Positions 1 to 64,000 of a stretch of 64,000 bases of DNA are shown here, in pieces (position 1 is the first letter of the stretch; each line of letters opens with the position of its first letter). The stretch is from an uncultured bacterium (lineage in GTDB: Bacteria > Planctomycetota > UBA1135 > GCA-002686595). The DNA lies in NCBI GenBank assembly GCA_943787795.1, contig CALSNU010000001.1:320001-384000 (forward strand), read 5' to 3'. Below the pieces are notes generated by a model that was not told the DNA's origin, made no database searches, and worked only from the letters and a program-made list of their open reading frames with translations. Position numbers and translations under genes: made by a program.

Positions 1-344
1 GTGCGGGGGCGAGGGGAGCGAGCGCGAGGAGGCCGAGGGCAGCGAGGAGACTCATGGGGGGGGATCCTGGGGGGAGCTTTGGCAGGCCCATCCTACCGCC
101 TCGTGAACAGGCGTCGCTCCTCGTGACGGACGAGGAGGGGCATGTGATCCACAAGTCCCCTGGAGTCGCACGATGGGACGGTCGACGGTTGCTCTCGAAG
201 GCCTCCCTGACGAGCCCCAGGGCCAAGCGCGTCACGCGCGCCGCCGACAGGGTCTCTTGCGATCTGCGCGCGGCCAGGCGTTTGCCGGGGCCGGGTGGGT
301 CCCGTCTTCCCGCGCGCGCGGGCCTCACCCGCGCGCTGAAGGGC

Positions 345-3300
345 TCACCGAGGGGGCCGCTGGCCGGGCAGGTTCTGGGAGCCTGGCGTCGGGTTCGCCG
401 TGGCCGCGAAGTCGCTGCGCCCGTTCGTGGTCCGTGCGAAGCTGTGGTCCCGGCGCAGGTCGGGGATCGAGGTCGAGTCGAAGGGCAGCCCGGAGAGCTC
501 TCCCGGTCCGAAGAGGCCGAGGAACTCGCCGCTGGCGGACAGTCTGAAGTTGACGTGAGTGGGCCCCTGAGAGCCCTCCTCATCTGCCCAGAACAGCAGG
601 AATCCACGGGCAGGAATCGTGACGCCGACGGGGATCTCGAACTTGGTCGGGTCGTTCGGGTCGTCCGTCAGGTGGAAGCCTCCGAGGTCCAGCGGCGTAT
701 CCGTGAGATTCCGCAGCTCGAACCAGTCATCGAAGTCGCCCGCCGCGTCAGCGATCGTGCGGGTGTTGTCGCTCTGCGCCTCGTTGATCCTGACCCGCGT
801 CCCTGCGCAGTAGGTGCCCGAGAAGGGCGGGCTCCACTCCGATCCCGTCGAAGGCGCGCGCGCGGAGCTGCGAGGTTCCCGCGGGGGAGGATGACCGGTC
901 CCGTCGCGCGCAGTGGCGACCGGGTTCACGACTCCAAGCGATCCGCGGGGGTCCGATCCGTCGAGCGTGTAGTAGACCGTGCCGGACCCGGAGAGCGTCA
1001 GGCCGGTGCCCGCCCGGTACCTCCCCGGCGCCCTCGACGGGGTGGGGATCGCCGAGATCGAGGGGAAGAGTCGTCGGCGTGGCGGCCGCCAGGAGCTGCT
1101 GGAGGACGCACCTGGCCCGCGGATGGGGAAGTAGTCGTTCAGCAAGCCGGTCCCGCTCAGTCACCCAGTCCGTCAGGTTGTAGCGCCCTGGCGACCTCGA
1201 AGTAGTTGCCCCAGCGGGCGTACTCCATCAGGACGGCGGGGCCCAGCTCCGCCGCGATCGCGGTAGTAGCGGGCCGCGGGGACGTTCCGCTCCGGGAAGG
1301 CGGGGTCGATGACGTTGTCCCCGCTCACGTCGAACCCGGGCTCGACCCAGAAGGTGCCCCGCCCGGCGTGAACATCCGGAGCTGGACCTGGGCTCGATCC
1401 GCGAGCAGCATCCAGATAGTCCGGGGTGGGCGAGGGCCGCCGTGTGAATGAACGCTGCATCGTTCAAGGAGCTGCTGCTCTGGATCCCGGTCCTGTCCCA
1501 GAATCCATCGTTGACGGCCGTAGCGGCGCTACCCCAATAGAGGGTGGCCTCCGCGTCCCAGCTGTGAAAGACGAACCGGCCCTCGGTGTTCACGTCAGAA
1601 GGGTCGCTGGAGTTTCGCGCGTGAGCTGTGGCCATCCAGTTGTTGAAAGGCCAGTCGGTGTTCCCGGCGTACCAGTTCATCAACATGTAGTCCGCGTAGT
1701 TCTCGAGGTCGACTCGCTCTACAAGCGCCTCGAACGCGTCTTCCCCCAAACCACTGTTGCCCGGGTGAGACTCCAGAGATGCAGATGTCGTACACCTCTT
1801 TCCAAAGCCCCGGAGCCGCACTTCCCACAGGGTTGCTGTTCCCGGCGGCTACAACGCCGCGCCGGACCCAGTCGTACTCCTCGGCGTCCCCGCCGCCGTA
1901 GGCGGCAGCGAAGCGCTCGTCCGGTCGCTCGTGCAGGTGGAGCACGCCCCAATACAGGCCATTGAGGTAGAGGTGTACCCAGCGCCCGTGGGGCGAGAGG
2001 TGCCCCATGTCACCGTGGATCGAAGCGGCGAACTCGTCCCGCGTCTCTTGGGCGTGAATCTTCGTCGTCGATCCCGCCGGTGCGTTGATGGAGAGCTGCG
2101 TGCCGCAGTCGAGGATGAGGTAGTCAAAGCGATCCAGCGGCGAGTTGTCGAAGACCTTGTACTCGAGTTTCGATGGGCCGAACTCCGCCTTGAACTTCAG
2201 GGCCATGGACAGCTGGCTGCGGTTGTTGGCGCTAGTGTTGGTGCCTCCCTGAATCCCGACTCCGCAATCGATCTGGAACTCAAGGCCACTCTGAGGGTCT
2301 AGCCACTCGACAGAACACGGCCGTGTCCAGGACTCACCTTCCTCGGAGGAGTTGGCGTAGATACCCACTCGACCAGAGGGAGCCATGAATCCGAAGAGGT
2401 CATCCGGGTGCAACTGGAGCGAGATTGAAGGAAGAGCTCCGAGGCTCTCTTGAACTTGCTCCGGGGTATAGGGGGCCGTGACGAGACTGTCGAGTCCGTA
2501 CCAAGCTCCCGGCCGTGTGCCGCCCCGGTCCCAGTTCGCACCGGACTGGTCGATCCACTCCGCAGGGAGATTGCGCCCGAGCGCTGTGTTGATCGTCTGG
2601 TCTTCCACTGACGCCGGAAAGATCCAGCTCCCGGTGGTTACGGGCGAGGGTAGAGAGCCTGCTTCGAAGGCACGGGCCCTCAGCGTCGTCGTACCGGCGA
2701 TCTGCAGTGGCCCGGTGTAGATCGCATCCTGGTTGGAGGGCTCTCTACCGTCGAGCGTGTAGCGGATGGTGGAGGCGGGGCTCGCGTGCTGCAGGCCCAG
2801 GACCAGAGGATCCGATTCAAGCCCCGGCGGAATTGAGAAGGTCACTGGCGCCAGGATGGAGCCGCCGCCAACCCCGTTTGCGGCACCGGGGGTGGGGGGG
2901 TCGAAGAAGGAGAGCGTGACGAGGTCGCTCTCGTACCCGTACGAGATGTCGGCTGTCTGGGCCGGGTAGGCCGGGGTGAATCGCGTAGAGGCCAGGCCCG
3001 CTGGGCTCACGAGCGCGAGGTACTCACCGCCTGTGGAGAGACGGAAGTTGGTGTGAAGCGGCTGCCCGGCCACTGTGCGATCCTTGTCAGAGGCGAACAC
3101 CACCACGTAGCCGCCAGGGGGAAGGACCTCGGCCGGGAGGGCCCACTTCGAGGGATCTCCCGCGTCATCGGTGAGGCGCCAGCCACCGAGGTCTACCGGG
3201 ACAGCTGAAGGGTTGTGGATCTCAATCCAATCCGAGCGGTCCCCGTCCTCGTCTCTGATCCCACCCTCGTTGTTCGCAAGGAACTCGGTGAGGATCGGTT

Positions 3301-3379
3301 GCTGCGCAGAGACAGAACCAGGAGTGCTGGCAAGGGCTACGAGTCCGGCAATGATTGCGTGGGAGCGCAGGAGTAGCAC
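345..3379 (-). pseudogene. Secreted lamin-tail-domain / FN3-associated / CotH kinase family protein, broken by multiple frameshifts (assembly errors or pseudogene)
   Basis: Signal peptide then lamin-tail motif (ILTEFLANN...DEDGDRSDWIEIHN) in ORF 1595..3379; CotH-type motifs GLYWGVLHLHERPD, then DYMLMNWYAGNTDWPFNNW...WDAE in frame 1228..1821; second lamin-tail domain (INEAQSDN...DWFELRN) in ORF 345..1145. Reading frame jumps repeatedly between ~840 and 1747. Confidence 0.85.
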
Positions 3380-3510
3380 GACAGTGAAATCGGGTGGGGC
3401 CTGGAGAGAAAACGAGACGCCGGCTTGGGACGTTGTTAAAAGCCCGTTGCCTCAATTCAATATACAGATAAAAATAGACGCTCGGCTTCCGACCATGGAG
3501 CCGCGCCGCT
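3380..3510. promoter_or_regulatory. AT-rich divergent promoter region between the CotH-like gene and the VTC operon
   Basis: 131 bp between divergent starts, containing the AT-rich stretch ttgcctcaattcaatatacagataaaaatag in a GC-rich background; exact -35/-10 elements not certain. Confidence 0.5.
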
Positions 3511-4308
3511 ATGTCCCAAAACGACCGCACTCTCACCTCTCGATACGAGTGGAAGTACTTCGTCCCGGCGAGCATTCTGCCGTCGATTCGAGCCATGGTG
3601 CAGCCGTTTGTGAGGCCGGATCACTTCGCGCGCCAACACGCTGACCGGCGCTACCCCATCGTCAGCCTCTACCTCGATGGGGACGGGCTGGAGCTGTATC
3701 GGACGACGGTCGAGGGGCACCGCAACCGCTTCAAGCTCCGGGTGCGCGCCTACGACGATGACCCCAACTCGCCGGTCTTCCTCGAGGTCAAGAAGCGCTC
3801 GAACGTGGTGGTCCGCAAGACCCGCGCGAGGGTCTCGCGCGAGGTCGCGGAGGCGGTGCTCAGCGGTCGCCCCGCGCCCCTTTCGGAGGTGGAGGGGGCC
3901 AGCGAGTTCGCCCTGCGGCTTGGCGACCTCGGTGCCCGCCCCCTGGTCCGCGTGCGCTACATGCGGGAGGCCTACGAGTCAGTCCACGGTGATCCGGTCC
4001 GGTTCACGATCGACACCGAGGTCGAGCACGCCATGACCGCGACGAACAACCTCGCGCTCGAGGCGCACCGCGACTGGGAGAAGACCCCGACCGAGGGTGC
4101 CATCGTCGAGCTGAAGTTCTCCGAGCAGTGTCCGTCGTGGGCGACGCGGCTCATCGATCAGCTGGAGATCAACCGGGAGTCGATCCCGAAGTACGTGCTC
4201 TCGCTGGATCATGCGATGGAGCAGGGGCGGCTGTCTCGCCCTCGCCGAACGCAGCTACGACATGCTCTGAGCGAGGCGCGCCGGCCCCTCCGACTCCCCA
4301 ATGCCTGA
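3511..4308 (+). CDS. VTC-domain (polyphosphate polymerase / CYTH-like) protein
   Basis: Motifs RYEWKY, SLYLD, RFKLRVRAY, FLEVKKR, YMREAY, RFTID, IVELKF, PKY typical of bacterial VTC-domain proteins. Confidence 0.9.
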   Translation: MSQNDRTLTSRYEWKYFVPASILPSIRAMVQPFVRPDHFARQHADRRYPIVSLYLDGDGLELYRTTVEGHRNRFKLRVRAYDDDPNSPVFLEVKKRSNVVVRKTRARVSREVAEAVLSGRPAPLSEVEGASEFALRLGDLGARPLVRVRYMREAYESVHGDPVRFTIDTEVEHAMTATNNLALEAHRDWEKTPTEGAIVELKFSEQCPSWATRLIDQLEINRESIPKYVLSLDHAMEQGRLSRPRRTQLRHALSEARRPLRLPNA

Positions 4309-5017
4309 GCTCCGTTCGGCCATCGATAGCCTCGTCGCGGGCGGGAGCGCGGGGTCCGCGGGCGTGTCCGCCCTGCTCGCTTCCCTGATGATCGCGGCCT
4401 TCATCGGTCTGGCGGTGGCCTGGGTCTATCAACGCACGCACCACGGGCTCTCGTACTCCCGCGGCTTCACCCAGTCGCTGGTGGTCCTGACCATGGGCGC
4501 GACGCTGCTGATCTTCGTGATCGGTGACAGCTTGGTGACCGCCTTCGGGTTGCTGGGTGCGCTCGCGATCGTCCGCTTCCGCAACGTCCTCAAGGACACC
4601 CGGGACACGGTCTTCGTGTTCTTCTCGCTTGTGCTCGGGATGGCGGCCGGCACCCAGCGCTACGGCATCGCGCTCGTGGGCGGTGCGGTGCTCATGTCGG
4701 TGGTGACTTACCTGCACCTCGTGGCCTTCGGGTCGAAGACCCGCTTTGACGGCCACGTCACCTACGCGGTGAAGCGAGGTGAAGGTGGTGGTGAGGATTG
4801 GAAGGCGGCGCTCGCGCGGATTGATGAGGTCCTCGGGCGATTCTGCCGTGGCATCGAGATGATGACCTCCCATGACTCGGACGAGAGTGTGGAGGTGGTC
4901 TCGGCGGTGAGGCTGCGTGACCCCGAGCGCGGGAGCGAGATGATCGAGTACCTTCGTGCCACGCCCGGCGTGGTCGAGGCTAGCCTCGTGCTCCGTGACC
5001 GCTACGCCGAGCTCTGA
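4301..5017 (+). CDS. DUF4956-like membrane protein (MgtC-related TM region plus C-terminal ACT-like domain)
   Basis: YSRGFTQSLVVL, AFGLLGALAIVRFRNVLKDTRD signature; overlaps the VTC stop by 8 bp. Confidence 0.88.
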   Translation: MPELRSAIDSLVAGGSAGSAGVSALLASLMIAAFIGLAVAWVYQRTHHGLSYSRGFTQSLVVLTMGATLLIFVIGDSLVTAFGLLGALAIVRFRNVLKDTRDTVFVFFSLVLGMAAGTQRYGIALVGGAVLMSVVTYLHLVAFGSKTRFDGHVTYAVKRGEGGGEDWKAALARIDEVLGRFCRGIEMMTSHDSDESVEVVSAVRLRDPERGSEMIEYLRATPGVVEASLVLRDRYAEL

Positions 5018-5029
5018 TCACTCGACGCC

Positions 5030-6325
5030 ATGGAGATCCAGGAGCCACCGTCCGCCGACCAGGCGATGCCGCCGCTGCCGAAGCGTGTCCCCACGCCCAT
5101 CGGACTTCGACTGCGGGACTTCATGCGAGGCCCCGGACAGTTCTTCGTCTGGATCGGGCTGGGTCTGGCCGGGCTGTGGGCCGCTGGAACGGCGGCGCCC
5201 ACGCCGCAGCTCGTCGGCATCGTGAAGTCCACGGAGGTGGCCCACGCCTTCTCTCAGCCAGGACGGGTCGCGTCGGTCGCCGTGCAGGAGGGCGACGTCG
5301 TGGGCCTGGGCGATACGATCGCGCGGCTCGAGAGCGCGCCGCTGGAGGCCCAGCTGGAGGTCGCTGGAGGGCAGCTCGCGGCGGTGCTGGCGGATGTCAC
5401 CTCACTCGCGGCGTCCCAGACCCTCGCCAGCGCCGAGCGCCTGCTGGCGAACGGCGACAACACCACCACGCTGACCCAGGACGGCGAGGCCAACCGCAGC
5501 CGGGTCAGGGACGAGGTGTGGCGGCTCCAGATTGAGGCCCGGGACCGCCGGCTCGCGATCCTCGCCCTTGAGGTCGAGATCGAGCGTGACCTGCTCAAGG
5601 CCGACCAGGTCCGGGTGCAGGCCGAGCGTCTCACGCCTCTGGTGGATCAAGGGTTCGGCCGCGCCGCCGAGCAGCAGGACTTCGAGCTGGCGGAGCGCAC
5701 CCTGCTTGGACAGGTGGCGGCCAACCGCAACCTGCTCAGCGCCCAGGAGGAGGAGCGCGCCGCCGCCGATGCCAGCCTCGAGCGGGCCCGCGCGATCCTC
5801 GAGGGGCTCCAGGCGCCGACGCCGTCGGTCGCGGCCCGTGAGGCGGTGGAGCTCGCGGCGCGTGCCGCCGACGACGCGGCGATCGCCGCGCTGCAGCAGC
5901 GCGTGGACGTCCGCCGGGCCGAGCTCGGGGCGCTGCGGCTCGAGCAGGCGGGCCTGACCCTCACGGCGACCATCGCGGGCCGAGTCGGGCTCGTGGAGGC
6001 ACACCCCGGCCAAGCGCTCCTCGCGGGCGCGCTGGTCGCGCGGATTGAAGCCGGCGACGCGCGCAACGTGACGGTCTTCCTCCCCGAACCCATGGCTGCA
6101 GAGGGCGAGGCGCCGGAGGTGGTGCTGCTCTCACGCCGCGCATCCCCGGCTGAGCTCGCGGCGGCGGAGGTGGTCGGGTATGGCCGCGGTGTCGAGGAGC
6201 TCCCGGTTCGCCTGTGGCGCCAGCCTCAGGTCCCGGAGTACGGGCGCACGCTGATCGTGCGTCCGCCGGAGTCCCTGGCGTTGGTGCCCGGCGAGGTGCT
6301 GGGCGTCCGCCTCGAGCGGCCCTGA
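5030..6325 (+). CDS. HlyD-like membrane fusion / periplasmic adaptor protein
   Basis: N-terminal TM, lipoyl half-motifs (GRVASVAVQEGDVV ... LTATIAGRVGLVEAHPGQ) flanking a long coiled coil. Confidence 0.8.
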   Translation: MEIQEPPSADQAMPPLPKRVPTPIGLRLRDFMRGPGQFFVWIGLGLAGLWAAGTAAPTPQLVGIVKSTEVAHAFSQPGRVASVAVQEGDVVGLGDTIARLESAPLEAQLEVAGGQLAAVLADVTSLAASQTLASAERLLANGDNTTTLTQDGEANRSRVRDEVWRLQIEARDRRLAILALEVEIERDLLKADQVRVQAERLTPLVDQGFGRAAEQQDFELAERTLLGQVAANRNLLSAQEEERAAADASLERARAILEGLQAPTPSVAAREAVELAARAADDAAIAALQQRVDVRRAELGALRLEQAGLTLTATIAGRVGLVEAHPGQALLAGALVARIEAGDARNVTVFLPEPMAAEGEAPEVVLLSRRASPAELAAAEVVGYGRGVEELPVRLWRQPQVPEYGRTLIVRPPESLALVPGEVLGVRLERP

Positions 6326-6413
6326 GCGGCCGCCCCGGCGCTCCCCCGGCCCCAAGGCGGCTCCTCCGTTGCGCAGCGGCGCGGCCTCGCCGCAGAAGCG
6401 CTCTGAGGGCGTG

Positions 6414-6503
6414 CCAGCCGCGGCGATATCAGCCGCCGCAGTCTCAGCCGCCGCAGTGTCAGCCGCCGCAGTGTCAGCCGCCGCAATCTCAGCCGCCGCA
6501 GCC
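6414..6503. repeat. 15-bp tandem repeat (TCAGCCGCCGCAGTG-like, 5 copies plus 1 degenerate)
   Basis: Read directly; lies between convergent genes. Confidence 0.9.
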
Positions 6504-6531
6504 CGGCCGTGAGGCCCGCGGCGGGCGCGGC

Positions 6532-7338
6532 TCAGTGCGCTTCCGGCGAGGAGGGCCCGCTGCCGAGGCGTCGGTAGCTCATTGGATCGGCACGCAGGAC
6601 CTCGAGGTCGCCGAGCCGCGACAGGGTGCCTGAGATCTCCACCGGCTCGGCGACCATGTGGAGGATGCGGTCGTTGACCGCGCCGCCGTCCGCGTCGACC
6701 AGCAGGACATACCTGGCGGTCCCGTCGGGTCGTCGGACCATCAGCACCGGCGGCACCCCGCCGCTGATGCAGCGCGTGGCGCAGGCCCGGTGCACCTTGA
6801 GGTTCCCGGGCTTCATGACGCCGAGGTAGCACTTCGAGTCGACGATCTCGCCCCGCAGAGTGGCGGCCGTCGTGGTCAGCGGCGTGGGGTCGGCGAGGAC
6901 CGCCTCACCGAGATCCACCAGGGACTCGGGGAGGAGCTCGACCATCGTGACCCCGTCGCGGTCGATCAGCGTCCCCGTGAGGCGGACGCGATGGCCAGCG
7001 AGGTGACCCACGGCGGAGTCAGCCCCACGCTTGCCGAAGACGGTGAGGAGCCAGCGGGAGGTGGGGGCGACCTGAGTGCGCTCGGCGCCCGGCCGGTCGA
7101 CGATGAGCATCGGGTAGGGGGAGAGCTCGACCTGGCCCTCGAAGGACCGCTCCACCCCGAACTCGAACCTCGACGCGCCGAAGGGGGCCTGGGTCGCCGC
7201 GATCACTGACGCGAGGCCCAGGGAGATCAGGAGCACGGCGATCACGCGCCCGCGAACGAAGCGCGCCAGCCCCGGCGCCGCCTTGCCTTGCCAGCCGATA
7301 TAGAAGGCCTCGGCGTTGGTCTCGGGTGACTCGCTCAT
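6532..7338 (-). CDS. Membrane-anchored hypothetical protein with Cys/His motif
   Basis: Likely start MSESPETNAEAFYIGW; one TM; motif GEIVDSKCYLGVMKPG...HRACATRCISGGVPP. Confidence 0.75.
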   Translation of the reverse strand: MSESPETNAEAFYIGWQGKAAPGLARFVRGRVIAVLLISLGLASVIAATQAPFGASRFEFGVERSFEGQVELSPYPMLIVDRPGAERTQVAPTSRWLLTVFGKRGADSAVGHLAGHRVRLTGTLIDRDGVTMVELLPESLVDLGEAVLADPTPLTTTAATLRGEIVDSKCYLGVMKPGNLKVHRACATRCISGGVPPVLMVRRPDGTARYVLLVDADGGAVNDRILHMVAEPVEISGTLSRLGDLEVLRADPMSYRRLGSGPSSPEAH

Positions 7339-7342
7339 GGGA

Positions 7343-8407
7343 TCAGGCCGGGACCGAGCCGGCCGGGGTGATGGAGACGGGATCGGTCTCGGTGCCCAGG
7401 GGCAGCGGCCGTGGGTCGAGCAGCACGCGTCCGTCCTGGATTCGAAGTTTGAAGGTCGGCACGCGCTCGTCGAAGGGCTCGGGGGAGGTGCCGCACTTCG
7501 GTCGGTACTGGAACCCGTGCCACGGGCACACCACGAGGCCGTCGACCACGCGCCCCTCGCCGAGGGGGCCATTCTGGTGCTGGCAGACGCTGGAGAGCGC
7601 GGATAGATGGCCCTTGGATCGGAAGATCGCGACGCGGTCACCGGCGGCGACCACGACCTTGGCTCGGCCTTCGGGGATCTCGTCCACGCCACAGGCGTCC
7701 ACCCATCTCTCCTCTTGGAGGGCGCCTTCATCATTGTCCCGGTGATCGCGGCTGGCCTCGGTACGGGCGGCGAGCACGTGCAGGGTGCCGAGCCAGGCGG
7801 CTCCCAGGGCAAGCGCGGCGGGGGTGGCCATCCCGGAGTGGGTCTGGAGGGAGCCGAGGGCCACGTGCAGGAGGATCAGGGCGTAGGCCACGTAGACCAG
7901 CATGTGCAGGGCCTTCCAGGTCGGCGCCGACAGGTTCCGCAGCCAGAAGTCATGGCTCGTCGCGGCCATGATCACGAGGATCACCAGGGCCATGGCACCC
8001 AGTGGCTGGAAGGGGAACTGGGCGACGCTGTCCACGCGGGTGTTCGAAGTGAACAGGCTCACGATCGGGTTCACGTCGCCGAAGGCGTGGAACTGGAGCG
8101 TGGAGAAGCCGCCGTGCAGGAAGGCGAGGGTCGCCATCGTCACGCCCAGGTGCCTGCGGTTGTAGAGCAGCGGCAGCCACCTGGGATCACGGCGCGCGAG
8201 CGGCCCGATGCTGAGGATGATGTGCAGCAGCACGAGCGCCGAGGTACCGAGCCCGCGGATCAGCAGGGTCTCGACCGTGGCCTCGGGGTGAACCGCCGCT
8301 GACACGGCGATGAAGGACACGAGATAGAGGATCACGCCGCCGACGATGAGCCGGTCGTAGAGCTTCTTCTGCGGGTTCCACTGAACGGCCTGGTAGGTGT
8401 GCCCCAT
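7343..8407 (-). CDS. Ferric reductase-like transmembrane domain fused to Rieske [2Fe-2S] domain
   Basis: Start MGHTYQAVQW; RRHLG and WKALHMLVY heme-binding TM motifs; Rieske CQHQNGPL ... CPWHG. Confidence 0.9.
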   Translation of the reverse strand: MGHTYQAVQWNPQKKLYDRLIVGGVILYLVSFIAVSAAVHPEATVETLLIRGLGTSALVLLHIILSIGPLARRDPRWLPLLYNRRHLGVTMATLAFLHGGFSTLQFHAFGDVNPIVSLFTSNTRVDSVAQFPFQPLGAMALVILVIMAATSHDFWLRNLSAPTWKALHMLVYVAYALILLHVALGSLQTHSGMATPAALALGAAWLGTLHVLAARTEASRDHRDNDEGALQEERWVDACGVDEIPEGRAKVVVAAGDRVAIFRSKGHLSALSSVCQHQNGPLGEGRVVDGLVVCPWHGFQYRPKCGTSPEPFDERVPTFKLRIQDGRVLLDPRPLPLGTETDPVSITPAGSVPA

Positions 8408-8409
8408 GG

Positions 8410-8901
8410 TCAGCGTCCCTCCGCCGTCGATGCGGCCAGTGCGAGGCTGCCAAGGACACGCTGTTGACCGAGGCTGAAGATGATCAGCTGCGTCCCGTGC
8501 GGGGCCGCCAGCGTGAGCTTGCTGGCTCCGAGGGGCGCCACCGAGCCGAGGAGTCGGGCGTCGGCCGGGAGGGCGGGGTCCTGTGATCCAGGCAGGGCGA
8601 GCGCCGCGGAGCTGGTATAGGCGAGGATGTCCGCCGCCTCGAGGCGCGTCCCGGCCATGAGCCACAGGACCTGCCGCCCATCCTGAAGGGGGAGCAGCGC
8701 GGCGCGCAGGCCATCAACGCCCGGGACGGGTCTTGCTGCGGAGGTCGCGTCCGGGGGCGCAGCGAGCACAGAGTCCCGACCGCCTCCAGCGTCCACGAAC
8801 GCGTCGGGTTGGACCCATACGCCAACCATGACGCTGGCGACCGCGGCGGCGAAGCTCGCCGGAGCCAGCCAGCGGTGGCGGCGGCGGAGGGGCTCGATCA
8901 T
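8410..8901 (-). CDS. Hypothetical membrane-anchored protein
   Basis: Start MIEPLRRRHRW overlapping the upstream stop (ATGA); N-terminal TM; tightly packed in the operon. Confidence 0.65.
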   Translation of the reverse strand: MIEPLRRRHRWLAPASFAAAVASVMVGVWVQPDAFVDAGGGRDSVLAAPPDATSAARPVPGVDGLRAALLPLQDGRQVLWLMAGTRLEAADILAYTSSAALALPGSQDPALPADARLLGSVAPLGASKLTLAAPHGTQLIIFSLGQQRVLGSLALAASTAEGR

Positions 8902-9164
8902 GCCTCGGCCTCCACCTTGCGCTGTGCCGCGCACTTGTGGGGCGTTCGCTCCTCCGAGGGCTGGGCGCCGTTCGCCCAGCGACGGGCGAGGATCGGCCAC
9001 AGCAGCGCGGCCCCAGGCATCACGAGCAGGCGAAAGCCCCACGTGGCGCCCCTTGCGTCGGGGTCGATCTTCCCGGCACCCACAAGCGCAAAGGGGATCG
9101 CGAAGGCCGCGCCGAGGGCCAGATAGAGGCCAGTGACGGATACGAGGACTTCGACGGTGGTCAT
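8898..9164 (-). CDS. Small two-TM membrane protein
   Basis: 88 aa, two hydrophobic helices, IDPDARGATWGFRLLVMPG motif; first gene of the cluster. Confidence 0.7.
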   Translation of the reverse strand: MTTVEVLVSVTGLYLALGAAFAIPFALVGAGKIDPDARGATWGFRLLVMPGAALLWPILARRWANGAQPSEERTPHKCAAQRKVEAEA

Positions 9165-9822
9165 GGCCAGACGAGGGGGTCAAGTCGGCGGGAAGGAGTC
9201 GAGGAGTGTAGGGGGCCGGCCCGGGCGCTGGAAAGACCGACCGGGCGGTCGTTGTCGACGTCGCCCTACGCCGCCGTCGCGGCACGCTGGTGGCTCCGGG
9301 ATTTCGGCCCCGGTGGATACCTCCAGGGGGCCGAGGTCACCCTCTCAGGCCGTCGACGGACCTCGTGTCCGGTCGGCCGGCGCCTCCGCCCTCGTGATCT
9401 CCCCGGACGGCGCAGCCCAATTCGAAGGCCAGCGGCCATGAGGCGGGGGGGGGGCGAGGAGCACTCCGAGGATCAGCGCTCGAAGGAGGCGGCGGCTCTC
9501 GCGCGTGGGGTCAGCGGACCTCAGGTCCGGATCGTAGCGGGAGGAGCTCTGCGTCCCGCGCGGCCGAGGTCCAATCAGCCGAGGCGCTCAGCGCTGGCGA
9601 GCGCCTGGTGGGGAACGAACAGCGACCCCCTTCACCTGCCTGTTGTTCAAAGAAATTGAGGGCTGAATCGGTGCAGGTGTGGGAGCCGTCGTTCAACACG
9701 AGGAGCCGTGCGGCGAACGGGAGCGAACGCAGATACGAGACTTCCTGCCCATCGAGCGCTCCCGCAGCCTCCATCCGGATTCCTGTCGCAAGCCCCGCCA
9801 AGGCTGGAGCGGGTCGCGGCAC

Positions 9823-11439
9823 TCAACCGCCAGCTGGCAGGACGCGGGCCAGCACGAAGCGCGTGCGGCCAGAGGTGGTCCTCAAGAGCTCTGCGATGGG
9901 AGGGGGAGCACCGACACCCGTCTCGACCGCCTCGGCTTGGCGGAGGTCGAGCAAGACCAGCTGGCCCGCGGCCGGCCACGGGCCATCGAGCTGGAACCGG
10001 CGCCAGGGGTGGTCGAGCAGGAAGTGGAGGTTGGAGTGGGTGTCGAACCAGTCGACGTGGAGCACCTCGCCCTCCTGGAGGAACGGGGCCAGCTCCTGAG
10101 CGGCGGCCCCCATGGCGCGGCGTTCGGCTCGACGGAGGTCCGTGCCCACGGCGATCGCTCCGAAGAGCGCGAGGGCGCAGCTCGCCATCGACGCCGCGCC
10201 GATGGACCCATCCGGGAGCCAGCGCCGGGAGCGGATGGAGCGAAGCGTGAGGCCGATGGCGGGGAGGCTCACCATGAGGGCCAGCGCCCGCGCGGAGGGA
10301 GGCGCGTGCGCTCCAAAGGCGTTCAGCGCCGCGGCGAGGCCGAGGCCTCCCGCGAGTGGTGGCAGCAGGCCGAAGGCGCGGAGCCGTATCCGCTCGGCTG
10401 ATGCTCCGGTGAGCTGCAGCGCGACGAGCGCGCCGACGGGAGCTGCCAGAGGGAGGAGGTAGCGCAGGCTCGTGCGCGGCACGAGCATGAAGACCACCGT
10501 GCCAGCCACCACAAAGGCCAATAGCGCGCGGCGAAGCGCGCGCTCCCCATCGTCGCCCTGGATCTTCACCAGGGGGAGCGCCAGGGACCACGGGGCGAAC
10601 AGCAGCATGACGGCCAGAGGGGCCGTCAACACTGCGAGCAGCCGCTCGACGGACCACGCCAGCGCGCGGTCGCTGCCCTCAGCCAGGGGCTGGGCGAAGG
10701 CCGCGGCCCCTGCGTCTTGCCAGGCCATGAGGGCCCAGGTCCCGATGGTGGCGAGCGATAGAGCCCAGGAGAGGCAGGCCATCGGCTGCACGAGGCGTCT
10801 CAGCCCGCCGGTGGCCCACGCGGCGGCGAGGAGGCCAGGGACGAAGAAGCCGACAGCCGGCGCGCCCTTCGACAGGAACCCGACCGTGAACCCGGCGCCG
10901 ACGAGGAGCCAGCGGCGCGGGCTGGAGACCGGGGCTGCGAGCTGGACCGCCGAGGCGAGGATGGCGACCCCGAGCCCGGCGGCCAGCAGCCCGTCGAACT
11001 CCGCGATGCGGATCTTCTGCAGGGTCAGGACCCCCGTGGCCCCGGCGAAGGCGGCCCAGGCCGCGCGGCGGAACCCGACCACGGGCGCGAGCACCCGGGC
11101 GCCGAGCCACGGACCCAGGATGGCGATCAGTGCGAAGGGCAGACGCAGGGCAAGGACGGTCTCGCCCAGCAGGCGAAAGCTAGCTGCCACCAGCCAGTAG
11201 GCCAGCGGAGGCTTGAAGGTGTAGAGCTCCCCGTAGAGCTGGGGGACCGCCCAGCTCCCCTCGCGGAGCATGTGCCGTGCGCCGGAACCGACGATGCCCT
11301 CCATGGTGACGACGGGGGCGAGGTCAAGTTGCGCGAGCGCCACGACCGCCAGCCCCAGGAGCAACAGGACCTCCGCTCGAAGGCGCGCCCCTTTCCCGCC
11401 GCTGAAGCTCACTCGCGCGGCGTTCCTGGCTGCGGTCAA
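9823..11439 (-). CDS. ArnT/GT39-like (GT-C fold) glycosyltransferase
   Basis: ARHMLREGSWAVPQLYGELYTFKPPLAYW, LRLP, LSKG motifs and many TM helices; start codon uncertain (TTG at 11439). Confidence 0.8.
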   Translation of the reverse strand: MTAARNAARVSFSGGKGARLRAEVLLLLGLAVVALAQLDLAPVVTMEGIVGSGARHMLREGSWAVPQLYGELYTFKPPLAYWLVAASFRLLGETVLALRLPFALIAILGPWLGARVLAPVVGFRRAAWAAFAGATGVLTLQKIRIAEFDGLLAAGLGVAILASAVQLAAPVSSPRRWLLVGAGFTVGFLSKGAPAVGFFVPGLLAAAWATGGLRRLVQPMACLSWALSLATIGTWALMAWQDAGAAAFAQPLAEGSDRALAWSVERLLAVLTAPLAVMLLFAPWSLALPLVKIQGDDGERALRRALLAFVVAGTVVFMLVPRTSLRYLLPLAAPVGALVALQLTGASAERIRLRAFGLLPPLAGGLGLAAALNAFGAHAPPSARALALMVSLPAIGLTLRSIRSRRWLPDGSIGAASMASCALALFGAIAVGTDLRRAERRAMGAAAQELAPFLQEGEVLHVDWFDTHSNLHFLLDHPWRRFQLDGPWPAAGQLVLLDLRQAEAVETGVGAPPPIAELLRTTSGRTRFVLARVLPAGG

Positions 11440-11704
11440 GGGGTCATCCTTGGGTCTGGAGGGGGGAGGTTCAGCGCCCCGAACCGCGGGCCGCTCGGGG
11501 CCTTCGCCGTGGGCTTCAAGCCATCGGCTCTGCGTGGAGACGTTATCAAACGGCCGCCTCAGGTGAAGTCCGGGGCCACCACGTGGGTGCCGTGAAGACC
11601 GAGAGAGGGCGCCAGGCCGTGGAGGCCTGGCGCCCCCCCCCGAGGCGACCTGCGCCGAGCCCGGCGGCGTCCCGATGGATCTTGCCGCTGGCCCGCCGCG
11701 AGTC

Positions 11705-13633
11705 CTACTGGAAGAGCAGCGAGCTCGCGTTCGTGAAGTTGAGTCCGCCGGACTGCGGCAGGTCTCGGTGCGCGAACTGCGCGTACCAGGTGGTGCCGGG
11801 CAAGACCCCTCCGCCGGCGATAGGCAGCTGCGCGATATCGATGAGCTCGACGGCGGCGCCGTCGGCGCTCGTGGTCTGAATCCCAAGCCGGATCAGGTTG
11901 CCGCTGAGGCAGAGGACGCCGCCGCCGAGCGGCGTCATCTGGGAGGCGTCTGCGAGAACGAAGAGGCCAGCGGAGCTGGGAGGGAGGCGCCGTGCGTGCA
12001 GCTCAAGGTCGTCCTCGCTCACCCGGGTCGACCCGAGGGCGAAGAGCTCACCGGCGCTCCCGGTTGAGTTCGAGAGGGAGCCGCAGCTGAACGCCTCCCG
12101 CGACACGAGGTCGATCGAGTCGATCCATCCGGCGCCGTTCGGGATTCCGACCCCGAACGCCGCGGCGTGGTCTGGGTGGACGGCGACGCCGTCGCACCAG
12201 GGGAACCACCCGGGCAGGCCGGAGTCGACCTCGAGGCGTGCTTGGAGGGTCCTCACGTCCACGACGAGGTATCGATTCGACGACGCGACGACGGCGTAGG
12301 CACCGTCCGGAGTCAGGTCGACGTCCACGGGCCAGCCCTCGATCTGGTCCGTGAAGATCGGCGTCGGGGCCGGCCCCGCGGTGAGGTCATAGAGCCGCAG
12401 ACGCGTGGTCTCGCCGGACGGCGCGATCACCGCGGCGAGCTCATTGGTGCAGACCACCGAGTCGAGCCCGGCGTAGATCCCGGAGTGTGTGGCCGGGAAC
12501 GGGCGAGAGTTCGTGATCGAGAGCCCGCCGCCGCCTGTCGGGAGGTTCCCGAGGTTGAACTCGTAGATCCTCCGGCCGGTCTGGACGAGCAGCGTCTCAC
12601 CGTCCGGCGTCACCGTCAGGTCGCGCGGCGAACCGGTCAGCAGGGCGAACCAGTTCGTCCCACCGTGGTCTTGAACGTTGAGGTACCCGCCAGCGGTGCT
12701 CGGGCCGCCCAGGGTGATCGTCGCCCATACGCTGTCCGTCATGACCACCGTGTCGAAGGCCGTCTCGAGGTACGGCCCGGTCGGGCCAGGGAAGCTCGTG
12801 ACGCGCCGGACGATCTGGGTGTTCGTTCCATCAAGTCGGATGAGCGCGACCTCGTCCTCGGCGCGGACCGTCGCGTACTGACCGTCCGGTGAGACGGCGA
12901 CGTCCATCGGGCGACCGGCGAGCTGGTCGAGCGGGAGGGTGTCCAGCACGACGCGTGGTCCGCCGCCGGCGGGCGGGACCAGCTCGACCACGAGGACCGA
13001 CGTGTCGCCACTGTTGGGGTCGATGGAGAGGGAGACCCCGTGGTCCGCAGTGACGGCGACCATGTCGTTCCCAAGCTCGGCGTTGATGCCCGGCGGCTCC
13101 GAAGGTTCGTTCAGCAGGATCGCGCCGCCCGCCAGGTCAATCACGAACGTCCCGCTCGCTCCTGTTCCGCCGAAACGCGAGCCGCCTCGGACGACGGCGA
13201 GCCTCCCGTCGGGCGTCAGTTCGACGTCACGGGGCCGGAACCCGCAGTCGATCTCGGTGATCAGCGTGGGAGGCGTCGTGGTCAGGTCGATCAGCTGAGC
13301 CTGCGAGCCGAGCGTCAGCGCCCGCACGTTGGAGACGGCGACGGCGTCGTTCGCCGGGCCCGAGCCGCCCACCAGTAGCGACGCGGGGGTGGAGTAGACG
13401 AGCTGCCCCGTCTCGAGCTCGACGATGAAGGTCACCGTGGCGCTGGCGGTGGTCCGACCGATCGCATAGCGGCCGTCCGGTGTGATCTCAACGTCGTCGA
13501 CCCCGAGGTTCGAGCGGTCCGCGAAGGAGGTGAACTGTGCCAACGCCGGCGTCGATAGCAGGGCTCCGACCGGGAGCGCGAACGCGACCCCGAGCGGGCG
13601 GAGGGTCCTGGGGAGCAGCTCGGAGAGCCTCAT
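11705..13633 (-). CDS. Secreted beta-propeller (YncE-like) protein with conserved C-terminal domain
   Basis: Signal peptide ending ALA-Q; repeated D-V-x-L/I/V-T/S-P-D-G blades; C-terminal domain shared with three other proteins in the window. Confidence 0.8.
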   Translation of the reverse strand: MRLSELLPRTLRPLGVAFALPVGALLSTPALAQFTSFADRSNLGVDDVEITPDGRYAIGRTTASATVTFIVELETGQLVYSTPASLLVGGSGPANDAVAVSNVRALTLGSQAQLIDLTTTPPTLITEIDCGFRPRDVELTPDGRLAVVRGGSRFGGTGASGTFVIDLAGGAILLNEPSEPPGINAELGNDMVAVTADHGVSLSIDPNSGDTSVLVVELVPPAGGGPRVVLDTLPLDQLAGRPMDVAVSPDGQYATVRAEDEVALIRLDGTNTQIVRRVTSFPGPTGPYLETAFDTVVMTDSVWATITLGGPSTAGGYLNVQDHGGTNWFALLTGSPRDLTVTPDGETLLVQTGRRIYEFNLGNLPTGGGGLSITNSRPFPATHSGIYAGLDSVVCTNELAAVIAPSGETTRLRLYDLTAGPAPTPIFTDQIEGWPVDVDLTPDGAYAVVASSNRYLVVDVRTLQARLEVDSGLPGWFPWCDGVAVHPDHAAAFGVGIPNGAGWIDSIDLVSREAFSCGSLSNSTGSAGELFALGSTRVSEDDLELHARRLPPSSAGLFVLADASQMTPLGGGVLCLSGNLIRLGIQTTSADGAAVELIDIAQLPIAGGGVLPGTTWYAQFAHRDLPQSGGLNFTNASSLLFQ

Positions 13634-13988
13634 GGGCAGGCCGATGGGCTGGGGACGGCGGTGCGAGCGGAGGGGGTTGGTCATGACGGTCTCATGCGGG
13701 TGTGGCGGGAAACAGCCGGGCTCGGTGATAGCCGGTGCCGTCTCCTGGGTCACTCTGTCACGTGAACTCTTGGCGGGGAGGCTGGTGCGGACGACGGATC
13801 ACGGATGCTGACGGGAAGGCGGCGTCTGGCCGTGGGCAACCTCGCGGCCATCGCGTCGCCGGATGTCCGGGCCGCGTCCGCCCAGAGGCGAGGCGTCGGA
13901 GGGCGCAGCGGCGGGCGCGTAGGCGGCGAGTCTGGGTCATGGGATCGACCGGCTGCACCGTATCGCTCGCTCCGGCCGACCGACCCTC

Positions 13989-14867
13989 TCAGGCCGTTCT
14001 GGGCCAGCGGAGGCGTTCATTCCAGGGTCCAGGCGGAGGCTGCCCCCGGAGACGCACGGGCTCTCGTAGCAGCCTGGCGAGGAGCGCTCCGCGGTGGCGC
14101 CGGGCGGCGGGTAGGAGGTCGCGGCGGGCAGGCTGGCCATGGTCGACGCGGGCCCGCACGTAGGCCTCGAGCAGGAGCTGCTGCTCTGGTGTGGACCACA
14201 GGTCCATGCCGTCAAGCAAGAGGCAAGCCAGGTCATACGCGGGCCCCCGGAGCGAGGCGTGCGGGGCCGCGCGCCAGCTATCCACAAAGACGAGCCGTCG
14301 CGCGGCGGTGGGGGGCAGGACGAGGATGTTCCTCGGGAAGAGGTCGCGATGGATGAAGCCCAGCGCGTGCATGCGGCCGACCTCTCCGCCCAGCTCTCTC
14401 GCGAGGCTGCGCCGGCTCCCCTCATCGGCGCTCGTCAGGGGCCGATCTTCGTTCCGGTCGTCGAGGCTCTCCGGCGCACTGCCCAGGGCCGCGTCCAACT
14501 CCTGCACGCCCGAGAGCTGTTCGAGGATGAGGGCCTGGTAGCGGGGGAGGCCACCGCGCCAGAGGACCCCGGCGGCGAGGGCGCGTGGGACCTGGAAGCC
14601 GCGCTCTGCCAGCCAGCGGAGGTTCTCGTACTCACGAACCCTGGGGAGGGGCTGACCCCAGAGGCGGCGCAGCGCATGACGGCGCGCTGCCGAACCCGAC
14701 AGGGGGCTTGCCTTGGCGAAGACCGGCGCTCCGCCGGGTTCGACCACTCCGGTGAAGGGCCGGGGTGCACGCGCCTCCACCAGCCGGATGAGGTCGCGCT
14801 TCGCCTCCGTGGTGCCCCACAGCACGAGGGTGCCCCCCTCCAGGCGCATGCGCTGGTCAGCGCCCAT
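13989..14867 (-). CDS. Lipopolysaccharide kinase (Kdo/WaaP/InaA) family protein
   Basis: REYENL..L...GFQVPRALA, GFIHRDLFPRNIL, FVD, YDLACL motifs. Confidence 0.8.
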   Translation of the reverse strand: MGADQRMRLEGGTLVLWGTTEAKRDLIRLVEARAPRPFTGVVEPGGAPVFAKASPLSGSAARRHALRRLWGQPLPRVREYENLRWLAERGFQVPRALAAGVLWRGGLPRYQALILEQLSGVQELDAALGSAPESLDDRNEDRPLTSADEGSRRSLARELGGEVGRMHALGFIHRDLFPRNILVLPPTAARRLVFVDSWRAAPHASLRGPAYDLACLLLDGMDLWSTPEQQLLLEAYVRARVDHGQPARRDLLPAARRHRGALLARLLREPVRLRGQPPPGPWNERLRWPRTA

Positions 14868-15468
14868 GGACGGTGGCGGCGACGAAGGTCTGGGGAGAGA
14901 GGTACCGGAAGGAGGCGGCATGACCCACGACTCGCGCCCCGGCGCTCTCGAAGTCCGCGCGCAGCGCCGCGCGCGGAACGGCGAGGCGCGTGTCGGCTTG
15001 CCGCGCCCGCCGCAGGCCTTTGCGTCTCCGCAGGGCATGCCAGCTCCTCGAGTCCCAGAAGGACGCGATGACGACGCCCTTGCAGACCCGGACCAGCTCC
15101 CCGATAGCCTGGTGCCGCTCGGCGGGGCCGAGGTGGTGCAGGAGCCTGCAGCAAACCACGGTGTCGAAGTGATCGTCGGGGAAGGGCAGGGCATGCACCT
15201 CCCCCTGGACCCGCTCGCCGCCGCACTCGGCCAGCATGCTGGCCGAGTAGTCCAGGGCGAGGTACTCCCGGCCGGGCTCCAGGGCCGCCTGCAGACGCCC
15301 GGTTCCAGAGGGCGCGTCCAGGATGCTCCCGCCGGGTGAGCCGTGGCGGTCGAGCAGTCCGAGGACCATCCGGGCATCACGGCCCCGGGACCGCGGACTC
15401 CGAAAGCGGTCCCCCGCGTAGTGTCGGCCAGCGCCCTCTCCGGTCCACTTCGTCTGCGCACGGGCCAT
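14857..15468 (-). CDS. Class I SAM-dependent methyltransferase
   Basis: ILDAPSGTGR, LDYSASML, LPFPDDHFDTVVCCRLLHH. Confidence 0.9.
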   Translation of the reverse strand: MARAQTKWTGEGAGRHYAGDRFRSPRSRGRDARMVLGLLDRHGSPGGSILDAPSGTGRLQAALEPGREYLALDYSASMLAECGGERVQGEVHALPFPDDHFDTVVCCRLLHHLGPAERHQAIGELVRVCKGVVIASFWDSRSWHALRRRKGLRRARQADTRLAVPRAALRADFESAGARVVGHAASFRYLSPQTFVAATVHGR

Positions 15469-16125
15469 CGCTCCAGTATGCCCGCGCCCGGTGACGCCCG
15501 GCGAGATCTTGGCCCTGCAGCCAGCCGAACTCGTAGGCGACGGCCGTGGATCACACGGCGTCCTGCGCCCACGCAGGAGCCAAGGCGCCGGTGCCCAAGG
15601 GGCACCGCACGCGCCTGGGTCATCGCGCTCGCGGTGGCGAGCGCGCCTTCCGGGGAGTCCGACCTACCCCGCCAGGGATCGAGCCTTGCCCCTGGTGGAT
15701 CCATGATCGATGCCTCCACGCCTCTCTGGCGCGACCGAAGGGCTGCCCGCTGCGCCAGGTGCCTGCAGGGTGGGTGGGCGAGCCAGGTGGACAGGTTTAG
15801 GGGTTTACCCTTACCGGGTGCCGCGGGGCGCCCTACGATCGAGGCGTCTTGAATCCAGGACCGTGGGGCCTGGATCTGCTCTCAACGCCATCCGCCCCGG
15901 GCTGCCCATGGAGACAACTCGCAGGTCGACCTGCGTCCTCGCCGCCGGATGCGCGAGCCTCGCCGCTCGCGCCCACCACGGTGATGACCATCCGGCCCGG
16001 GGTCTCGACGGCCCGACCGCCGCAACGGTCCCGGGGGCGCTTTGACGTTGCACTTCCTACCCCGGCCTGGGGATGACCATGGACTTCCGAGCGATCGGGC
16101 AGACCACCTGGGATCGAAGAACCTG

Positions 16126-17619
16126 ATGGCTGGGTTGAGGGAGCGGCCCATCCACTCCGCCGAGCCCGTCCACTCCGCTGAGCCCATCCACTCCGCTGAG
16201 CCCATCCACTCCGCTGAGCCCGTCCACTCCGCTGAGCCCATCCACTCCGCCAAGAATGAGGATCGGATCGGCAAGTTCCGCCTCGTCCGTGAGATCGGCC
16301 GCGGCGCCATGGGCGTGGTCTACGAGGCCTTCCAGGACGACCTTCAGCGCTGCGTCGCCCTGAAGGTGATCGCGCCAGGGGTGCTCGACGCGAGGCCCAA
16401 CGCTCAGGAGGCGTTCGAGACCGAGGCGAGGCTGGCCGCCAGCGTTCGCCACCCGGGGGTGGTCTCGGTCCACGAGGTCGGCTTCGCCGATGGCCGCGCG
16501 TACCTGGCGATGGAGTTCGTGGAGGGCGATTCGCTCGGCGCAGCATCGGCGCCGATGCACCCGAGGGAGCTGGCGCGGGTCACGCTCGAGATCGCGCGCG
16601 CCGTGTCGGCTCTGCATGAGGGCGGCATCGTGCACCGCGACCTGAAGCCCGATAACGTCCTCATGGACCGCGACGGGCGGGCGCGCGTGACGGACTTCGG
16701 GCTGGCGTTCCTGCATGGCGAGAGCGGCGTCGAGGTCGCGGGCACACCGGGGTTCATGGCGCCTGAGCAGCTGCGTGCCGGGTTTGGCCCCGTCGGAGAA
16801 GGCAGCGACGTCTACGCGCTGGGCGCGGTGATGCACTCGCTGATGACCGGGCAGCACCCCAACGCCGCGAAGCGGGTGATCGATGTTGTGATCGCCACGG
16901 TTGAGCGCGACCTCCCGGTCGTTCTCCCAGCGGCTGGTGTCCCGGCCGAGCTGTCGGCCATCTGTCGGCGATGTCTCGAGCGTCGCGTGGAGGACCGCTA
17001 TGCCAGTGCGGCGGCGGTCGCCGATGACCTGGAGAGATGGTTGCGAGGAGACGCGCCCGAGGCGACGCCGCCGGGGCGACTGCGACAGGCGCAGTCGTTC
17101 TTCCGTCGCCGGCGGATGCTGGCCGGGCGGGTGCTCGCCCTGTTCGCCTTCGGAATGCTGTCGCTCCTGAACTACGCGATCCTCGGGGTGATGGAGGCGG
17201 GCTACTTCTTCCGCGTCATCGCCGTGCTCGGGTTGCTCGTGATGGCCTCCGTGCTGCTGGACTGGATGAATCGTCGCGGCTCGTTCTTGCGTCAAACGCC
17301 CTACGTCTGGCCGCTGCTCGATTGCGTCGGGTTGACCTGGGTCCTGCATGTCGGGGACGGCCTCGACTCGTCGCTGATCGTCCTGTATCCGATGTTGATC
17401 GTCATGACGGGCTCCTGGCTCGACCGCTCGGTGGTGTTCGTGACCATGGCCCTGGCCATGCTCGCTTACGCCTCGGGGATCGCCCTGGGCACGAGCGAGG
17501 TGGCTGGCATCGAGCAGCACCTCGCTGTCATGACAACGCTCCTTGTGACCGCGTTACTGATGGGCATGCAAGTCGAGCGCACTCGTGCGCTGCGCGAGTA
17601 CGCGTCGAGCCGCTGGTAG
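16126..17619 (+). CDS. Membrane Ser/Thr protein kinase (Hanks type) with N-terminal hexapeptide repeats and multi-TM C-terminus
   Basis: IGRGAMGVV, VALKVI, HRDLKPDN, DFG, GTPGFMAPEQ, DVYALG; about 6 C-terminal hydrophobic helices. Start may be further upstream (16042). Confidence 0.9.
   Translation: MAGLRERPIHSAEPVHSAEPIHSAEPIHSAEPVHSAEPIHSAKNEDRIGKFRLVREIGRGAMGVVYEAFQDDLQRCVALKVIAPGVLDARPNAQEAFETEARLAASVRHPGVVSVHEVGFADGRAYLAMEFVEGDSLGAASAPMHPRELARVTLEIARAVSALHEGGIVHRDLKPDNVLMDRDGRARVTDFGLAFLHGESGVEVAGTPGFMAPEQLRAGFGPVGEGSDVYALGAVMHSLMTGQHPNAAKRVIDVVIATVERDLPVVLPAAGVPAELSAICRRCLERRVEDRYASAAAVADDLERWLRGDAPEATPPGRLRQAQSFFRRRRMLAGRVLALFAFGMLSLLNYAILGVMEAGYFFRVIAVLGLLVMASVLLDWMNRRGSFLRQTPYVWPLLDCVGLTWVLHVGDGLDSSLIVLYPMLIVMTGSWLDRSVVFVTMALAMLAYASGIALGTSEVAGIEQHLAVMTTLLVTALLMGMQVERTRALREYASSRW
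16147..16254 (+). repeat. 18-bp coding tandem repeat x6 (P[IV]HSAE)
   Basis: ccc[ag]tccactccgc[ct]gag repeated six times, the last ending aag. Confidence 0.95.
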
Positions 17620-17622
17620 GGC

Positions 17623-17694
17623 GCGACGGCTGCGGATGCGACGGCTGAGGATGCGACAGCTGCAGACGCGACGGCTGCGGACGCAGCGGCTGCC
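17623..17694. repeat. 15-bp tandem repeat (GCGACGGCTGCGGAT-like, about 5 copies)
   Basis: Read directly, immediately after the kinase stop codon. Confidence 0.85.
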
Positions 17695-17885
17695 CCCCCC
17701 GAGTCACCATCACCGGAGCGTCACGGCGACCGCGTCCTCCGCGTTGGAGGTGTTCTGCTCGCCGCTCGCGTCCCGGTGCGCCTTGAGGGGTTCAACTCCC
17801 CGGACGGCCCAGCTGTCGCAGGTCGGTCGGCCTGCCGTGTTGTCACGTGCCGGGCCCCTCCTCGGCATTCGCTAGTCTCTCGCCC

Positions 17886-18878
17886 ATGCAAGGACCAGCA
17901 TTCCAGGCCAGGGCCAAGCTCGAAGCGATGGCTTGCGAGGCCACCGGCGCGACTCGAACTCTCTCGTGCGAGGTGGTTCAGAGTCTCTGGAGTGGCTACG
18001 GGCAGATCCTCCGCTTCGAGCTCGGGGGGGGCACCTGTTCGAGCGTGGTGGTCAAGCACGTGAAGTGGCCGACGGCACGCGACCATCCCCGCTCGTGGAA
18101 CTCGGACCTTGGCCACGAGCGCAAGGTCCATTCCTACGTGGTGGAGACGGCCTGGTACCGAGACCATGCAGAGTCATGTGGGCCCGCTTGCCGCGTCCCC
18201 CGATGTCTGGCGCTCGCGGCCGACGGCGACGAGGTCTACATGGTCCTGGAGGACCTCGACGCGGCAGGCTACGGCCGTCGGTCGAGCGACCCGAGTCCGG
18301 CCCAGCTCGAGGCGTGCCTGTCCTGGCTGGCGAACTTCCATGCGAGGTTCCTGGGCATAGAGAGCCAGGGGCTCTGGCCCATTGGCACCTACTGGCATCT
18401 GGCGACCCGTCCGGAAGAGCTCGCTGCCATCGAGCCGGGGCCCCTGAGGGACGCCGCCCCCGAGCTGGATCGCAGGCTGAACGCGAGCCCGTATCAGACC
18501 TTCGTGCATGGCGACGCCAAGCTGGCGAACTTCTGCTTCTCGGACAGCGGCACCGCCGTCGCGGCGGTGGACTTCCAGTACGTCGGCGCGGGGTGCGGCA
18601 TGAAGGACCTCGCCTACTTCGTCAGCAGCTGCTTCGGCGAGGATCAATGCGAAGCCCGGGAGCAAGAGCTGCTCGACCGGTACTTCCTGCACCTGGAAGC
18701 GGCGCTGGAGCGAGACCAGAGCCCCGTCGAATTCTCCGCCCTGGAGGCCGACTGGCGAGCGCTCTACCCGGTCGCATGGACGGACTTCTATCGCTTCTTG
18801 AAAGGGTGGAGTCCCGACCACTGGAAGATCCACCGCTATAGCGAGCGTCTGGCAAGGCAGGTCTTGGGGCAGCTATGA
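17886..18878 (+). CDS. Choline/aminoglycoside/ecdysteroid kinase-like phosphotransferase
   Basis: [43 protein letters not shown]. Confidence 0.85.
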
Positions 18879-19768
18879 GGCTGAGTCCGAGCGACAGGCG
18901 ATGGCTCGCTGGGTCCGCGTGCCGCGCCGCGCGCGAGGCCGGCGACTTCATCCGCGCCTCGCGGCCGGCCATCGTCGAACGCAAGTCGGGGGGCCAAAGC
19001 GAGGCCTCGCAGGTCGTCACGGAGATTGACCGGAGGAGCCAGGAGATCATCCTCGAGGTCCTGCAGGAGAGCGTGACGCGATGCTCGCTCGGTGTGCTGA
19101 GCGAGGAGCTGCACGACGATGGCAGCCGCCTGGAGCGCGACTTCTTCTGGTCCATTGACCCGCTCGACGGGACCCTGCCCTACGTCGAAGCTCGCCCGGG
19201 CTATGCGGTCTCGATCGCGCTCGTCTCCCGCGAAGGGGTCCCCGAGATCGGAGTCATCGTGGATCCCGTCCATGACACTCTTCACTGCGCGATTCGTGGT
19301 GGCGGCATGACCCTTAACGGTGAGCCGTGGTCGCCCCCGCCGCCGAGAGCGAACGTGGGAGTGTCGGTCTTCGCAGATCGGAGCCTCCTGAACCACCCGC
19401 GGTACGCGACCGTCGTGGCGGCCCTCGATACGGGATCTGTGGACTCGGGCAGCACCGGAGCGGGGGTCCTGCTGGGTAGCGGCGCCGTCATGAACGCCTG
19501 CAGGACACTGGAGAGTCCACCTGCCTGCTACTTCAAGTTCCCCAAGGAAGAGGAGGGCGGCGGAGCGCTGTGGGACTTCGCCGCGTCGGCGTGCCTGTTC
19601 ACCGAAGCGGGGGCCGTCGCCACGAACATCCACGGCGGGCCACTGGATCTGAACCGCACGGACGGAACGTGGATGAACCATGAAGGCGTCATCTTTGCGA
19701 CGAGCGACGCCCTCGCGGCACGGATCACGGAGATCTACCGCGATGGGTCCGCGGCACGCGGTACTTGA
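18875..19768 (+). CDS. Inositol monophosphatase / CysQ-family phosphatase
   Basis: [24 protein letters not shown] motifs; ATGA overlap with the upstream gene. Confidence 0.9.
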
Positions 19769-19787
19769 AGGCCGGGACCCTGATGGG

Positions 19788-20156
19788 ATGCGACGCAAGG
19801 CTCGGCTCGCCGACGGTCACCTGGTCGGCGAACCGGTGGGGAGCCTCAAACTCGTCGATGACCTCGCGAGGGAGAGCCACCTTGAGCCGACACGCTTGGG
19901 GGATCAGGGGCGACCCATCAACGTCGCGTGGGTCTTCCGCGTCGCGATGTGCAGGCTCCTGGCGTCGGCATCCTGGAACGAGATTGGGAACCAGACCGGC
20001 CGGCTTGCGTCTTCGTGTGCGAGCTCGTTCAAGCGTCACCATGCTCGATTGATCGATGGGCACGAGCCATACAGACAGGCCGCGGCTCGTGCTGGCGCTC
20101 TGGTCGCTCAGGCGGTTTCGGGCCAAGAGTCGACCACCGGGCGTTGTGCGCGATAG
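19788..20156 (+). pseudogene. Possible remnant encoding a DnaA-domain-IV-like helix-turn-helix
   Basis: AMCRLLASASWNEIGNQTGR resembles the AMYL..L...S..EIG..FG.R HTH pattern; no upstream catalytic domain present. Confidence 0.3.
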
Positions 20157-20191
20157 TTGCTACGACTCCGTACGTCACCGCCGGCGGACGG

Positions 20192-21514
20192 CTACTCCTC
20201 GAACCGGTCCAGCCTCGGTGTGGATCGGAGGTTGAGGTCGCGGACGATGACTCCGGTGTCCGGCCCCTCGATGGCCAGGGAGCAGCCCGGGCCAACGAGT
20301 CCAGCGAGCGACGAGATGCCATCGAGGTCCCGCCGGATCGGAATCAACATGGAATCGAACAGATCCGCATCACCGGTATCGATCGAATGGAGTTTCCACC
20401 CGGCCCCGTCGCAGTCGAACCCGAGCGAGAACGTGCCTGTCCCGGTCTCCTCGCTATACGAGCCGTTCACGGCTCCCACGGTTATGGGCTGAGCGGAGAG
20501 GTGCAGGACCTCTCCCTGCTGGATCCAACTGGTCAGATAGTAGTTGCCCTCGGGGACGTCCGTGAACTCCGCGCTCTTCTTCGAGGGGTCCAGCTCCGTC
20601 GTGGCGAAGCGGCGGATCATGACGGAGTGCTCCGTCTCCTGAACAGAGACGAGGCTGACGCTGGAGCCAGTCCATTCCTCCCTGGAGGTGAAGAGCTGTA
20701 CGAGGGCTCGCTGGAAGGCCACCTCCGTGGTGAAGGTCAGCGACTCGCCCGGCCGGGCGGTGAAGGGGCGGGAGACCTGGGAGGGGCCAACGCGGCTCGG
20801 GGGCCGGGCTCGCACTCGGCCGCCGCCCAGCTCTTCGCCGTAGCCGACCCAGGCCGGGTGACCCGGGACGACCCGATGTCCCGGAGACGCGAGCACGAGG
20901 GGCGCGGAGTTCGTCGGGAAGACGGTCCACGCTTCGTCCCCGGGCTGAAGGGCTCCGGCGACCCCCTCCTCGGGGCGGTCCGCCTCAAGGAACCGATCCC
21001 ACTCCTTCGGGCTCCGGTCGAGGGCGACGAGGGCCTCGCCTGACCCGGGCCCGCTCGCGGAGACCCGGAACTGCCCCTGGACCTCCAGCGTGCCGTCGCT
21101 GGCGGTGTCGCCCTCCAGTCGGACAGGTGCGAAGGCGAAGCCGTCGGCCGGTCGGAGCTCCTCGGTGTTCCGGGGGACGGACAGCGCGCCGTCCGCCGCC
21201 GTGTCGATAGCCTCTGGGTCCGCGCCGCCAGGTCCGATGGGGAGGACCGCGCACTCGGCAAGGGCGAGGCCCGTGTGGGCATCGACCAGGCGGAGCTCGC
21301 GCGTCCCGGCCTCGACCCTCCCCGGCGCCTCGGACTCGGGGCTTCCGAGGCCTTGCACAGGGAGCACCGAGCCCATCTCCTCCGGGACCACAGCGGCGAC
21401 AGGGTCGCGCGTGAGGTGGTCTGGACGCGAATTGGACTCTCCGCGGAGAAGTAGCAGAGCCACCAGGATTGCGCCCGCGGCGCCAGCCAAGAGGAGGAGT
21501 TGAGTGGGCTTCAT
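20192..21514 (-). CDS. Hypothetical membrane-anchored exported protein
   Basis: 440-aa ORF, N-terminal signal-anchor MKPTQLLLLAGAAGAILVALLLL; carboxypeptidase-regulatory-like hints (LVDAHTGLAL..., FTDVPEGNY). Confidence 0.7.
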   Translation of the reverse strand: MKPTQLLLLAGAAGAILVALLLLRGESNSRPDHLTRDPVAAVVPEEMGSVLPVQGLGSPESEAPGRVEAGTRELRLVDAHTGLALAECAVLPIGPGGADPEAIDTAADGALSVPRNTEELRPADGFAFAPVRLEGDTASDGTLEVQGQFRVSASGPGSGEALVALDRSPKEWDRFLEADRPEEGVAGALQPGDEAWTVFPTNSAPLVLASPGHRVVPGHPAWVGYGEELGGGRVRARPPSRVGPSQVSRPFTARPGESLTFTTEVAFQRALVQLFTSREEWTGSSVSLVSVQETEHSVMIRRFATTELDPSKKSAEFTDVPEGNYYLTSWIQQGEVLHLSAQPITVGAVNGSYSEETGTGTFSLGFDCDGAGWKLHSIDTGDADLFDSMLIPIRRDLDGISSLAGLVGPGCSLAIEGPDTGVIVRDLNLRSTPRLDRFEE

Positions 21515-21565
21515 GAGGTTCGGTACGTGCTGTCCTGGAAGTGCTGGGGCGGCGAACGATCGCGC

Positions 21566-22315
21566 CTAGTCCTGCATCGCAAGCGAAAACTCGATCGTGG
21601 CTATGGCTTCAACTTCAGCACTCGCGCTTCCCTCGGCGGGATCGTTCCCGGAGCCGGTCGTCTTCGCGATCTGGAGGGCATGCTCAGCTGCCCAGCCCAC
21701 GTTCACAATGGCCTCATTGGCTTCATGGGTCAATGTGGCGTCGGTGTCAGCGAGTTGCGCCGTCTGCGCTTCTGTTCCGTGCTCCTTGAGCGTGACGGTC
21801 CACGACCCGCCCCACCCAGCGAACGAGAACCCTGCTCCACCGGTCACGGCGCCTGCATGAGCAATGGCCAACGCGGTTCTTTTCTTTGCTAGGGCAACAT
21901 CATCGAGGATCTTGATCTCGACCTCCCCCTCTGCTGCAGCAGCCGCGTGACCGTGGGCATTCGTCATCTCCGCCGAGATCGAACCTTGGACCAGCGCTGA
22001 GCCGCTCACGTAGATCGTCTGGCCTGCCTTGGGAGCGCATGTCACCTTGTACGAGACGGCGTGAGCCAGGTGCTTCTGTGAGGCGACACCGCCGCCGCCA
22101 GCTGTAGTGTCTTCGATTCTGTCCTCGGTCGAGAGCGTGTCTCCGATCACAGGGGAATCGTCTGCCTCGGTAACGACCTTGATCCTCGGCTTGTTCATGT
22201 TTGTTGAGTCGTAGTCACACGTCACTCCCGATTCCGACTGGGCCGCGATGGCTGTGTGCGGCAAGGCGATCGAAGAAATCAGGAGGACGAGGATGTTGGT
22301 CAGGTTGCACTTCAT
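21566..22315 (-). CDS. Hypothetical secreted Ala-rich protein
   Basis: Signal peptide MKCNLTNILVLLISSIALPHTAIAAQ; visibly lower GC than the flanks. Confidence 0.7.
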   Translation of the reverse strand: MKCNLTNILVLLISSIALPHTAIAAQSESGVTCDYDSTNMNKPRIKVVTEADDSPVIGDTLSTEDRIEDTTAGGGGVASQKHLAHAVSYKVTCAPKAGQTIYVSGSALVQGSISAEMTNAHGHAAAAAEGEVEIKILDDVALAKKRTALAIAHAGAVTGGAGFSFAGWGGSWTVTLKEHGTEAQTAQLADTDATLTHEANEAIVNVGWAAEHALQIAKTTGSGNDPAEGSASAEVEAIATIEFSLAMQD

Positions 22316-22861
22316 GGCGATTACCGATGGTGAGTTGAAGGGAAGCGATGCGACAAGCTCGAGCGCGGCGAACCAGCGGTCCGGCGGCGCGAGAGATGCA
22401 CCCTCATGGACCGTGGCGTCACCGGTCAAGCGATCGCGCGTCGACGCCCTCCCTGGGAGCGCTGAGCAGGCCCTCCCTTCGCGCTTCCGCAGATCCGGGA
22501 GCGGACTTTGATGTGCCGTCGACTTATCCACAGCCGCTGGACGGACTGCGGTAGGTCGACCTTCAGTCGATGGATCGCGGGGAAGCGGCGCGCCCTGGCG
22601 GGCCTCCTTGCCCTCCGCCTCGCAGTCGCCGCGCTGCAGCGCGTCCTCCGAGGAGCGGGTCTTGCTGGCGATGGCGACGGGGACGACCGGACCGGCAGCA
22701 GACCGACAGCGGATACGACCGCAGTTGGGGCGCGAGACCCTGCCCCACGGTGCGAGGAGGTCCGATGGCGGAGGGCTCAACCGGCCAGCGGCGCGGGAGC
22801 TCGATCCGCCTCCAGGGGCCCAGGAATCGGGACTGGCGCCTGCGCCAGGGGGGATCGCGAG

Positions 22862-22937
<76 letters not shown>

Positions 22938-23043
22938 TCGCGAGGCGAGAGGGTACGCGCGGAGGCGCGGGAGCGCAACGGGCGAAGGCGGTCCGCGTGA
23001 GGGTGACCGCGCCGGTCTGGCGTGGGCCGGTGGGAGGCGCGGT

Positions 23044-23544
23044 TCAGGGGGCCGGGGCCGGCGCGACGGGGGAGGCGGCGGCGGCTCTCGGGGCGAGCTC
23101 GGGGGCGCGGCGCTCGGCGCGCGCGGTGATGGTGCGGAGGTCGTCCTCGAGGAGTTCGGCCCAGGCCTCCATGTACTGGACGGCGTGGTCGCGGTCCTGG
23201 TGGCGGAGCCAGCGGGCAGGGACGCGGGCGAGGATGCGCGGGTCGGAGAGCTTCTCCAGGTGGCGGAGGTCGCCGATGTGCAGGCCGAGGGCGAGCATCT
23301 CGTCGATCACGTGGTCGATGGCGAGGCCGGAGGTGGGGCAGTGCTCCACCGATTGCTGGGACCAGTCCCCGTGGCGCTCCATGGCGCGGCGGTGGATCTC
23401 GGCGGGGGAGAGCTCGGTCACCGTCTGGGCCAGGTGGCCGCAGATGCACGAGCCCATGTGGCCCCACTGAAAGTTGGAGCCCTCCCGGAGGCGGGCGGCG
23501 GTGGTGCGGAGCGCAGAGATCAGCTTCGGGGTCGCGGTGGCCAT
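23044..23544 (-). CDS. Conserved hypothetical protein
   Basis: LISALRTTAARL...FQWGHMGSCICGHLAQ motif with Cys/His; strong GC3 coding pattern. Confidence 0.8.
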   Translation of the reverse strand: MATATPKLISALRTTAARLREGSNFQWGHMGSCICGHLAQTVTELSPAEIHRRAMERHGDWSQQSVEHCPTSGLAIDHVIDEMLALGLHIGDLRHLEKLSDPRILARVPARWLRHQDRDHAVQYMEAWAELLEDDLRTITARAERRAPELAPRAAAASPVAPAPAP

Positions 23545-23649
23545 GGGCTTATTGTCGGACAGGAGGGGGCGCTTCGGAAGAGACGATTCGCCGCGGGCCG
23601 GGCTCGGGCCCCGTTGGGCGGCCCCGAAGCGAGACCGCCCGGGTACCGG

Positions 23650-24027
23650 TCAGCGCACCCGTCGGACGCGGATGGGCCCCTTGGCCGTCGACGGGTCCAC
23701 GGGGCGGCTCCCCTGGGTGATCTCCACGCGCCCAGCGAGGACCAGGCGGCGGGCCGCACGGCGGGCGGGCTCCATGAGGGGCTTCCAGTCCACGGGTTCG
23801 ACCTCGCGGGCGGCCTCGGAGGGGCAAATGCTCGCGCTCTGTGGGCGAGCCGCCAGGAGCGTCTCGATGGCGGCCTCGAGGGCGAGGTCCACGGGGCGGA
23901 CCCGGCGCTTGCGGCAGGCGGCGCTGCAATAGCGCGCCGGGGTCGCCTGGTCCTTGGTGCTGCGACGGGGGGTCATGCGGCGCCCGCAGGAGGCGCAGTG
24001 GGGGTCGCGGTCTTGGTCGAGGGTCAT
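23650..24027 (-). CDS. DUF2256/DUF3253-like protein (Zn-finger plus winged-helix-like)
   Basis: CASCGR...YCSAAC followed by SICPSEAAR...WKPLMEPARRAARRL...ITQG...VDPSTAKGPIR. Confidence 0.85.
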   Translation of the reverse strand: MTLDQDRDPHCASCGRRMTPRRSTKDQATPARYCSAACRKRRVRPVDLALEAAIETLLAARPQSASICPSEAAREVEPVDWKPLMEPARRAARRLVLAGRVEITQGSRPVDPSTAKGPIRVRRVR

Positions 24028-24090
24028 GGGGGCGCGGGCTGGTTCGCGTCGCCCAGGCCATTCGACCCGGCGGTGGGCGTGGAGGCGGTC

Positions 24091-24721
24091 TCAGTCGGGG
24101 GTGCCATCGCCCCAGCTCCAGCCGGGGGTCGAGGGCGTGTTGGCCCATGCGGTTCCGCGCGCCCCGCAGCTCGACGAGCGCCGAGTGGGTCGAGTTCTGG
24201 CTCCACTGGATGCCCCTGAGGAGCTCCCGGCCGTCCACAAAGGCGTCCGGGCTGGCGCGCAGGCCACCCATGCTCACCACCTCGTCCACGGTCACGATCA
24301 TCTGGACGCTCCCGCTGCGGCCGAAGGGCTCCTCGAAGCGCAGGGTGTTCACCGTCTCGAGGACGTGGTCCTCGTCGAAGAGGAAGAGGGCGGCCTTCCG
24401 GTCGGTTCCGCTTCTGCCGTAGGAGAACTTGAAGTAATCCCCCGCACCCGCTCCGAGGACCGCGCCGAGGCTCAGGCCGAGCTGCGACTCCTTCAGGCGC
24501 ACCGACTCATAGAGCAGCGCGATCTCTCCGCCGCGGGCGCCGAACTCCACCGGGGGGCCCAGAGCGGTGAGCACCTCGCCGAGAGACGCCTCGCCATGCT
24601 CGAAGCCGTCGCACCGGGCCAGGTCCAGGTCGTGGTCGATCCGGAGCTCGACCACCGAGCAGCTGGCGCCGAGCCCCGCCGCAAGAGCCGCGGCGAGCGT
24701 GAGGGGCAGGCGGCCGATCAC
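24091..24721 (-). CDS. Putative lipoprotein (probable 1-bp homopolymer insertion near the 3' end)
   Basis: Lipobox-like LGASC; the called ORF runs through the next gene as low-complexity sequence, but removing one G from ggggg at 24097-24101 or 24124-24128 brings TGA at 24091 into frame. Confidence 0.65.
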
Positions 24722-25080
24722 CGGGCTCCCGCGCCCTCGCTGACGGCGAACTCGGTGAGCACGCCCGAGTCATCGAAGAAGAAGATCGCCCGGTCGAAGT
24801 AGGAGCTCTCCACCCGCTGGTTGTAGAGGAGCAGGATCAGCCCGTCGGCGCGGGAGCGCTCCAGCAGGTAGTAGAGGGCCGTGCCGTCCTCCAGCGCGAG
24901 GACCTGGGACGGGACCCCCACGCGGTCGAGCACGTCGGCCCGGGTGGTGGTGCCCACCACGAAGGACGCGGGGTCCAGCTCCATCCAGACGGGCTCGATG
25001 CCCCGACGAGCGGAGTTGCGAATGCAGCCCGGGCCGACCGAAACGGCGGCGGCGAGGGCGAGGGTGAGGAGGTGGCGCAT
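24718..25080 (-). CDS. BamE/SmpA-like lipoprotein
   Basis: Signal with lipobox-like GPGC; GTTTRADVLDRVGVPS ... FFFDDSGVL pattern; TGATG coupling to the upstream gene. Confidence 0.7.
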   Translation of the reverse strand: MRHLLTLALAAAVSVGPGCIRNSARRGIEPVWMELDPASFVVGTTTRADVLDRVGVPSQVLALEDGTALYYLLERSRADGLILLLYNQRVESSYFDRAIFFFDDSGVLTEFAVSEGAGAR

Positions 25081-26672
25081 CACAGCAGGTCCCACTGGAG
25101 GTAGATGGAGGGGTAGTTGCTGCCGCCCTTGATGCGGCCGAACTGGGAGGCGGACTCGAAGATGGAGGAGCGGTGGTGGACCGCGACCCCGAGCCAGAGC
25201 GCCTTCATCTTCTCGGCGCTGAAGAGGTCGCCCACGTTCACGTCGAGGGAGAAGTCGAGGTAGTTCATGAGGTTGCTGGGACGATAGCCCTTCTCCTCCA
25301 TGCTCTGGCTCTCGATGTAGGTGATGTCCTCGATCCAGCTGATTCCCTCTGCCACGCCGAGCCGCGTCCGCACGGACCAGGGGAAGGTGTAGTAGAGGTG
25401 GATCTTCGCGATCAGCTCGACCGTCGCGTCCTGGACCTCGGACTTGTAGTGATAGGCGAGGCCGGGGCTGAGGTAGACCTGGAGGGGGAGGCCGAAGAGC
25501 TGATCGCTCAGCGGGTGGCCGTAGAAGACCGAGGTCATCTTGTTGTCGAACTCGTCGTCCTCGATGTCGAGGGAGAGGATCTCCCCCAGGTCCGAGGGGG
25601 AGGCGAAGCCCTGGGCCAGGCGGACGAAGGGCGGGGCGTCGATCTCCCGCTCCGTGCGCTCCTGCCCGGCGGGGCGGCCGAGGAACTGCGGCTCGCCGCG
25701 GTCCTGGAAGAATCCGAAGCCCAGGAAGCTCTCGAAAGAGCCCGACTCGTTGATCGCGTCGAGCCCGCGGATCTCGCTGCCGAAGGCGTTGTAGCGCAGG
25801 GCGCCCACCAGGTAGAGGTCGCTCACCAGGTGGTACCGACCCGCGACCTCGGGGGAGATGATGAAGGCACCGTCCGCGGATTGACCCGTGGCTGGCTCCA
25901 CCGCGTAGTAGCGGCTGATGAAGTCATCCGTGCCGTAGCGGAGGTTCAGGCCAGGCTCGAGGATCCAGTCCTTGCCGGTGAAGGTCGTCCCGCCGCGCAG
26001 GTTGCCGTACAGGTTGCCGCGCGGGTCGCTCATGACCTCGGCCTGCCACCAGAGGTCGCCGAGGTCCTTCTGGTACTGGAGGCCGAAGTCAGCGGTGTCG
26101 CCCTGCACCTCGTTCTGAAACTCCTTCGGGATGTCGAAGAAGCGCATGCGGGCCAGGGCGTTGACCTCCTCGTCCTCGTCCTTCCACAGGTGTGCGCCGC
26201 CGGAGGTGCCGCGGATGAAGAAGTCCTCGCCCTCGAAGAACATCATCGGGACGAAGCTCGAGACCGACTGGTTGCTCCCCGTGAAGGGGATGGTCGCGGT
26301 GCGGACCGCCGCCGCGATCCCCCAGTCCGCCTGGACGCTTCGAACCTGTGCGATCTTCTCGGCCGCGGAGAGCCCCGACCCATCCGCTACGGCTCCACTC
26401 GCCGGATCGCCTTCCTGGGCGGCGGCGTCCGTCGACTCATCCCAGGTGCCTTCGGGGCGGCTTGCGGTCCGCCTCGCCCGAGCCGCCGGCGCCGTGGAGG
26501 CCCGAGCCGGGACTTCAGCCGAGACCCCGCTGGGTGCCGAGGTGGGTGCCGAGGTGGGTGCCGAGGTGAGGCGGAGGTGCTGCTCTGCGCCCGGTTTGAC
26601 GGGCCGAACGGCGCCCGGGGTCGAGCAGCCTACGAGGGGGAGGAAGAGGAGAAGGAGGGTCTGCAGACGCAT
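25080..26672 (-). CDS. MipA/OmpV-family outer membrane protein with a second C-terminal barrel region
   Basis: Lipobox LVGC; FVPMMFFEGEDFFIRG, ARMRFFDIPKEFQN, RYY; C-terminal HHRSSIF...GGSNY. Confidence 0.8.
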   Translation of the reverse strand: MRLQTLLLLFLPLVGCSTPGAVRPVKPGAEQHLRLTSAPTSAPTSAPSGVSAEVPARASTAPAARARRTASRPEGTWDESTDAAAQEGDPASGAVADGSGLSAAEKIAQVRSVQADWGIAAAVRTATIPFTGSNQSVSSFVPMMFFEGEDFFIRGTSGGAHLWKDEDEEVNALARMRFFDIPKEFQNEVQGDTADFGLQYQKDLGDLWWQAEVMSDPRGNLYGNLRGGTTFTGKDWILEPGLNLRYGTDDFISRYYAVEPATGQSADGAFIISPEVAGRYHLVSDLYLVGALRYNAFGSEIRGLDAINESGSFESFLGFGFFQDRGEPQFLGRPAGQERTEREIDAPPFVRLAQGFASPSDLGEILSLDIEDDEFDNKMTSVFYGHPLSDQLFGLPLQVYLSPGLAYHYKSEVQDATVELIAKIHLYYTFPWSVRTRLGVAEGISWIEDITYIESQSMEEKGYRPSNLMNYLDFSLDVNVGDLFSAEKMKALWLGVAVHHRSSIFESASQFGRIKGGSNYPSIYLQWDLL

Positions 26673-26763
26673 GGGGGCTCCGGCAAGATCCCAACCGCAC
26701 CGAGTCTAATCCGCAAGGGTCCCCTCGGGGCGAGGCCAACGGCTGGCCACCGCCCCGGGTCGA

Positions 26764-28593
26764 TCAGACGACCGCGGCGGCCTTCTTCTTGGCGCGCTTG
26801 CGCTCGTTCTCGTCGAGGAGGCGCTTGCGGAGCCGGAGGTTCTTGGGCGTGACCTCGAGGAGCTCGTCGTCCTCCACGTACTCGAGGCACTCCTCGAGGG
26901 ACATGATCTTCGGCGGGGCGATCTTGGCGTTGTCGTCCCGGCCGGAGGCGCGCATGTTGGTGAGCTTCTTCGCGCGGCACACGTTGAGCTCGAGATCGCC
27001 GTCGCGGTTGTTCTCGCCGACGATCATGCCGGTGTAGACCGCCGTGCTCACGGGCACGAAGAACTGACCGCGGTCCTGCAGGCCGTCGAGGGCGTAGGCG
27101 ATGACGTCGCCGCCGCGATCAGCCACGAGCACGCCGTTGGTGCGGCGGGGGATTGGGCCGCCGTCCTTCTCCCAGCTCTCGAACACGTGGCTCAGCACGG
27201 CCTCGCCCTGGCTCAGGGTGAGCAGCGCGGTCCGAGCGCCGATCAGGCCGCGGGCGGGAATCTTGAAGTCCAAGCGGGTCAGTTCGCTGGCGGCGTCCAT
27301 GTGGAGCATCTCGCCGCGCCGGCGGCCGAGATACTCGATGATGCGGCCGGCGTGCTCGCCGGGGACCTCGATGGTGGCGCGCTCGTAGGGCTCGCAGCGG
27401 GTGCCGTCCACTTCCTTGAGGATGACGTGGGGCTTGCCCACGGCGAACTCGTAGCCCTCGCGGCGCATGGTCTCGATGAGCACCGAGAGGTGCATGACGC
27501 CCCGGCCCTTGACCTCGAAGGCGTCCGCGCTGTTGGTGGAGGCGAGCTGCAGCGCCACGTCGCGGGTGGCGGCGCGCTCGAGGCGCGCGAGGACCTGGCG
27601 GCTGGTGACGTAGTCGCCCTCCTGGCCAGCGAACGGGGAGTTGTTGACGTAGAAGACCATCGAGATGGTCGGCTCGTCGAGGGCGATGGCGGGCAGGGCC
27701 TCGATGTGCTCGGGGTCGCAGAGCGTGTCCCCGATGCTGAGCTCCTCGACGCCCGTGACGATCGCGATGTCGCCGCACAGGACCTCCTCCGCAGGGACCC
27801 GCTGGAGGCCCTCGTAGCGGAAGAGCTTCTTCGGCAGGACGGAGAGCGGCTTCTCGCGGTCGGGGTGGGCGAGGGCGTACCGCCGTCCGATCTTCAGGCT
27901 CCCGCGCCCGACACGGCCCACGGCGATGCGGCCGAGGAAGTCGTCGTGGTCGAGGGTCGTGGCCTGGAACTGAACGGGGCCGTCCGCGTCCATGTTGGGC
28001 GGGGGCACGTGCTCGAGGATCTGCTGGAAGAGCGCCTCGAGGTTGTCGGTCTCTTGCGCGGGGTCCTCGGAGGCCCAGCCGTCACGGCCGGACCCGTAGA
28101 TGACGGGGAACTCGAGCTGCTCGTCGCTGGCTCCGAGCTCGACGAACAGGTCAAACACCTCGTTGAGGACCTCTTCGGGGCGCGCGTCAGGGCGGTCGAT
28201 CTTGTTGACCATCACCAGCGCCTTGAGGTTGTGCTCGAACGCCTTGCGCAGCACGAAGCGCGTCTGCGGCATGGGGCCTTCGAAGGCGTCGACGAGCAGC
28301 AGTACGGCGTCGGCCATGTTGAGCGTCCGCTCGACCTGGCCGCCGAAGTCGGCGTGCCCCGGCGTGTCGACGATGTTGATGCGCGTCCCCTGATACGAGA
28401 TCGCGGTGTTCTTCGCGAGGATGGTGATCCCGCGCTCGCGCTCCTGATCGTTGGAGTCCAGGGCACGCTCGGCGATCACCTGGTTGTCGCGGAAGGTGCC
28501 CGCGTAGCGGAACATCGCGTCGACAAGGGTGGTCTTGCCATGGTCGACGTGGGCGACGATGGCCAGGTTTCGGATCTCAGGGGCGGTCGACAT
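26764..28593 (-). CDS. typA: Translational GTPase TypA/BipA
   Basis: [67 protein letters not shown]. Confidence 0.97.
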
Positions 28594-28731
28594 CGGCGTG
28601 GCGGTGCTGCGTGGCCGGCGCAAGCCGGACGGGAGGCGGAGGCCAGGCGTCCCGTGATGGGGGCCTGGGTTCGGGAGGCCGTTGGGTCCAGGGCAGACCT
28701 GCCGGGCACGGGCAACCTCCCGCTCTCCCGT

Positions 28732-28785
28732 GTTCGAGGGCAAAGAGGTGTTCGAGGGCAAAAAGGGGTTCGAGGGCAAAGAGGG
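28732..28785. repeat. 18-bp tandem repeat x3 (GTTCGAGGGCAAAGAGG[TG]) upstream of typA
   Basis: Read directly. Confidence 0.85.
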
Positions 28786-29092
28786 TACGGACCCAACCCT
28801 CACACCGGAACCGCTGGCGAGCCATCTTGGTGGTCGGTCCCGTTCCGACCCTCCAGGGGCTGCGCCACCCAGTGGGTCGCTGGTCGTGCGGCTCGGCGCT
28901 GGGAAACCGTGGTCGGGCGGTCTCGATCAGGGCCCCGTGTCGCCTGGCTGTGAGCCGGCGAGGGCGTTCGATCGAGGCACCTTGCCTGCCTGTTGGGGTG
29001 GCCTCGGGGACCCTTGGGGCGGCGAGAGCGGCCCTCTGGCCGGCCCAGCGGCGGATCCAGCGGCGGATCCAGCGGCGAATTCCGTCGCCGGC

Positions 29093-29875
29093 TCAGTGGG
29101 CCGCTGGGCCGATCAACAGGGAGAGGCAGGTCAGCCCGGCCTCGGCCTTGTGGAACTCGCTGATGTCGACCGGGTGCAGGGGGTAGCCCACGGCGTCGAG
29201 CCTCTCAGCGGTCCTGGGGGCCGCCTCGGACACCACGAGCCGGTCGCCGACCTTGAGGACGTTGGGGCCCGCGGGCTCGTCGGGGTCTGCGTCCAAGACC
29301 TGAAGACCGTCGAGCCCCTCGGCGTCAAGGTCGAGGGCGCGGGGGTCGGCGAGGAGTCGATCGTCACCTAGCCAGGACAGCACGGTCTTGAGGTGGAGGG
29401 CGCCGCGCACGGGGACACCCCATACAGGCCTGCGCGAGACGTGGCGCAGGGAGGCCACTCCGGCCGCATCCGTCCGCGTCGAGAGCCCGACGAGGATGCG
29501 GTCGGGGAGCTGCAGGACATCGCCGCCGTCGAGACTCCCGGAGGGCAGACTCTCCACGGGTATGAGGTCCTCGAGGACGCGTCCGAGCGCAGCCACCTCT
29601 CCGCGCCGGCTCGCGGCCCCGGGCCGTGTCAAGACAGCACGCCCGGGGAGCGCGATGGCCGGGTCCTCGACGAAGCAGGCGTCGGGGAAGCCCTCGAGCG
29701 GTTCGAGCGTCATCACCTCGAGCCCCACCTCGCTCAACACCCTCGAGTAGGCGGCGTGTTGCTCCGCGGCGAGGGCCGGGTCGATGCGACCGCGCTGCAG
29801 GTGAGTCAGCTCGCAGTCGGCGAGCGAGGTCCCTGGGGAGCGGACGATGGCGAGGGTGCGGTCCTTGGTGTTCAC
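29093..29875 (-). CDS. Dimethylarginine dimethylaminohydrolase (amidinotransferase superfamily)
   Basis: FPDACFVED, SRRGE, LDGGDVL, LHLKT, KAEAGLTCLS with catalytic Cys. Confidence 0.92.
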   Translation of the reverse strand: MNTKDRTLAIVRSPGTSLADCELTHLQRGRIDPALAAEQHAAYSRVLSEVGLEVMTLEPLEGFPDACFVEDPAIALPGRAVLTRPGAASRRGEVAALGRVLEDLIPVESLPSGSLDGGDVLQLPDRILVGLSTRTDAAGVASLRHVSRRPVWGVPVRGALHLKTVLSWLGDDRLLADPRALDLDAEGLDGLQVLDADPDEPAGPNVLKVGDRLVVSEAAPRTAERLDAVGYPLHPVDISEFHKAEAGLTCLSLLIGPAAH

Positions 29876-30013
29876 GGAGAAGCCTGGGCTCGGACCCGGG
29901 ATCGGAGAGGGGCAGACCTTACCCCGAGCGGCCACCGAGGGGACCTCGATGGATCCGGTCCCTGGCGCCGAGGGTCAACCTGTTTGGCTCCAGGGCCTCA
30001 GGGCTTCAGAGCC

Positions 30014-31867
30014 TCAGGGCTCCAGGGCCGGCGCCATCTCGAGGTACTTCGAGAGCAACGCATCCAGCAGCCCATTGTCGATGGGCTTGGCCAGGTAGTC
30101 GTCGCAGCCCGCGTCGAGGCAGCGGCGCTGATCCTCGGCCATGGCAGAGGCCGTCAGGGCCACCACTGGCGCGATGTGTCCTGCGTCCTTGAGCTTCCTC
30201 GCCGTGGTGAACCCGTCCTGGATGGGCATGTACATGTCCAGGAGGACGAGGTCGAAGGCCCTGTCCGATCCAGCGGCCGCCATCGCTTGCTGGAAACCAT
30301 CGGAGCCGTTGTCGGAGGTCTCCACCTCGAGGCCTCTGCGCCGAAGGAGCTCGCAGAGCACCCGCACGTTGATGACATTGTCTTCCACCACGAGGATCCT
30401 CCCCTGGAACCTCGAGCCTCGCTGCGGCTCCGAAGCGGGGGCCTGGGGGCCTTGTGCGGCGACGAGCGGCAGCGAGAGGGTGAACGTGCTTCCCCGGTCG
30501 ACCTCGCTCTCGACGGTCAGGTCGCCGCCCATCCTGCGGGCGATCTCGCGCGAGATGGACAGCCCCAGCCCCGTTCCACCGAACTCTCGGGTGGTTGAGG
30601 CTTCAGCCTGCTCGAAGGGTGAGAAGATGCGTTCGAGCGAGGACTCGGGGATTCCGATGCCGGTATCGGACACGGCGATCGTGAGGCAGGTGAGCTCCGC
30701 GGAAGATGGGCTCGGTACCGAGGAGACGACAACCTCGATGCCTCCCTGCGTGCTGAACTTGGTCGCGTTGGACAGGAGGTTGGTGATGACCTGGCGGATC
30801 TTCGTGGGGTCCGACTTGATCGTCGCGGGGACGCCCTCGTCCCACTTCAGATTGAGCGTCAGGCCGGCCTCCATGACACCGTGCCGGAGGGGCTGAACGG
30901 TCCGCTTGATGAGGTCTCGGAGCTCGAAGGTGATGTGCTCAACTTCGACCTGGCCGGCCTCGATCTTGGACACGTCGAGCACGTCGTTGATGAGCGCGAG
31001 CAGGTGTTCAGCGCTACTGTGGATCGACTCGAGGGCGGAGTGCTGATCGGCCCCAAGGCCCTCCTCTTCGGCCAGCAGGTCGGAGAACCCGATGATTGCG
31101 GTGAGGGGCGTTCGGAGCTCGTGGCTCATGTTCGCGAGGAACTCCGACTTGGACCGGTTGGCCGACTCAGCCCTGGCTTGGGCGTCATGAATCGCCTCCT
31201 CGTGGCGCTTGCGCTCGGTGATGTCACGGGTGACGCCGAGCTGCACGATCTGGCCTGTTCGGTCAGCGAGAGGGACTGCGTTCGTCTCGAACCAAAGGTG
31301 CTGCCCGTTCAGACCTAGGGCTTCGAAGGTCAAGGAGCCGGTCTGGCCCTGAAGGACGCTGGCGTGCATCTCGCGGTATGCCTTGCGGTGCTCCTCGACG
31401 ATGAGGTCCTCGATCTTGGCGCCGCGCACCTGGGAGAGGGAGGTCGCCGCGATCATCTCCAGTCCCGCGGGATTCATCTGCACGAGGCGTCCCTCGGCAT
31501 CCACGATCTTCACGCACTCCGGCTGAGCCTCAATAATCGCGCTCAGGTTGCGAGTCCTCGCCGCGAGGTGTCGCCCGATGGCGGTGATGGTCTCGAGCTG
31601 CTCGGCGAAGGGACCGGAATCCACCACGCTGCGACCCTCTTCTTGGTCCCCACTCTCGATCGCCAGCATCGTTGCGTGGGCGCACTCGAGCGCGGCCACC
31701 GCGTGGCTGCAGACCCTGTTCCGCCGATAGGTGCAGACAGCGAACATCAGGGCGCCGAACGCCGTAAACGCGAGCGGCCAGGCGAGGCCTGCGAGATCCA
31801 TGGAACCAGGAGGAGGTGTTGGGAGGGGCTCATTGGCAGACCGTTGGGCCCGCCTTGATTTAGACAT
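30014..31867 (-). CDS. PAS-domain hybrid sensor histidine kinase / response regulator
   Basis: TM, PAS (QPECVKIVD...MNPAGL), FLANMSHELRTP, NLLSNATKF, DTGIGI, GGTGLGL, REC (VVEDN, LLDMYMP, KP). Confidence 0.93.
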   Translation of the reverse strand: MSKSRRAQRSANEPLPTPPPGSMDLAGLAWPLAFTAFGALMFAVCTYRRNRVCSHAVAALECAHATMLAIESGDQEEGRSVVDSGPFAEQLETITAIGRHLAARTRNLSAIIEAQPECVKIVDAEGRLVQMNPAGLEMIAATSLSQVRGAKIEDLIVEEHRKAYREMHASVLQGQTGSLTFEALGLNGQHLWFETNAVPLADRTGQIVQLGVTRDITERKRHEEAIHDAQARAESANRSKSEFLANMSHELRTPLTAIIGFSDLLAEEEGLGADQHSALESIHSSAEHLLALINDVLDVSKIEAGQVEVEHITFELRDLIKRTVQPLRHGVMEAGLTLNLKWDEGVPATIKSDPTKIRQVITNLLSNATKFSTQGGIEVVVSSVPSPSSAELTCLTIAVSDTGIGIPESSLERIFSPFEQAEASTTREFGGTGLGLSISREIARRMGGDLTVESEVDRGSTFTLSLPLVAAQGPQAPASEPQRGSRFQGRILVVEDNVINVRVLCELLRRRGLEVETSDNGSDGFQQAMAAAGSDRAFDLVLLDMYMPIQDGFTTARKLKDAGHIAPVVALTASAMAEDQRRCLDAGCDDYLAKPIDNGLLDALLSKYLEMAPALEP

Positions 31868-32100
31868 CGACACTCTGTCAGTGATTCATTAGGACTATTC
31901 CCCAATGTGGTGCATGGCCGCTCAAGCCTGATGCGCCGCGTACGCGGCCCCCCGGGTGGGCCCGAGCGATTGCGGAGCTCCCGTGGGGACGGTGATGCCG
32001 GGATCTGGCCCGAGGAGTTCGACCCGGGAAGGGGGATCCCTTGAGGAAAAGCCCGACAGGCGGAGCCCGGCAGCAGGCGCCTTACGGACGGAACCCGACA

Positions 32101-32150
32101 GTTGGAGCCCAACCGTTGGAGCCCGGCAGTTGGAGCCCGGCAGTTGGAAG
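32101..32150. repeat. 14-bp tandem repeat (GTTGGAGCCCGGCA-like, about 3.5 copies)
   Basis: Read directly; intergenic. Confidence 0.8.
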
Positions 32151-32245
32151 CGGGCAGGGTGAGCCCGCCGATGACGCTTCGGGGGAGCTGGCCCCTCGAC
32201 GGATTCCAGGGAGCGGGTGCAGCTACCGGCCGGTGCCCGGAGGCC

Positions 32246-33058
32246 CTAGACCGGCTGCTCGACGACCTTCTGGATCCGGTCCAGGAGGTAGGTCTTCAGC
32301 ATCCCCGTGCGAATGCACTCGGCTTCCAGGTAGCTCTTCTTGTGACGCTCGTAGAGCAAGCGCGGGAGGACCTGGAGGGGGGCGGGGGCTCCTGAGGTCC
32401 CGCCGTACAGCAGCGTGACCTCATCCCCGTTGCGTACCGCCTCGGTCAGCGGGCGCAGCCTCGGCTTCATTCGAGCGGGGCCGGGCAGGAAGCCGGGGAC
32501 GGTCACCGGGGTCCCGCAGTGGGTCAAGAGCTCCGCGGCGGACTCGGTCTCGGCTCGATCTGCGCACTCCTCGAGGACCTGCCAGCACCAGACGGCGTCG
32601 GCGAGCGCTCGATGGTGCGTCCCGTCCTCGAGGTCCAGGTGCTGGCAAAGCGTCTCCAGCTTGTGATCCGGTGACTCTGGGATGAACTTGCGCGCCAGCT
32701 TGAGGGTGCAGAGGAAGGGGGACGCCGAGAGGGCGACCTGGCTCCTCGCCTGCTCGAATCCGAACACGCGGGCATCGAAGCCCGCGTTGTGAGCGCAAAG
32801 CCAGTCGTTGCCGGCCCAGTCCGCGAAGCGCTGAATGGCAGAGCTCGTCAGGGGCGCCGAGCGGATGTCCTCGTTGGTGATCCCGTGGATCTCGGTGGCC
32901 TCGGGCTCGACCTCGATCGCCGGCGCCACGAGGGTCTCGAAGGAGTCGACCACCTCGCCGCCGACGACCCGCACCGCTCCAATCTCGAGGAGATGGGGAG
33001 CTCCGCTGAGGTTGGCGGTCTCCGTGTCGACGACGACGATGGGGCGATCGAGCGGCAT
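32246..33058 (-). CDS. DEDDh 3'-5' exonuclease (DnaQ-like) with C-terminal WYL-like domain
   Basis: VVDTET, AHNAGFD, HRALAD; C-terminal L-x-Y...V-x-P...YLEAEC...KTYLLDRI. Confidence 0.88.
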   Translation of the reverse strand: MPLDRPIVVVDTETANLSGAPHLLEIGAVRVVGGEVVDSFETLVAPAIEVEPEATEIHGITNEDIRSAPLTSSAIQRFADWAGNDWLCAHNAGFDARVFGFEQARSQVALSASPFLCTLKLARKFIPESPDHKLETLCQHLDLEDGTHHRALADAVWCWQVLEECADRAETESAAELLTHCGTPVTVPGFLPGPARMKPRLRPLTEAVRNGDEVTLLYGGTSGAPAPLQVLPRLLYERHKKSYLEAECIRTGMLKTYLLDRIQKVVEQPV

Positions 33059-33252
33059 GAGCGGTGGTAGCGAGGCAGGCTCGCCCGGCGCCAGGGTGGC
33101 GGTCGCGGCGAGGCGGGGACTCTAGTGGCCGGGGCCCGATCTCTCAACGTGCTGATTCGCCGCGTCCTGAGGGGGGTGGTGGGGCCCGTATCGTTTCGCG
33201 TTATGGGCGACGGGTCATTCTCGGGCGATCAAGAGCCGATAGACTCCCCGCG

Positions 33253-33675
33253 ATGGACCGCTCGTTTGAACATCACGATGCTCCCTTGCTCCTCTTCGAT
33301 GGGGAGTGCGGCCTGTGTTCCAGGGCGGTGCAGTTCATCCTCCGACGAGATCGGCGGCGTCGTATGCGGTTTGCTCCTCTTCAGACGGAGCTGGGGCGCG
33401 AGGTCATGGCCGTTCGAGGTCTCGATCCGTCCGATCTCACAACGATGGTCCTGCGCACGGAGCGTGGGGAGGTCCTGGTGCGGAGCGACGCAGCGCTCGC
33501 GGCGGCCGGCGACCTCACCTGGCCCTGGCGCTGGGCCGCGTCGCTGCGGTGGATCCCGAGGCCGATCCGGGACGCGGTCTACCGGCTCATCGCGCGGTAT
33601 CGGCACCGGATCTTCCGGCCGCCCGCGAGCTGCTTCATGCCGCAGCCCGAGGACGCTCACCGCTTCCTGGGGTGA
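33253..33675 (+). CDS. DCC1-like thiol-disulfide oxidoreductase (DUF393 type)
   Basis: LLFDGECGLC, FAPLQ, RSDAAL, RDAVYRLIARYR. Confidence 0.92.
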   Translation: MDRSFEHHDAPLLLFDGECGLCSRAVQFILRRDRRRRMRFAPLQTELGREVMAVRGLDPSDLTTMVLRTERGEVLVRSDAALAAAGDLTWPWRWAASLRWIPRPIRDAVYRLIARYRHRIFRPPASCFMPQPEDAHRFLG

Positions 33676-33684
33676 GCGTTGCCG

Positions 33685-35781
<2,097 letters not shown>

Positions 35782-35931
35782 CGGGGTGGGGGTGGGGCGC
35801 GGGTCGAGCCCGCCCAGACGATATAGGAACGACGGAGCCTTCCGACTACGGCATTCACCCTGGCCCTAAAGGTCGAGCGAGGAGGCCGGATTCCTGAACA
35901 GATGCGGACCGGAAGCGTCAACATTTCGGCC

Positions 35932-36702
35932 ATGTCACCCACAGGAGAGAGTCCCACCCCCCCCCGCGGCCGCGCAGCCGTGCTGGAGCCGTTCGAGCCC
36001 TGGGACTTCGAATCCCTGAGGCCACCGAGGAGCCGCTCCGCGGAATACAACGAGAAGCGGCTCGCAGCGCGTCGCCGTCTCGAGGCCATCGCCAAGGCGC
36101 TGACCAAGGCTTCCAGCGACGCGGCGAAGCTCGAGGTGAGGACCTCGATCCACAACCCGTTCCCGCCGGTCAACGGGGGCAGCGTGGAGCGGCTCTGGGC
36201 CTATCTCTCTCGTCCCAAGGCCCACAAGACCAAGCTCAAGCGGGAGCTCGGCGCTGACCTGGGCAAGGACCTCGATCAGGCGTACCGAAACGGATATCTT
36301 TGCGTCGCTCTCGAAGCAGATGCCCTTGAGGTGAGCTTTCGGATCCACCCCGATGCCTGGTTCGATGGGCGCAACCTGACGAGGAGGATCGATAAGGAGG
36401 GCCTGAGGCCGCTTCTCTCGCTCCTCAACGAGCTCGAGGGGTTCCGGCTGCAGCTCGCCGATTGGAAGGGCGAGTGGGTCTGCGGCGAGCTCGAGGTCGA
36501 GCGGCTCGAGGAGTTCCTTCGCTTCTACGAGCCCGGTGAGCATCTCTTGGCGGTCCAGCAACGGATGCCGGTACCGGAGTCCATGAGAGAGTCGCTCCTG
36601 ACACCGGAGTTGCCCGGCCATCTCGTCAGCGAGCTGTCGCGGCTGACCGCCCTGCGACATTATGTCTGCTGGGCGCCTGGGAACGACTTCCTGTTCAGCT
36701 GA
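35932..36702 (+). CDS. Hypothetical protein
   Basis: 256-aa ORF with typical codon bias and globular composition; no recognised motif. Confidence 0.7.
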   Translation: MSPTGESPTPPRGRAAVLEPFEPWDFESLRPPRSRSAEYNEKRLAARRRLEAIAKALTKASSDAAKLEVRTSIHNPFPPVNGGSVERLWAYLSRPKAHKTKLKRELGADLGKDLDQAYRNGYLCVALEADALEVSFRIHPDAWFDGRNLTRRIDKEGLRPLLSLLNELEGFRLQLADWKGEWVCGELEVERLEEFLRFYEPGEHLLAVQQRMPVPESMRESLLTPELPGHLVSELSRLTALRHYVCWAPGNDFLFS

Positions 36703-36828
36703 GGCTCATCCGGGGACAACTGTGTCCAGGGCCTTTCGGCATGGCCCTGTGGGAATGGCCGCAGGAAATTCTCTGCGAATCTCGGTCACGGTTGTGCGGC
36801 TTCCCGCCTGACATGCCATATTCGTCCA

Positions 36829-36990
36829 AGGTCAGGAGCAATCTTGATCGTTCTTTGACTCCGCATGGGACGAGCGTTGGCAGGCGCGACTCCCCAGCTT
36901 GGCAGGGCTGAACAGCGACCCGCAGGGTCGTGCGGAACGATGAACAGGCAGTGTTGGTGGGGGTCGTCACTCTTCGTGACGTCCCCCTCC
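36829..36990 (+). ncRNA. Candidate structured small RNA
   Basis: Hairpins GGTCAGGA-GCAA-TCTTGATC (GNRA loop), GCGACCC-GCA-GGGTCGT and terminal GGGGGTCGTCAC-TCTTC-GTGACGTCCCCC; upstream TGCCATATT resembles an extended -10. Confidence 0.35.
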
Positions 36991-37016
36991 TCTTCACCCC
37001 TTGCCAGGCACGGGGT

Positions 37017-37069
37017 CTCTGCAAGGGAGCGGGGAGGCTCTGCAAGGGAGCGGGGAGGCTCTGCAAGGG
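37017..37069. repeat. 21-bp tandem repeat x2.5 (CTCTGCAAGGGAGCGGGGAGG)
   Basis: Read directly. Confidence 0.85.
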
Positions 37070-37214
37070 CGCGGGCCGTCCCGAACCCAGAGGTCTCCGC
37101 GGCCAGCTTGGATTGAGGGCGGGGTGGCCTCGCGGGGCCCCATCTCCACAGGGACTCAGGGATCCTGCGGGTCAAGCGCTCGTGATCCCGGGCCGACGAC
37201 CTACCCTCCGGGGC

Positions 37215-38630
37215 GTGAAGCGTGTCCTTTTTGGATTGATGCTGGTGGTCGCCGCTCTGCTGCTTCCGGATTGCAGCGGGCGGCGCCTGGGAGAGCTCGC
37301 GGCCGCGCCCCTGGGCGATCGAGACATGATCCTCGTGGTGGCTGACTCTTTCGATGGCAGCCACGCCGGCTTCGCGGGCTACGAGCTTGAGACGACCCCC
37401 TTTCTCGATGAGCTCGCGGCATCGGGCGCGTTCCTCGAGCGGGCGATCTCCCAGACCTCATGGACGCTCTCATCAGTGGTGAGCCTGTTCACCGGCGTCG
37501 AGCAAGAGACGCATGGGGTGATGCAGATCCAGGAGTCGCTGCCTGGGGAGGGACTCTCGACGCTCGGCGAGCTCTTCCAGCGGCGCGGCTACCGAACGGT
37601 GGGGCTGGTGCAGAACGCCGTGATCGCGGAGGGGACCGGACTCGGGAGGGGCTTCGATCGGTATGACTCCATGCCGTTCTCCGAGGAGGGCGCCGAGCGG
37701 CTGATCAAGGAGGTTCGAGCCCTCATGGCGTCAACGGAACGGGACCAGCCGCTGTTCCTCTACATCCACCTGGGGCCGCCGCACATGCCCTATCAACCGC
37801 CGGAGCCCTTCCGTTCACGCTTCTCGGGTGGGGCCCTTGATAGCCTGGTTGACGGTTCCATCCGCGATACCACCGACATCATGGTGGAGGGGAGCTCTCC
37901 TGGCCATCCGGATGTGGTCCGCCTCGTGGAGCTCTACGACGGCCACGTCGCCTACGCGGATTCGGTGATCCGACGCTCGGTCAGAGCCGTCGAAGCCGGA
38001 GACCGTCGCGAGCTCCCGGTGGTGCTCGTCACCTCGGACCACGGCGAGGCCTTCATGCAGCACGGAGCCGTCGGGCACAGCCTCTTCTGCTACGAGCCCA
38101 TGATCCGGATCCCGTGGATCCTCTCGGCGCCCGGCGTGCCGATCGACGGGCGCCGGGTCACCGGGACCGGGTCCCTGCTCGATGTCTTGCCGACCCTGGT
38201 CGAGCTCTTCGGGCTCCCGCGTCCCGACCAACCGATGTCCGGCGTCTCGCTCGTCCCGGAGCTACTGGAGGGAGGGCGCATCGAGGATCGACCGCTCCTG
38301 ATCTCCTCCCGGTACCCGCAGCCCGGGAAGGAGGCGCAGTTCGCCTTGGTCGAGGGTCCCTGGAAGCTCGTGGTGCGTCGGCGGGGTCAGTCGTCCCAGC
38401 TCTTCCATACGGCCGAGGATCCCGACGAGCTGACTGACGTCTTCGCCCTGCACCCGGCGCGAGCGGCTCGCATGGAGGCCGCCCTCGAGGCGCGCCGCGC
38501 CGAGTTCCGTGGCAGCGGACCCGCGGCGCGGCGGGAGCTCCCGGAGCATCTGCTGCGGGAGCTAGATGCCCTGGGATACGGGGGGCAGGAGGGGGACGGC
38601 GGTCAGCGTGGTTCCCTCAAGGGTCGTTGA
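37215..38630 (+). CDS. Sulfatase-like / alkaline phosphatase superfamily hydrolase, exported
   Basis: ILVVADS, TPFLDELA, SWTLSSVVSLFTG, PHMPY, YDGHVAYAD, TSDHGE, LDVLPT, LDALGY. Confidence 0.88.
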   Translation: MKRVLFGLMLVVAALLLPDCSGRRLGELAAAPLGDRDMILVVADSFDGSHAGFAGYELETTPFLDELAASGAFLERAISQTSWTLSSVVSLFTGVEQETHGVMQIQESLPGEGLSTLGELFQRRGYRTVGLVQNAVIAEGTGLGRGFDRYDSMPFSEEGAERLIKEVRALMASTERDQPLFLYIHLGPPHMPYQPPEPFRSRFSGGALDSLVDGSIRDTTDIMVEGSSPGHPDVVRLVELYDGHVAYADSVIRRSVRAVEAGDRRELPVVLVTSDHGEAFMQHGAVGHSLFCYEPMIRIPWILSAPGVPIDGRRVTGTGSLLDVLPTLVELFGLPRPDQPMSGVSLVPELLEGGRIEDRPLLISSRYPQPGKEAQFALVEGPWKLVVRRRGQSSQLFHTAEDPDELTDVFALHPARAARMEAALEARRAEFRGSGPAARRELPEHLLRELDALGYGGQEGDGGQRGSLKGR

Positions 38631-38653
38631 CCCGCCTCCCCCCGGCAGCACTC

Positions 38654-39370
38654 TCAGCTGGCGCGCTGCTCTGGAACCTGCAGCTCCTGACGCATGCGGT
38701 ACCCGACGGACCAGACGGTCTCGATGTGGTCGGAGTTGCCGTCGCTGTCGCCGAGCTTGGACCGGAGCCGGCGCACGTGGAGGTCCACGGTGCGCTCATC
38801 GCCGCGGAAGTCGTGGCCCCAGACATGGTCCAGGAGCTCAGCTCGCGTCCACGCGCGGCCCGGGTGGCGGAGCAGGAAGGAGAGGAGGTCAAACTCCCTC
38901 GGCTTCAGGCGCAGTATCCGCTCTCCGCGACCCGCCACGACGCGCTCCAGGTCCATCCAGAGGTCCAGGTGGCGCACGAACCCGCCGGTGGGCTTGCGTC
39001 CGGACCGGCGCAGGATGCTCCGGACCCGGGCGATGACCTCGCCGAGGTGATAGGGCTTGAGCACGTAGTCGTCGGCGCCAGCGTCGAGCCCGTCGATGCG
39101 GGCCTCGGGCTCCCGTCGTCCGCTCACGATGACGAGGGGAATCGAGCGGCCTGCCTTGCGCAGCTCGCGGCAGAGATCGATGCCGTCCCCGTCCGCGAGG
39201 GAGGGCTCCAGTACGATCGCGTCGAAGTGCCGCTCAAGGGCCTGGCGGGCGCTCTCAAGGTCCACGGCCGCCTCGGCGTCGTGGCCCTCTTTCCGGAGTG
39301 CGTCCATGAGTTCTGCGCGCTCGCGGGGATCTTCTTCCACCACCAGGACGCGGATGTTCGTCGTTACCAT
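38654..39370 (-). CDS. OmpR/PhoB-family response regulator with atypical receiver domain
   Basis: REC plus winged helix (REFDLL, RAELLDHVWG, RTVDLHVRRLRSKL, IETVWSVGYR); phosphoacceptor position reads E. Confidence 0.92.
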   Translation of the reverse strand: MVTTNIRVLVVEEDPRERAELMDALRKEGHDAEAAVDLESARQALERHFDAIVLEPSLADGDGIDLCRELRKAGRSIPLVIVSGRREPEARIDGLDAGADDYVLKPYHLGEVIARVRSILRRSGRKPTGGFVRHLDLWMDLERVVAGRGERILRLKPREFDLLSFLLRHPGRAWTRAELLDHVWGHDFRGDERTVDLHVRRLRSKLGDSDGNSDHIETVWSVGYRMRQELQVPEQRAS

Positions 39371-39502
39371 TTCAATTCTGGCCCCGGGAAGAGGGCTGCG
39401 AGAGTAGCTTGCGTGGCAGGCGTAAGCGTCACCGTGTAGGGGATGATACTTACCCCTGTAGGTATAAACTGGATCTGACTGTTCCCATCAAGTGTCCATC
39501 CG

Positions 39503-40084
39503 ATGAATCTGGAAACCCAATTTGAGACCGAGCCTGAGGGCCCCGAGAGCCCCGGTCTCGCGCTCTGGCAGAAGATCGCCCTCGCCTTCGCTCTGGTGAG
39601 CACCCTCGCGGGGTTGGCCCTCGGAGGATTCGGTTCCGAGCCGGCTGGCGTGAGCGCGGCGAGCCCGCAGAGCTCTCCATCGCAAGGCGCCGAGGCGCCG
39701 GGTCTCAAGGTGGACTCGTTCGCAGCTCAAGGGACCGATCCAGCAGCGCCTGCGGAGGAGCCCGAGGCCTCCGGCGTATGGGCCCCGCTGCTCGCCAAGG
39801 GGGGGCTGAGCTTCTTCCTCGCCTTCTGCGTGGGCTACGCCATGCGGGCCGCGCTGAAGATCCTCTTCCTCTCCGTGGGCCTCGCCACCCTGGCCGTCTT
39901 CGGGTTGCAGTACGCCGGCATCCTCAGTGAGGTCCAGTGGGACCGGTTGTCCGAGTTCTGGGAGGTCGGGGTGGCCGCGGCGAGGGAGCAGATGGATGGC
40001 CTGCAGGCCTTTGTCTCGGGCAAGCTGCCCTCCGCGGCTTCCGGTACGCTCGGACTCTTCACGGGCTTCCGCCGGACGAGCTGA
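39503..40084 (+). CDS. FUN14-like membrane protein
   Basis: GGLSFFLAFCVGYAMRAALK...LQYAGI...VQWD...LPSAASGTLGLFTGF. Confidence 0.8.
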   Translation: MNLETQFETEPEGPESPGLALWQKIALAFALVSTLAGLALGGFGSEPAGVSAASPQSSPSQGAEAPGLKVDSFAAQGTDPAAPAEEPEASGVWAPLLAKGGLSFFLAFCVGYAMRAALKILFLSVGLATLAVFGLQYAGILSEVQWDRLSEFWEVGVAAAREQMDGLQAFVSGKLPSAASGTLGLFTGFRRTS

Positions 40085-40181
40085 GCAGCGCTCCCGGCGG
40101 GGTCCTCGACCCGGCCTGGGCGGGCGACCTCAGCGGGTCGTACCGGGTCCTGGCCCTCTCCGTTCCCCCGGGGTACCTCAA

Positions 40182-42062
40182 ATGCTCGCGCTCCTCTCGG
40201 CTCCCACCCTCCTCGGGTTCCCCGCCTTCCTGGGACTCCCCGCTCCTTTCGAGGCCGGGCACCCAGCGGCGAGCCCAGCAGCCTGCGCTTCGCAGGACGG
40301 GACCTCGATCCGGGCGGTGGTGACGTCTCCGGGGGGAGGCGCCGGCCTCGCGGCGAGCCTCAGGGCCGCCGGACTGGAGGTGCTGGGACGGTCGCCGCTG
40401 GATCGCGGAGGGGTGGAGGTCATCGTGACCCCCACGGAGCGTCGCTGGCTCGGGCTGCGCGGGCTCGATCTCGAGGTGCTGGAAGTGGGCCGCCCCTTTG
40501 CGGAGGTCATGGCCGAGCGGGCGGCGGCTGACGGAGTCCCCTCCGGCTACCTCGACTATCCCGCCGTCGTGGCAGAGCTCGCGGCCCTGGCGGCGAGTCA
40601 ACCTCAGCTCGCCGAGCTGGTGGACATCACGGCGCGCTATGGAACTCCTGCCACGGAAGAGGGGCGCCACCTCTACGCGCTGAAGATCTCGGACAACGTG
40701 GCGTCGGATGAGGATGAGCCCGCGTTCCTCCTCGTCTCGGCCCACCACGCCCGCGAGCTCGTCACCCCGGTCATCGCCCTTGACGCTGCAGCCAGGCTCC
40801 TCAGTGGCTATGGCACCGACCCCGAGGTGCGCGACGCGGTGGACGGCCATGAGATCTGGATCGCTCCGGTCTGGAATCCAGACGGCTACCAGCACGTCTT
40901 CACGGCGGACAACCTCTGGCGGAAGAACCGCCGACCCTTCTCCAGCGGGACGGGGGTCGACCTCAACCGCAACTATCCCGCGGGCTGGGCGTCGGGTTGC
41001 TCGGGCAGCACGAGTCCAGGGTCGGGCACCTTCAAGGGCCCCGCCGCGGCGTCGGAGGCCGAGACAGCGACGATGCTGGCGTGGACCGCAGACCGGCGCT
41101 TCGCGAAGGTGCTCGACCTCCACTCCCGGGGGAGGGAGACGCTCTGGGGATACGCCTGTCCGTCCTCGCCGGTGGACAGCCTGTGGCGATCCAAGGCGAT
41201 CGAACTGAGCCAGGCGGCGGGCTACGGCGCCACCGAGCGGCCTCCCAGCGCGGACGGTGAGCACTTCCAATGGCAGTTCGCGGCGCACGGCGCCATGTCG
41301 CTCCTGACAGAGACCCATGACCAGTTCCAGCCGTCGTACGCCTCGGCGGTCGCCGAGGCCGCGGCGGTCTGGGGCGGAGTGCTCTGGTTCCTCGGCGAGC
41401 CGCTGCCGCTCACGGGGCAGATCACAGACGCCTGCTCGGGCCATCCCCTGGAGGCGACCCTCACGGTTCAGGGGCTCGGATTCACCGAGGGCGAGGTGAT
41501 CCGCTCCTCGGCCGCGGCAGGCCGCTTCCACGGCTTCCTGCCGAGTGGGACTCACTCGTGCCTTGTCGAGGCGCCGGGCTTTCTCCCGGCCACCGTCTCG
41601 GTCCAGGTCCCCTCGATGGGGGGGGCGACGCTGGACGTTCAGTTGGACCCGGTGGGCGGGGGAGCTGTGAACTTCTGTCCGGCCACCCCGAACAGCCTCG
41701 GGCAGGTCCCGCTGCACTATCTCTCGGGGAGCGCCAGCGTCGGGCAGAATCAGTTCACGCTGTTCGTCGAGCGGCTCCCCGGGCTCCAGCCCCTGGTCTT
41801 CATGGCGGGGCAGAGCTTCATCCAGGCACCCTGCTTCAATGGTGTCCTGTGTCTCGGGCGCCCGAGCTATCCCCTCTCCCTTGGCGTTGCCGACATCTTC
41901 GGTACCGCCTCGGTGGTGGTGGACCTCTCCGCGCCGATCCACGCTCAGGTGATGTTCCTCGCGGGCTCCACATGGGGCTTCCAGGTCGCGTACCGCGACC
42001 CTCAGGCCGGCGGTGTTGGGCTCAACCTCAGCCCTGCGCTGCAGGTCCAGATCTGCCCCTGA
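40182..42062 (+). CDS. M14 zinc carboxypeptidase with conserved C-terminal domain
   Basis: HARE zinc motif, NPDG, WRKNR, GVDLNRNY, DLHS; carboxypeptidase-regulatory-like domain; shared C-terminal domain. Confidence 0.92.
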   Translation: MLALLSAPTLLGFPAFLGLPAPFEAGHPAASPAACASQDGTSIRAVVTSPGGGAGLAASLRAAGLEVLGRSPLDRGGVEVIVTPTERRWLGLRGLDLEVLEVGRPFAEVMAERAAADGVPSGYLDYPAVVAELAALAASQPQLAELVDITARYGTPATEEGRHLYALKISDNVASDEDEPAFLLVSAHHARELVTPVIALDAAARLLSGYGTDPEVRDAVDGHEIWIAPVWNPDGYQHVFTADNLWRKNRRPFSSGTGVDLNRNYPAGWASGCSGSTSPGSGTFKGPAAASEAETATMLAWTADRRFAKVLDLHSRGRETLWGYACPSSPVDSLWRSKAIELSQAAGYGATERPPSADGEHFQWQFAAHGAMSLLTETHDQFQPSYASAVAEAAAVWGGVLWFLGEPLPLTGQITDACSGHPLEATLTVQGLGFTEGEVIRSSAAAGRFHGFLPSGTHSCLVEAPGFLPATVSVQVPSMGGATLDVQLDPVGGGAVNFCPATPNSLGQVPLHYLSGSASVGQNQFTLFVERLPGLQPLVFMAGQSFIQAPCFNGVLCLGRPSYPLSLGVADIFGTASVVVDLSAPIHAQVMFLAGSTWGFQVAYRDPQAGGVGLNLSPALQVQICP

Positions 42063-42095
42063 ACGCCCAGGGGCCGGGGCCCCCAACGGGGCCCC

Positions 42096-42169
42096 GTTGG
42101 GGGCTCTGTTGGGGGCTCTGTTGAGGCCCCTGTGGAGGCTCTGCCGGAACTCTGCCGGAACTCTGCCGG
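42096..42169. repeat. Compound tandem repeat (12-bp GTTGGGGGCTCT then 11-bp CTCTGCCGGAA)
   Basis: Read directly; intergenic after the carboxypeptidase. Confidence 0.8.
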
Positions 42170-42496
42170 GGAGGCGCCGATGGGGGGCAGCCCCCCAGCC
42201 ACTCCCCCGAACAGAGGCCAATTAGGTGTTCCGCGGCCTCCGCCCGCCGGGCGCTGGGGAGGGCCTCAGGTGAGGCGAGAGCACCACTGGGGGGGGTAAA
42301 GCCCCGGTCGCCGGCAGGATTGTAGAGAACTGGTATGGTCGATCTGTGCCGCAGAATAAGACGTCCTTGCGTCCTGCGATGAAGCGGCCCGACGCTCCCG
42401 TCACGGCTCCAGCCAGTTCGGGGGCGACGCTGAGCGCACCCTGAATGCGTTCAACCTCGTCGCTGTTTGTTCCTTCCTTGAACCACTTTCCTTCCC

Positions 42497-44809
42497 ATGA
42501 CTTTCCGAATCCTCTTGTCTACGGCCACGGCCATGGCTCTTGTCGCCAGCGCCGGAGCGCAGGTGAATCAGTACGTCGGGCCCTCGGCGAATGCACCGTC
42601 GGGCAACCTCGACTTCGACACCCCCCCCGTTCCGTCCGGGCCGATCTCTGGCACCGACCCTGCGTTCACGAGCGCAGGCGTCACCTCAGTGACACAGATC
42701 GGTCTCGGGTGGGTTGCCGCTGGCGACACCACGTCCCCGGGCATCTCGAACAACGCTCTCCAGGGGCTCCTGTCCCAGAACGGCGTCATGTCGGTCGGCG
42801 GTGACACCGCCGGCACGCCCCTCGACAACCCCGGCGCCGGCGACGGCTGGGAGATCACGCTCGCCGCTCCGGTGCTGGAGTTCCAGTGCATCTTCACCGA
42901 CCAGGTGAACATGAACTACGACGTGGAGCTCCTCTCCGGCGGAGCCTCGATCGGCTTCGGGTCGTTCAACTACTCCGGTGGCTTCCCGAACCCGCCGCAC
43001 TTCTGGCGGGGCACCGGGGCCTTTGACACGATCCGCATCACCTTCCCCGGTGGGTCGGGCGGTGTCGGTATCGACGAGTGGTCCTGGAACAGCGGACCCG
43101 GCCCGCAGCCGCCGGCCAACGACGACTGCGCGAACGCGACGCCTGCAGCGGTGGGCTCGAACGCTTTCAACAACCTGTTCGCGACCGCGAGCACGGCCGG
43201 CTCGAGCTGCGGTGCTGATGCCGCGGACGTGTGGTTCTCCTTCACGGTTCCGAGCGCGGGCAACTACCGCTTCGAGACCTGCGGGTCCACGCTCGACACG
43301 GTCCTCGAGGTCTACTCGGGTGCCTGTGGATCGGCGACGTCGCTCGGCTGCAATGATGACGGCTGTGGCGCGCAGAGCCAGCTCGACCTCGTCGGACTGA
43401 GCGCCGGTGACAACCTCCTTATTCAGCTCGGCGGCTTCAACAACGCTCAGGGCGCGGGTTCCCTCGACATTTCGACATTCTCGGCCCTCGGGAACGATGA
43501 CTGCGGCGGGGCCACCCCGGTGGCCTTCGGCGGCAATCTGATCGACAACAACTTCGCGACGACGAGTGCCACGCTCTCCGGCTGTGGCGCCGACCAGTCC
43601 GACGTCTGGTACTCCTTCACGGTCGCGACGGCCGGGGACTACCGGTTCGAGACCTGCGGTTCGCTGTTTGACACCGTCATCGAGGTCTACACCGGGACCT
43701 GCGGCGCGCTTGTCTCCCAGGGGTGCAACGATGACGTCTGCGGCACGGGTAGCCGTGTGGACGTGCTCGGTTTGAACGCTGGCGAGGTCGTCCTTCTGCA
43801 GGTCGGCGGATTCGGTGGAGCCCAGGGCACGGGTACGCTCACGATCGGCAACCCGCCGCCCCCGCCCCCCGCCAACTGCGCGACGACGCTCTTCGCGTCG
43901 AACAACGGTGGTGCGATCGGCGGCGCCGTGTACTTCGACATGACGCTGACCCAGGCCTCGTCCTTCGCCGGCCTGCTCACCAACACGAGCGCGGCCTCCG
44001 GAACGCCGATTGGTGTGTCCGTCTACACCTGTGTCGGCTCCTCCGCGGGCCAGGAGACGAACCCCGGGGCCTGGACCCTGGTGGCAGAGGATGACGGTTC
44101 GCCGATCAGCTTGGGGGATGACGTCGAGACCCCGGTGACCTTCGTGGCACCGTTCTCGCTTCCCGCGGGCCTCACGGGCATCGCTGTCGTGGGTGACAAC
44201 TTCACCACCGGCCTTCAGATGGACCACGACTACACCAACGGCAACGGCGCGAACCAGAACTTCGTGAGCGCCGATGGCGTGGTGACCCTGGACCTCGGGA
44301 CGGCGTCGAACGTGCCGTTCACTGGCGGGGTCTTCAGTCCCCGGGTGTGGAACGGGCAGTTCTGCCACGGTGGCGCTGTGGCGCCGGGCTCGAACTACTG
44401 CACGGCGAACGTCAACTCGACGGGCGTCGCGGGATCCATGGGCGCGTCGGGCTCCAACATCGTGGGCAACAACGACCTCGTGCTGGAGGCGAACGACCTC
44501 CCGGTGAGCTCGTTCGGCTTCTTCCTGACCTCGATGACCCAGGGCTTCGTTGCGAACCCCGGGGGCAGCCAGGGCAACCTCTGCCTCGGCGGCGCCATCG
44601 GGCGCTACGTCGGGCCGGGCCAGATTCAGAACTCCGGTTCTGCTGGCTCGATCGTCCTCGCCATCGACAACACCCAGGTGCCGCAGCCCACGGGCCTCGT
44701 GGCCGTCGTCACGGGTGAGACCTGGAACTTCCAGGCCTGGCACCGGGACGCCGTCATGGGCTCGGCGACGAGCAACTTCACCGACGGGTACGAGATCACC
44801 TTCCAGTGA
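42497..44809 (+). CDS. Secreted Cys/Asp-rich surface protein with two tandem NDDC repeat domains and conserved C-terminal domain
   Basis: Signal peptide ending SAGA-Q; two ~125-aa repeats NDDC...DVW[FY]SFTV...YRFETCGS..DTV.EVY.G.CG...GCNDD.CG; C-terminal domain ending EITFQ. Confidence 0.88.
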   Translation: MTFRILLSTATAMALVASAGAQVNQYVGPSANAPSGNLDFDTPPVPSGPISGTDPAFTSAGVTSVTQIGLGWVAAGDTTSPGISNNALQGLLSQNGVMSVGGDTAGTPLDNPGAGDGWEITLAAPVLEFQCIFTDQVNMNYDVELLSGGASIGFGSFNYSGGFPNPPHFWRGTGAFDTIRITFPGGSGGVGIDEWSWNSGPGPQPPANDDCANATPAAVGSNAFNNLFATASTAGSSCGADAADVWFSFTVPSAGNYRFETCGSTLDTVLEVYSGACGSATSLGCNDDGCGAQSQLDLVGLSAGDNLLIQLGGFNNAQGAGSLDISTFSALGNDDCGGATPVAFGGNLIDNNFATTSATLSGCGADQSDVWYSFTVATAGDYRFETCGSLFDTVIEVYTGTCGALVSQGCNDDVCGTGSRVDVLGLNAGEVVLLQVGGFGGAQGTGTLTIGNPPPPPPANCATTLFASNNGGAIGGAVYFDMTLTQASSFAGLLTNTSAASGTPIGVSVYTCVGSSAGQETNPGAWTLVAEDDGSPISLGDDVETPVTFVAPFSLPAGLTGIAVVGDNFTTGLQMDHDYTNGNGANQNFVSADGVVTLDLGTASNVPFTGGVFSPRVWNGQFCHGGAVAPGSNYCTANVNSTGVAGSMGASGSNIVGNNDLVLEANDLPVSSFGFFLTSMTQGFVANPGGSQGNLCLGGAIGRYVGPGQIQNSGSAGSIVLAIDNTQVPQPTGLVAVVTGETWNFQAWHRDAVMGSATSNFTDGYEITFQ

Positions 44810-44924
44810 TCCCCGCCCCGGGCGCCTCGGCGCCTGATGCTCGCCCCCGCCCTATCCCCAGAGGATGGAGCGGGGGCGACCTTCGTTGGGGGCAGCTCGA
44901 GGGACCGGGAGAGGTCCAGCTGTA

Positions 44925-44984
44925 GCTGCTCTGGAGGGGGCTGCTCTGGAGGGCGTTGCCTCGGAAGGGGCTGCCCTGGAAGGC
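44925..44984. repeat. 15-bp degenerate tandem repeat x4 (GCTGCTCTGGAGGGG-like)
   Basis: Read directly; between convergent genes. Confidence 0.75.
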
Positions 44985-45089
44985 CCCGCGGCTCACTCGG
45001 TGGGAGGGGGCAACGCAGCGTCCCGAGGCGGCGTCCCGGCGCGGACTGTGTTCAGAACCGGGGTCTTGGGTTCATCGCGGTGCGCAGGC

Positions 45090-45761
45090 TCAGCGTTGGT
45101 CCTTGGGCGCTGGCGCTTCAAGCTCCGTGGCCGTGCTCGAGCGCGGCACGTCCGAGGGGGGAGGAGCCGTTCCCAGGAGCCGGTCGAGCAGCGGGTGGGT
45201 GACGCCGAACCAGTACCGCTCGTTCTTGAAGTGGTGCCAGAGGTGCTGGCGCTTCATGGATCGGCCCCAGGAGGTCCTCGGGCGATAGGGGACATGGGCG
45301 GCGAAGTGGGCGAGCTCGTAGGCCCCGAAGGCCAGACTGAAGCCCAACAGGGTGGGGAGCACCCCGGAGGGTCCCCCGATCGCGGCTCCCGCGGCGGCCG
45401 CCAGCAGGTGGAGGGCGAGCGCGCCCCACAGTGGCACCGTGAGGTTTGTGAAGTCCGTGGGGGCCTCGTGGTGCCGCCAGTGGAGGCGGTAGTGAAGGGC
45501 ACGCAGGCGGGCTCCCTTCGGCACCGGCATGTGCAGCAGCCAGCGGTGGAGGACGACCTCGAGAGTGAACCAGAGCAGCGCCCCGGCGCCGGCCATGGAG
45601 AGGAAATCCCACGGGGACAGGTCGATGACGGAGTCGGAGGCTCCTACGAGGGACGCCACGATCCCGATCAGGATGAGCGCCCACACCCTCACCTCCGGTA
45701 GGCGGGATGCTCTGGCGAGCAGCGTCGCCACGGTCCAACTTCCGGCGTGCTGCACGCTCAC
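45090..45761 (-). CDS. Fatty acid hydroxylase / sterol desaturase family protein
   Basis: His boxes HRWLLH, HWRHH, HFAAH, HLWHH and FGVT...DRLLGT. Confidence 0.9.
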   Translation of the reverse strand: MSVQHAGSWTVATLLARASRLPEVRVWALILIGIVASLVGASDSVIDLSPWDFLSMAGAGALLWFTLEVVLHRWLLHMPVPKGARLRALHYRLHWRHHEAPTDFTNLTVPLWGALALHLLAAAAGAAIGGPSGVLPTLLGFSLAFGAYELAHFAAHVPYRPRTSWGRSMKRQHLWHHFKNERYWFGVTHPLLDRLLGTAPPPSDVPRSSTATELEAPAPKDQR

Positions 45762-45876
45762 CGGCCTGGGGTCATGGACGCCACGCTCATCGAGTCAGCG
45801 GTCACGCCTCATTGGGTGGGAGAAGGCCATGTTCATGAGTCCAGTGCTCAAGGGGTCGGCGCCGCGTGCGGCCAAG

Positions 45877-46569
45877 TCACAGGTCGAGGCCGAAGTTGGT
45901 CCAGACGGCGTCGAAGTGCCGCTGGACCTCCGCCCTCGAGCCGAAGTAGACAGGGTAATCCGATACGAGGCGGTGGCCCGCGCACCCGTTCGTCCCCTCG
46001 TTGGAGAAGAGGTGATTCCAGGTGTTCACGTGGAGGACTGGGCGCCCATCCTCGAGGTCGAAGCGCTCCCAGGGGATGGTCGCCGAGAAGTGGCGGGCGA
46101 GGAGGACATTCCAGCGCTGGTCGCCGCTGTAGGTGCCTGGGAAGCGGATCGCCGCGGGAGCGTCCTGCCGGACGGGGTCGAGTTCGATCACCAGGGTCTC
46201 CACGTCAGCGATCCGGCGATAGCCCGAGCGGCCCCTTGAACGGCGGAGGAACGGAAACGTCCTGGACGGCTCCACGAGGCCGAACCAGCGCTGGGCGTCG
46301 TAGAGCTGGTCCACGCCAGGGATGGGGTGGTCCTCGTCCGCGGTCACCACGTGCAGCTCCGCCGCAGCCGAGCCCTTCAGATCCACGAAGACCGCGAGGA
46401 TCGGGCAGTCGTCGTCCGCCGTCGGGACCCGGAAGACGGGGAGCGGGAAGGGCAAGCTCCCGGTGTCGGCCCGGGCGCAGGACCGGGCAAAGTCCGGGCT
46501 GGGACAGCTCACCGGAGGTCCGAAGGCCAGGAAGGCGATCAGGAGAAGGGCGTGGTGGGGGAGGAGCAC
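45877..46569 (-). CDS. Hypothetical exported protein
   Basis: Hydrophobic N-terminus; motif-like segments DEDHP, RIADVE, NTWNHLF, GSRAEV; start uncertain. Confidence 0.6.
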   Translation of the reverse strand: MLLPHHALLLIAFLAFGPPVSCPSPDFARSCARADTGSLPFPLPVFRVPTADDDCPILAVFVDLKGSAAAELHVVTADEDHPIPGVDQLYDAQRWFGLVEPSRTFPFLRRSRGRSGYRRIADVETLVIELDPVRQDAPAAIRFPGTYSGDQRWNVLLARHFSATIPWERFDLEDGRPVLHVNTWNHLFSNEGTNGCAGHRLVSDYPVYFGSRAEVQRHFDAVWTNFGLDL

Positions 46570-46839
46570 GTTGAGGGAGCCTTGAGAGGTCAAGCTACCA
46601 ACCGGTGCTCTTGGCAGTGCGCTTCCTCCCAGGACGCCGCGCAATTCGAGGCTCCCCCTTCAGGTCCATCGCCAGGAGAGCCGAACCCTCAGGGGCCGGC
46701 CCAGGGCGGGTCCAGAATTGAGGCCCTCAGGGAATACACTCATGAAATTTGGGCGACCGCGACTTGCAAGCAGCGGTTCCGGGTATGCTCTAGGACCTCG
46801 CACCTTTCATTTCTGCCGCGAGTGTTCCCTTTCACTGCC

Positions 46840-47118
46840 ATGTCTTTGAAGTCTTCCTCGGCGCCCCGCAAGCGCCTTCAACGATCCGCTCTCATCATCG
46901 GTGGCGCGCTCCTGCTCGTCACCGCGGTCGAGGCTCAGTCCAGGCAGAACCTGTCACGCATGAACCTGCGCCAGGCGATGCTTCGGTTTCAGACCTCCAA
47001 CGCGACGGGCGGCAATGGCGGCTCCACGGGTGGAAACGGCGGTGTGATCACAGGTGGTCGCCCTCGGCCCCTCTCCCGCCAGATCGTGATCAACCCCGGC
47101 GTCGCCCCGCCGCCCTGA
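46840..47118 (+). CDS. Small secreted Gly/Pro-rich protein
   Basis: 92 aa: basic n-region, hydrophobic h-region, VEA-Q cleavage site, Gly-rich linker, ends PGVAPPP. Confidence 0.5.
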   Translation: MSLKSSSAPRKRLQRSALIIGGALLLVTAVEAQSRQNLSRMNLRQAMLRFQTSNATGGNGGSTGGNGGVITGGRPRPLSRQIVINPGVAPPP

Positions 47119-47259
47119 TCCAACCGAGCACCCGTCGGCCTGATGGCCAACGGCAAGGCCTCCACATTCAGGACCTTTCCCTTTCGGGGCGAGGTCCTGA
47201 AGCATAGTAGGCTGTACTGCGGACTCGCCACGATCGGACTTGCTGCCACACCCGCTCCG

Positions 47260-48069
47260 TTGAAGCCCCCCTCCAAGATCGCCGCCCTCTTCGGTGAGGA
47301 TCACGGAACAGTCGACGCGTTCGGCCTGACCCTCGTCGGGGGCCCGCTATCAGGCGACTCCCCGACGGCGTGTGCGATCAGCGCCGGCGGGGTCGGGATG
47401 CTGAGGAGAAAGGGAGCCTCCGCCGTGCTCAATGAGGACTGCGCGTTCGCCTTCGACGATGGGCGACGGGTGATCCACGCGATCGCCGATGGGCATCACG
47501 GGCATGAGGCCAGTCATCGGACGGTGGAGTTGCTGGCTGCCATGGTGGAAGGCTCGAAGGGGCTCATCACGCCCGAGGAGGCCCTCGCTCAGCTGCATGC
47601 GCTCTGGCTGGAGGCGGGCGGAGAGGCGGAGGCCGAGGGGGATGGGTCCCGTTGCACGTTGGCGATTCTCTCCATCGACCGTGGAGAGGGCGTCTTGGAG
47701 GGCGTCTGCCTCGGCGACTCAGGCATCTTCGTGGGCAACATGGAGGTCGGGATCCGTCGCGTGGTTCCACCGAATACCTTCTACATGGCCCCGTGGGATC
47801 GGGGGTCCCACGGCATTCCGCCAAGCACTCACTTCAAGGTCCCCGTCCGGAGCGGGGACTGGGTCCTGACCTGCTCGGATGGGATCCACGAGTGCAGGTA
47901 CGAGACGCCGGACGAGTCCATCGGGGCAGAGGAGCTCGAGTCGCTCATGATTCGTGCCGGGCGGAGCCCCGAGGCCCTCGTGGAGTCTGCGGTGATGCTG
48001 GCGCTCGCCGGCGTTCGCGGCCATCAGGGCGGCGAAGACAACCTGGCGCTGGTGGCCTCCATCGCCTGA
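47260..48069 (+). CDS. PP2C/PPM-family protein phosphatase
   Basis: NEDC, IADGHHG, LGDSG, CSDGI, GGEDN motifs; start uncertain (ORF open from 47143). Confidence 0.8.
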   Translation: MKPPSKIAALFGEDHGTVDAFGLTLVGGPLSGDSPTACAISAGGVGMLRRKGASAVLNEDCAFAFDDGRRVIHAIADGHHGHEASHRTVELLAAMVEGSKGLITPEEALAQLHALWLEAGGEAEAEGDGSRCTLAILSIDRGEGVLEGVCLGDSGIFVGNMEVGIRRVVPPNTFYMAPWDRGSHGIPPSTHFKVPVRSGDWVLTCSDGIHECRYETPDESIGAEELESLMIRAGRSPEALVESAVMLALAGVRGHQGGEDNLALVASIA

Positions 48070-48304
48070 TCGCCTCTGCTACTACGGCTCGGACGCGGGC
48101 GGGGACCGTGCCCACCTTCGATACGCTCCGACGAGCGGCGCGGGCGTCCACGGCGAGCGGCGCCCGGAGCTCCACAGCATGTTAGCTTTGAATCTGCCAC
48201 CGGGGATCTCATCCGCGCCCTTGAGTCCCGACCCGAAACACTGATGCCAGTTTGGCCACCGAAGGCCAACGCTCGACGCGCGTGCGACCGCACGACCCAC
48301 TGCC

Positions 48305-50761
48305 ATGACGAACCAAGACGTTCAGGCCTCCAGCTTCGACGCCCCCGGAGATTCCGGCGGTGATGGACAGTTCGGAGAGTCGGACCTCTCCCTCCGCGGC
48401 CTCTTTGTCACCGCCTGGAGGGGGCGGTGGATCCTGCTCATCGCGACGGGGCTTGGGCTCGCCGCCGGCATCAAGCAGGTTGAGAAGGCGGTTGACGTCT
48501 GGAGAGCTCAGGCCACCGTGGTGATCTTGAACGGGAACCGGTCCTCGGAATACGTGGATGGGTTCATCGGAGGCGAGAGCGCGTTCATGAACACTCAGGC
48601 GCAGGTGCTGAAGTCGACCAGCCTCCTCCAGGCGGTCGCAGCACGCCCAGAGGTTGCCTTGGGCGCAACGGTGAGTCGTGCCAGCAACAAGGTGGCATTC
48701 CTTCGCAAGGGGGTCTCGGTGAACCCGGGGACCGGCACCGACATCATGACCGTCTCCATGCGCTCAACGGATGTGGACGAGGCCTGCGTCGTGGTCAACA
48801 CGGTGGTGGAGGAGTACCGGCTGCAGGTCGATCGCCAGGTCGCGTCATCAATCAGCGGCACGCTCAAGGTCTACGAGGAGCAGCGTACGATCCTGATGTC
48901 GGACCTCAAGCAGGCGCGCCTCGAGCGGGATGAGTTCCTCGCGGCCAATTCGATGGTGGCGCTGGACCCGGAGAGCGTGGGGCAGTTCGAGATCGAGCGG
49001 CTCAATCAATTCAGGACTGCGCTAGATGTCGCCGAGCGGAGAGCCTCGGAGCTGGCTGCCCGGGTCGAGGAGGCGGAGCTCTTGCGCGGAGACCTCCAAC
49101 TGCTTCGTGCCTTCGCCGGCGGCGGCTCGGGCGCCACCTCGGGGGCTCCCGTCGAGCCAGAGTTCGTGAAGCTCCTTGAGGATATTGGCGCAGCAGAGGC
49201 GGACTTGGAGCGCCTGAGGGATCAGCGACGTGAGGCCATTCGGGTCATGAAGATGACGCCCAGGCATGAGGCGATCGTCGAACTGGACGGACGCATCGCT
49301 GAGGTCGCGGAGCGCCTGGCCCGGTATGTCGGCGAGAGGGACGGGTCGACCTCCTCTTCGGTCAACAGCAGTGAGCGTGTCGAGAAGATCTTTGGTGTTC
49401 TGCGGGCGCAGGCGAAGGCGGCAGAGGAACAGGTCGTTGAGGAGCAGAGGCGGGTGGATGCTCAGCGCTCGGTGGCTGCGACGGCCGGCGACCTGCAGGC
49501 AGAGTTCCGCAAGCTAGAGGGTGAGGTTCAGCGGGTCCAAGGGATGGTGGATGAGAAGTCCCAGGCGATCCGCAGCATCGATGTCGCGGCGGCACAGAAC
49601 GAGCGGCTCGCAGAGCTCTCCGTGGAGGTACTCGATCCAGCTCTGCCCGCCACCGCGACGCTAATCAGCTCCAAGACCACGCTGCTGGCCCAATATATTC
49701 TCCTAGGCCTGCTGGCTGGCGCCGGCCTGACGTGGCTGCGAGAGGTCCTGGACCAGCGTTTGCGCTCCGAGGCCGACCTCGCCCAGGCGGTCCGTGCGCC
49801 GCTTCTCGGGGTCCTCCCGAGGACCCGGATCGACCATGATTCCCTGGACGCGATCCGCTCCTGGTCCGAGCACGGGCCGCTCGCCGAGGGCGCCCGCGGC
49901 CTCCGGACAGCGGTCTACTTCCGGCTGCCCCCGGAGGCGGGCAAGGTGATTCATGTCACCTCGCCGGAGAAGGGGGACGGCAAGTCCACCACGTCGGCGT
50001 ACCTGGCCATCGCCATGGCCAAGGCTGGACAGTCGGTCATTCTGGTGGACGCAGACCTCCGCTCGCCCAGTCAGCAGCAAGTGTTCGGGCTCAGCAACAA
50101 GGTGGGGCTCTCGGATCTGCTCTCTGACGCCCGAGCGCTCCTCCCTGGCCTGATCCAGAAGACCGAGCTGGGGGGGCTGGAGATCATCACGACGGGGCCG
50201 ATCCCCTCTTCGCCTGCGGAGATGCTCAACAGCCGCCGTTTCGAGGAGATCCTCGCGGCCCTGGCGGAGGAGTACGACCGGGTCATCGTGGACTCGCCGC
50301 CGGCGCTGGCAGTGACGGACGCCAGGATCGTCGCCGCACGTTGTGACGCCACGGTCCTCGTGGCTCGGGTGGACAAGTCGAAGCGTGACGTCATCTCCGC
50401 GGCGGCTGACAGCCTCCAGTCCGTCGGAGCCCGCCTGCTTGGCGTGGTGATGAATGCGATGCCCGCGGGCATCGGCTACGGCTACGGCTACGGCTACGGC
50501 TACGGCTACGGCTACGGATATGGTTATGGGTACGGAGAGGAGGCACAACCAAGCGCCGAGCAGCCCCTCCAGGCGTGGCAGGCCTCGGATGGAGCGGGGA
50601 GGTTCGTGAGCGGCCTCGCATCAGAGGGCCGGAAGGGCGGCTCCCCAGCGGACGACGCCACCGATTCCGGGCCGACCGAAGAGGGCAAGCCGGATGGGCC
50701 CCGAAGGGTTGACGTTGCCCCCTCGACCCGGCGTCGAGGATCGAAGGGCGGACCGTCATGA
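48305..50761 (+). CDS. wzc: Wzc-like polysaccharide co-polymerase / BY-kinase
   Basis: Two TM helices flanking a coiled coil; Walker A SPEKGDGKST, VDADLRSP, VIVDSPP; C-terminal (GY)10 tyrosine cluster. Confidence 0.9.
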   Translation: MTNQDVQASSFDAPGDSGGDGQFGESDLSLRGLFVTAWRGRWILLIATGLGLAAGIKQVEKAVDVWRAQATVVILNGNRSSEYVDGFIGGESAFMNTQAQVLKSTSLLQAVAARPEVALGATVSRASNKVAFLRKGVSVNPGTGTDIMTVSMRSTDVDEACVVVNTVVEEYRLQVDRQVASSISGTLKVYEEQRTILMSDLKQARLERDEFLAANSMVALDPESVGQFEIERLNQFRTALDVAERRASELAARVEEAELLRGDLQLLRAFAGGGSGATSGAPVEPEFVKLLEDIGAAEADLERLRDQRREAIRVMKMTPRHEAIVELDGRIAEVAERLARYVGERDGSTSSSVNSSERVEKIFGVLRAQAKAAEEQVVEEQRRVDAQRSVAATAGDLQAEFRKLEGEVQRVQGMVDEKSQAIRSIDVAAAQNERLAELSVEVLDPALPATATLISSKTTLLAQYILLGLLAGAGLTWLREVLDQRLRSEADLAQAVRAPLLGVLPRTRIDHDSLDAIRSWSEHGPLAEGARGLRTAVYFRLPPEAGKVIHVTSPEKGDGKSTTSAYLAIAMAKAGQSVILVDADLRSPSQQQVFGLSNKVGLSDLLSDARALLPGLIQKTELGGLEIITTGPIPSSPAEMLNSRRFEEILAALAEEYDRVIVDSPPALAVTDARIVAARCDATVLVARVDKSKRDVISAAADSLQSVGARLLGVVMNAMPAGIGYGYGYGYGYGYGYGYGYGYGEEAQPSAEQPLQAWQASDGAGRFVSGLASEGRKGGSPADDATDSGPTEEGKPDGPRRVDVAPSTRRRGSKGGPS

Positions 50762-50837
50762 TCTCTCCCCGAGCGATGTGTTCCCGCTGACACGCCTCCC
50801 CCTCCGCTGAACCACCCGCAGCTGCCTCCTGCCAATC

Positions 50838-52343
50838 ATGTCGCTCTTCCTTGCCCTCCCGGTCTTCGCCTTCATCGCGGCGCTCCTGTTGACGCCGGTG
50901 ACGAGTCTGGTCGCGCGTCGGTACGGCTGGGTCGATCATCCGGGGTTGAGGAAAATCCACCATGAACCGGTGGCGTACCTCGGTGGAGCCGCGGTCATGG
51001 GGGGCTTTCTCTTGACGCTGGCCGCAGCGCCCTGGCTACCGGGCCTCGACCGTCTCGAGATCACGGTGGACCGTCAGCTGCTCGCGATCCTCCTCGGTGG
51101 CCTGATCATGTTCGCGGTCGGCCTGCGGGACGACATCCAGCGCCTCGGCGCTTTGACGAAGCTCGCGGCTCAGTTGGCGGCAGCGGGCCTCGTGCTCCTC
51201 AGCGGCGTCTCCATCGACGGGATCTGGCTCACCGAGTCGACGCGTCTGGACTTCGGGGTGTTCGGCATGGCGCTGACGGTGGTCTGGATCGTGGGGGCCA
51301 CCAACGCCATCAACATTATCGATGGGCTGGACAGCCTCTCGAGCGGCCTTAGCGTCCTCGCCTGCGCCGCCATCTCGTGGGTCGCCTTCCAGCAGGGGCA
51401 GGTCGCGGCCGGGCTCATGACCGTGGCCCTGATGGGGGCAATTGGCGGGTTCATGCCCCACAACCTCCATCCCGCCCGGGTCTTCCTTGGAGACGCCGGG
51501 AGCCTCTCCATCGGGTTTGTCTTGTCGGCAACAGCGGCGCTCGTTGCCTCCAGGGCGACGAGCCTTACGGGCTTCTCCGTCCCGCTCGTGGCACTCGGGA
51601 TTCCGATCATGGATACGAGCTTTGCCATGTCCCGGCGCTTCATCGAAGGGCGCTCGATGATGTCGGCTGACCGCAATCACATTCACCACCGGCTGATCAA
51701 GATCGGGCACGGGCAGCGCAGGGCGGTGGCGACCATCTGCGGCACCTCCCTCCTCGCGATCTCCGTCGTTGTCCTATGTCCGCTCCTTGGGCCCGAGCTG
51801 GAACTGGCTTCGCTCGCGGTCTCCCTCCTGATCCTGGGAGTCTTGTTCAGTAAGGCTGGGGCAATCAGGATCAAGGAGTCGCTGGAGGCGTTCCGCCAGG
51901 TCGCGTCGTCGGCGAGGTCCGTCAATGACGAGAAGCAGGCTCTGGACGAGCTGGCGCTCGCCTTCAAGGAGACGAAGTCTCTCGAGGAGTGGTGGGGCGT
52001 GGTGACCGCGGCGGCTGACGTGCTCGGCTTCGCAGAGCTGGCCATGGAGGGGGAGCGCCGCGACGGAAGTCCTTTCGCGCTCCTCTGGGAGCGGGAGGGC
52101 GAGGACATCGAGTCTGCCCCTCAGGGATTTGTGACGAGGATCCAGATCCCGGTCAATGATCGACGCGAAGGGTCTTGTCTGGTTCTCAAGGCTGCGGTCT
52201 CCCATGACTCGGAGACGGCGACGCTGGGTCGAAGGCTCGCGCTCTTCCACCCCTTCCTCTCGTTCAATGGGCTGGAGCGTCTGCCAGAACCAGAGGGCCC
52301 GGCCAGGTCCGCGGGTCCTGCTCCGAGCTTGGCGAGCCGCTAG
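50838..52343 (+). CDS. WecA/MraY-type (glycosyltransferase family 4) undecaprenyl-phosphate sugar-1-P transferase with C-terminal extension
   Basis: DHPGLRKIH, GLRDD, NAINIIDGLD, VFLGDAGS, ADRNHIHHRL. Confidence 0.9.
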   Translation: MSLFLALPVFAFIAALLLTPVTSLVARRYGWVDHPGLRKIHHEPVAYLGGAAVMGGFLLTLAAAPWLPGLDRLEITVDRQLLAILLGGLIMFAVGLRDDIQRLGALTKLAAQLAAAGLVLLSGVSIDGIWLTESTRLDFGVFGMALTVVWIVGATNAINIIDGLDSLSSGLSVLACAAISWVAFQQGQVAAGLMTVALMGAIGGFMPHNLHPARVFLGDAGSLSIGFVLSATAALVASRATSLTGFSVPLVALGIPIMDTSFAMSRRFIEGRSMMSADRNHIHHRLIKIGHGQRRAVATICGTSLLAISVVVLCPLLGPELELASLAVSLLILGVLFSKAGAIRIKESLEAFRQVASSARSVNDEKQALDELALAFKETKSLEEWWGVVTAAADVLGFAELAMEGERRDGSPFALLWEREGEDIESAPQGFVTRIQIPVNDRREGSCLVLKAAVSHDSETATLGRRLALFHPFLSFNGLERLPEPEGPARSAGPAPSLASR

Positions 52344-52880
52344 GCTTGGTTTAGAGGGGCGGTCCGAAGAATGGTGCGGCTCGAAGTGGGGTGTTTGGGT
52401 CAAGCTGATGGAAGGCGAGATCGGCGTCTGGGGAGTGGTACACCCCCGGAGGCGCGAGCCTGCGCCCCGACGGGGGCGCTCTCATTTCGCTGGCGCCGGC
52501 GAATGAAGAGTCACGGCCCTGGCGGGCACGATGCTCCGACCCCAGAGCAGCCATCGGCTGCGCTGCCTTCCATGTGGACCGTTCCATGCGGGCTCAGAAG
52601 GTCTGGAATGCAGCTGCAGCACTCGTCCTCGAGCTCCATGTTTCGTTCAGCAGTCCCGAAGGGGCTCCGTCGGCCTTCGAGGTCGGGCCGGATGGGGATG
52701 GACCAGGATTCTGAACGCCTTTGGGTGACCATCGGCGGCGGCAGCGCGGACGCCGCATTCCTAGGACGCTTCGTTGCGGCAAGCGAACGGAGCAGACCAA
52801 CCGTCCTCACACCTGACCGTCGATGCGGGCCCCTTCCAATGGCCCGAGTCGAGACCCAGGACGCTCGACCAGGATGGCGG

Positions 52881-53957
52881 TCAGCGGTTGTTGACCCCAG
52901 GCGTGAAGAAGTAACCGATCTGGAGCGTGAAGACCTCTGACGCGAACTTCCGCGTCCAGGTCCCTGCGGTGTGGCCGAGCGAGATCACATCACCGGGCTT
53001 GATGGGGATCGTGATCGCGGTGCGAAGCGCTTCGCCCTTGATCTCGAACGTCGAGGCCAGGATCTCGCCAGTCTCATAATCCTTGCGGAAGATCGTCGCG
53101 TAGGGAGGGGCGGCTACGGGGTCAGGCCCGCCGGCCACCGCGATGGCTTCCAGGAGGTTCAGTTCCTGTTCGGGGGGTATTGGGAAGGCGCCCTGGCCTG
53201 CGACAAGGCCGAGCACGGTGAAGCTGAACGGCTCCCAGCGCTCCACCTCGATACGCTCGCCGCCTTCCAGGGGCATGTCATAGAAAGGGACGTTGAGGCC
53301 TCGGACGGGGAGGCCGACCACCTCCGGCCCGTCGCCTCGGCCTGGACGGTAGACGGTAATTCGCCGGGCGCCGCCGCCTTCGCCCACCAAGATGCCGCCT
53401 GCCGCAGAGAGCGCCGCGGAGAGCGTCAGCTCGTCGCTTCGCAGCCGATGGACGCCCGCGCTACCCACCGCCCCGTATATCGTGATCGAGCTCAGGGTCG
53501 CCTCCTGGACAGAGACCACGATGGACGGGCGTTCGCTCAGGAGCTCGGGGTAGACCTTGTCGGCGATCCGGGCCTCGACCTCCTGGACGGAGAGCCCGGC
53601 GACTTGGGTGGTCCCGGCGAGAGGGACCTCGATGGAGCCTTCCTTCGAGACGCGGGCGAAGTGCTCGAGGCTGGTCTGCGGCAGACCCTCCACGACAGAG
53701 GTGGCCATGGACGGCGGCACCCGGATTACCAGCAGGTCGCCGGGGACCACCGTGTAGACACCCGGGGGCTGAATGGAGTCAATGAGTCTCTGCTCGTCGA
53801 ATTCCGGCTGGATCGGGCCCGCCGCGTTGAACCGCGCGAGGCCCTCGGCGTCGGGGTGGTAGCGGGGTGCACTACACGACGCACCGGCGAGTGCCGTGAC
53901 GATGGCGAGGCATATCGGGATCGATCGACGGTTGCTGGAGCGGGGCAGGGTGCTCAT
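52881..53957 (-). CDS. Polysaccharide export lipoprotein (Wza/SLBB domains)
   Basis: Lipobox GASC; YTVVPGDLL, GSIEVPLAG, GAVGSAGVH, LSAALSAAGG, LLEAIAVAGG, IKPGDVI. Confidence 0.88.
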   Translation of the reverse strand: MSTLPRSSNRRSIPICLAIVTALAGASCSAPRYHPDAEGLARFNAAGPIQPEFDEQRLIDSIQPPGVYTVVPGDLLVIRVPPSMATSVVEGLPQTSLEHFARVSKEGSIEVPLAGTTQVAGLSVQEVEARIADKVYPELLSERPSIVVSVQEATLSSITIYGAVGSAGVHRLRSDELTLSAALSAAGGILVGEGGGARRITVYRPGRGDGPEVVGLPVRGLNVPFYDMPLEGGERIEVERWEPFSFTVLGLVAGQGAFPIPPEQELNLLEAIAVAGGPDPVAAPPYATIFRKDYETGEILASTFEIKGEALRTAITIPIKPGDVISLGHTAGTWTRKFASEVFTLQIGYFFTPGVNNR

Positions 53958-54027
53958 GGGTTCACTCTATCGATTGAAGGCGCGGGCTACAGAGCTGTAA
54001 TTCAGGACGGGCGGGGCAGCTCTCCGC

Positions 54028-56526
54028 TCATCTCGCCCCGTCGGACTCGAGTTGCTCGAGGAGGCGGCTTGCGGCGGTCATCCCGGGGTGGAAGTTGAGG
54101 AGGTCCTTGAGCTCTCGCCGGGCGCCACGGGGGTCTCCCATCTGGACGAGGAGCCTCGCGTAGCTGAGCCGAGTCTTGGACGAGGGATCCAGGCCCAGGA
54201 CCCGGCGGAGCAGCGCGGCAGCCTCCTCGAGGTTGTCGCGAGACGCCTCGATAGCGGCGAGGCGCTGCAGGTCGCTGGCGGCAGCGCTCGGGCGGGCGCA
54301 GGCGGCGACGAGGAGCTCCTCGTAGGCTTCCTGCAGCCGCACTTTGAGCTCGCCGCGCGCCTCGTCGCCTTCGACCACGGCGAGCAGGCGGTCGGTGAGG
54401 ACCAGGTTGCCCTCGACGAATGGGAGGGCCAGCTCGGGCCGGTCCAGGCTGACGGCGAGCAGGTCCACGGCGGAGCTCGCGCCAGCTCCGATGCTCACGG
54501 CCCGTTCGATCTCGGCGACGCCCTCGGCTTCACGGTTCTTCCGCATGAGCTCGAAGGCCGACGCGAGGCACGTCTTGGGATGGTGGGGGGCCAGCTCGCG
54601 CCCACGGATGATCCACTCACCGGCCTCGTCGCTCTGATCGTCCAGCCAGACGCGGCGCAGCTGGCCTGCGACGGACCACGAGGGTCCATGGGTCGGAGCG
54701 ACGAGGAGAAGCTCCTTGAGCTCCTCGAGCATGATGCGTGCCTTTCCGGCCAGTGCCGGGTGGTCGAGGGGATTCACCGGCGGCCCCTCGGGGTCGAAGC
54801 TGCCGGCCTCAGCGACGGCTTGGTTCCAGCCCGCGAGGGCGGATTGGAACCGGTACTCAGCGTTGCCGGGCTCGCCCTCGACCGCGAGTGCGGCGTGTAG
54901 CACGAGGTCTGCGTGCTGCTCGGCGGTGCCAATCCCGCCGCTCTGTTCCATCTCATGCCGGAGCCGCTCCGTGTACGAGAAGTGGTCCCATGCGCTGGTC
55001 TCCCGGGCTGCTCCCGGGACACTCGCCGCGAGGCACACGAGGGCCACGGCGGCCGATCCCAGAGCGTAAAGTCGCCGCGGCAGGCTGGCCGAGGCGCTCT
55101 GCCCAGAGCAGGCCAGGGCAGCGCCAGCGAGCGTCGCGGCAGTGAGGCCGACCGCCGGGATCAAGAGGCCGAAGTCGGTCAACGAATGGAACCCCAACGC
55201 GGAGAGCCCGAACAAGACCCCGAAGACCCCCAGCGCGCTCCGGTTGGACCGGGCTCCCCGAAGGATCGCCAGGGTGAGCAGGCCGAGGAAGGCGAAGCCG
55301 AGCAGGGCACCGGTCAGACCCATCTCGGCGAAGAGTTCGGCGTAGATATTCTCGGCGTGCTCTGCGGTGCCTCGGCGGACGGCTGAATCGAACCCAGGGA
55401 AGGCCAGCGCGAAGGCCCCGAGCCCCGCCCCGGTTGCAGCGAAGGCTGCGCCCATGCTCGCAGAGTCGCGGATCAGCTCGAGTCGAGTGGTCATGTTGCT
55501 CCCCTCGTCAGCGTTCACGGCCTCGAACTTCTCGATGACCGGGTCGACCCCGAGGAACAGAAGCATGGCCGTGGCGGCGAGGCCGGCGGCGGCCATGGAC
55601 CAGCCCACGCCGTCGATCCTCCTGGAGTACTGCATGACCCCCGCTGTGACCGAGGCCGCGAAGACCATGGACATGAGGCCGTTGCGGGACGTCGACAGGA
55701 CGATGGCGACGGTGCCCAGCACGAGGAACAGTCGCAGGGTCTTCTCGCTCCTCGACGCGCGGCGCCCTGGGCCCCCGGTGAGGTCCCGGACGTCCACGGG
55801 GCGGCCCCGTGCGCGCCCGCCAGCTTCGATGAGCAGACACCCGAGGGCGCACCCCAATGCGAGGTTCAAGAACTCGGCGTAGTGGCTGTATGAGGCGAAG
55901 GGCGCGCTCAGGGTCGCGAAGCCTCCGCCGTCGAAGACTCCGTAGATGAGGGGCTCTCCCAGCGCGAAGTGCCCGAGGCCTACGAGGGTCACGACGGATC
56001 CGATCAAGGAGACACCCAGGATGAGCCTCCTGAAGGCCGCGGGATGGCGATAGATCGTCGAGGACACCAGCAGGAGCAGCGCGCCCATGATCAAGAGGTC
56101 CACGCGGATTCCCGTCCCGTTGGGGTAGACGCTCAGCGTCATGGAAGCCGGTTCGGTGCCCGCGGCCTTGTTGGCCTCCGCCCAGGCCTGGCCCGCCGCC
56201 GGGGAGACTTGTTGGACCAGTGCAGCAGGGAGCTCGATGATCTGGGCCAGGGCGAGGGCGACCAGCCCGAAGAAGGGCAGCAACGCCCGAGGCGTACAGA
56301 CCGCCTGGTCGGTCTCGGAGAGGCAGCGAACGGCGAAGCAGGCGCCGATCAGGGCTCCCATGCAGCCCATGACGACCCGGCTCATCGGCATGACACCGCC
56401 GAAGGCGAGCGGCAGGTAGAGGAGCAGGCCGAGGATCAGCGCCTCGATGACCTGGTCGATCCTCGGCGCCGGTGCGGGCTTGCTGCCACGGCGCTGGGCG
56501 GTTGCGTGGTCAGGACGCGGTGTCAT
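54028..56526 (-). CDS. O-antigen ligase / Wzy_C family membrane protein with C-terminal TPR
   Basis: LSTSRNGL, GAGLGAF, HAENIYAELFAEMG, HSLTDF; TPR-like tail. Confidence 0.88.
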   Translation of the reverse strand: MTPRPDHATAQRRGSKPAPAPRIDQVIEALILGLLLYLPLAFGGVMPMSRVVMGCMGALIGACFAVRCLSETDQAVCTPRALLPFFGLVALALAQIIELPAALVQQVSPAAGQAWAEANKAAGTEPASMTLSVYPNGTGIRVDLLIMGALLLLVSSTIYRHPAAFRRLILGVSLIGSVVTLVGLGHFALGEPLIYGVFDGGGFATLSAPFASYSHYAEFLNLALGCALGCLLIEAGGRARGRPVDVRDLTGGPGRRASRSEKTLRLFLVLGTVAIVLSTSRNGLMSMVFAASVTAGVMQYSRRIDGVGWSMAAAGLAATAMLLFLGVDPVIEKFEAVNADEGSNMTTRLELIRDSASMGAAFAATGAGLGAFALAFPGFDSAVRRGTAEHAENIYAELFAEMGLTGALLGFAFLGLLTLAILRGARSNRSALGVFGVLFGLSALGFHSLTDFGLLIPAVGLTAATLAGAALACSGQSASASLPRRLYALGSAAVALVCLAASVPGAARETSAWDHFSYTERLRHEMEQSGGIGTAEQHADLVLHAALAVEGEPGNAEYRFQSALAGWNQAVAEAGSFDPEGPPVNPLDHPALAGKARIMLEELKELLLVAPTHGPSWSVAGQLRRVWLDDQSDEAGEWIIRGRELAPHHPKTCLASAFELMRKNREAEGVAEIERAVSIGAGASSAVDLLAVSLDRPELALPFVEGNLVLTDRLLAVVEGDEARGELKVRLQEAYEELLVAACARPSAAASDLQRLAAIEASRDNLEEAAALLRRVLGLDPSSKTRLSYARLLVQMGDPRGARRELKDLLNFHPGMTAASRLLEQLESDGAR

Positions 56527-56769
56527 GGGAGCAGTGGGGAGGCCGGGGTGCGGTGCAGATCACGGGCGCGACGGACTTGAGGCTGGTAGAGCGCAGGTCC
56601 AGCGCAGGGCGCGCGCCCTGCGGTTGGAGTCGATCGGGAGCACACCCCGTCGCCTGTCTATCGGCTCTCGAAGGTTCCGCGCGTGAATCCTATCCGCGTT
56701 CCAGAGGGGGACGATACGGCACCTGGCGCTTCAGCAGAGAGGGGTTCAACTCGCAAGGAAGTCCGATTA

Positions 56770-56812
56770 GGAAGGAGCGCGCCTCCGGCCATGCCGGGGG
56801 CGCGCTCCTTCC
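56770..56812. terminator. 20-bp inverted-repeat hairpin downstream of the 56853-58916 gene
   Basis: GGAAGGAGCGCGCCTCCGGC-CAT-GCCGGGGGCGCGCTCCTTCC with one non-Watson-Crick position; no clear U-tract. Confidence 0.65.
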
Positions 56813-56852
56813 GGTCGCTCTGGCTCACGGGTGAGCCGAACCGGGACTCAAC

Positions 56853-58916
56853 TCACTGGAACGTCACCGACAGGGCGTCGGAGAAGTTGCTGGTACTGCC
56901 GACGTCCCGGAACCAGTACTGGAAGTTGTAGGAGTCACCGGGGAGCACGGCGATGAAGCCCGTCGGCTGCGGCCACATGTTGAGGTCCGTGGGGACAGAC
57001 ACCGTGGTGCCCGAGCCCGTGTTGACCACGTTGGCGATGAACCGGCCTACCGGGCCGCCGCCGATGCAGAGGTTTCCGACCGAGGCGCCCACGTTGGGGA
57101 CGAAGACCGACCCCTGTGAGACGAAGAAGTAACCGCTCGAGTTGTTGGGCAGGCACTCCGCGTTGAGCATGAAGGCGTTGTCCACGACCAGGTCGCTGCC
57201 GGTGCCGAACATGTGGGCGCCGAAGCCAGACGAGTTGAGCACGGCCGAGCAGAAGTTCGATCCGACCTCAGTCGATGCGCCGATGTCGTAGTCCAGCACG
57301 TAGTCGGCGCAGCTCTCGCCGGGCTGGAATGCGAAGGTGGCGACCTTGAGCACGTACGTCTGAGGCTGCCCCGACTTGTTCGTGTAGGTGATGGTCTCGA
57401 CCGCACCGACGGAGAACGAACCGGTGATGAAGCCGGCGTTGGAGTCACAGTTTGCGTCGTCCGTGAACAGGAGCAGGTCGAGGTCCGCCTGGGAGGGGTC
57501 GAGCAGCATCGAGACGTTGATGGTCTCGCCGGGGATCAGGCTGAGCCGGAAGTAGTCCGCCGGCACGAGGCAGTTGACGACCAGATTGATCGTCTGACCC
57601 GTGGATAGCGGGAACGCCGTGGCGCAGGAGACGTTGCCAGCCAGGGGGTCGTCCGGGCACGGCGCGGCAACGGACAACTCGAGGTCGTAGTCACTGCAGT
57701 CGCCAGCGCTTCCCGCGAAGACCGTGACCTCAAGCTTCACCGGGAGCGGGGCTGAGCCGCAGTTCGTGTAGGAGACGGTCTCGTTGTCGGTGACGGAGAA
57801 GCCGAAGTCGTAGGCACCCGTGCAGTCATCGTTGAAGAGGATGATGTCTACGTCGGCCTGGGCCTGGGAGAACAGCGCGTTCGCGGTGAGCGTCATCCCT
57901 GCGGGGATATCGAACGAGTAGTAGTCCGGGTCCGTCTTGGTGACCACGAGTCCAGAGTTGAAGCTCGGAACAGCAAGGGGCGCCGCGGAGTTGCAGTCGT
58001 CGTTGTCCTCGAACACATCGTCGAGGCGGGCCAGGCAGCCTGAGCAATCAAAGCCAAGGTCGGCGCCGAGGACGAGCCAGAAGGAACCGAACGCGGGGTT
58101 GTTCGTGGCCGGGTCATACCCGCCTTCGTTGAAGCACTCGGTGCTCCCGGTGCCCAGGGTGAGCTCGAACCACTGGTCCAGCGTGCCGAGTCCGGAGCCG
58201 ACGCTGCCGGGGTTCTGGAAGACCGTGCCGTCCCCAGTGGGCGCGAGAGGACCGGGACGCGCGCCGATCAGCGGGCCCATCATCGAGCCGGGGTCGGCGG
58301 ACATCAGCAGCCCGAATCCGAACCGATCCACGTCGCCGTCGTCGTACTTGCCGTCCCCGTCTGCAAGCATGCAGAACTCGAAGCCGGTCATGTCGATGTC
58401 GAAGGTGTACGGCGTGATCTGCCCGGGGGTGATCGTTCCAGGGAGTCCGGAGATCGTCAGGTCTAGCAGCGGAGCGGAGCTCCCGAGCGGGTTGGTGCAC
58501 GAGTCGTACTGGGCGAGGATCGTGAGCCTCGCGTTACCGTCACCGATCGAGTCGGTGGCGTAGCCCAGCTGGATGTCGTCGATGCGGTAGCTGTCGGCCG
58601 TTCCCGTGACGCTCACCGGGCTCGAGGAGACCGGGGACGTCGTACTCGGGATCCGGCCCTCGTCGACCACGAGGCTCGAGCCGTTGATGTCGAGGAACAC
58701 CGCACCGTAGTGGTTGTTCGTGTAGACGTCGCCACCGGCACCCATGGCCGACTGTTGAGTCGGATCCGCGGGGATGAACTGTCCCGAGGCCGCGTGGAAT
58801 GTTCCCGCGTGGATCGGAGCCCTGGCAGGAATCCGGTGGAGTTGGGCAGTGGATTGACCGGGCGCGCCCTGGGCGAGGGCGACCGCTCCGATCAGGAGGG
58901 ATGCAGTCTTGAGCAT
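56853..58916 (-). CDS. Secreted protein with two PPC-like domains and conserved C-terminal domain
   Basis: Signal MLKTASLLIGAVALAQG; repeats DD...N..C..A.PL ... DY[YF] ... AD[VL]D..LF ... S....ET..YTN; C-terminal domain ending SVTFQ. Confidence 0.85.
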   Translation of the reverse strand: MLKTASLLIGAVALAQGAPGQSTAQLHRIPARAPIHAGTFHAASGQFIPADPTQQSAMGAGGDVYTNNHYGAVFLDINGSSLVVDEGRIPSTTSPVSSSPVSVTGTADSYRIDDIQLGYATDSIGDGNARLTILAQYDSCTNPLGSSAPLLDLTISGLPGTITPGQITPYTFDIDMTGFEFCMLADGDGKYDDGDVDRFGFGLLMSADPGSMMGPLIGARPGPLAPTGDGTVFQNPGSVGSGLGTLDQWFELTLGTGSTECFNEGGYDPATNNPAFGSFWLVLGADLGFDCSGCLARLDDVFEDNDDCNSAAPLAVPSFNSGLVVTKTDPDYYSFDIPAGMTLTANALFSQAQADVDIILFNDDCTGAYDFGFSVTDNETVSYTNCGSAPLPVKLEVTVFAGSAGDCSDYDLELSVAAPCPDDPLAGNVSCATAFPLSTGQTINLVVNCLVPADYFRLSLIPGETINVSMLLDPSQADLDLLLFTDDANCDSNAGFITGSFSVGAVETITYTNKSGQPQTYVLKVATFAFQPGESCADYVLDYDIGASTEVGSNFCSAVLNSSGFGAHMFGTGSDLVVDNAFMLNAECLPNNSSGYFFVSQGSVFVPNVGASVGNLCIGGGPVGRFIANVVNTGSGTTVSVPTDLNMWPQPTGFIAVLPGDSYNFQYWFRDVGSTSNFSDALSVTFQ

Positions 58917-59472
58917 TTTGCTCTCGGTGGCTGAGGAAATAAAAGGGCAGTGAGGGGCGAGCCGAGCGGGTAGAACCGCACAGGCCACTGCGGGACTTCC
59001 CTATCAGGAAATCACCGCCGCGGGCCGGCGCCACGACAACCGTCAGAGTGTACCTCAGGCGCGGGGTGCTGAAGGGATGGAGGGACCATTTAGAGGGTTG
59101 TCCAGGGTCGAGACACTCGGATCGGCGGCTGGGGGCTCCGAGGTCGAGGGCCCAGGACGTGTCCTGGACGGAGTTGGCGTCCGGCGGTCAGGCAGCGGCT
59201 TCGACGAGACCTGGGCGGCCGAACGCGTGGTCGCCGATTCCCCGCGGCCTTACCCAAGGCAGAGCCAGCGGCGGTGCTTCCAGCGGCGACATTGTCAGCC
59301 GCAGTGTTCTTAGCTGTAGAAGGCCCAGCTTTAGGCCTGCCAGCCGCAGTCTCCCCGACGGCCGTGTCCTCGGCGGCAGCCGCCCCTCTCAGCCGGGTGC
59401 CTTGATGACCCGACCGGGCGTTCCGCCCGTTCGAGGCTGGATCGCTGAATCGCTGGAGGCTGGCCAGGTGAG

Positions 59473-61116
59473 CTAGAGCGCGGGGCGCCGAGCGGTGACC
59501 GCGCGGATGGCGCGCTCCAGCTCGTCCTTCGAGAAGGGCTTGGAGAGGTAGAAGCTCATCCCAGCATCCAGGCAGACCTGCTCGTCCCCCTCGATCGCGT
59601 TCGCCGTGAGGGCCACGATCGGCAGTTGGCTCCCGGGCCCCGGGGTCGCCCGGATGCGGCGCGTCGCCTCGAGGCCGTCGAGGACAGGCATGTTGACGTC
59701 CATGAGGACGATGTCGGCCCCGCCTCGCTCCACGGCCTCGATGGCTTCCAGACCGTTGGAGACCATAGTGACCTCGTGGCCGAGCTTCTCGAGCAGGCCC
59801 TGCGCCACCCTCTGATTGACGATGTTGTCCTCCGCCACGAGCACTCTCATGGAGGGGCTGGCGACCATGGGCTGAGGGGCGTCCGGGGTGGGGGAGAGGG
59901 CCGCCTGGCTCGTCCGTTGGAGGCGGAGCGTGAACTCGAAGCTGGACCCCTCACCGGGCGTGCTGGAGGCCGAGATTTTGCCGCCCATGCCTTCCACGAG
60001 CAGCTTCGAGATCGTCAGCCCGAGCCCCGTGCCGCCATAGCGTCGGCTGACGCTCGAGTCGGCCTGCGTGAAGGCCTCGAAGAGGCGCTCGAGCTCGGAG
60101 GCCTCGATGCCGATCCCGTTGTCGATGACCCGGAAGGTGAGGACGGCGTGGTCCTCCTCATCGTCCCTGCAGCGGACCTGGATCCGGACGAGCCCGCCCG
60201 GGGTGAACTTCAGGGCGTTCCCAGCCAGGTTCGTGAGCACCTGCTGGATGCGGTGGTGATCCCCCAGCACGAGGTCCGGAAGCTCGTCGGGCAGCTCGGC
60301 CTCAAGGCGCGCGGAGGACTGCCTGGCGGCGGCACCGAGGGTGGCGATCACGCCCCGCACGGTCTGCTGGACGGAGAAGGGGACGCTCTCAAACTCCACG
60401 GCGCCGTTCTCGGCCTTGCTGAGGTCGAGGACGTCGTTGATGATCCTCACGAGCGTCTCCCCGGTGTTCTCGATCGTCGAGACGAAGTTCGACTGCTCCT
60501 CGTCGAGCTGGGTGTCCTTGAGCAGCGCCGCCAGCCCGAGGACCCCGTTCATCGGGGTGCGGAGTTCATGACTCATGACCGCGAGGAACATGGCCTTGTC
60601 CTCGGCGGACGACTCGGCGCGGGCGAGGGCCTGGTCGCGCTCGGTCTGGTCGAGGGCGAGGATCGTGAAGCTCGGGCCCGCCTTGGGGCGGTGCATCAAC
60701 AGCAGGAAGGAGCGTGCCTCCCCGCGGACTTGGACAGGTATCGAGCAGGGGTCGGAGCGGTACTGGGCGGACCCGGCGAAGTCGGAGACGGCTGCGGTCC
60801 AGTCGGGTCCCTCGCCCAGGGAACCAACAGGTTGATCGAGGACCTGGTCGACGCTCCTGCCCAGGCTGGAGACGAAGTACGAGTTGGCGTCGATATAGCT
60901 CCCTTGATCGTCCACCCGCGCCACGATCCAGGGGGCCGACTCCACGAGATCGACGTAGCGGCCCTGGTGCTCGGAAATGGTCCGGAAGAGCGACGCCTTG
61001 GCGGTGATCTCCTCCGCGAGCATCGACTCGAGAGCGCCGAGGCGGGTCTGGAGTGAGCTGATCTCCTGGAGGAGTTGCTCTCGCTCCTCAGCGGGAGATC
61101 TGGGGATCGGCTGCAT
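59473..61116 (-). CDS. PAS hybrid histidine kinase / response regulator
   Basis: FLAVMSHELRTP, NLAGNALKFT, DNGIGI, GGTGLGL, REC (VAEDN, LMDVNMP, KP). Confidence 0.93.
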   Translation of the reverse strand: MQPIPRSPAEEREQLLQEISSLQTRLGALESMLAEEITAKASLFRTISEHQGRYVDLVESAPWIVARVDDQGSYIDANSYFVSSLGRSVDQVLDQPVGSLGEGPDWTAAVSDFAGSAQYRSDPCSIPVQVRGEARSFLLLMHRPKAGPSFTILALDQTERDQALARAESSAEDKAMFLAVMSHELRTPMNGVLGLAALLKDTQLDEEQSNFVSTIENTGETLVRIINDVLDLSKAENGAVEFESVPFSVQQTVRGVIATLGAAARQSSARLEAELPDELPDLVLGDHHRIQQVLTNLAGNALKFTPGGLVRIQVRCRDDEEDHAVLTFRVIDNGIGIEASELERLFEAFTQADSSVSRRYGGTGLGLTISKLLVEGMGGKISASSTPGEGSSFEFTLRLQRTSQAALSPTPDAPQPMVASPSMRVLVAEDNIVNQRVAQGLLEKLGHEVTMVSNGLEAIEAVERGGADIVLMDVNMPVLDGLEATRRIRATPGPGSQLPIVALTANAIEGDEQVCLDAGMSFYLSKPFSKDELERAIRAVTARRPAL

Positions 61117-61708
61117 GGCCCAGCAGGGTTTCGGTGTCAACGACCTCGGCGTAGAGAGGGAAGATACTCTCGCAGTAGAAGTCCTGCTCGGTCTCGTTTC
61201 GGCCAGCGGAGGCGTCGCTCACGATGGTGACTGCGAATCCTCGCTCCGTGGCGGCGCGCGCCGTCGAGTCGATGCAGATGGGAGTCACGACACCCATGAT
61301 GATGACGTGCTCCACGCCTGCGCCGCGGAGATGTTCCTCCAGGTCTGTGCCCAGGAACGCGTTGAAGCTCGTCTTGCCGGTGAGGTGCTGGATCCGGTCA
61401 CCGTACTCGAGGAGCTCGGGGATCGTCCGCCCGCCTTTGGTGTCGCGGCGGAAGGCGCCGGCGTCCCGGATCGCCGCCAGGAGACCGGTCGGTTGCCCCA
61501 GCTCCTCATAGCCCGGGCTGAAGTGAATGGGGAGATTGATGATCGGGGTCTCTCCACCCATGACCGCGCTCAGCACGCGCTGCGTGTTGGCGAGCACGTT
61601 GTTCTGGCGGGCGTTCTCCTCGATGACGGCGTGCATGGCCCCGTCAGGAGAGAAGTAGTCGTTCTGGAAGCCAACCAGGAGGATGGCGGAGCGGCGAGCG
61701 TTGGACAT
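61088..61708 (-). CDS. Isochorismatase-like cysteine hydrolase family protein lacking the catalytic Asp
   Basis: ILLVGFQNDYF, GKTSFNAFLGTDL, GVVTPICIDSTAR, RGFAVTIVSDA. Confidence 0.88.
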   Translation of the reverse strand: MSNARRSAILLVGFQNDYFSPDGAMHAVIEENARQNNVLANTQRVLSAVMGGETPIINLPIHFSPGYEELGQPTGLLAAIRDAGAFRRDTKGGRTIPELLEYGDRIQHLTGKTSFNAFLGTDLEEHLRGAGVEHVIIMGVVTPICIDSTARAATERGFAVTIVSDASAGRNETEQDFYCESIFPLYAEVVDTETLLGHAADPQISR

Positions 61709-61727
61709 ATCGGTGGGCCTAAGCGGG

Positions 61728-63773
61728 TCAGGGGAGCTGCGTGGCGGCCGCAAGCACCTGGGTTCGGATGTCGTCGAGGCAGAACGGTTTGGTCACCACA
61801 GCATCGAAGGCTGAGTCACCTTCCTCTAGCGGCAGAGCGTTGAGGACATCAGCGGTCACGGCGACGATACGCGTATTCACGGCGCTGGGTCGAGCCTTGA
61901 TCTCTTCGGCGGCGGAGGCGCCGCAGCACTTCGGCATCTGCAGGTCGAGCAGGATCAGGTCGAAGGAGTCACGGCAGGCCGCGTCGACGGCTGCCCGCCC
62001 GTCCTCGACCAGCTCGAAGTCCACTCCGAGCTCCTTCAGGAAGTGAGCGAGGATCCGCCGGTTGACGGCGTTGTCATCTGCGGCGAGGACCTTCAGGGCA
62101 GGGCTGTCTCTACGGCCCGCCGTGGGGTCGCCGGACGCAGACTCCATTGGGCTGACCTCCGAGTCTGAGGGGTTGAACTCGGAGTCCACCGGGGGGGCGG
62201 CGTGGCAGTGCGTCCCTTTGCCGGATCCCTCGCCGGATTCCTCGCTGAGACCCTCGTCGGACCCCTCGCTGGGACCCTCGCTGGGCCCCTCGCTGGGCCC
62301 CTGTTCAGGGGCCGGCTCTTCGCGGGCCACCGGAATGCACACGTCGAAGCGGCTGCCCTCCCCACGCACGCTCTGGACCTCGATCGTGCCGCCCATGAGG
62401 TGGACGAGCTTCTGCGTGATCGTGAGGCCCAGCCCGCTCCCCCCGTAGTTGGCGGCGATCGTCGAGTCCTCCTGCTGAAACACCTCCCAGATCCGCTCGG
62501 GGTGGCTCATGCCCCGTCCGGTGTCCTTGACGGAGGCGCGCAGGCGCAGGGGCGACTCGTCGGTCCACATGTCAAACTCGACGTGGCCCTCTTCGGTGAA
62601 CTTGACCGCGTTGGAGAGCAGGTTGCTGAAGACCTGAAGGAGACGGTGGGGGTCTCCGATCAGCCGCGTCGACTGGCCGGCGCGAGCGGCCCTTCGAAGC
62701 GTCACTCCCTTGGACGAGGCTTCACCCTGGAAGAGGCTGTGGAGGTCTTGGGCGAGCACGTCGAGATCAAATGCCTCCTCGCGGAGCTCCAGATTGCTCG
62801 ACTCCAGCCGTGTGACCTGAAGGACCTCGTCCAGCACGACGCGCAGGTGATCACCGCAGCGCTTGATCAGCTCAGTATGGTCTCGCTGAGCCGCGGACAT
62901 CCCCGTGGACTCGAGGACCTCGACCAGGCCCATGATTCCGCACAGAGGGGTGCGGATCTCGTGACTCATGGTGGCGAGGAACTCCGACTTGATCCTGCTC
63001 GCGGCCTGCGCCGCGAGCTCGGCCTCTCGCTGTGCGGAGATGTCGGTGTGGGTTCCGGTGAAGCGGATGGGCTGCCCGCTGGCGTCACGCTCCACGACCC
63101 GGCCTCGGTCGAGAATGTGGACCCAGTGACCGTCCTTGTGCCGCATCCGGTGGACGTTCTCGTAGAAGGGGGTCTCGCCGCTCAGGTGCGCCTCGATCGC
63201 CTCGAAGCAGGGCGCGAGGTCATCCGGGTGAACCCGCTCCTCCCACTCCTCGAGGCGGAACTCGATCTCGCTGAGTGAGTATCCGAGCATCTGCGCCCAG
63301 CGCTCGTTGAAGCAGACGTCACCCGACTGGGGGTTCCAGTCCCAGGTCCCCAGGCGGGTGCCCTCGATCACGAGTTCGAGCCGGTCGGACTTCTCCTTCA
63401 GCGCCCGCTGGGAGTCGATGAGTCCGTTGATATCAACGAAGGTGGCGACCACCTGGTCTCGCTGGCCGCTGGGCTCGCTGGCGAGCGCGGTGAGGTGGAA
63501 CCAAGCGGCCTGCCCCTCGCCGAGATGGAGCTCGACGGGCCCGAGGTCGGAGCCGCCACGGTCATGGAGGAGGTCACAAATGGCGTCCTGGAGCCTCTCG
63601 CGGTCCTCCACTCCGAGGACCTCATCGAGGCGCTCGACGCCCAGGGCCTCGAGCTGCCTGGCCAGGTTGCCCGAGGACTCCAGGATCTCCCTGCCTTCCG
63701 CTTCTTCCCAACGGACCAGCGAGACGGGGCCGATGTCGAAGAGTCGGCTGGTTGGCTCCTTGGAGGGCTTCAT
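61728..63773 (-). CDS. PAS/PAC hybrid histidine kinase / response regulator
   Basis: PAS (GTWDWN, WEERVHPDD, RMRHKDGHW), FLATMSHEIRTP, NLLSNAVKFT, GGSGLGL, SEGP-repeat linker, REC (ADDN, LLDLQMP, KP). Confidence 0.93.
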   Translation of the reverse strand: MKPSKEPTSRLFDIGPVSLVRWEEAEGREILESSGNLARQLEALGVERLDEVLGVEDRERLQDAICDLLHDRGGSDLGPVELHLGEGQAAWFHLTALASEPSGQRDQVVATFVDINGLIDSQRALKEKSDRLELVIEGTRLGTWDWNPQSGDVCFNERWAQMLGYSLSEIEFRLEEWEERVHPDDLAPCFEAIEAHLSGETPFYENVHRMRHKDGHWVHILDRGRVVERDASGQPIRFTGTHTDISAQREAELAAQAASRIKSEFLATMSHEIRTPLCGIMGLVEVLESTGMSAAQRDHTELIKRCGDHLRVVLDEVLQVTRLESSNLELREEAFDLDVLAQDLHSLFQGEASSKGVTLRRAARAGQSTRLIGDPHRLLQVFSNLLSNAVKFTEEGHVEFDMWTDESPLRLRASVKDTGRGMSHPERIWEVFQQEDSTIAANYGGSGLGLTITQKLVHLMGGTIEVQSVRGEGSRFDVCIPVAREEPAPEQGPSEGPSEGPSEGSDEGLSEESGEGSGKGTHCHAAPPVDSEFNPSDSEVSPMESASGDPTAGRRDSPALKVLAADDNAVNRRILAHFLKELGVDFELVEDGRAAVDAACRDSFDLILLDLQMPKCCGASAAEEIKARPSAVNTRIVAVTADVLNALPLEEGDSAFDAVVTKPFCLDDIRTQVLAAATQLP

Positions 63774-63903
63774 CTAGTGTTCGCTATCGAAATGCCGAGC
63801 AATGACCTGAAGGGGGCTTTTCGAATCTCCGAGCTCATGGGGGGCTGGGGCGCCCCTGGGCTGGACCGTCTCGCGCTCCCTCTTGGCTCTGCCGTGCCTG
63901 TGG

Positions 63904-63951
63904 CCCGGCCGTCCTGTGACCCGGCCGTCCTGTGACCCGGCCGTCCTCTGG
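63904..63951. repeat. 16-bp tandem repeat x3 (CCCGGCCGTCCTGTGA)
   Basis: Read directly. Confidence 0.85.
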
Positions 63952-64000
63952 CCCGTGGCCCGGAGTCTCTGGGGCGCCAGGGCGGGCAGGAGGCGATGTC

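Follow-up and report, generated by a model that had tools for sequence, protein, structure and literature searches.

The 64,000-nucleotide stretch of planctomycete DNA analyzed here (the window) holds four genes whose products end in the same domain, designated type A. Cargo gene 1 (11705 to 13684, minus strand; start at 13684 or 13633) encodes an exported protein whose signal peptide ends in A-x-A followed by Q; its body is a probable beta-propeller, as previously proposed, with a weak match to NCBIfam TIGR03866 (E = 0.003). Cargo gene 2 (40182 to 42062, plus strand) encodes a zinc carboxypeptidase with a hydrophobic N terminus, and Pfam bears out its assignment to M14 (M14 at ∼40572 to 41174, CarboxypepD_reg at ∼41409 to 41645). 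The product of cargo gene 3 (42497 to 44809, plus strand) is exported, with Q directly after the signal peptide; its body, initially described as NDDC repeats, does contain them, and they are better defined as two stretches of the Pfam domain GBD_T9SS_assoc (PF23759). Cargo gene 4 (56853 to 58916, minus strand) encodes an exported protein with an internal repeat of ∼123 amino acids and PPC-like domains, for which the Pfam match falls just below the cutoff. Signal peptides were called by eye and with our own heuristic, which missed that of the propeller protein.

All four open reading frames (ORFs) end where the first-pass annotation had placed them, and its observation of one tail on unrelated bodies was confirmed as a whole. 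Alignment and profile delimit the tail at 11705 to 12103 (copy 1, minus strand), 41655 to 42062 (copy 2, plus strand, with extra cysteines), 44378 to 44809 (copy 3, plus strand), and 56853 to 57272 (copy 4, minus strand), giving a length of 135 to 143 amino acids rather than the ∼130 first estimated. Every motif quoted for it is present in the alignment: C-x4-N-S-x-G, G-S, L-P, G-x-L-C-[LI], G-x-[TS]-[WY]-x-[FA]-Q-x3-R-D, and N-[FL]-[ST]. The carboxypeptidase terminates in CP-stop and the other three proteins in FQ-stop. Body-to-body BLASTP matches all have E > 0.5, whereas each pair of full-length proteins gives a single significant alignment that always includes the tail (29 to 38% identity, E = 2e-5 to 1e-28); the alignment between P0003 and P0004 extends ∼60 residues upstream beyond it.

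The domain is undescribed in the literature searched, and sequence searches of Pfam, NCBIfam, and PDB with types A and B gave no match (best PDB hit, antibody light chains at E = 0.02), including no carbohydrate-binding module (CBM) in Pfam or PDB. Judged by sequence, it is neither a type IX secretion system (T9SS) C-terminal domain (CTD), a PEP-CTERM tail, nor a dockerin, as the first-pass annotation had held. The beta-sandwich predicted there agrees with AlphaFold, which models the domain confidently as an Ig/FN3-like beta-sandwich (copy 3, pLDDT 97.7); the models are nearly all-beta. Comparison with characterized domains returned only generic fold matches. Foldseek found none at E ≤ 0.001, with weak ester-bond adhesin matches at E = 0.013, and fold searches gave Z scores at the general Ig level (best, 8.1 and 8.5). 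A PorU chain (range 949 to 1156; Z 7.8, rmsd 2.7, 99 aligned) tied with many unrelated Ig domains, and CBM56 (Z 7.2) lay inside the generic range, with no CBM standing out. In the ESM Atlas, 30/30 nearby clusters lacked a common Pfam family; CHRD clusters scoring 0.80 to 0.83 are probably CHRD proteins bearing the tail.

A profile search of this genome retrieved 104 ORFs with the domain, or ∼3% of the planctomycete's genes. Reversed ORFs produced one match, at E = 0.1; the similarity is therefore not due to chance. Among the copies in this genome, 102/104 end within 2 amino acids of the stop codon, as do 149 of the best 150 library matches within 3. Among the matches listed, each protein carries a single copy, and internal placement, random or otherwise, was never seen. 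The strictly C-terminal position initially expected was refuted, and the rule is instead one end of the protein: some copies lie directly behind the signal peptide (1/105 in this genome and 4/35 in a distant one), and P0078 among the library matches is another N-terminal copy. Type A alone comprises 20,594 clusters at 50% identity, and the cultured strain Saltatorellus ferox Poly30 carries at least 150 copies.

The expected co-occurrence with signal peptides was also found, the heuristic calling one in 86/100 tagged proteins versus 33 to 35% of other genes. Among 83 signal-peptide, nonmembrane proteins of extracellular-type composition in this genome, a set defined by thresholds picked after the data had been seen, 60 are tagged, and the 23 untagged are mainly lipoproteins, porins, and pilins. 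CxxCH motifs occur in 5/105 tagged proteins here and in 6/35 in the distant genome. The absence of a transmembrane segment and basic tail was upheld, with a hydrophobic helix further on in 1/86 proteins and an average of 0.3 K/R among the 10 final residues. Gln follows the signal peptide in 49/86 tagged proteins versus a background of ∼9 to 11%; because it is also frequent in untagged proteins of the carrier genome G321, it was dropped from the proposed signal.

The two cysteines, first taken to be conserved, are a feature of one subtype, without conservation across the wider family. A divergent form, mostly without the cysteine pair, widens the family to 60/301 sampled Planctomycetota, and these carriers cluster on an RpoB tree with moderate support; the anticipated lineage restriction thus holds. 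An apparent confinement to one family (18/18 versus 0/12) was a single-query artifact, overturned by wider searches. At least five type B tails accompany the ∼100 of type A in this genome. Type A conserves five residues of its last hairpin (Trp, Gln, Arg, Asp, and Asn), and the last strand of the domain is conserved; Gln and a few Gly are the only residues kept across types.

In homologs of two cargo families, the domain fills a slot held by FlgD/T9SS-type tails or dockerins. Of the 120 best homologs of the window's M14 body, 32 terminate in the domain, 30 in FlgD_ig, and 5 in a Pfam dockerin, and none carries two of these. For a TonB-locus cargo, the domain is found on 78 of 120 homologs and a dockerin on 24 (10 by Pfam, 14 by motif), never both. 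All seven tagged bodies of G321 with a homolog in this genome match a tagged protein. In four of these pairs, the partner's tail ranks just 22 to 102 of 105, and the tail tree divides by genome, with two changes; in the other three, ortholog pairs, the tail travelled with the cargo. That some cargo shared by two distant genomes bears the tail version of its host suggests one common partner, although tails kept with cargo in three of seven pairs and the coexistence of types A and B mean that a single receptor would need tolerance.

Among known systems, dockerin type I (PF00404) likewise occurs once per protein, at a terminus, on exported proteins that include peptidases, with identical slot and cargo; one report proposes a "planctosome" for such tails in other planctomycetes (PMC6461901). 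The present domain differs in being an all-beta fold of 140 amino acids, whereas dockerins are 60-residue Ca-binding helix-loop pairs. The duplicated Ca-binding loop-helix of PF00404 is absent by Pfam and from the nearly all-beta models, and cohesin (PF00963) was found in 0/5 carrier genomes, with controls matched. Tripartite sortase signals (PEP-CTERM/exosortase, GlyGly-CTERM/rhombosortase, and MYXO-CTERM) are also C-terminal tags on many unrelated cargo proteins, but the domain lacks their membrane helix and basic tail, which rules out a tail of this kind. Exosortase occurs in only 3/5 carrier genomes and is absent from this one.

T9SS CTDs (type A, TIGR04183/PF18962) and FlgD_ig (PF13860) resemble the domain as cargo-independent Ig-like beta-sandwiches ending signal-peptide proteins. 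FlgD_ig tails may act as T9SS-type signals outside Bacteroidota, a view for which a literature search gave no confirmation. Cargo families are also held in common (M14, Peptidase_C25, and GBD_T9SS_assoc), with an identical junction on M14 homologs. In contrast, the domain spans 125 to 145 amino acids versus ∼70 to 90 for those tails, has no terminal lysine motif, and is sometimes N-terminal. TIGR04183, TIGR04131, PF18962, and PF13860 matched 0/63 type A domains (Pfam), 0/4 window proteins (NCBIfam), and 0/54 type B domains (either). SprA was found in 0/32 carrier genomes (85 to 97% complete), with no control genome matched either, and PorV in 0/5, with the control matched. As to the PorU sortase, Peptidase_C25 is present in only one of five carriers (G076), as three proteins that are themselves tagged as cargo. 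The missing CTD match, SprA, and PorV, together with the N-terminal copies, rule out identity with T9SS.

The domain is thus a single-copy module at the end of signal-peptide-like proteins, clade-wide and exchangeable with other terminal modules on identical cargo. Our preferred reading, to which we assign a probability of roughly 45%, is that it serves as a shared docking module through which ∼100 exported proteins would bind one common receptor on the cell surface. Delivery to the periplasm would rely on the Sec signal peptide; there the cargo would fold, with heme c attached in some cases and the type A cysteines probably oxidized. Folded cargo would then cross the outer membrane, most plausibly via a type II secretion system (T2SS), the sole known folded-protein route found by our searches. 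Finally, the tag may retain the cargo noncovalently and uncleaved, by analogy with dockerins in other planctomycetes. The N-terminal copies favor docking over a strictly C-terminal export signal, as does the lack of a membrane segment, basic tail, SprA, or PorV; an export signal would be just as compatible with the conserved last strand and with the C-terminal position of ∼99% of the copies in this genome.

A compact gspDEFGHIJ-type T2SS operon lies at C3:436321-444281 in this genome and is syntenic in G321, and a T2SS secretin ortholog occurs in 32/32 carrier genomes. It is rather unlikely, though it deserves weight, that the domain is itself a modular export signal recognized by T2SS, any retention on the cell being a separate step. 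The secretin in all 32 carriers, the folded and heme-bearing cargo, and the mostly untagged state of lipoproteins, which have their own routes, favor this reading, as do GlyGly-CTERM- and MYXO-CTERM-tagged proteins, which require T2SS according to a preprint (10.1101/2023.06.07.544157). However, T2SS is phylum-wide while the tag is not: the secretin also occurs in 19/24 genomes with zero to two tag copies, six at similar scores, and so its distribution does not track the tag. By score, a short third secretin (C1:1038711) is not set apart from other secretins. In other planctomycetes, moreover, the same slot is taken by dockerins, which are binding modules. We know of no common signal domain among T2SS substrates.

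The search for other machinery compared this genome with 2.31 Mb of G321 (1,015 reciprocal best hits). Of the exported-type pairs, 104/126 were run through Pfam, as were 78 proteins that are large or lie in the membrane; a third set, numbering 195 pairs, was for the most part covered by eye at best. None of the 182 scanned envelope proteins that the two genomes share was recognized as clade-specific, whether as translocon, sortase, or scaffold, nor was a repeat scaffold common to both genomes found. That the domain is the signal for an outer-membrane translocon of its own, so far undescribed and comparable to T9SS, in which the tail may be cleaved and the cargo reanchored, is quite unlikely. 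This reading would accord with the replacement of FlgD/T9SS-type tails on M14 cargo, the three capped Peptidase_C25 proteins of G076, the Ig-like fold, and the sharp clade boundary; T9SS CTDs, too, show species-specific incompatibility (PMC11285876). The N-terminal copies argue against it, and no candidate barrel or protease emerged among the reciprocal best hits of these two distant carriers, which are 85% and 86% complete and between which BLAST may overlook diverged barrels.

Binding to a glycan (lipopolysaccharide, capsule, or peptidoglycan) or self-assembly into a coat would dispense with a protein receptor, and the site could even be periplasmic; we consider this decidedly unlikely. The cohesin, scaffold, and envelope searches found no protein partner, the five conserved hairpin residues of type A are typical sugar-binding residues, and placement at either end is typical of SLH-type anchors, but of these residues only Gln is conserved across types, and no CBM stands out in the fold searches, CBM56 lying within the generic range. 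A generic stabilizing or spacer Ig domain spread by shuffling, with no targeting role, suits the generic fold but is very improbable, as spacer Ig domains are usually internal and repeated, while this one is single, confined to the ends, exclusive of other terminal modules, and present in genome-specific versions.

Under the docking reading, the domain fills the role of T9SS tails and dockerins where those systems were not found, and the partner should therefore be a so far undescribed component for sorting or anchoring. The family is very large and is modeled by none of the searched catalogs. Its members are what is probably the surface proteome of an entire deep Planctomycetota clade, so that the profile by itself would annotate at least 3% of the clade's genes, and the cultured S. 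ferox Poly30 makes the question directly testable. More tentatively, and with the odds somewhat against it, the domain may serve as the signal for a so far undescribed system of protein secretion or surface display, one that defines this clade, with either an uncatalogued translocon or receptor or the first modular T2SS address domain. If so, each cell would use the system to sort between a hundred and several hundred proteins, and in these shape-shifting bacteria it would mold the unusual envelope.

All four window ORFs translated as first described, and each pair of their products gave one significant BLASTP alignment, covering the last 126 to 145 residues (29 to 38% identity; E values of 2e-5 to 1e-28); one of these alignments extended ∼60 residues upstream of the tail. 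The bodies gave no BLASTP match to each other better than an E value of 0.5. These tail-restricted alignments bear out the first-pass annotation, which had claimed a common C-terminal domain on four unrelated bodies. By Pfam, one body is an M14 carboxypeptidase followed by CarboxypepD_reg, another has a pair of GBD_T9SS_assoc domains, and a third has a PPC domain that scores below threshold. The tails had no Pfam match, NCBIfam retrieved nothing significant for the four proteins, and newer Pfam annotation of cargo homologs likewise held no model for the tail; the proposed check against Pfam and TIGRFAM thus turned up no known domain. No description was found in searches covering the main text of openly accessible papers (including 10.64898/2026.10.26.761892). 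The words "C-terminal," "secretion," and "signal peptide" are absent from the accessible text of 10.1101/817700, and the accessible part of PMC11032199, which tallies clade-specific protein families, does not name this one. The tag is a real, very large, and uncatalogued family.

Just outside the window, on its upstream side, are two more tagged genes and most of an exported CotH-kinase-like gene (G000:C1:316455-320055) whose start overlaps the first 55 bases; its ortholog in the distant carrier genome G321 matches Pfam CotH. Window positions 1 to 5017 also hold a second CotH-kinase-like gene (1595 to 3379), a VTC-like gene, and a DUF4956-like gene. Reading of the sequence suggests a putative exopolysaccharide export cluster at 47143 to 56526, with Wzc-like (48305 to 50761), glycosyl-phosphate transferase-like (50838 to 52343), and O-antigen-ligase/TPR-like (54028 to 56526) genes; the fourth tagged gene sits immediately upstream of the O-antigen-ligase/TPR-like gene and shares its strand. 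HSAEP-type tandem peptide repeats begin the ORF at 16126 (∼16126 to 16310), and 7-residue peptide repeats occur near 36930 to 37066 (region ∼36700 to 37100).

In the source genome assembly (4.71 Mb, 85% complete), an iterated profile converged at 104 ORFs, while a reversed-ORF control gave a single match (E value of 0.1); by our own gene calls, 105 of 3,481 genes are tagged. Full-length copies share 14 to 89% identity (median, 39%). The domain ends within 2 residues of the stop in 102/104 ORFs; the other two are a fragment and an ORF with the domain directly after the signal peptide. The expected strict C-terminal position therefore holds for nearly all copies but not for the N-terminal ones, of which there is one intact case here and 4 among the 35 tagged genes of G321 (31 C-terminal). 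The intact case (C6:243720-244541) joins a signal peptide, the tag, and a single CxxCH cytochrome c-like domain, an architecture that library protein P0078 resembles.

Co-occurrence with signal peptides was supported: a lenient heuristic assigned one to 86/100 tagged proteins, compared with 33 to 35% of other genes, and several tagged proteins scored without one lack a start codon and are fragment-like. Fragments of the tag domain that lack an ATG start or are broken between reading frames (C1:288822-289328, C6:155450-155905, C3:534787-535047, C4:699687-699998, C6:187156-187542, and C1:676649-677374) are either pseudogenes or assembly indels. A later hydrophobic helix occurs in only 1 of the 86 signal-peptide proteins, no Tat motif was found among tagged proteins, and the tail is not basic. 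Tagged proteins make up 60/83 signal-peptide, non-membrane proteins of extracellular-type composition, by thresholds chosen once the data were seen. Gln directly follows the predicted cut in 49/86 tagged proteins and is also frequent there in untagged G321 proteins, recalling the pyroglutamate Q-rule of Bacteroidota.

The source organism is a planctomycete and probably belongs to the Saltatorellus group: the nearest ESM Atlas clusters are from Planctomycetota, and the Saltatorellus ferox Poly30 chromosome holds at least 150 matches, with copies 67 to 68% identical. Across 42 same-family genomes, the profile of the cysteine-pair form (type A) was saturated in 34, gave 1 to 6 matches in six, and gave none in two. 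Weak type A matches in the family and elsewhere in the order are a divergent form, type B, also C-terminal and homologous to type A by profile comparison (98.9%; E value of 1.5e-17), with 35 to 136 matches in each of five family members poor in type A. The genome-wide and cross-taxon count proposed in the first-pass annotation thus gave 104 ORFs in the source genome and a bimodal type B distribution over 301 phylum genomes: 60 genomes had 7 or more of the 14 scored candidates, 4 had 1 or 2, and 237 had none. In a tree of the single gene RpoB (30 genomes), 16 carriers fell on one side of a branch (support of 96 in a quick search and 83/86 in a careful one), and a broader profile found 0 or 1 copy in five non-carriers placed near them. 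Lone type B copies outside this clade, L347 (genome G414) and L348 (G331), are possibly transfers without the system. The genome sampling covered Planctomycetota; matches in records titled as other phyla (2 to 7 copies in three, at least 150 in one) may reflect mis-binning, mis-titling, or transfer.

A library search retrieved 20,594 clusters at an E value of ≤0.001, and in 149 of the best 150 matches the C-terminus lay within 3 residues of the domain end. Inspection of G321 by eye shows tails of even greater divergence, which makes the counts lower bounds. Profile-missed tails that resemble the domain on inspection (G000:C4:661665-663524 and C3:48985-50502; L232:230-4689, L282:15509-18052, and L283:530-2353) possibly form a type C. 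Pfam-named cargo includes lectin-like, FG-GAP, PPC, propeller, and peptidase domains, and most of the 110 cargo proteins scanned had few family matches.

In the 120 top-ranking homologs of the carboxypeptidase body (49 to 100% identity, the first five being the window protein and near copies), the tail was this domain in 32, FlgD_ig in 30, a Pfam dockerin in 5, another in 43, and short in 10; none carried two of the three named domains. Cargo with a PF28492 body adjoins a locus of a TonB-dependent receptor, ExbB/ExbD/TonB, and a TPR lipoprotein (G000:C2:198398-211017, syntenic with L240:7461-18844 of a distant genome; receptor 48% and cargo 59% identical, tails type A versus type B). A set of 120 homologs of this cargo ended in this domain (78), dockerins (24; 10 by Pfam, 14 by motif), or other tails (18). 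Type B tails also end three Peptidase_C25 proteins of genome G076. Overall, the data establish the domain as an exchangeable module that exported proteins carry once, at one end. Of the tagged G321 bodies, 7/35 had a source-genome homolog, and all seven matched a tagged protein. In four pairs, the partner tail was no nearer than a random paralog (rank 22 to 102 of 105). The other three pairs are all di-heme CxxCH proteins, and in these the cargo kept its type B tail. Tails thus appear to be frequently replaced by the host genome's version, which suggests one shared partner.

The domain appears to work like T9SS tails and dockerins yet belongs to neither group. SprA was not found in 32 carriers, in a search where no control matched; neither PorV nor cohesin was found in any of 5 carriers, dockerins numbered 0 or 1 per genome, and an exosortase was present in 3/5 carriers, with none found in the source genome. 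The source genome and G321 share a syntenic, compact gspDEFGHIJ-type operon, whose secretin matched strongly in 32/32 carriers (E value of ≤3e-79, nearly full length in most) and had matches in 19/24 non-carriers as well, 6 with similar scores. Separate from this operon is a conserved unit of three genes, for a small exported protein, a short secretin without most N-domains, and a GspK-like protein, at G000:C1:1038032-1041863 and L252:11354-14357. We favor, at roughly 45% and ahead of all rivals, non-covalent surface docking: cargo would be exported by the T2SS, after which the tag would dock at the cell surface. This preference rests on the copies at the N-terminus, on dockerins taking the domain's place elsewhere in the phylum, and on the failure to find T9SS components. 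The tag serving instead as the T2SS address itself is unlikely.

Somewhat less likely still is a signal for a new translocon. When 2.31 Mb of G321 was compared with the source genome, 1,015 reciprocal best hits emerged; Pfam identified BamA, an LptD-like protein, DsbD, secretins, and TonB systems among 182 shared envelope-type proteins, which also included ∼25 unannotated ones, and none was a recognizable translocon, sortase, or scaffold (neither genome is complete, and diverged components could escape BLAST).

AlphaFold2 models were confident and almost all-beta (pLDDT of 97.7 for type A and 95.8 for type B). Foldseek found no match to either at an E value of ≤0.001, and a wide structural search gave generic Ig/FN3 neighbors (best Z scores of 8.1 [rmsd, 2.7; 90 aligned] and 8.5 [rmsd, 2.5; 86 aligned]). 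The anticipated beta-sandwich agrees with these results; the cysteine pair is not conserved across types, between which only a penultimate-strand Gln and a few Gly are near-invariant. Both cysteines occupy their columns in 88/100 source-genome copies, with shifted cysteines in most others, and the type A pair is a putative disulfide. Glycan binding or self-assembly is doubtful, slightly behind a new translocon. A domain without any targeting role is improbable, and some envelope-targeting role is very probable. The partner of the tag has a fair chance of defining a new system.
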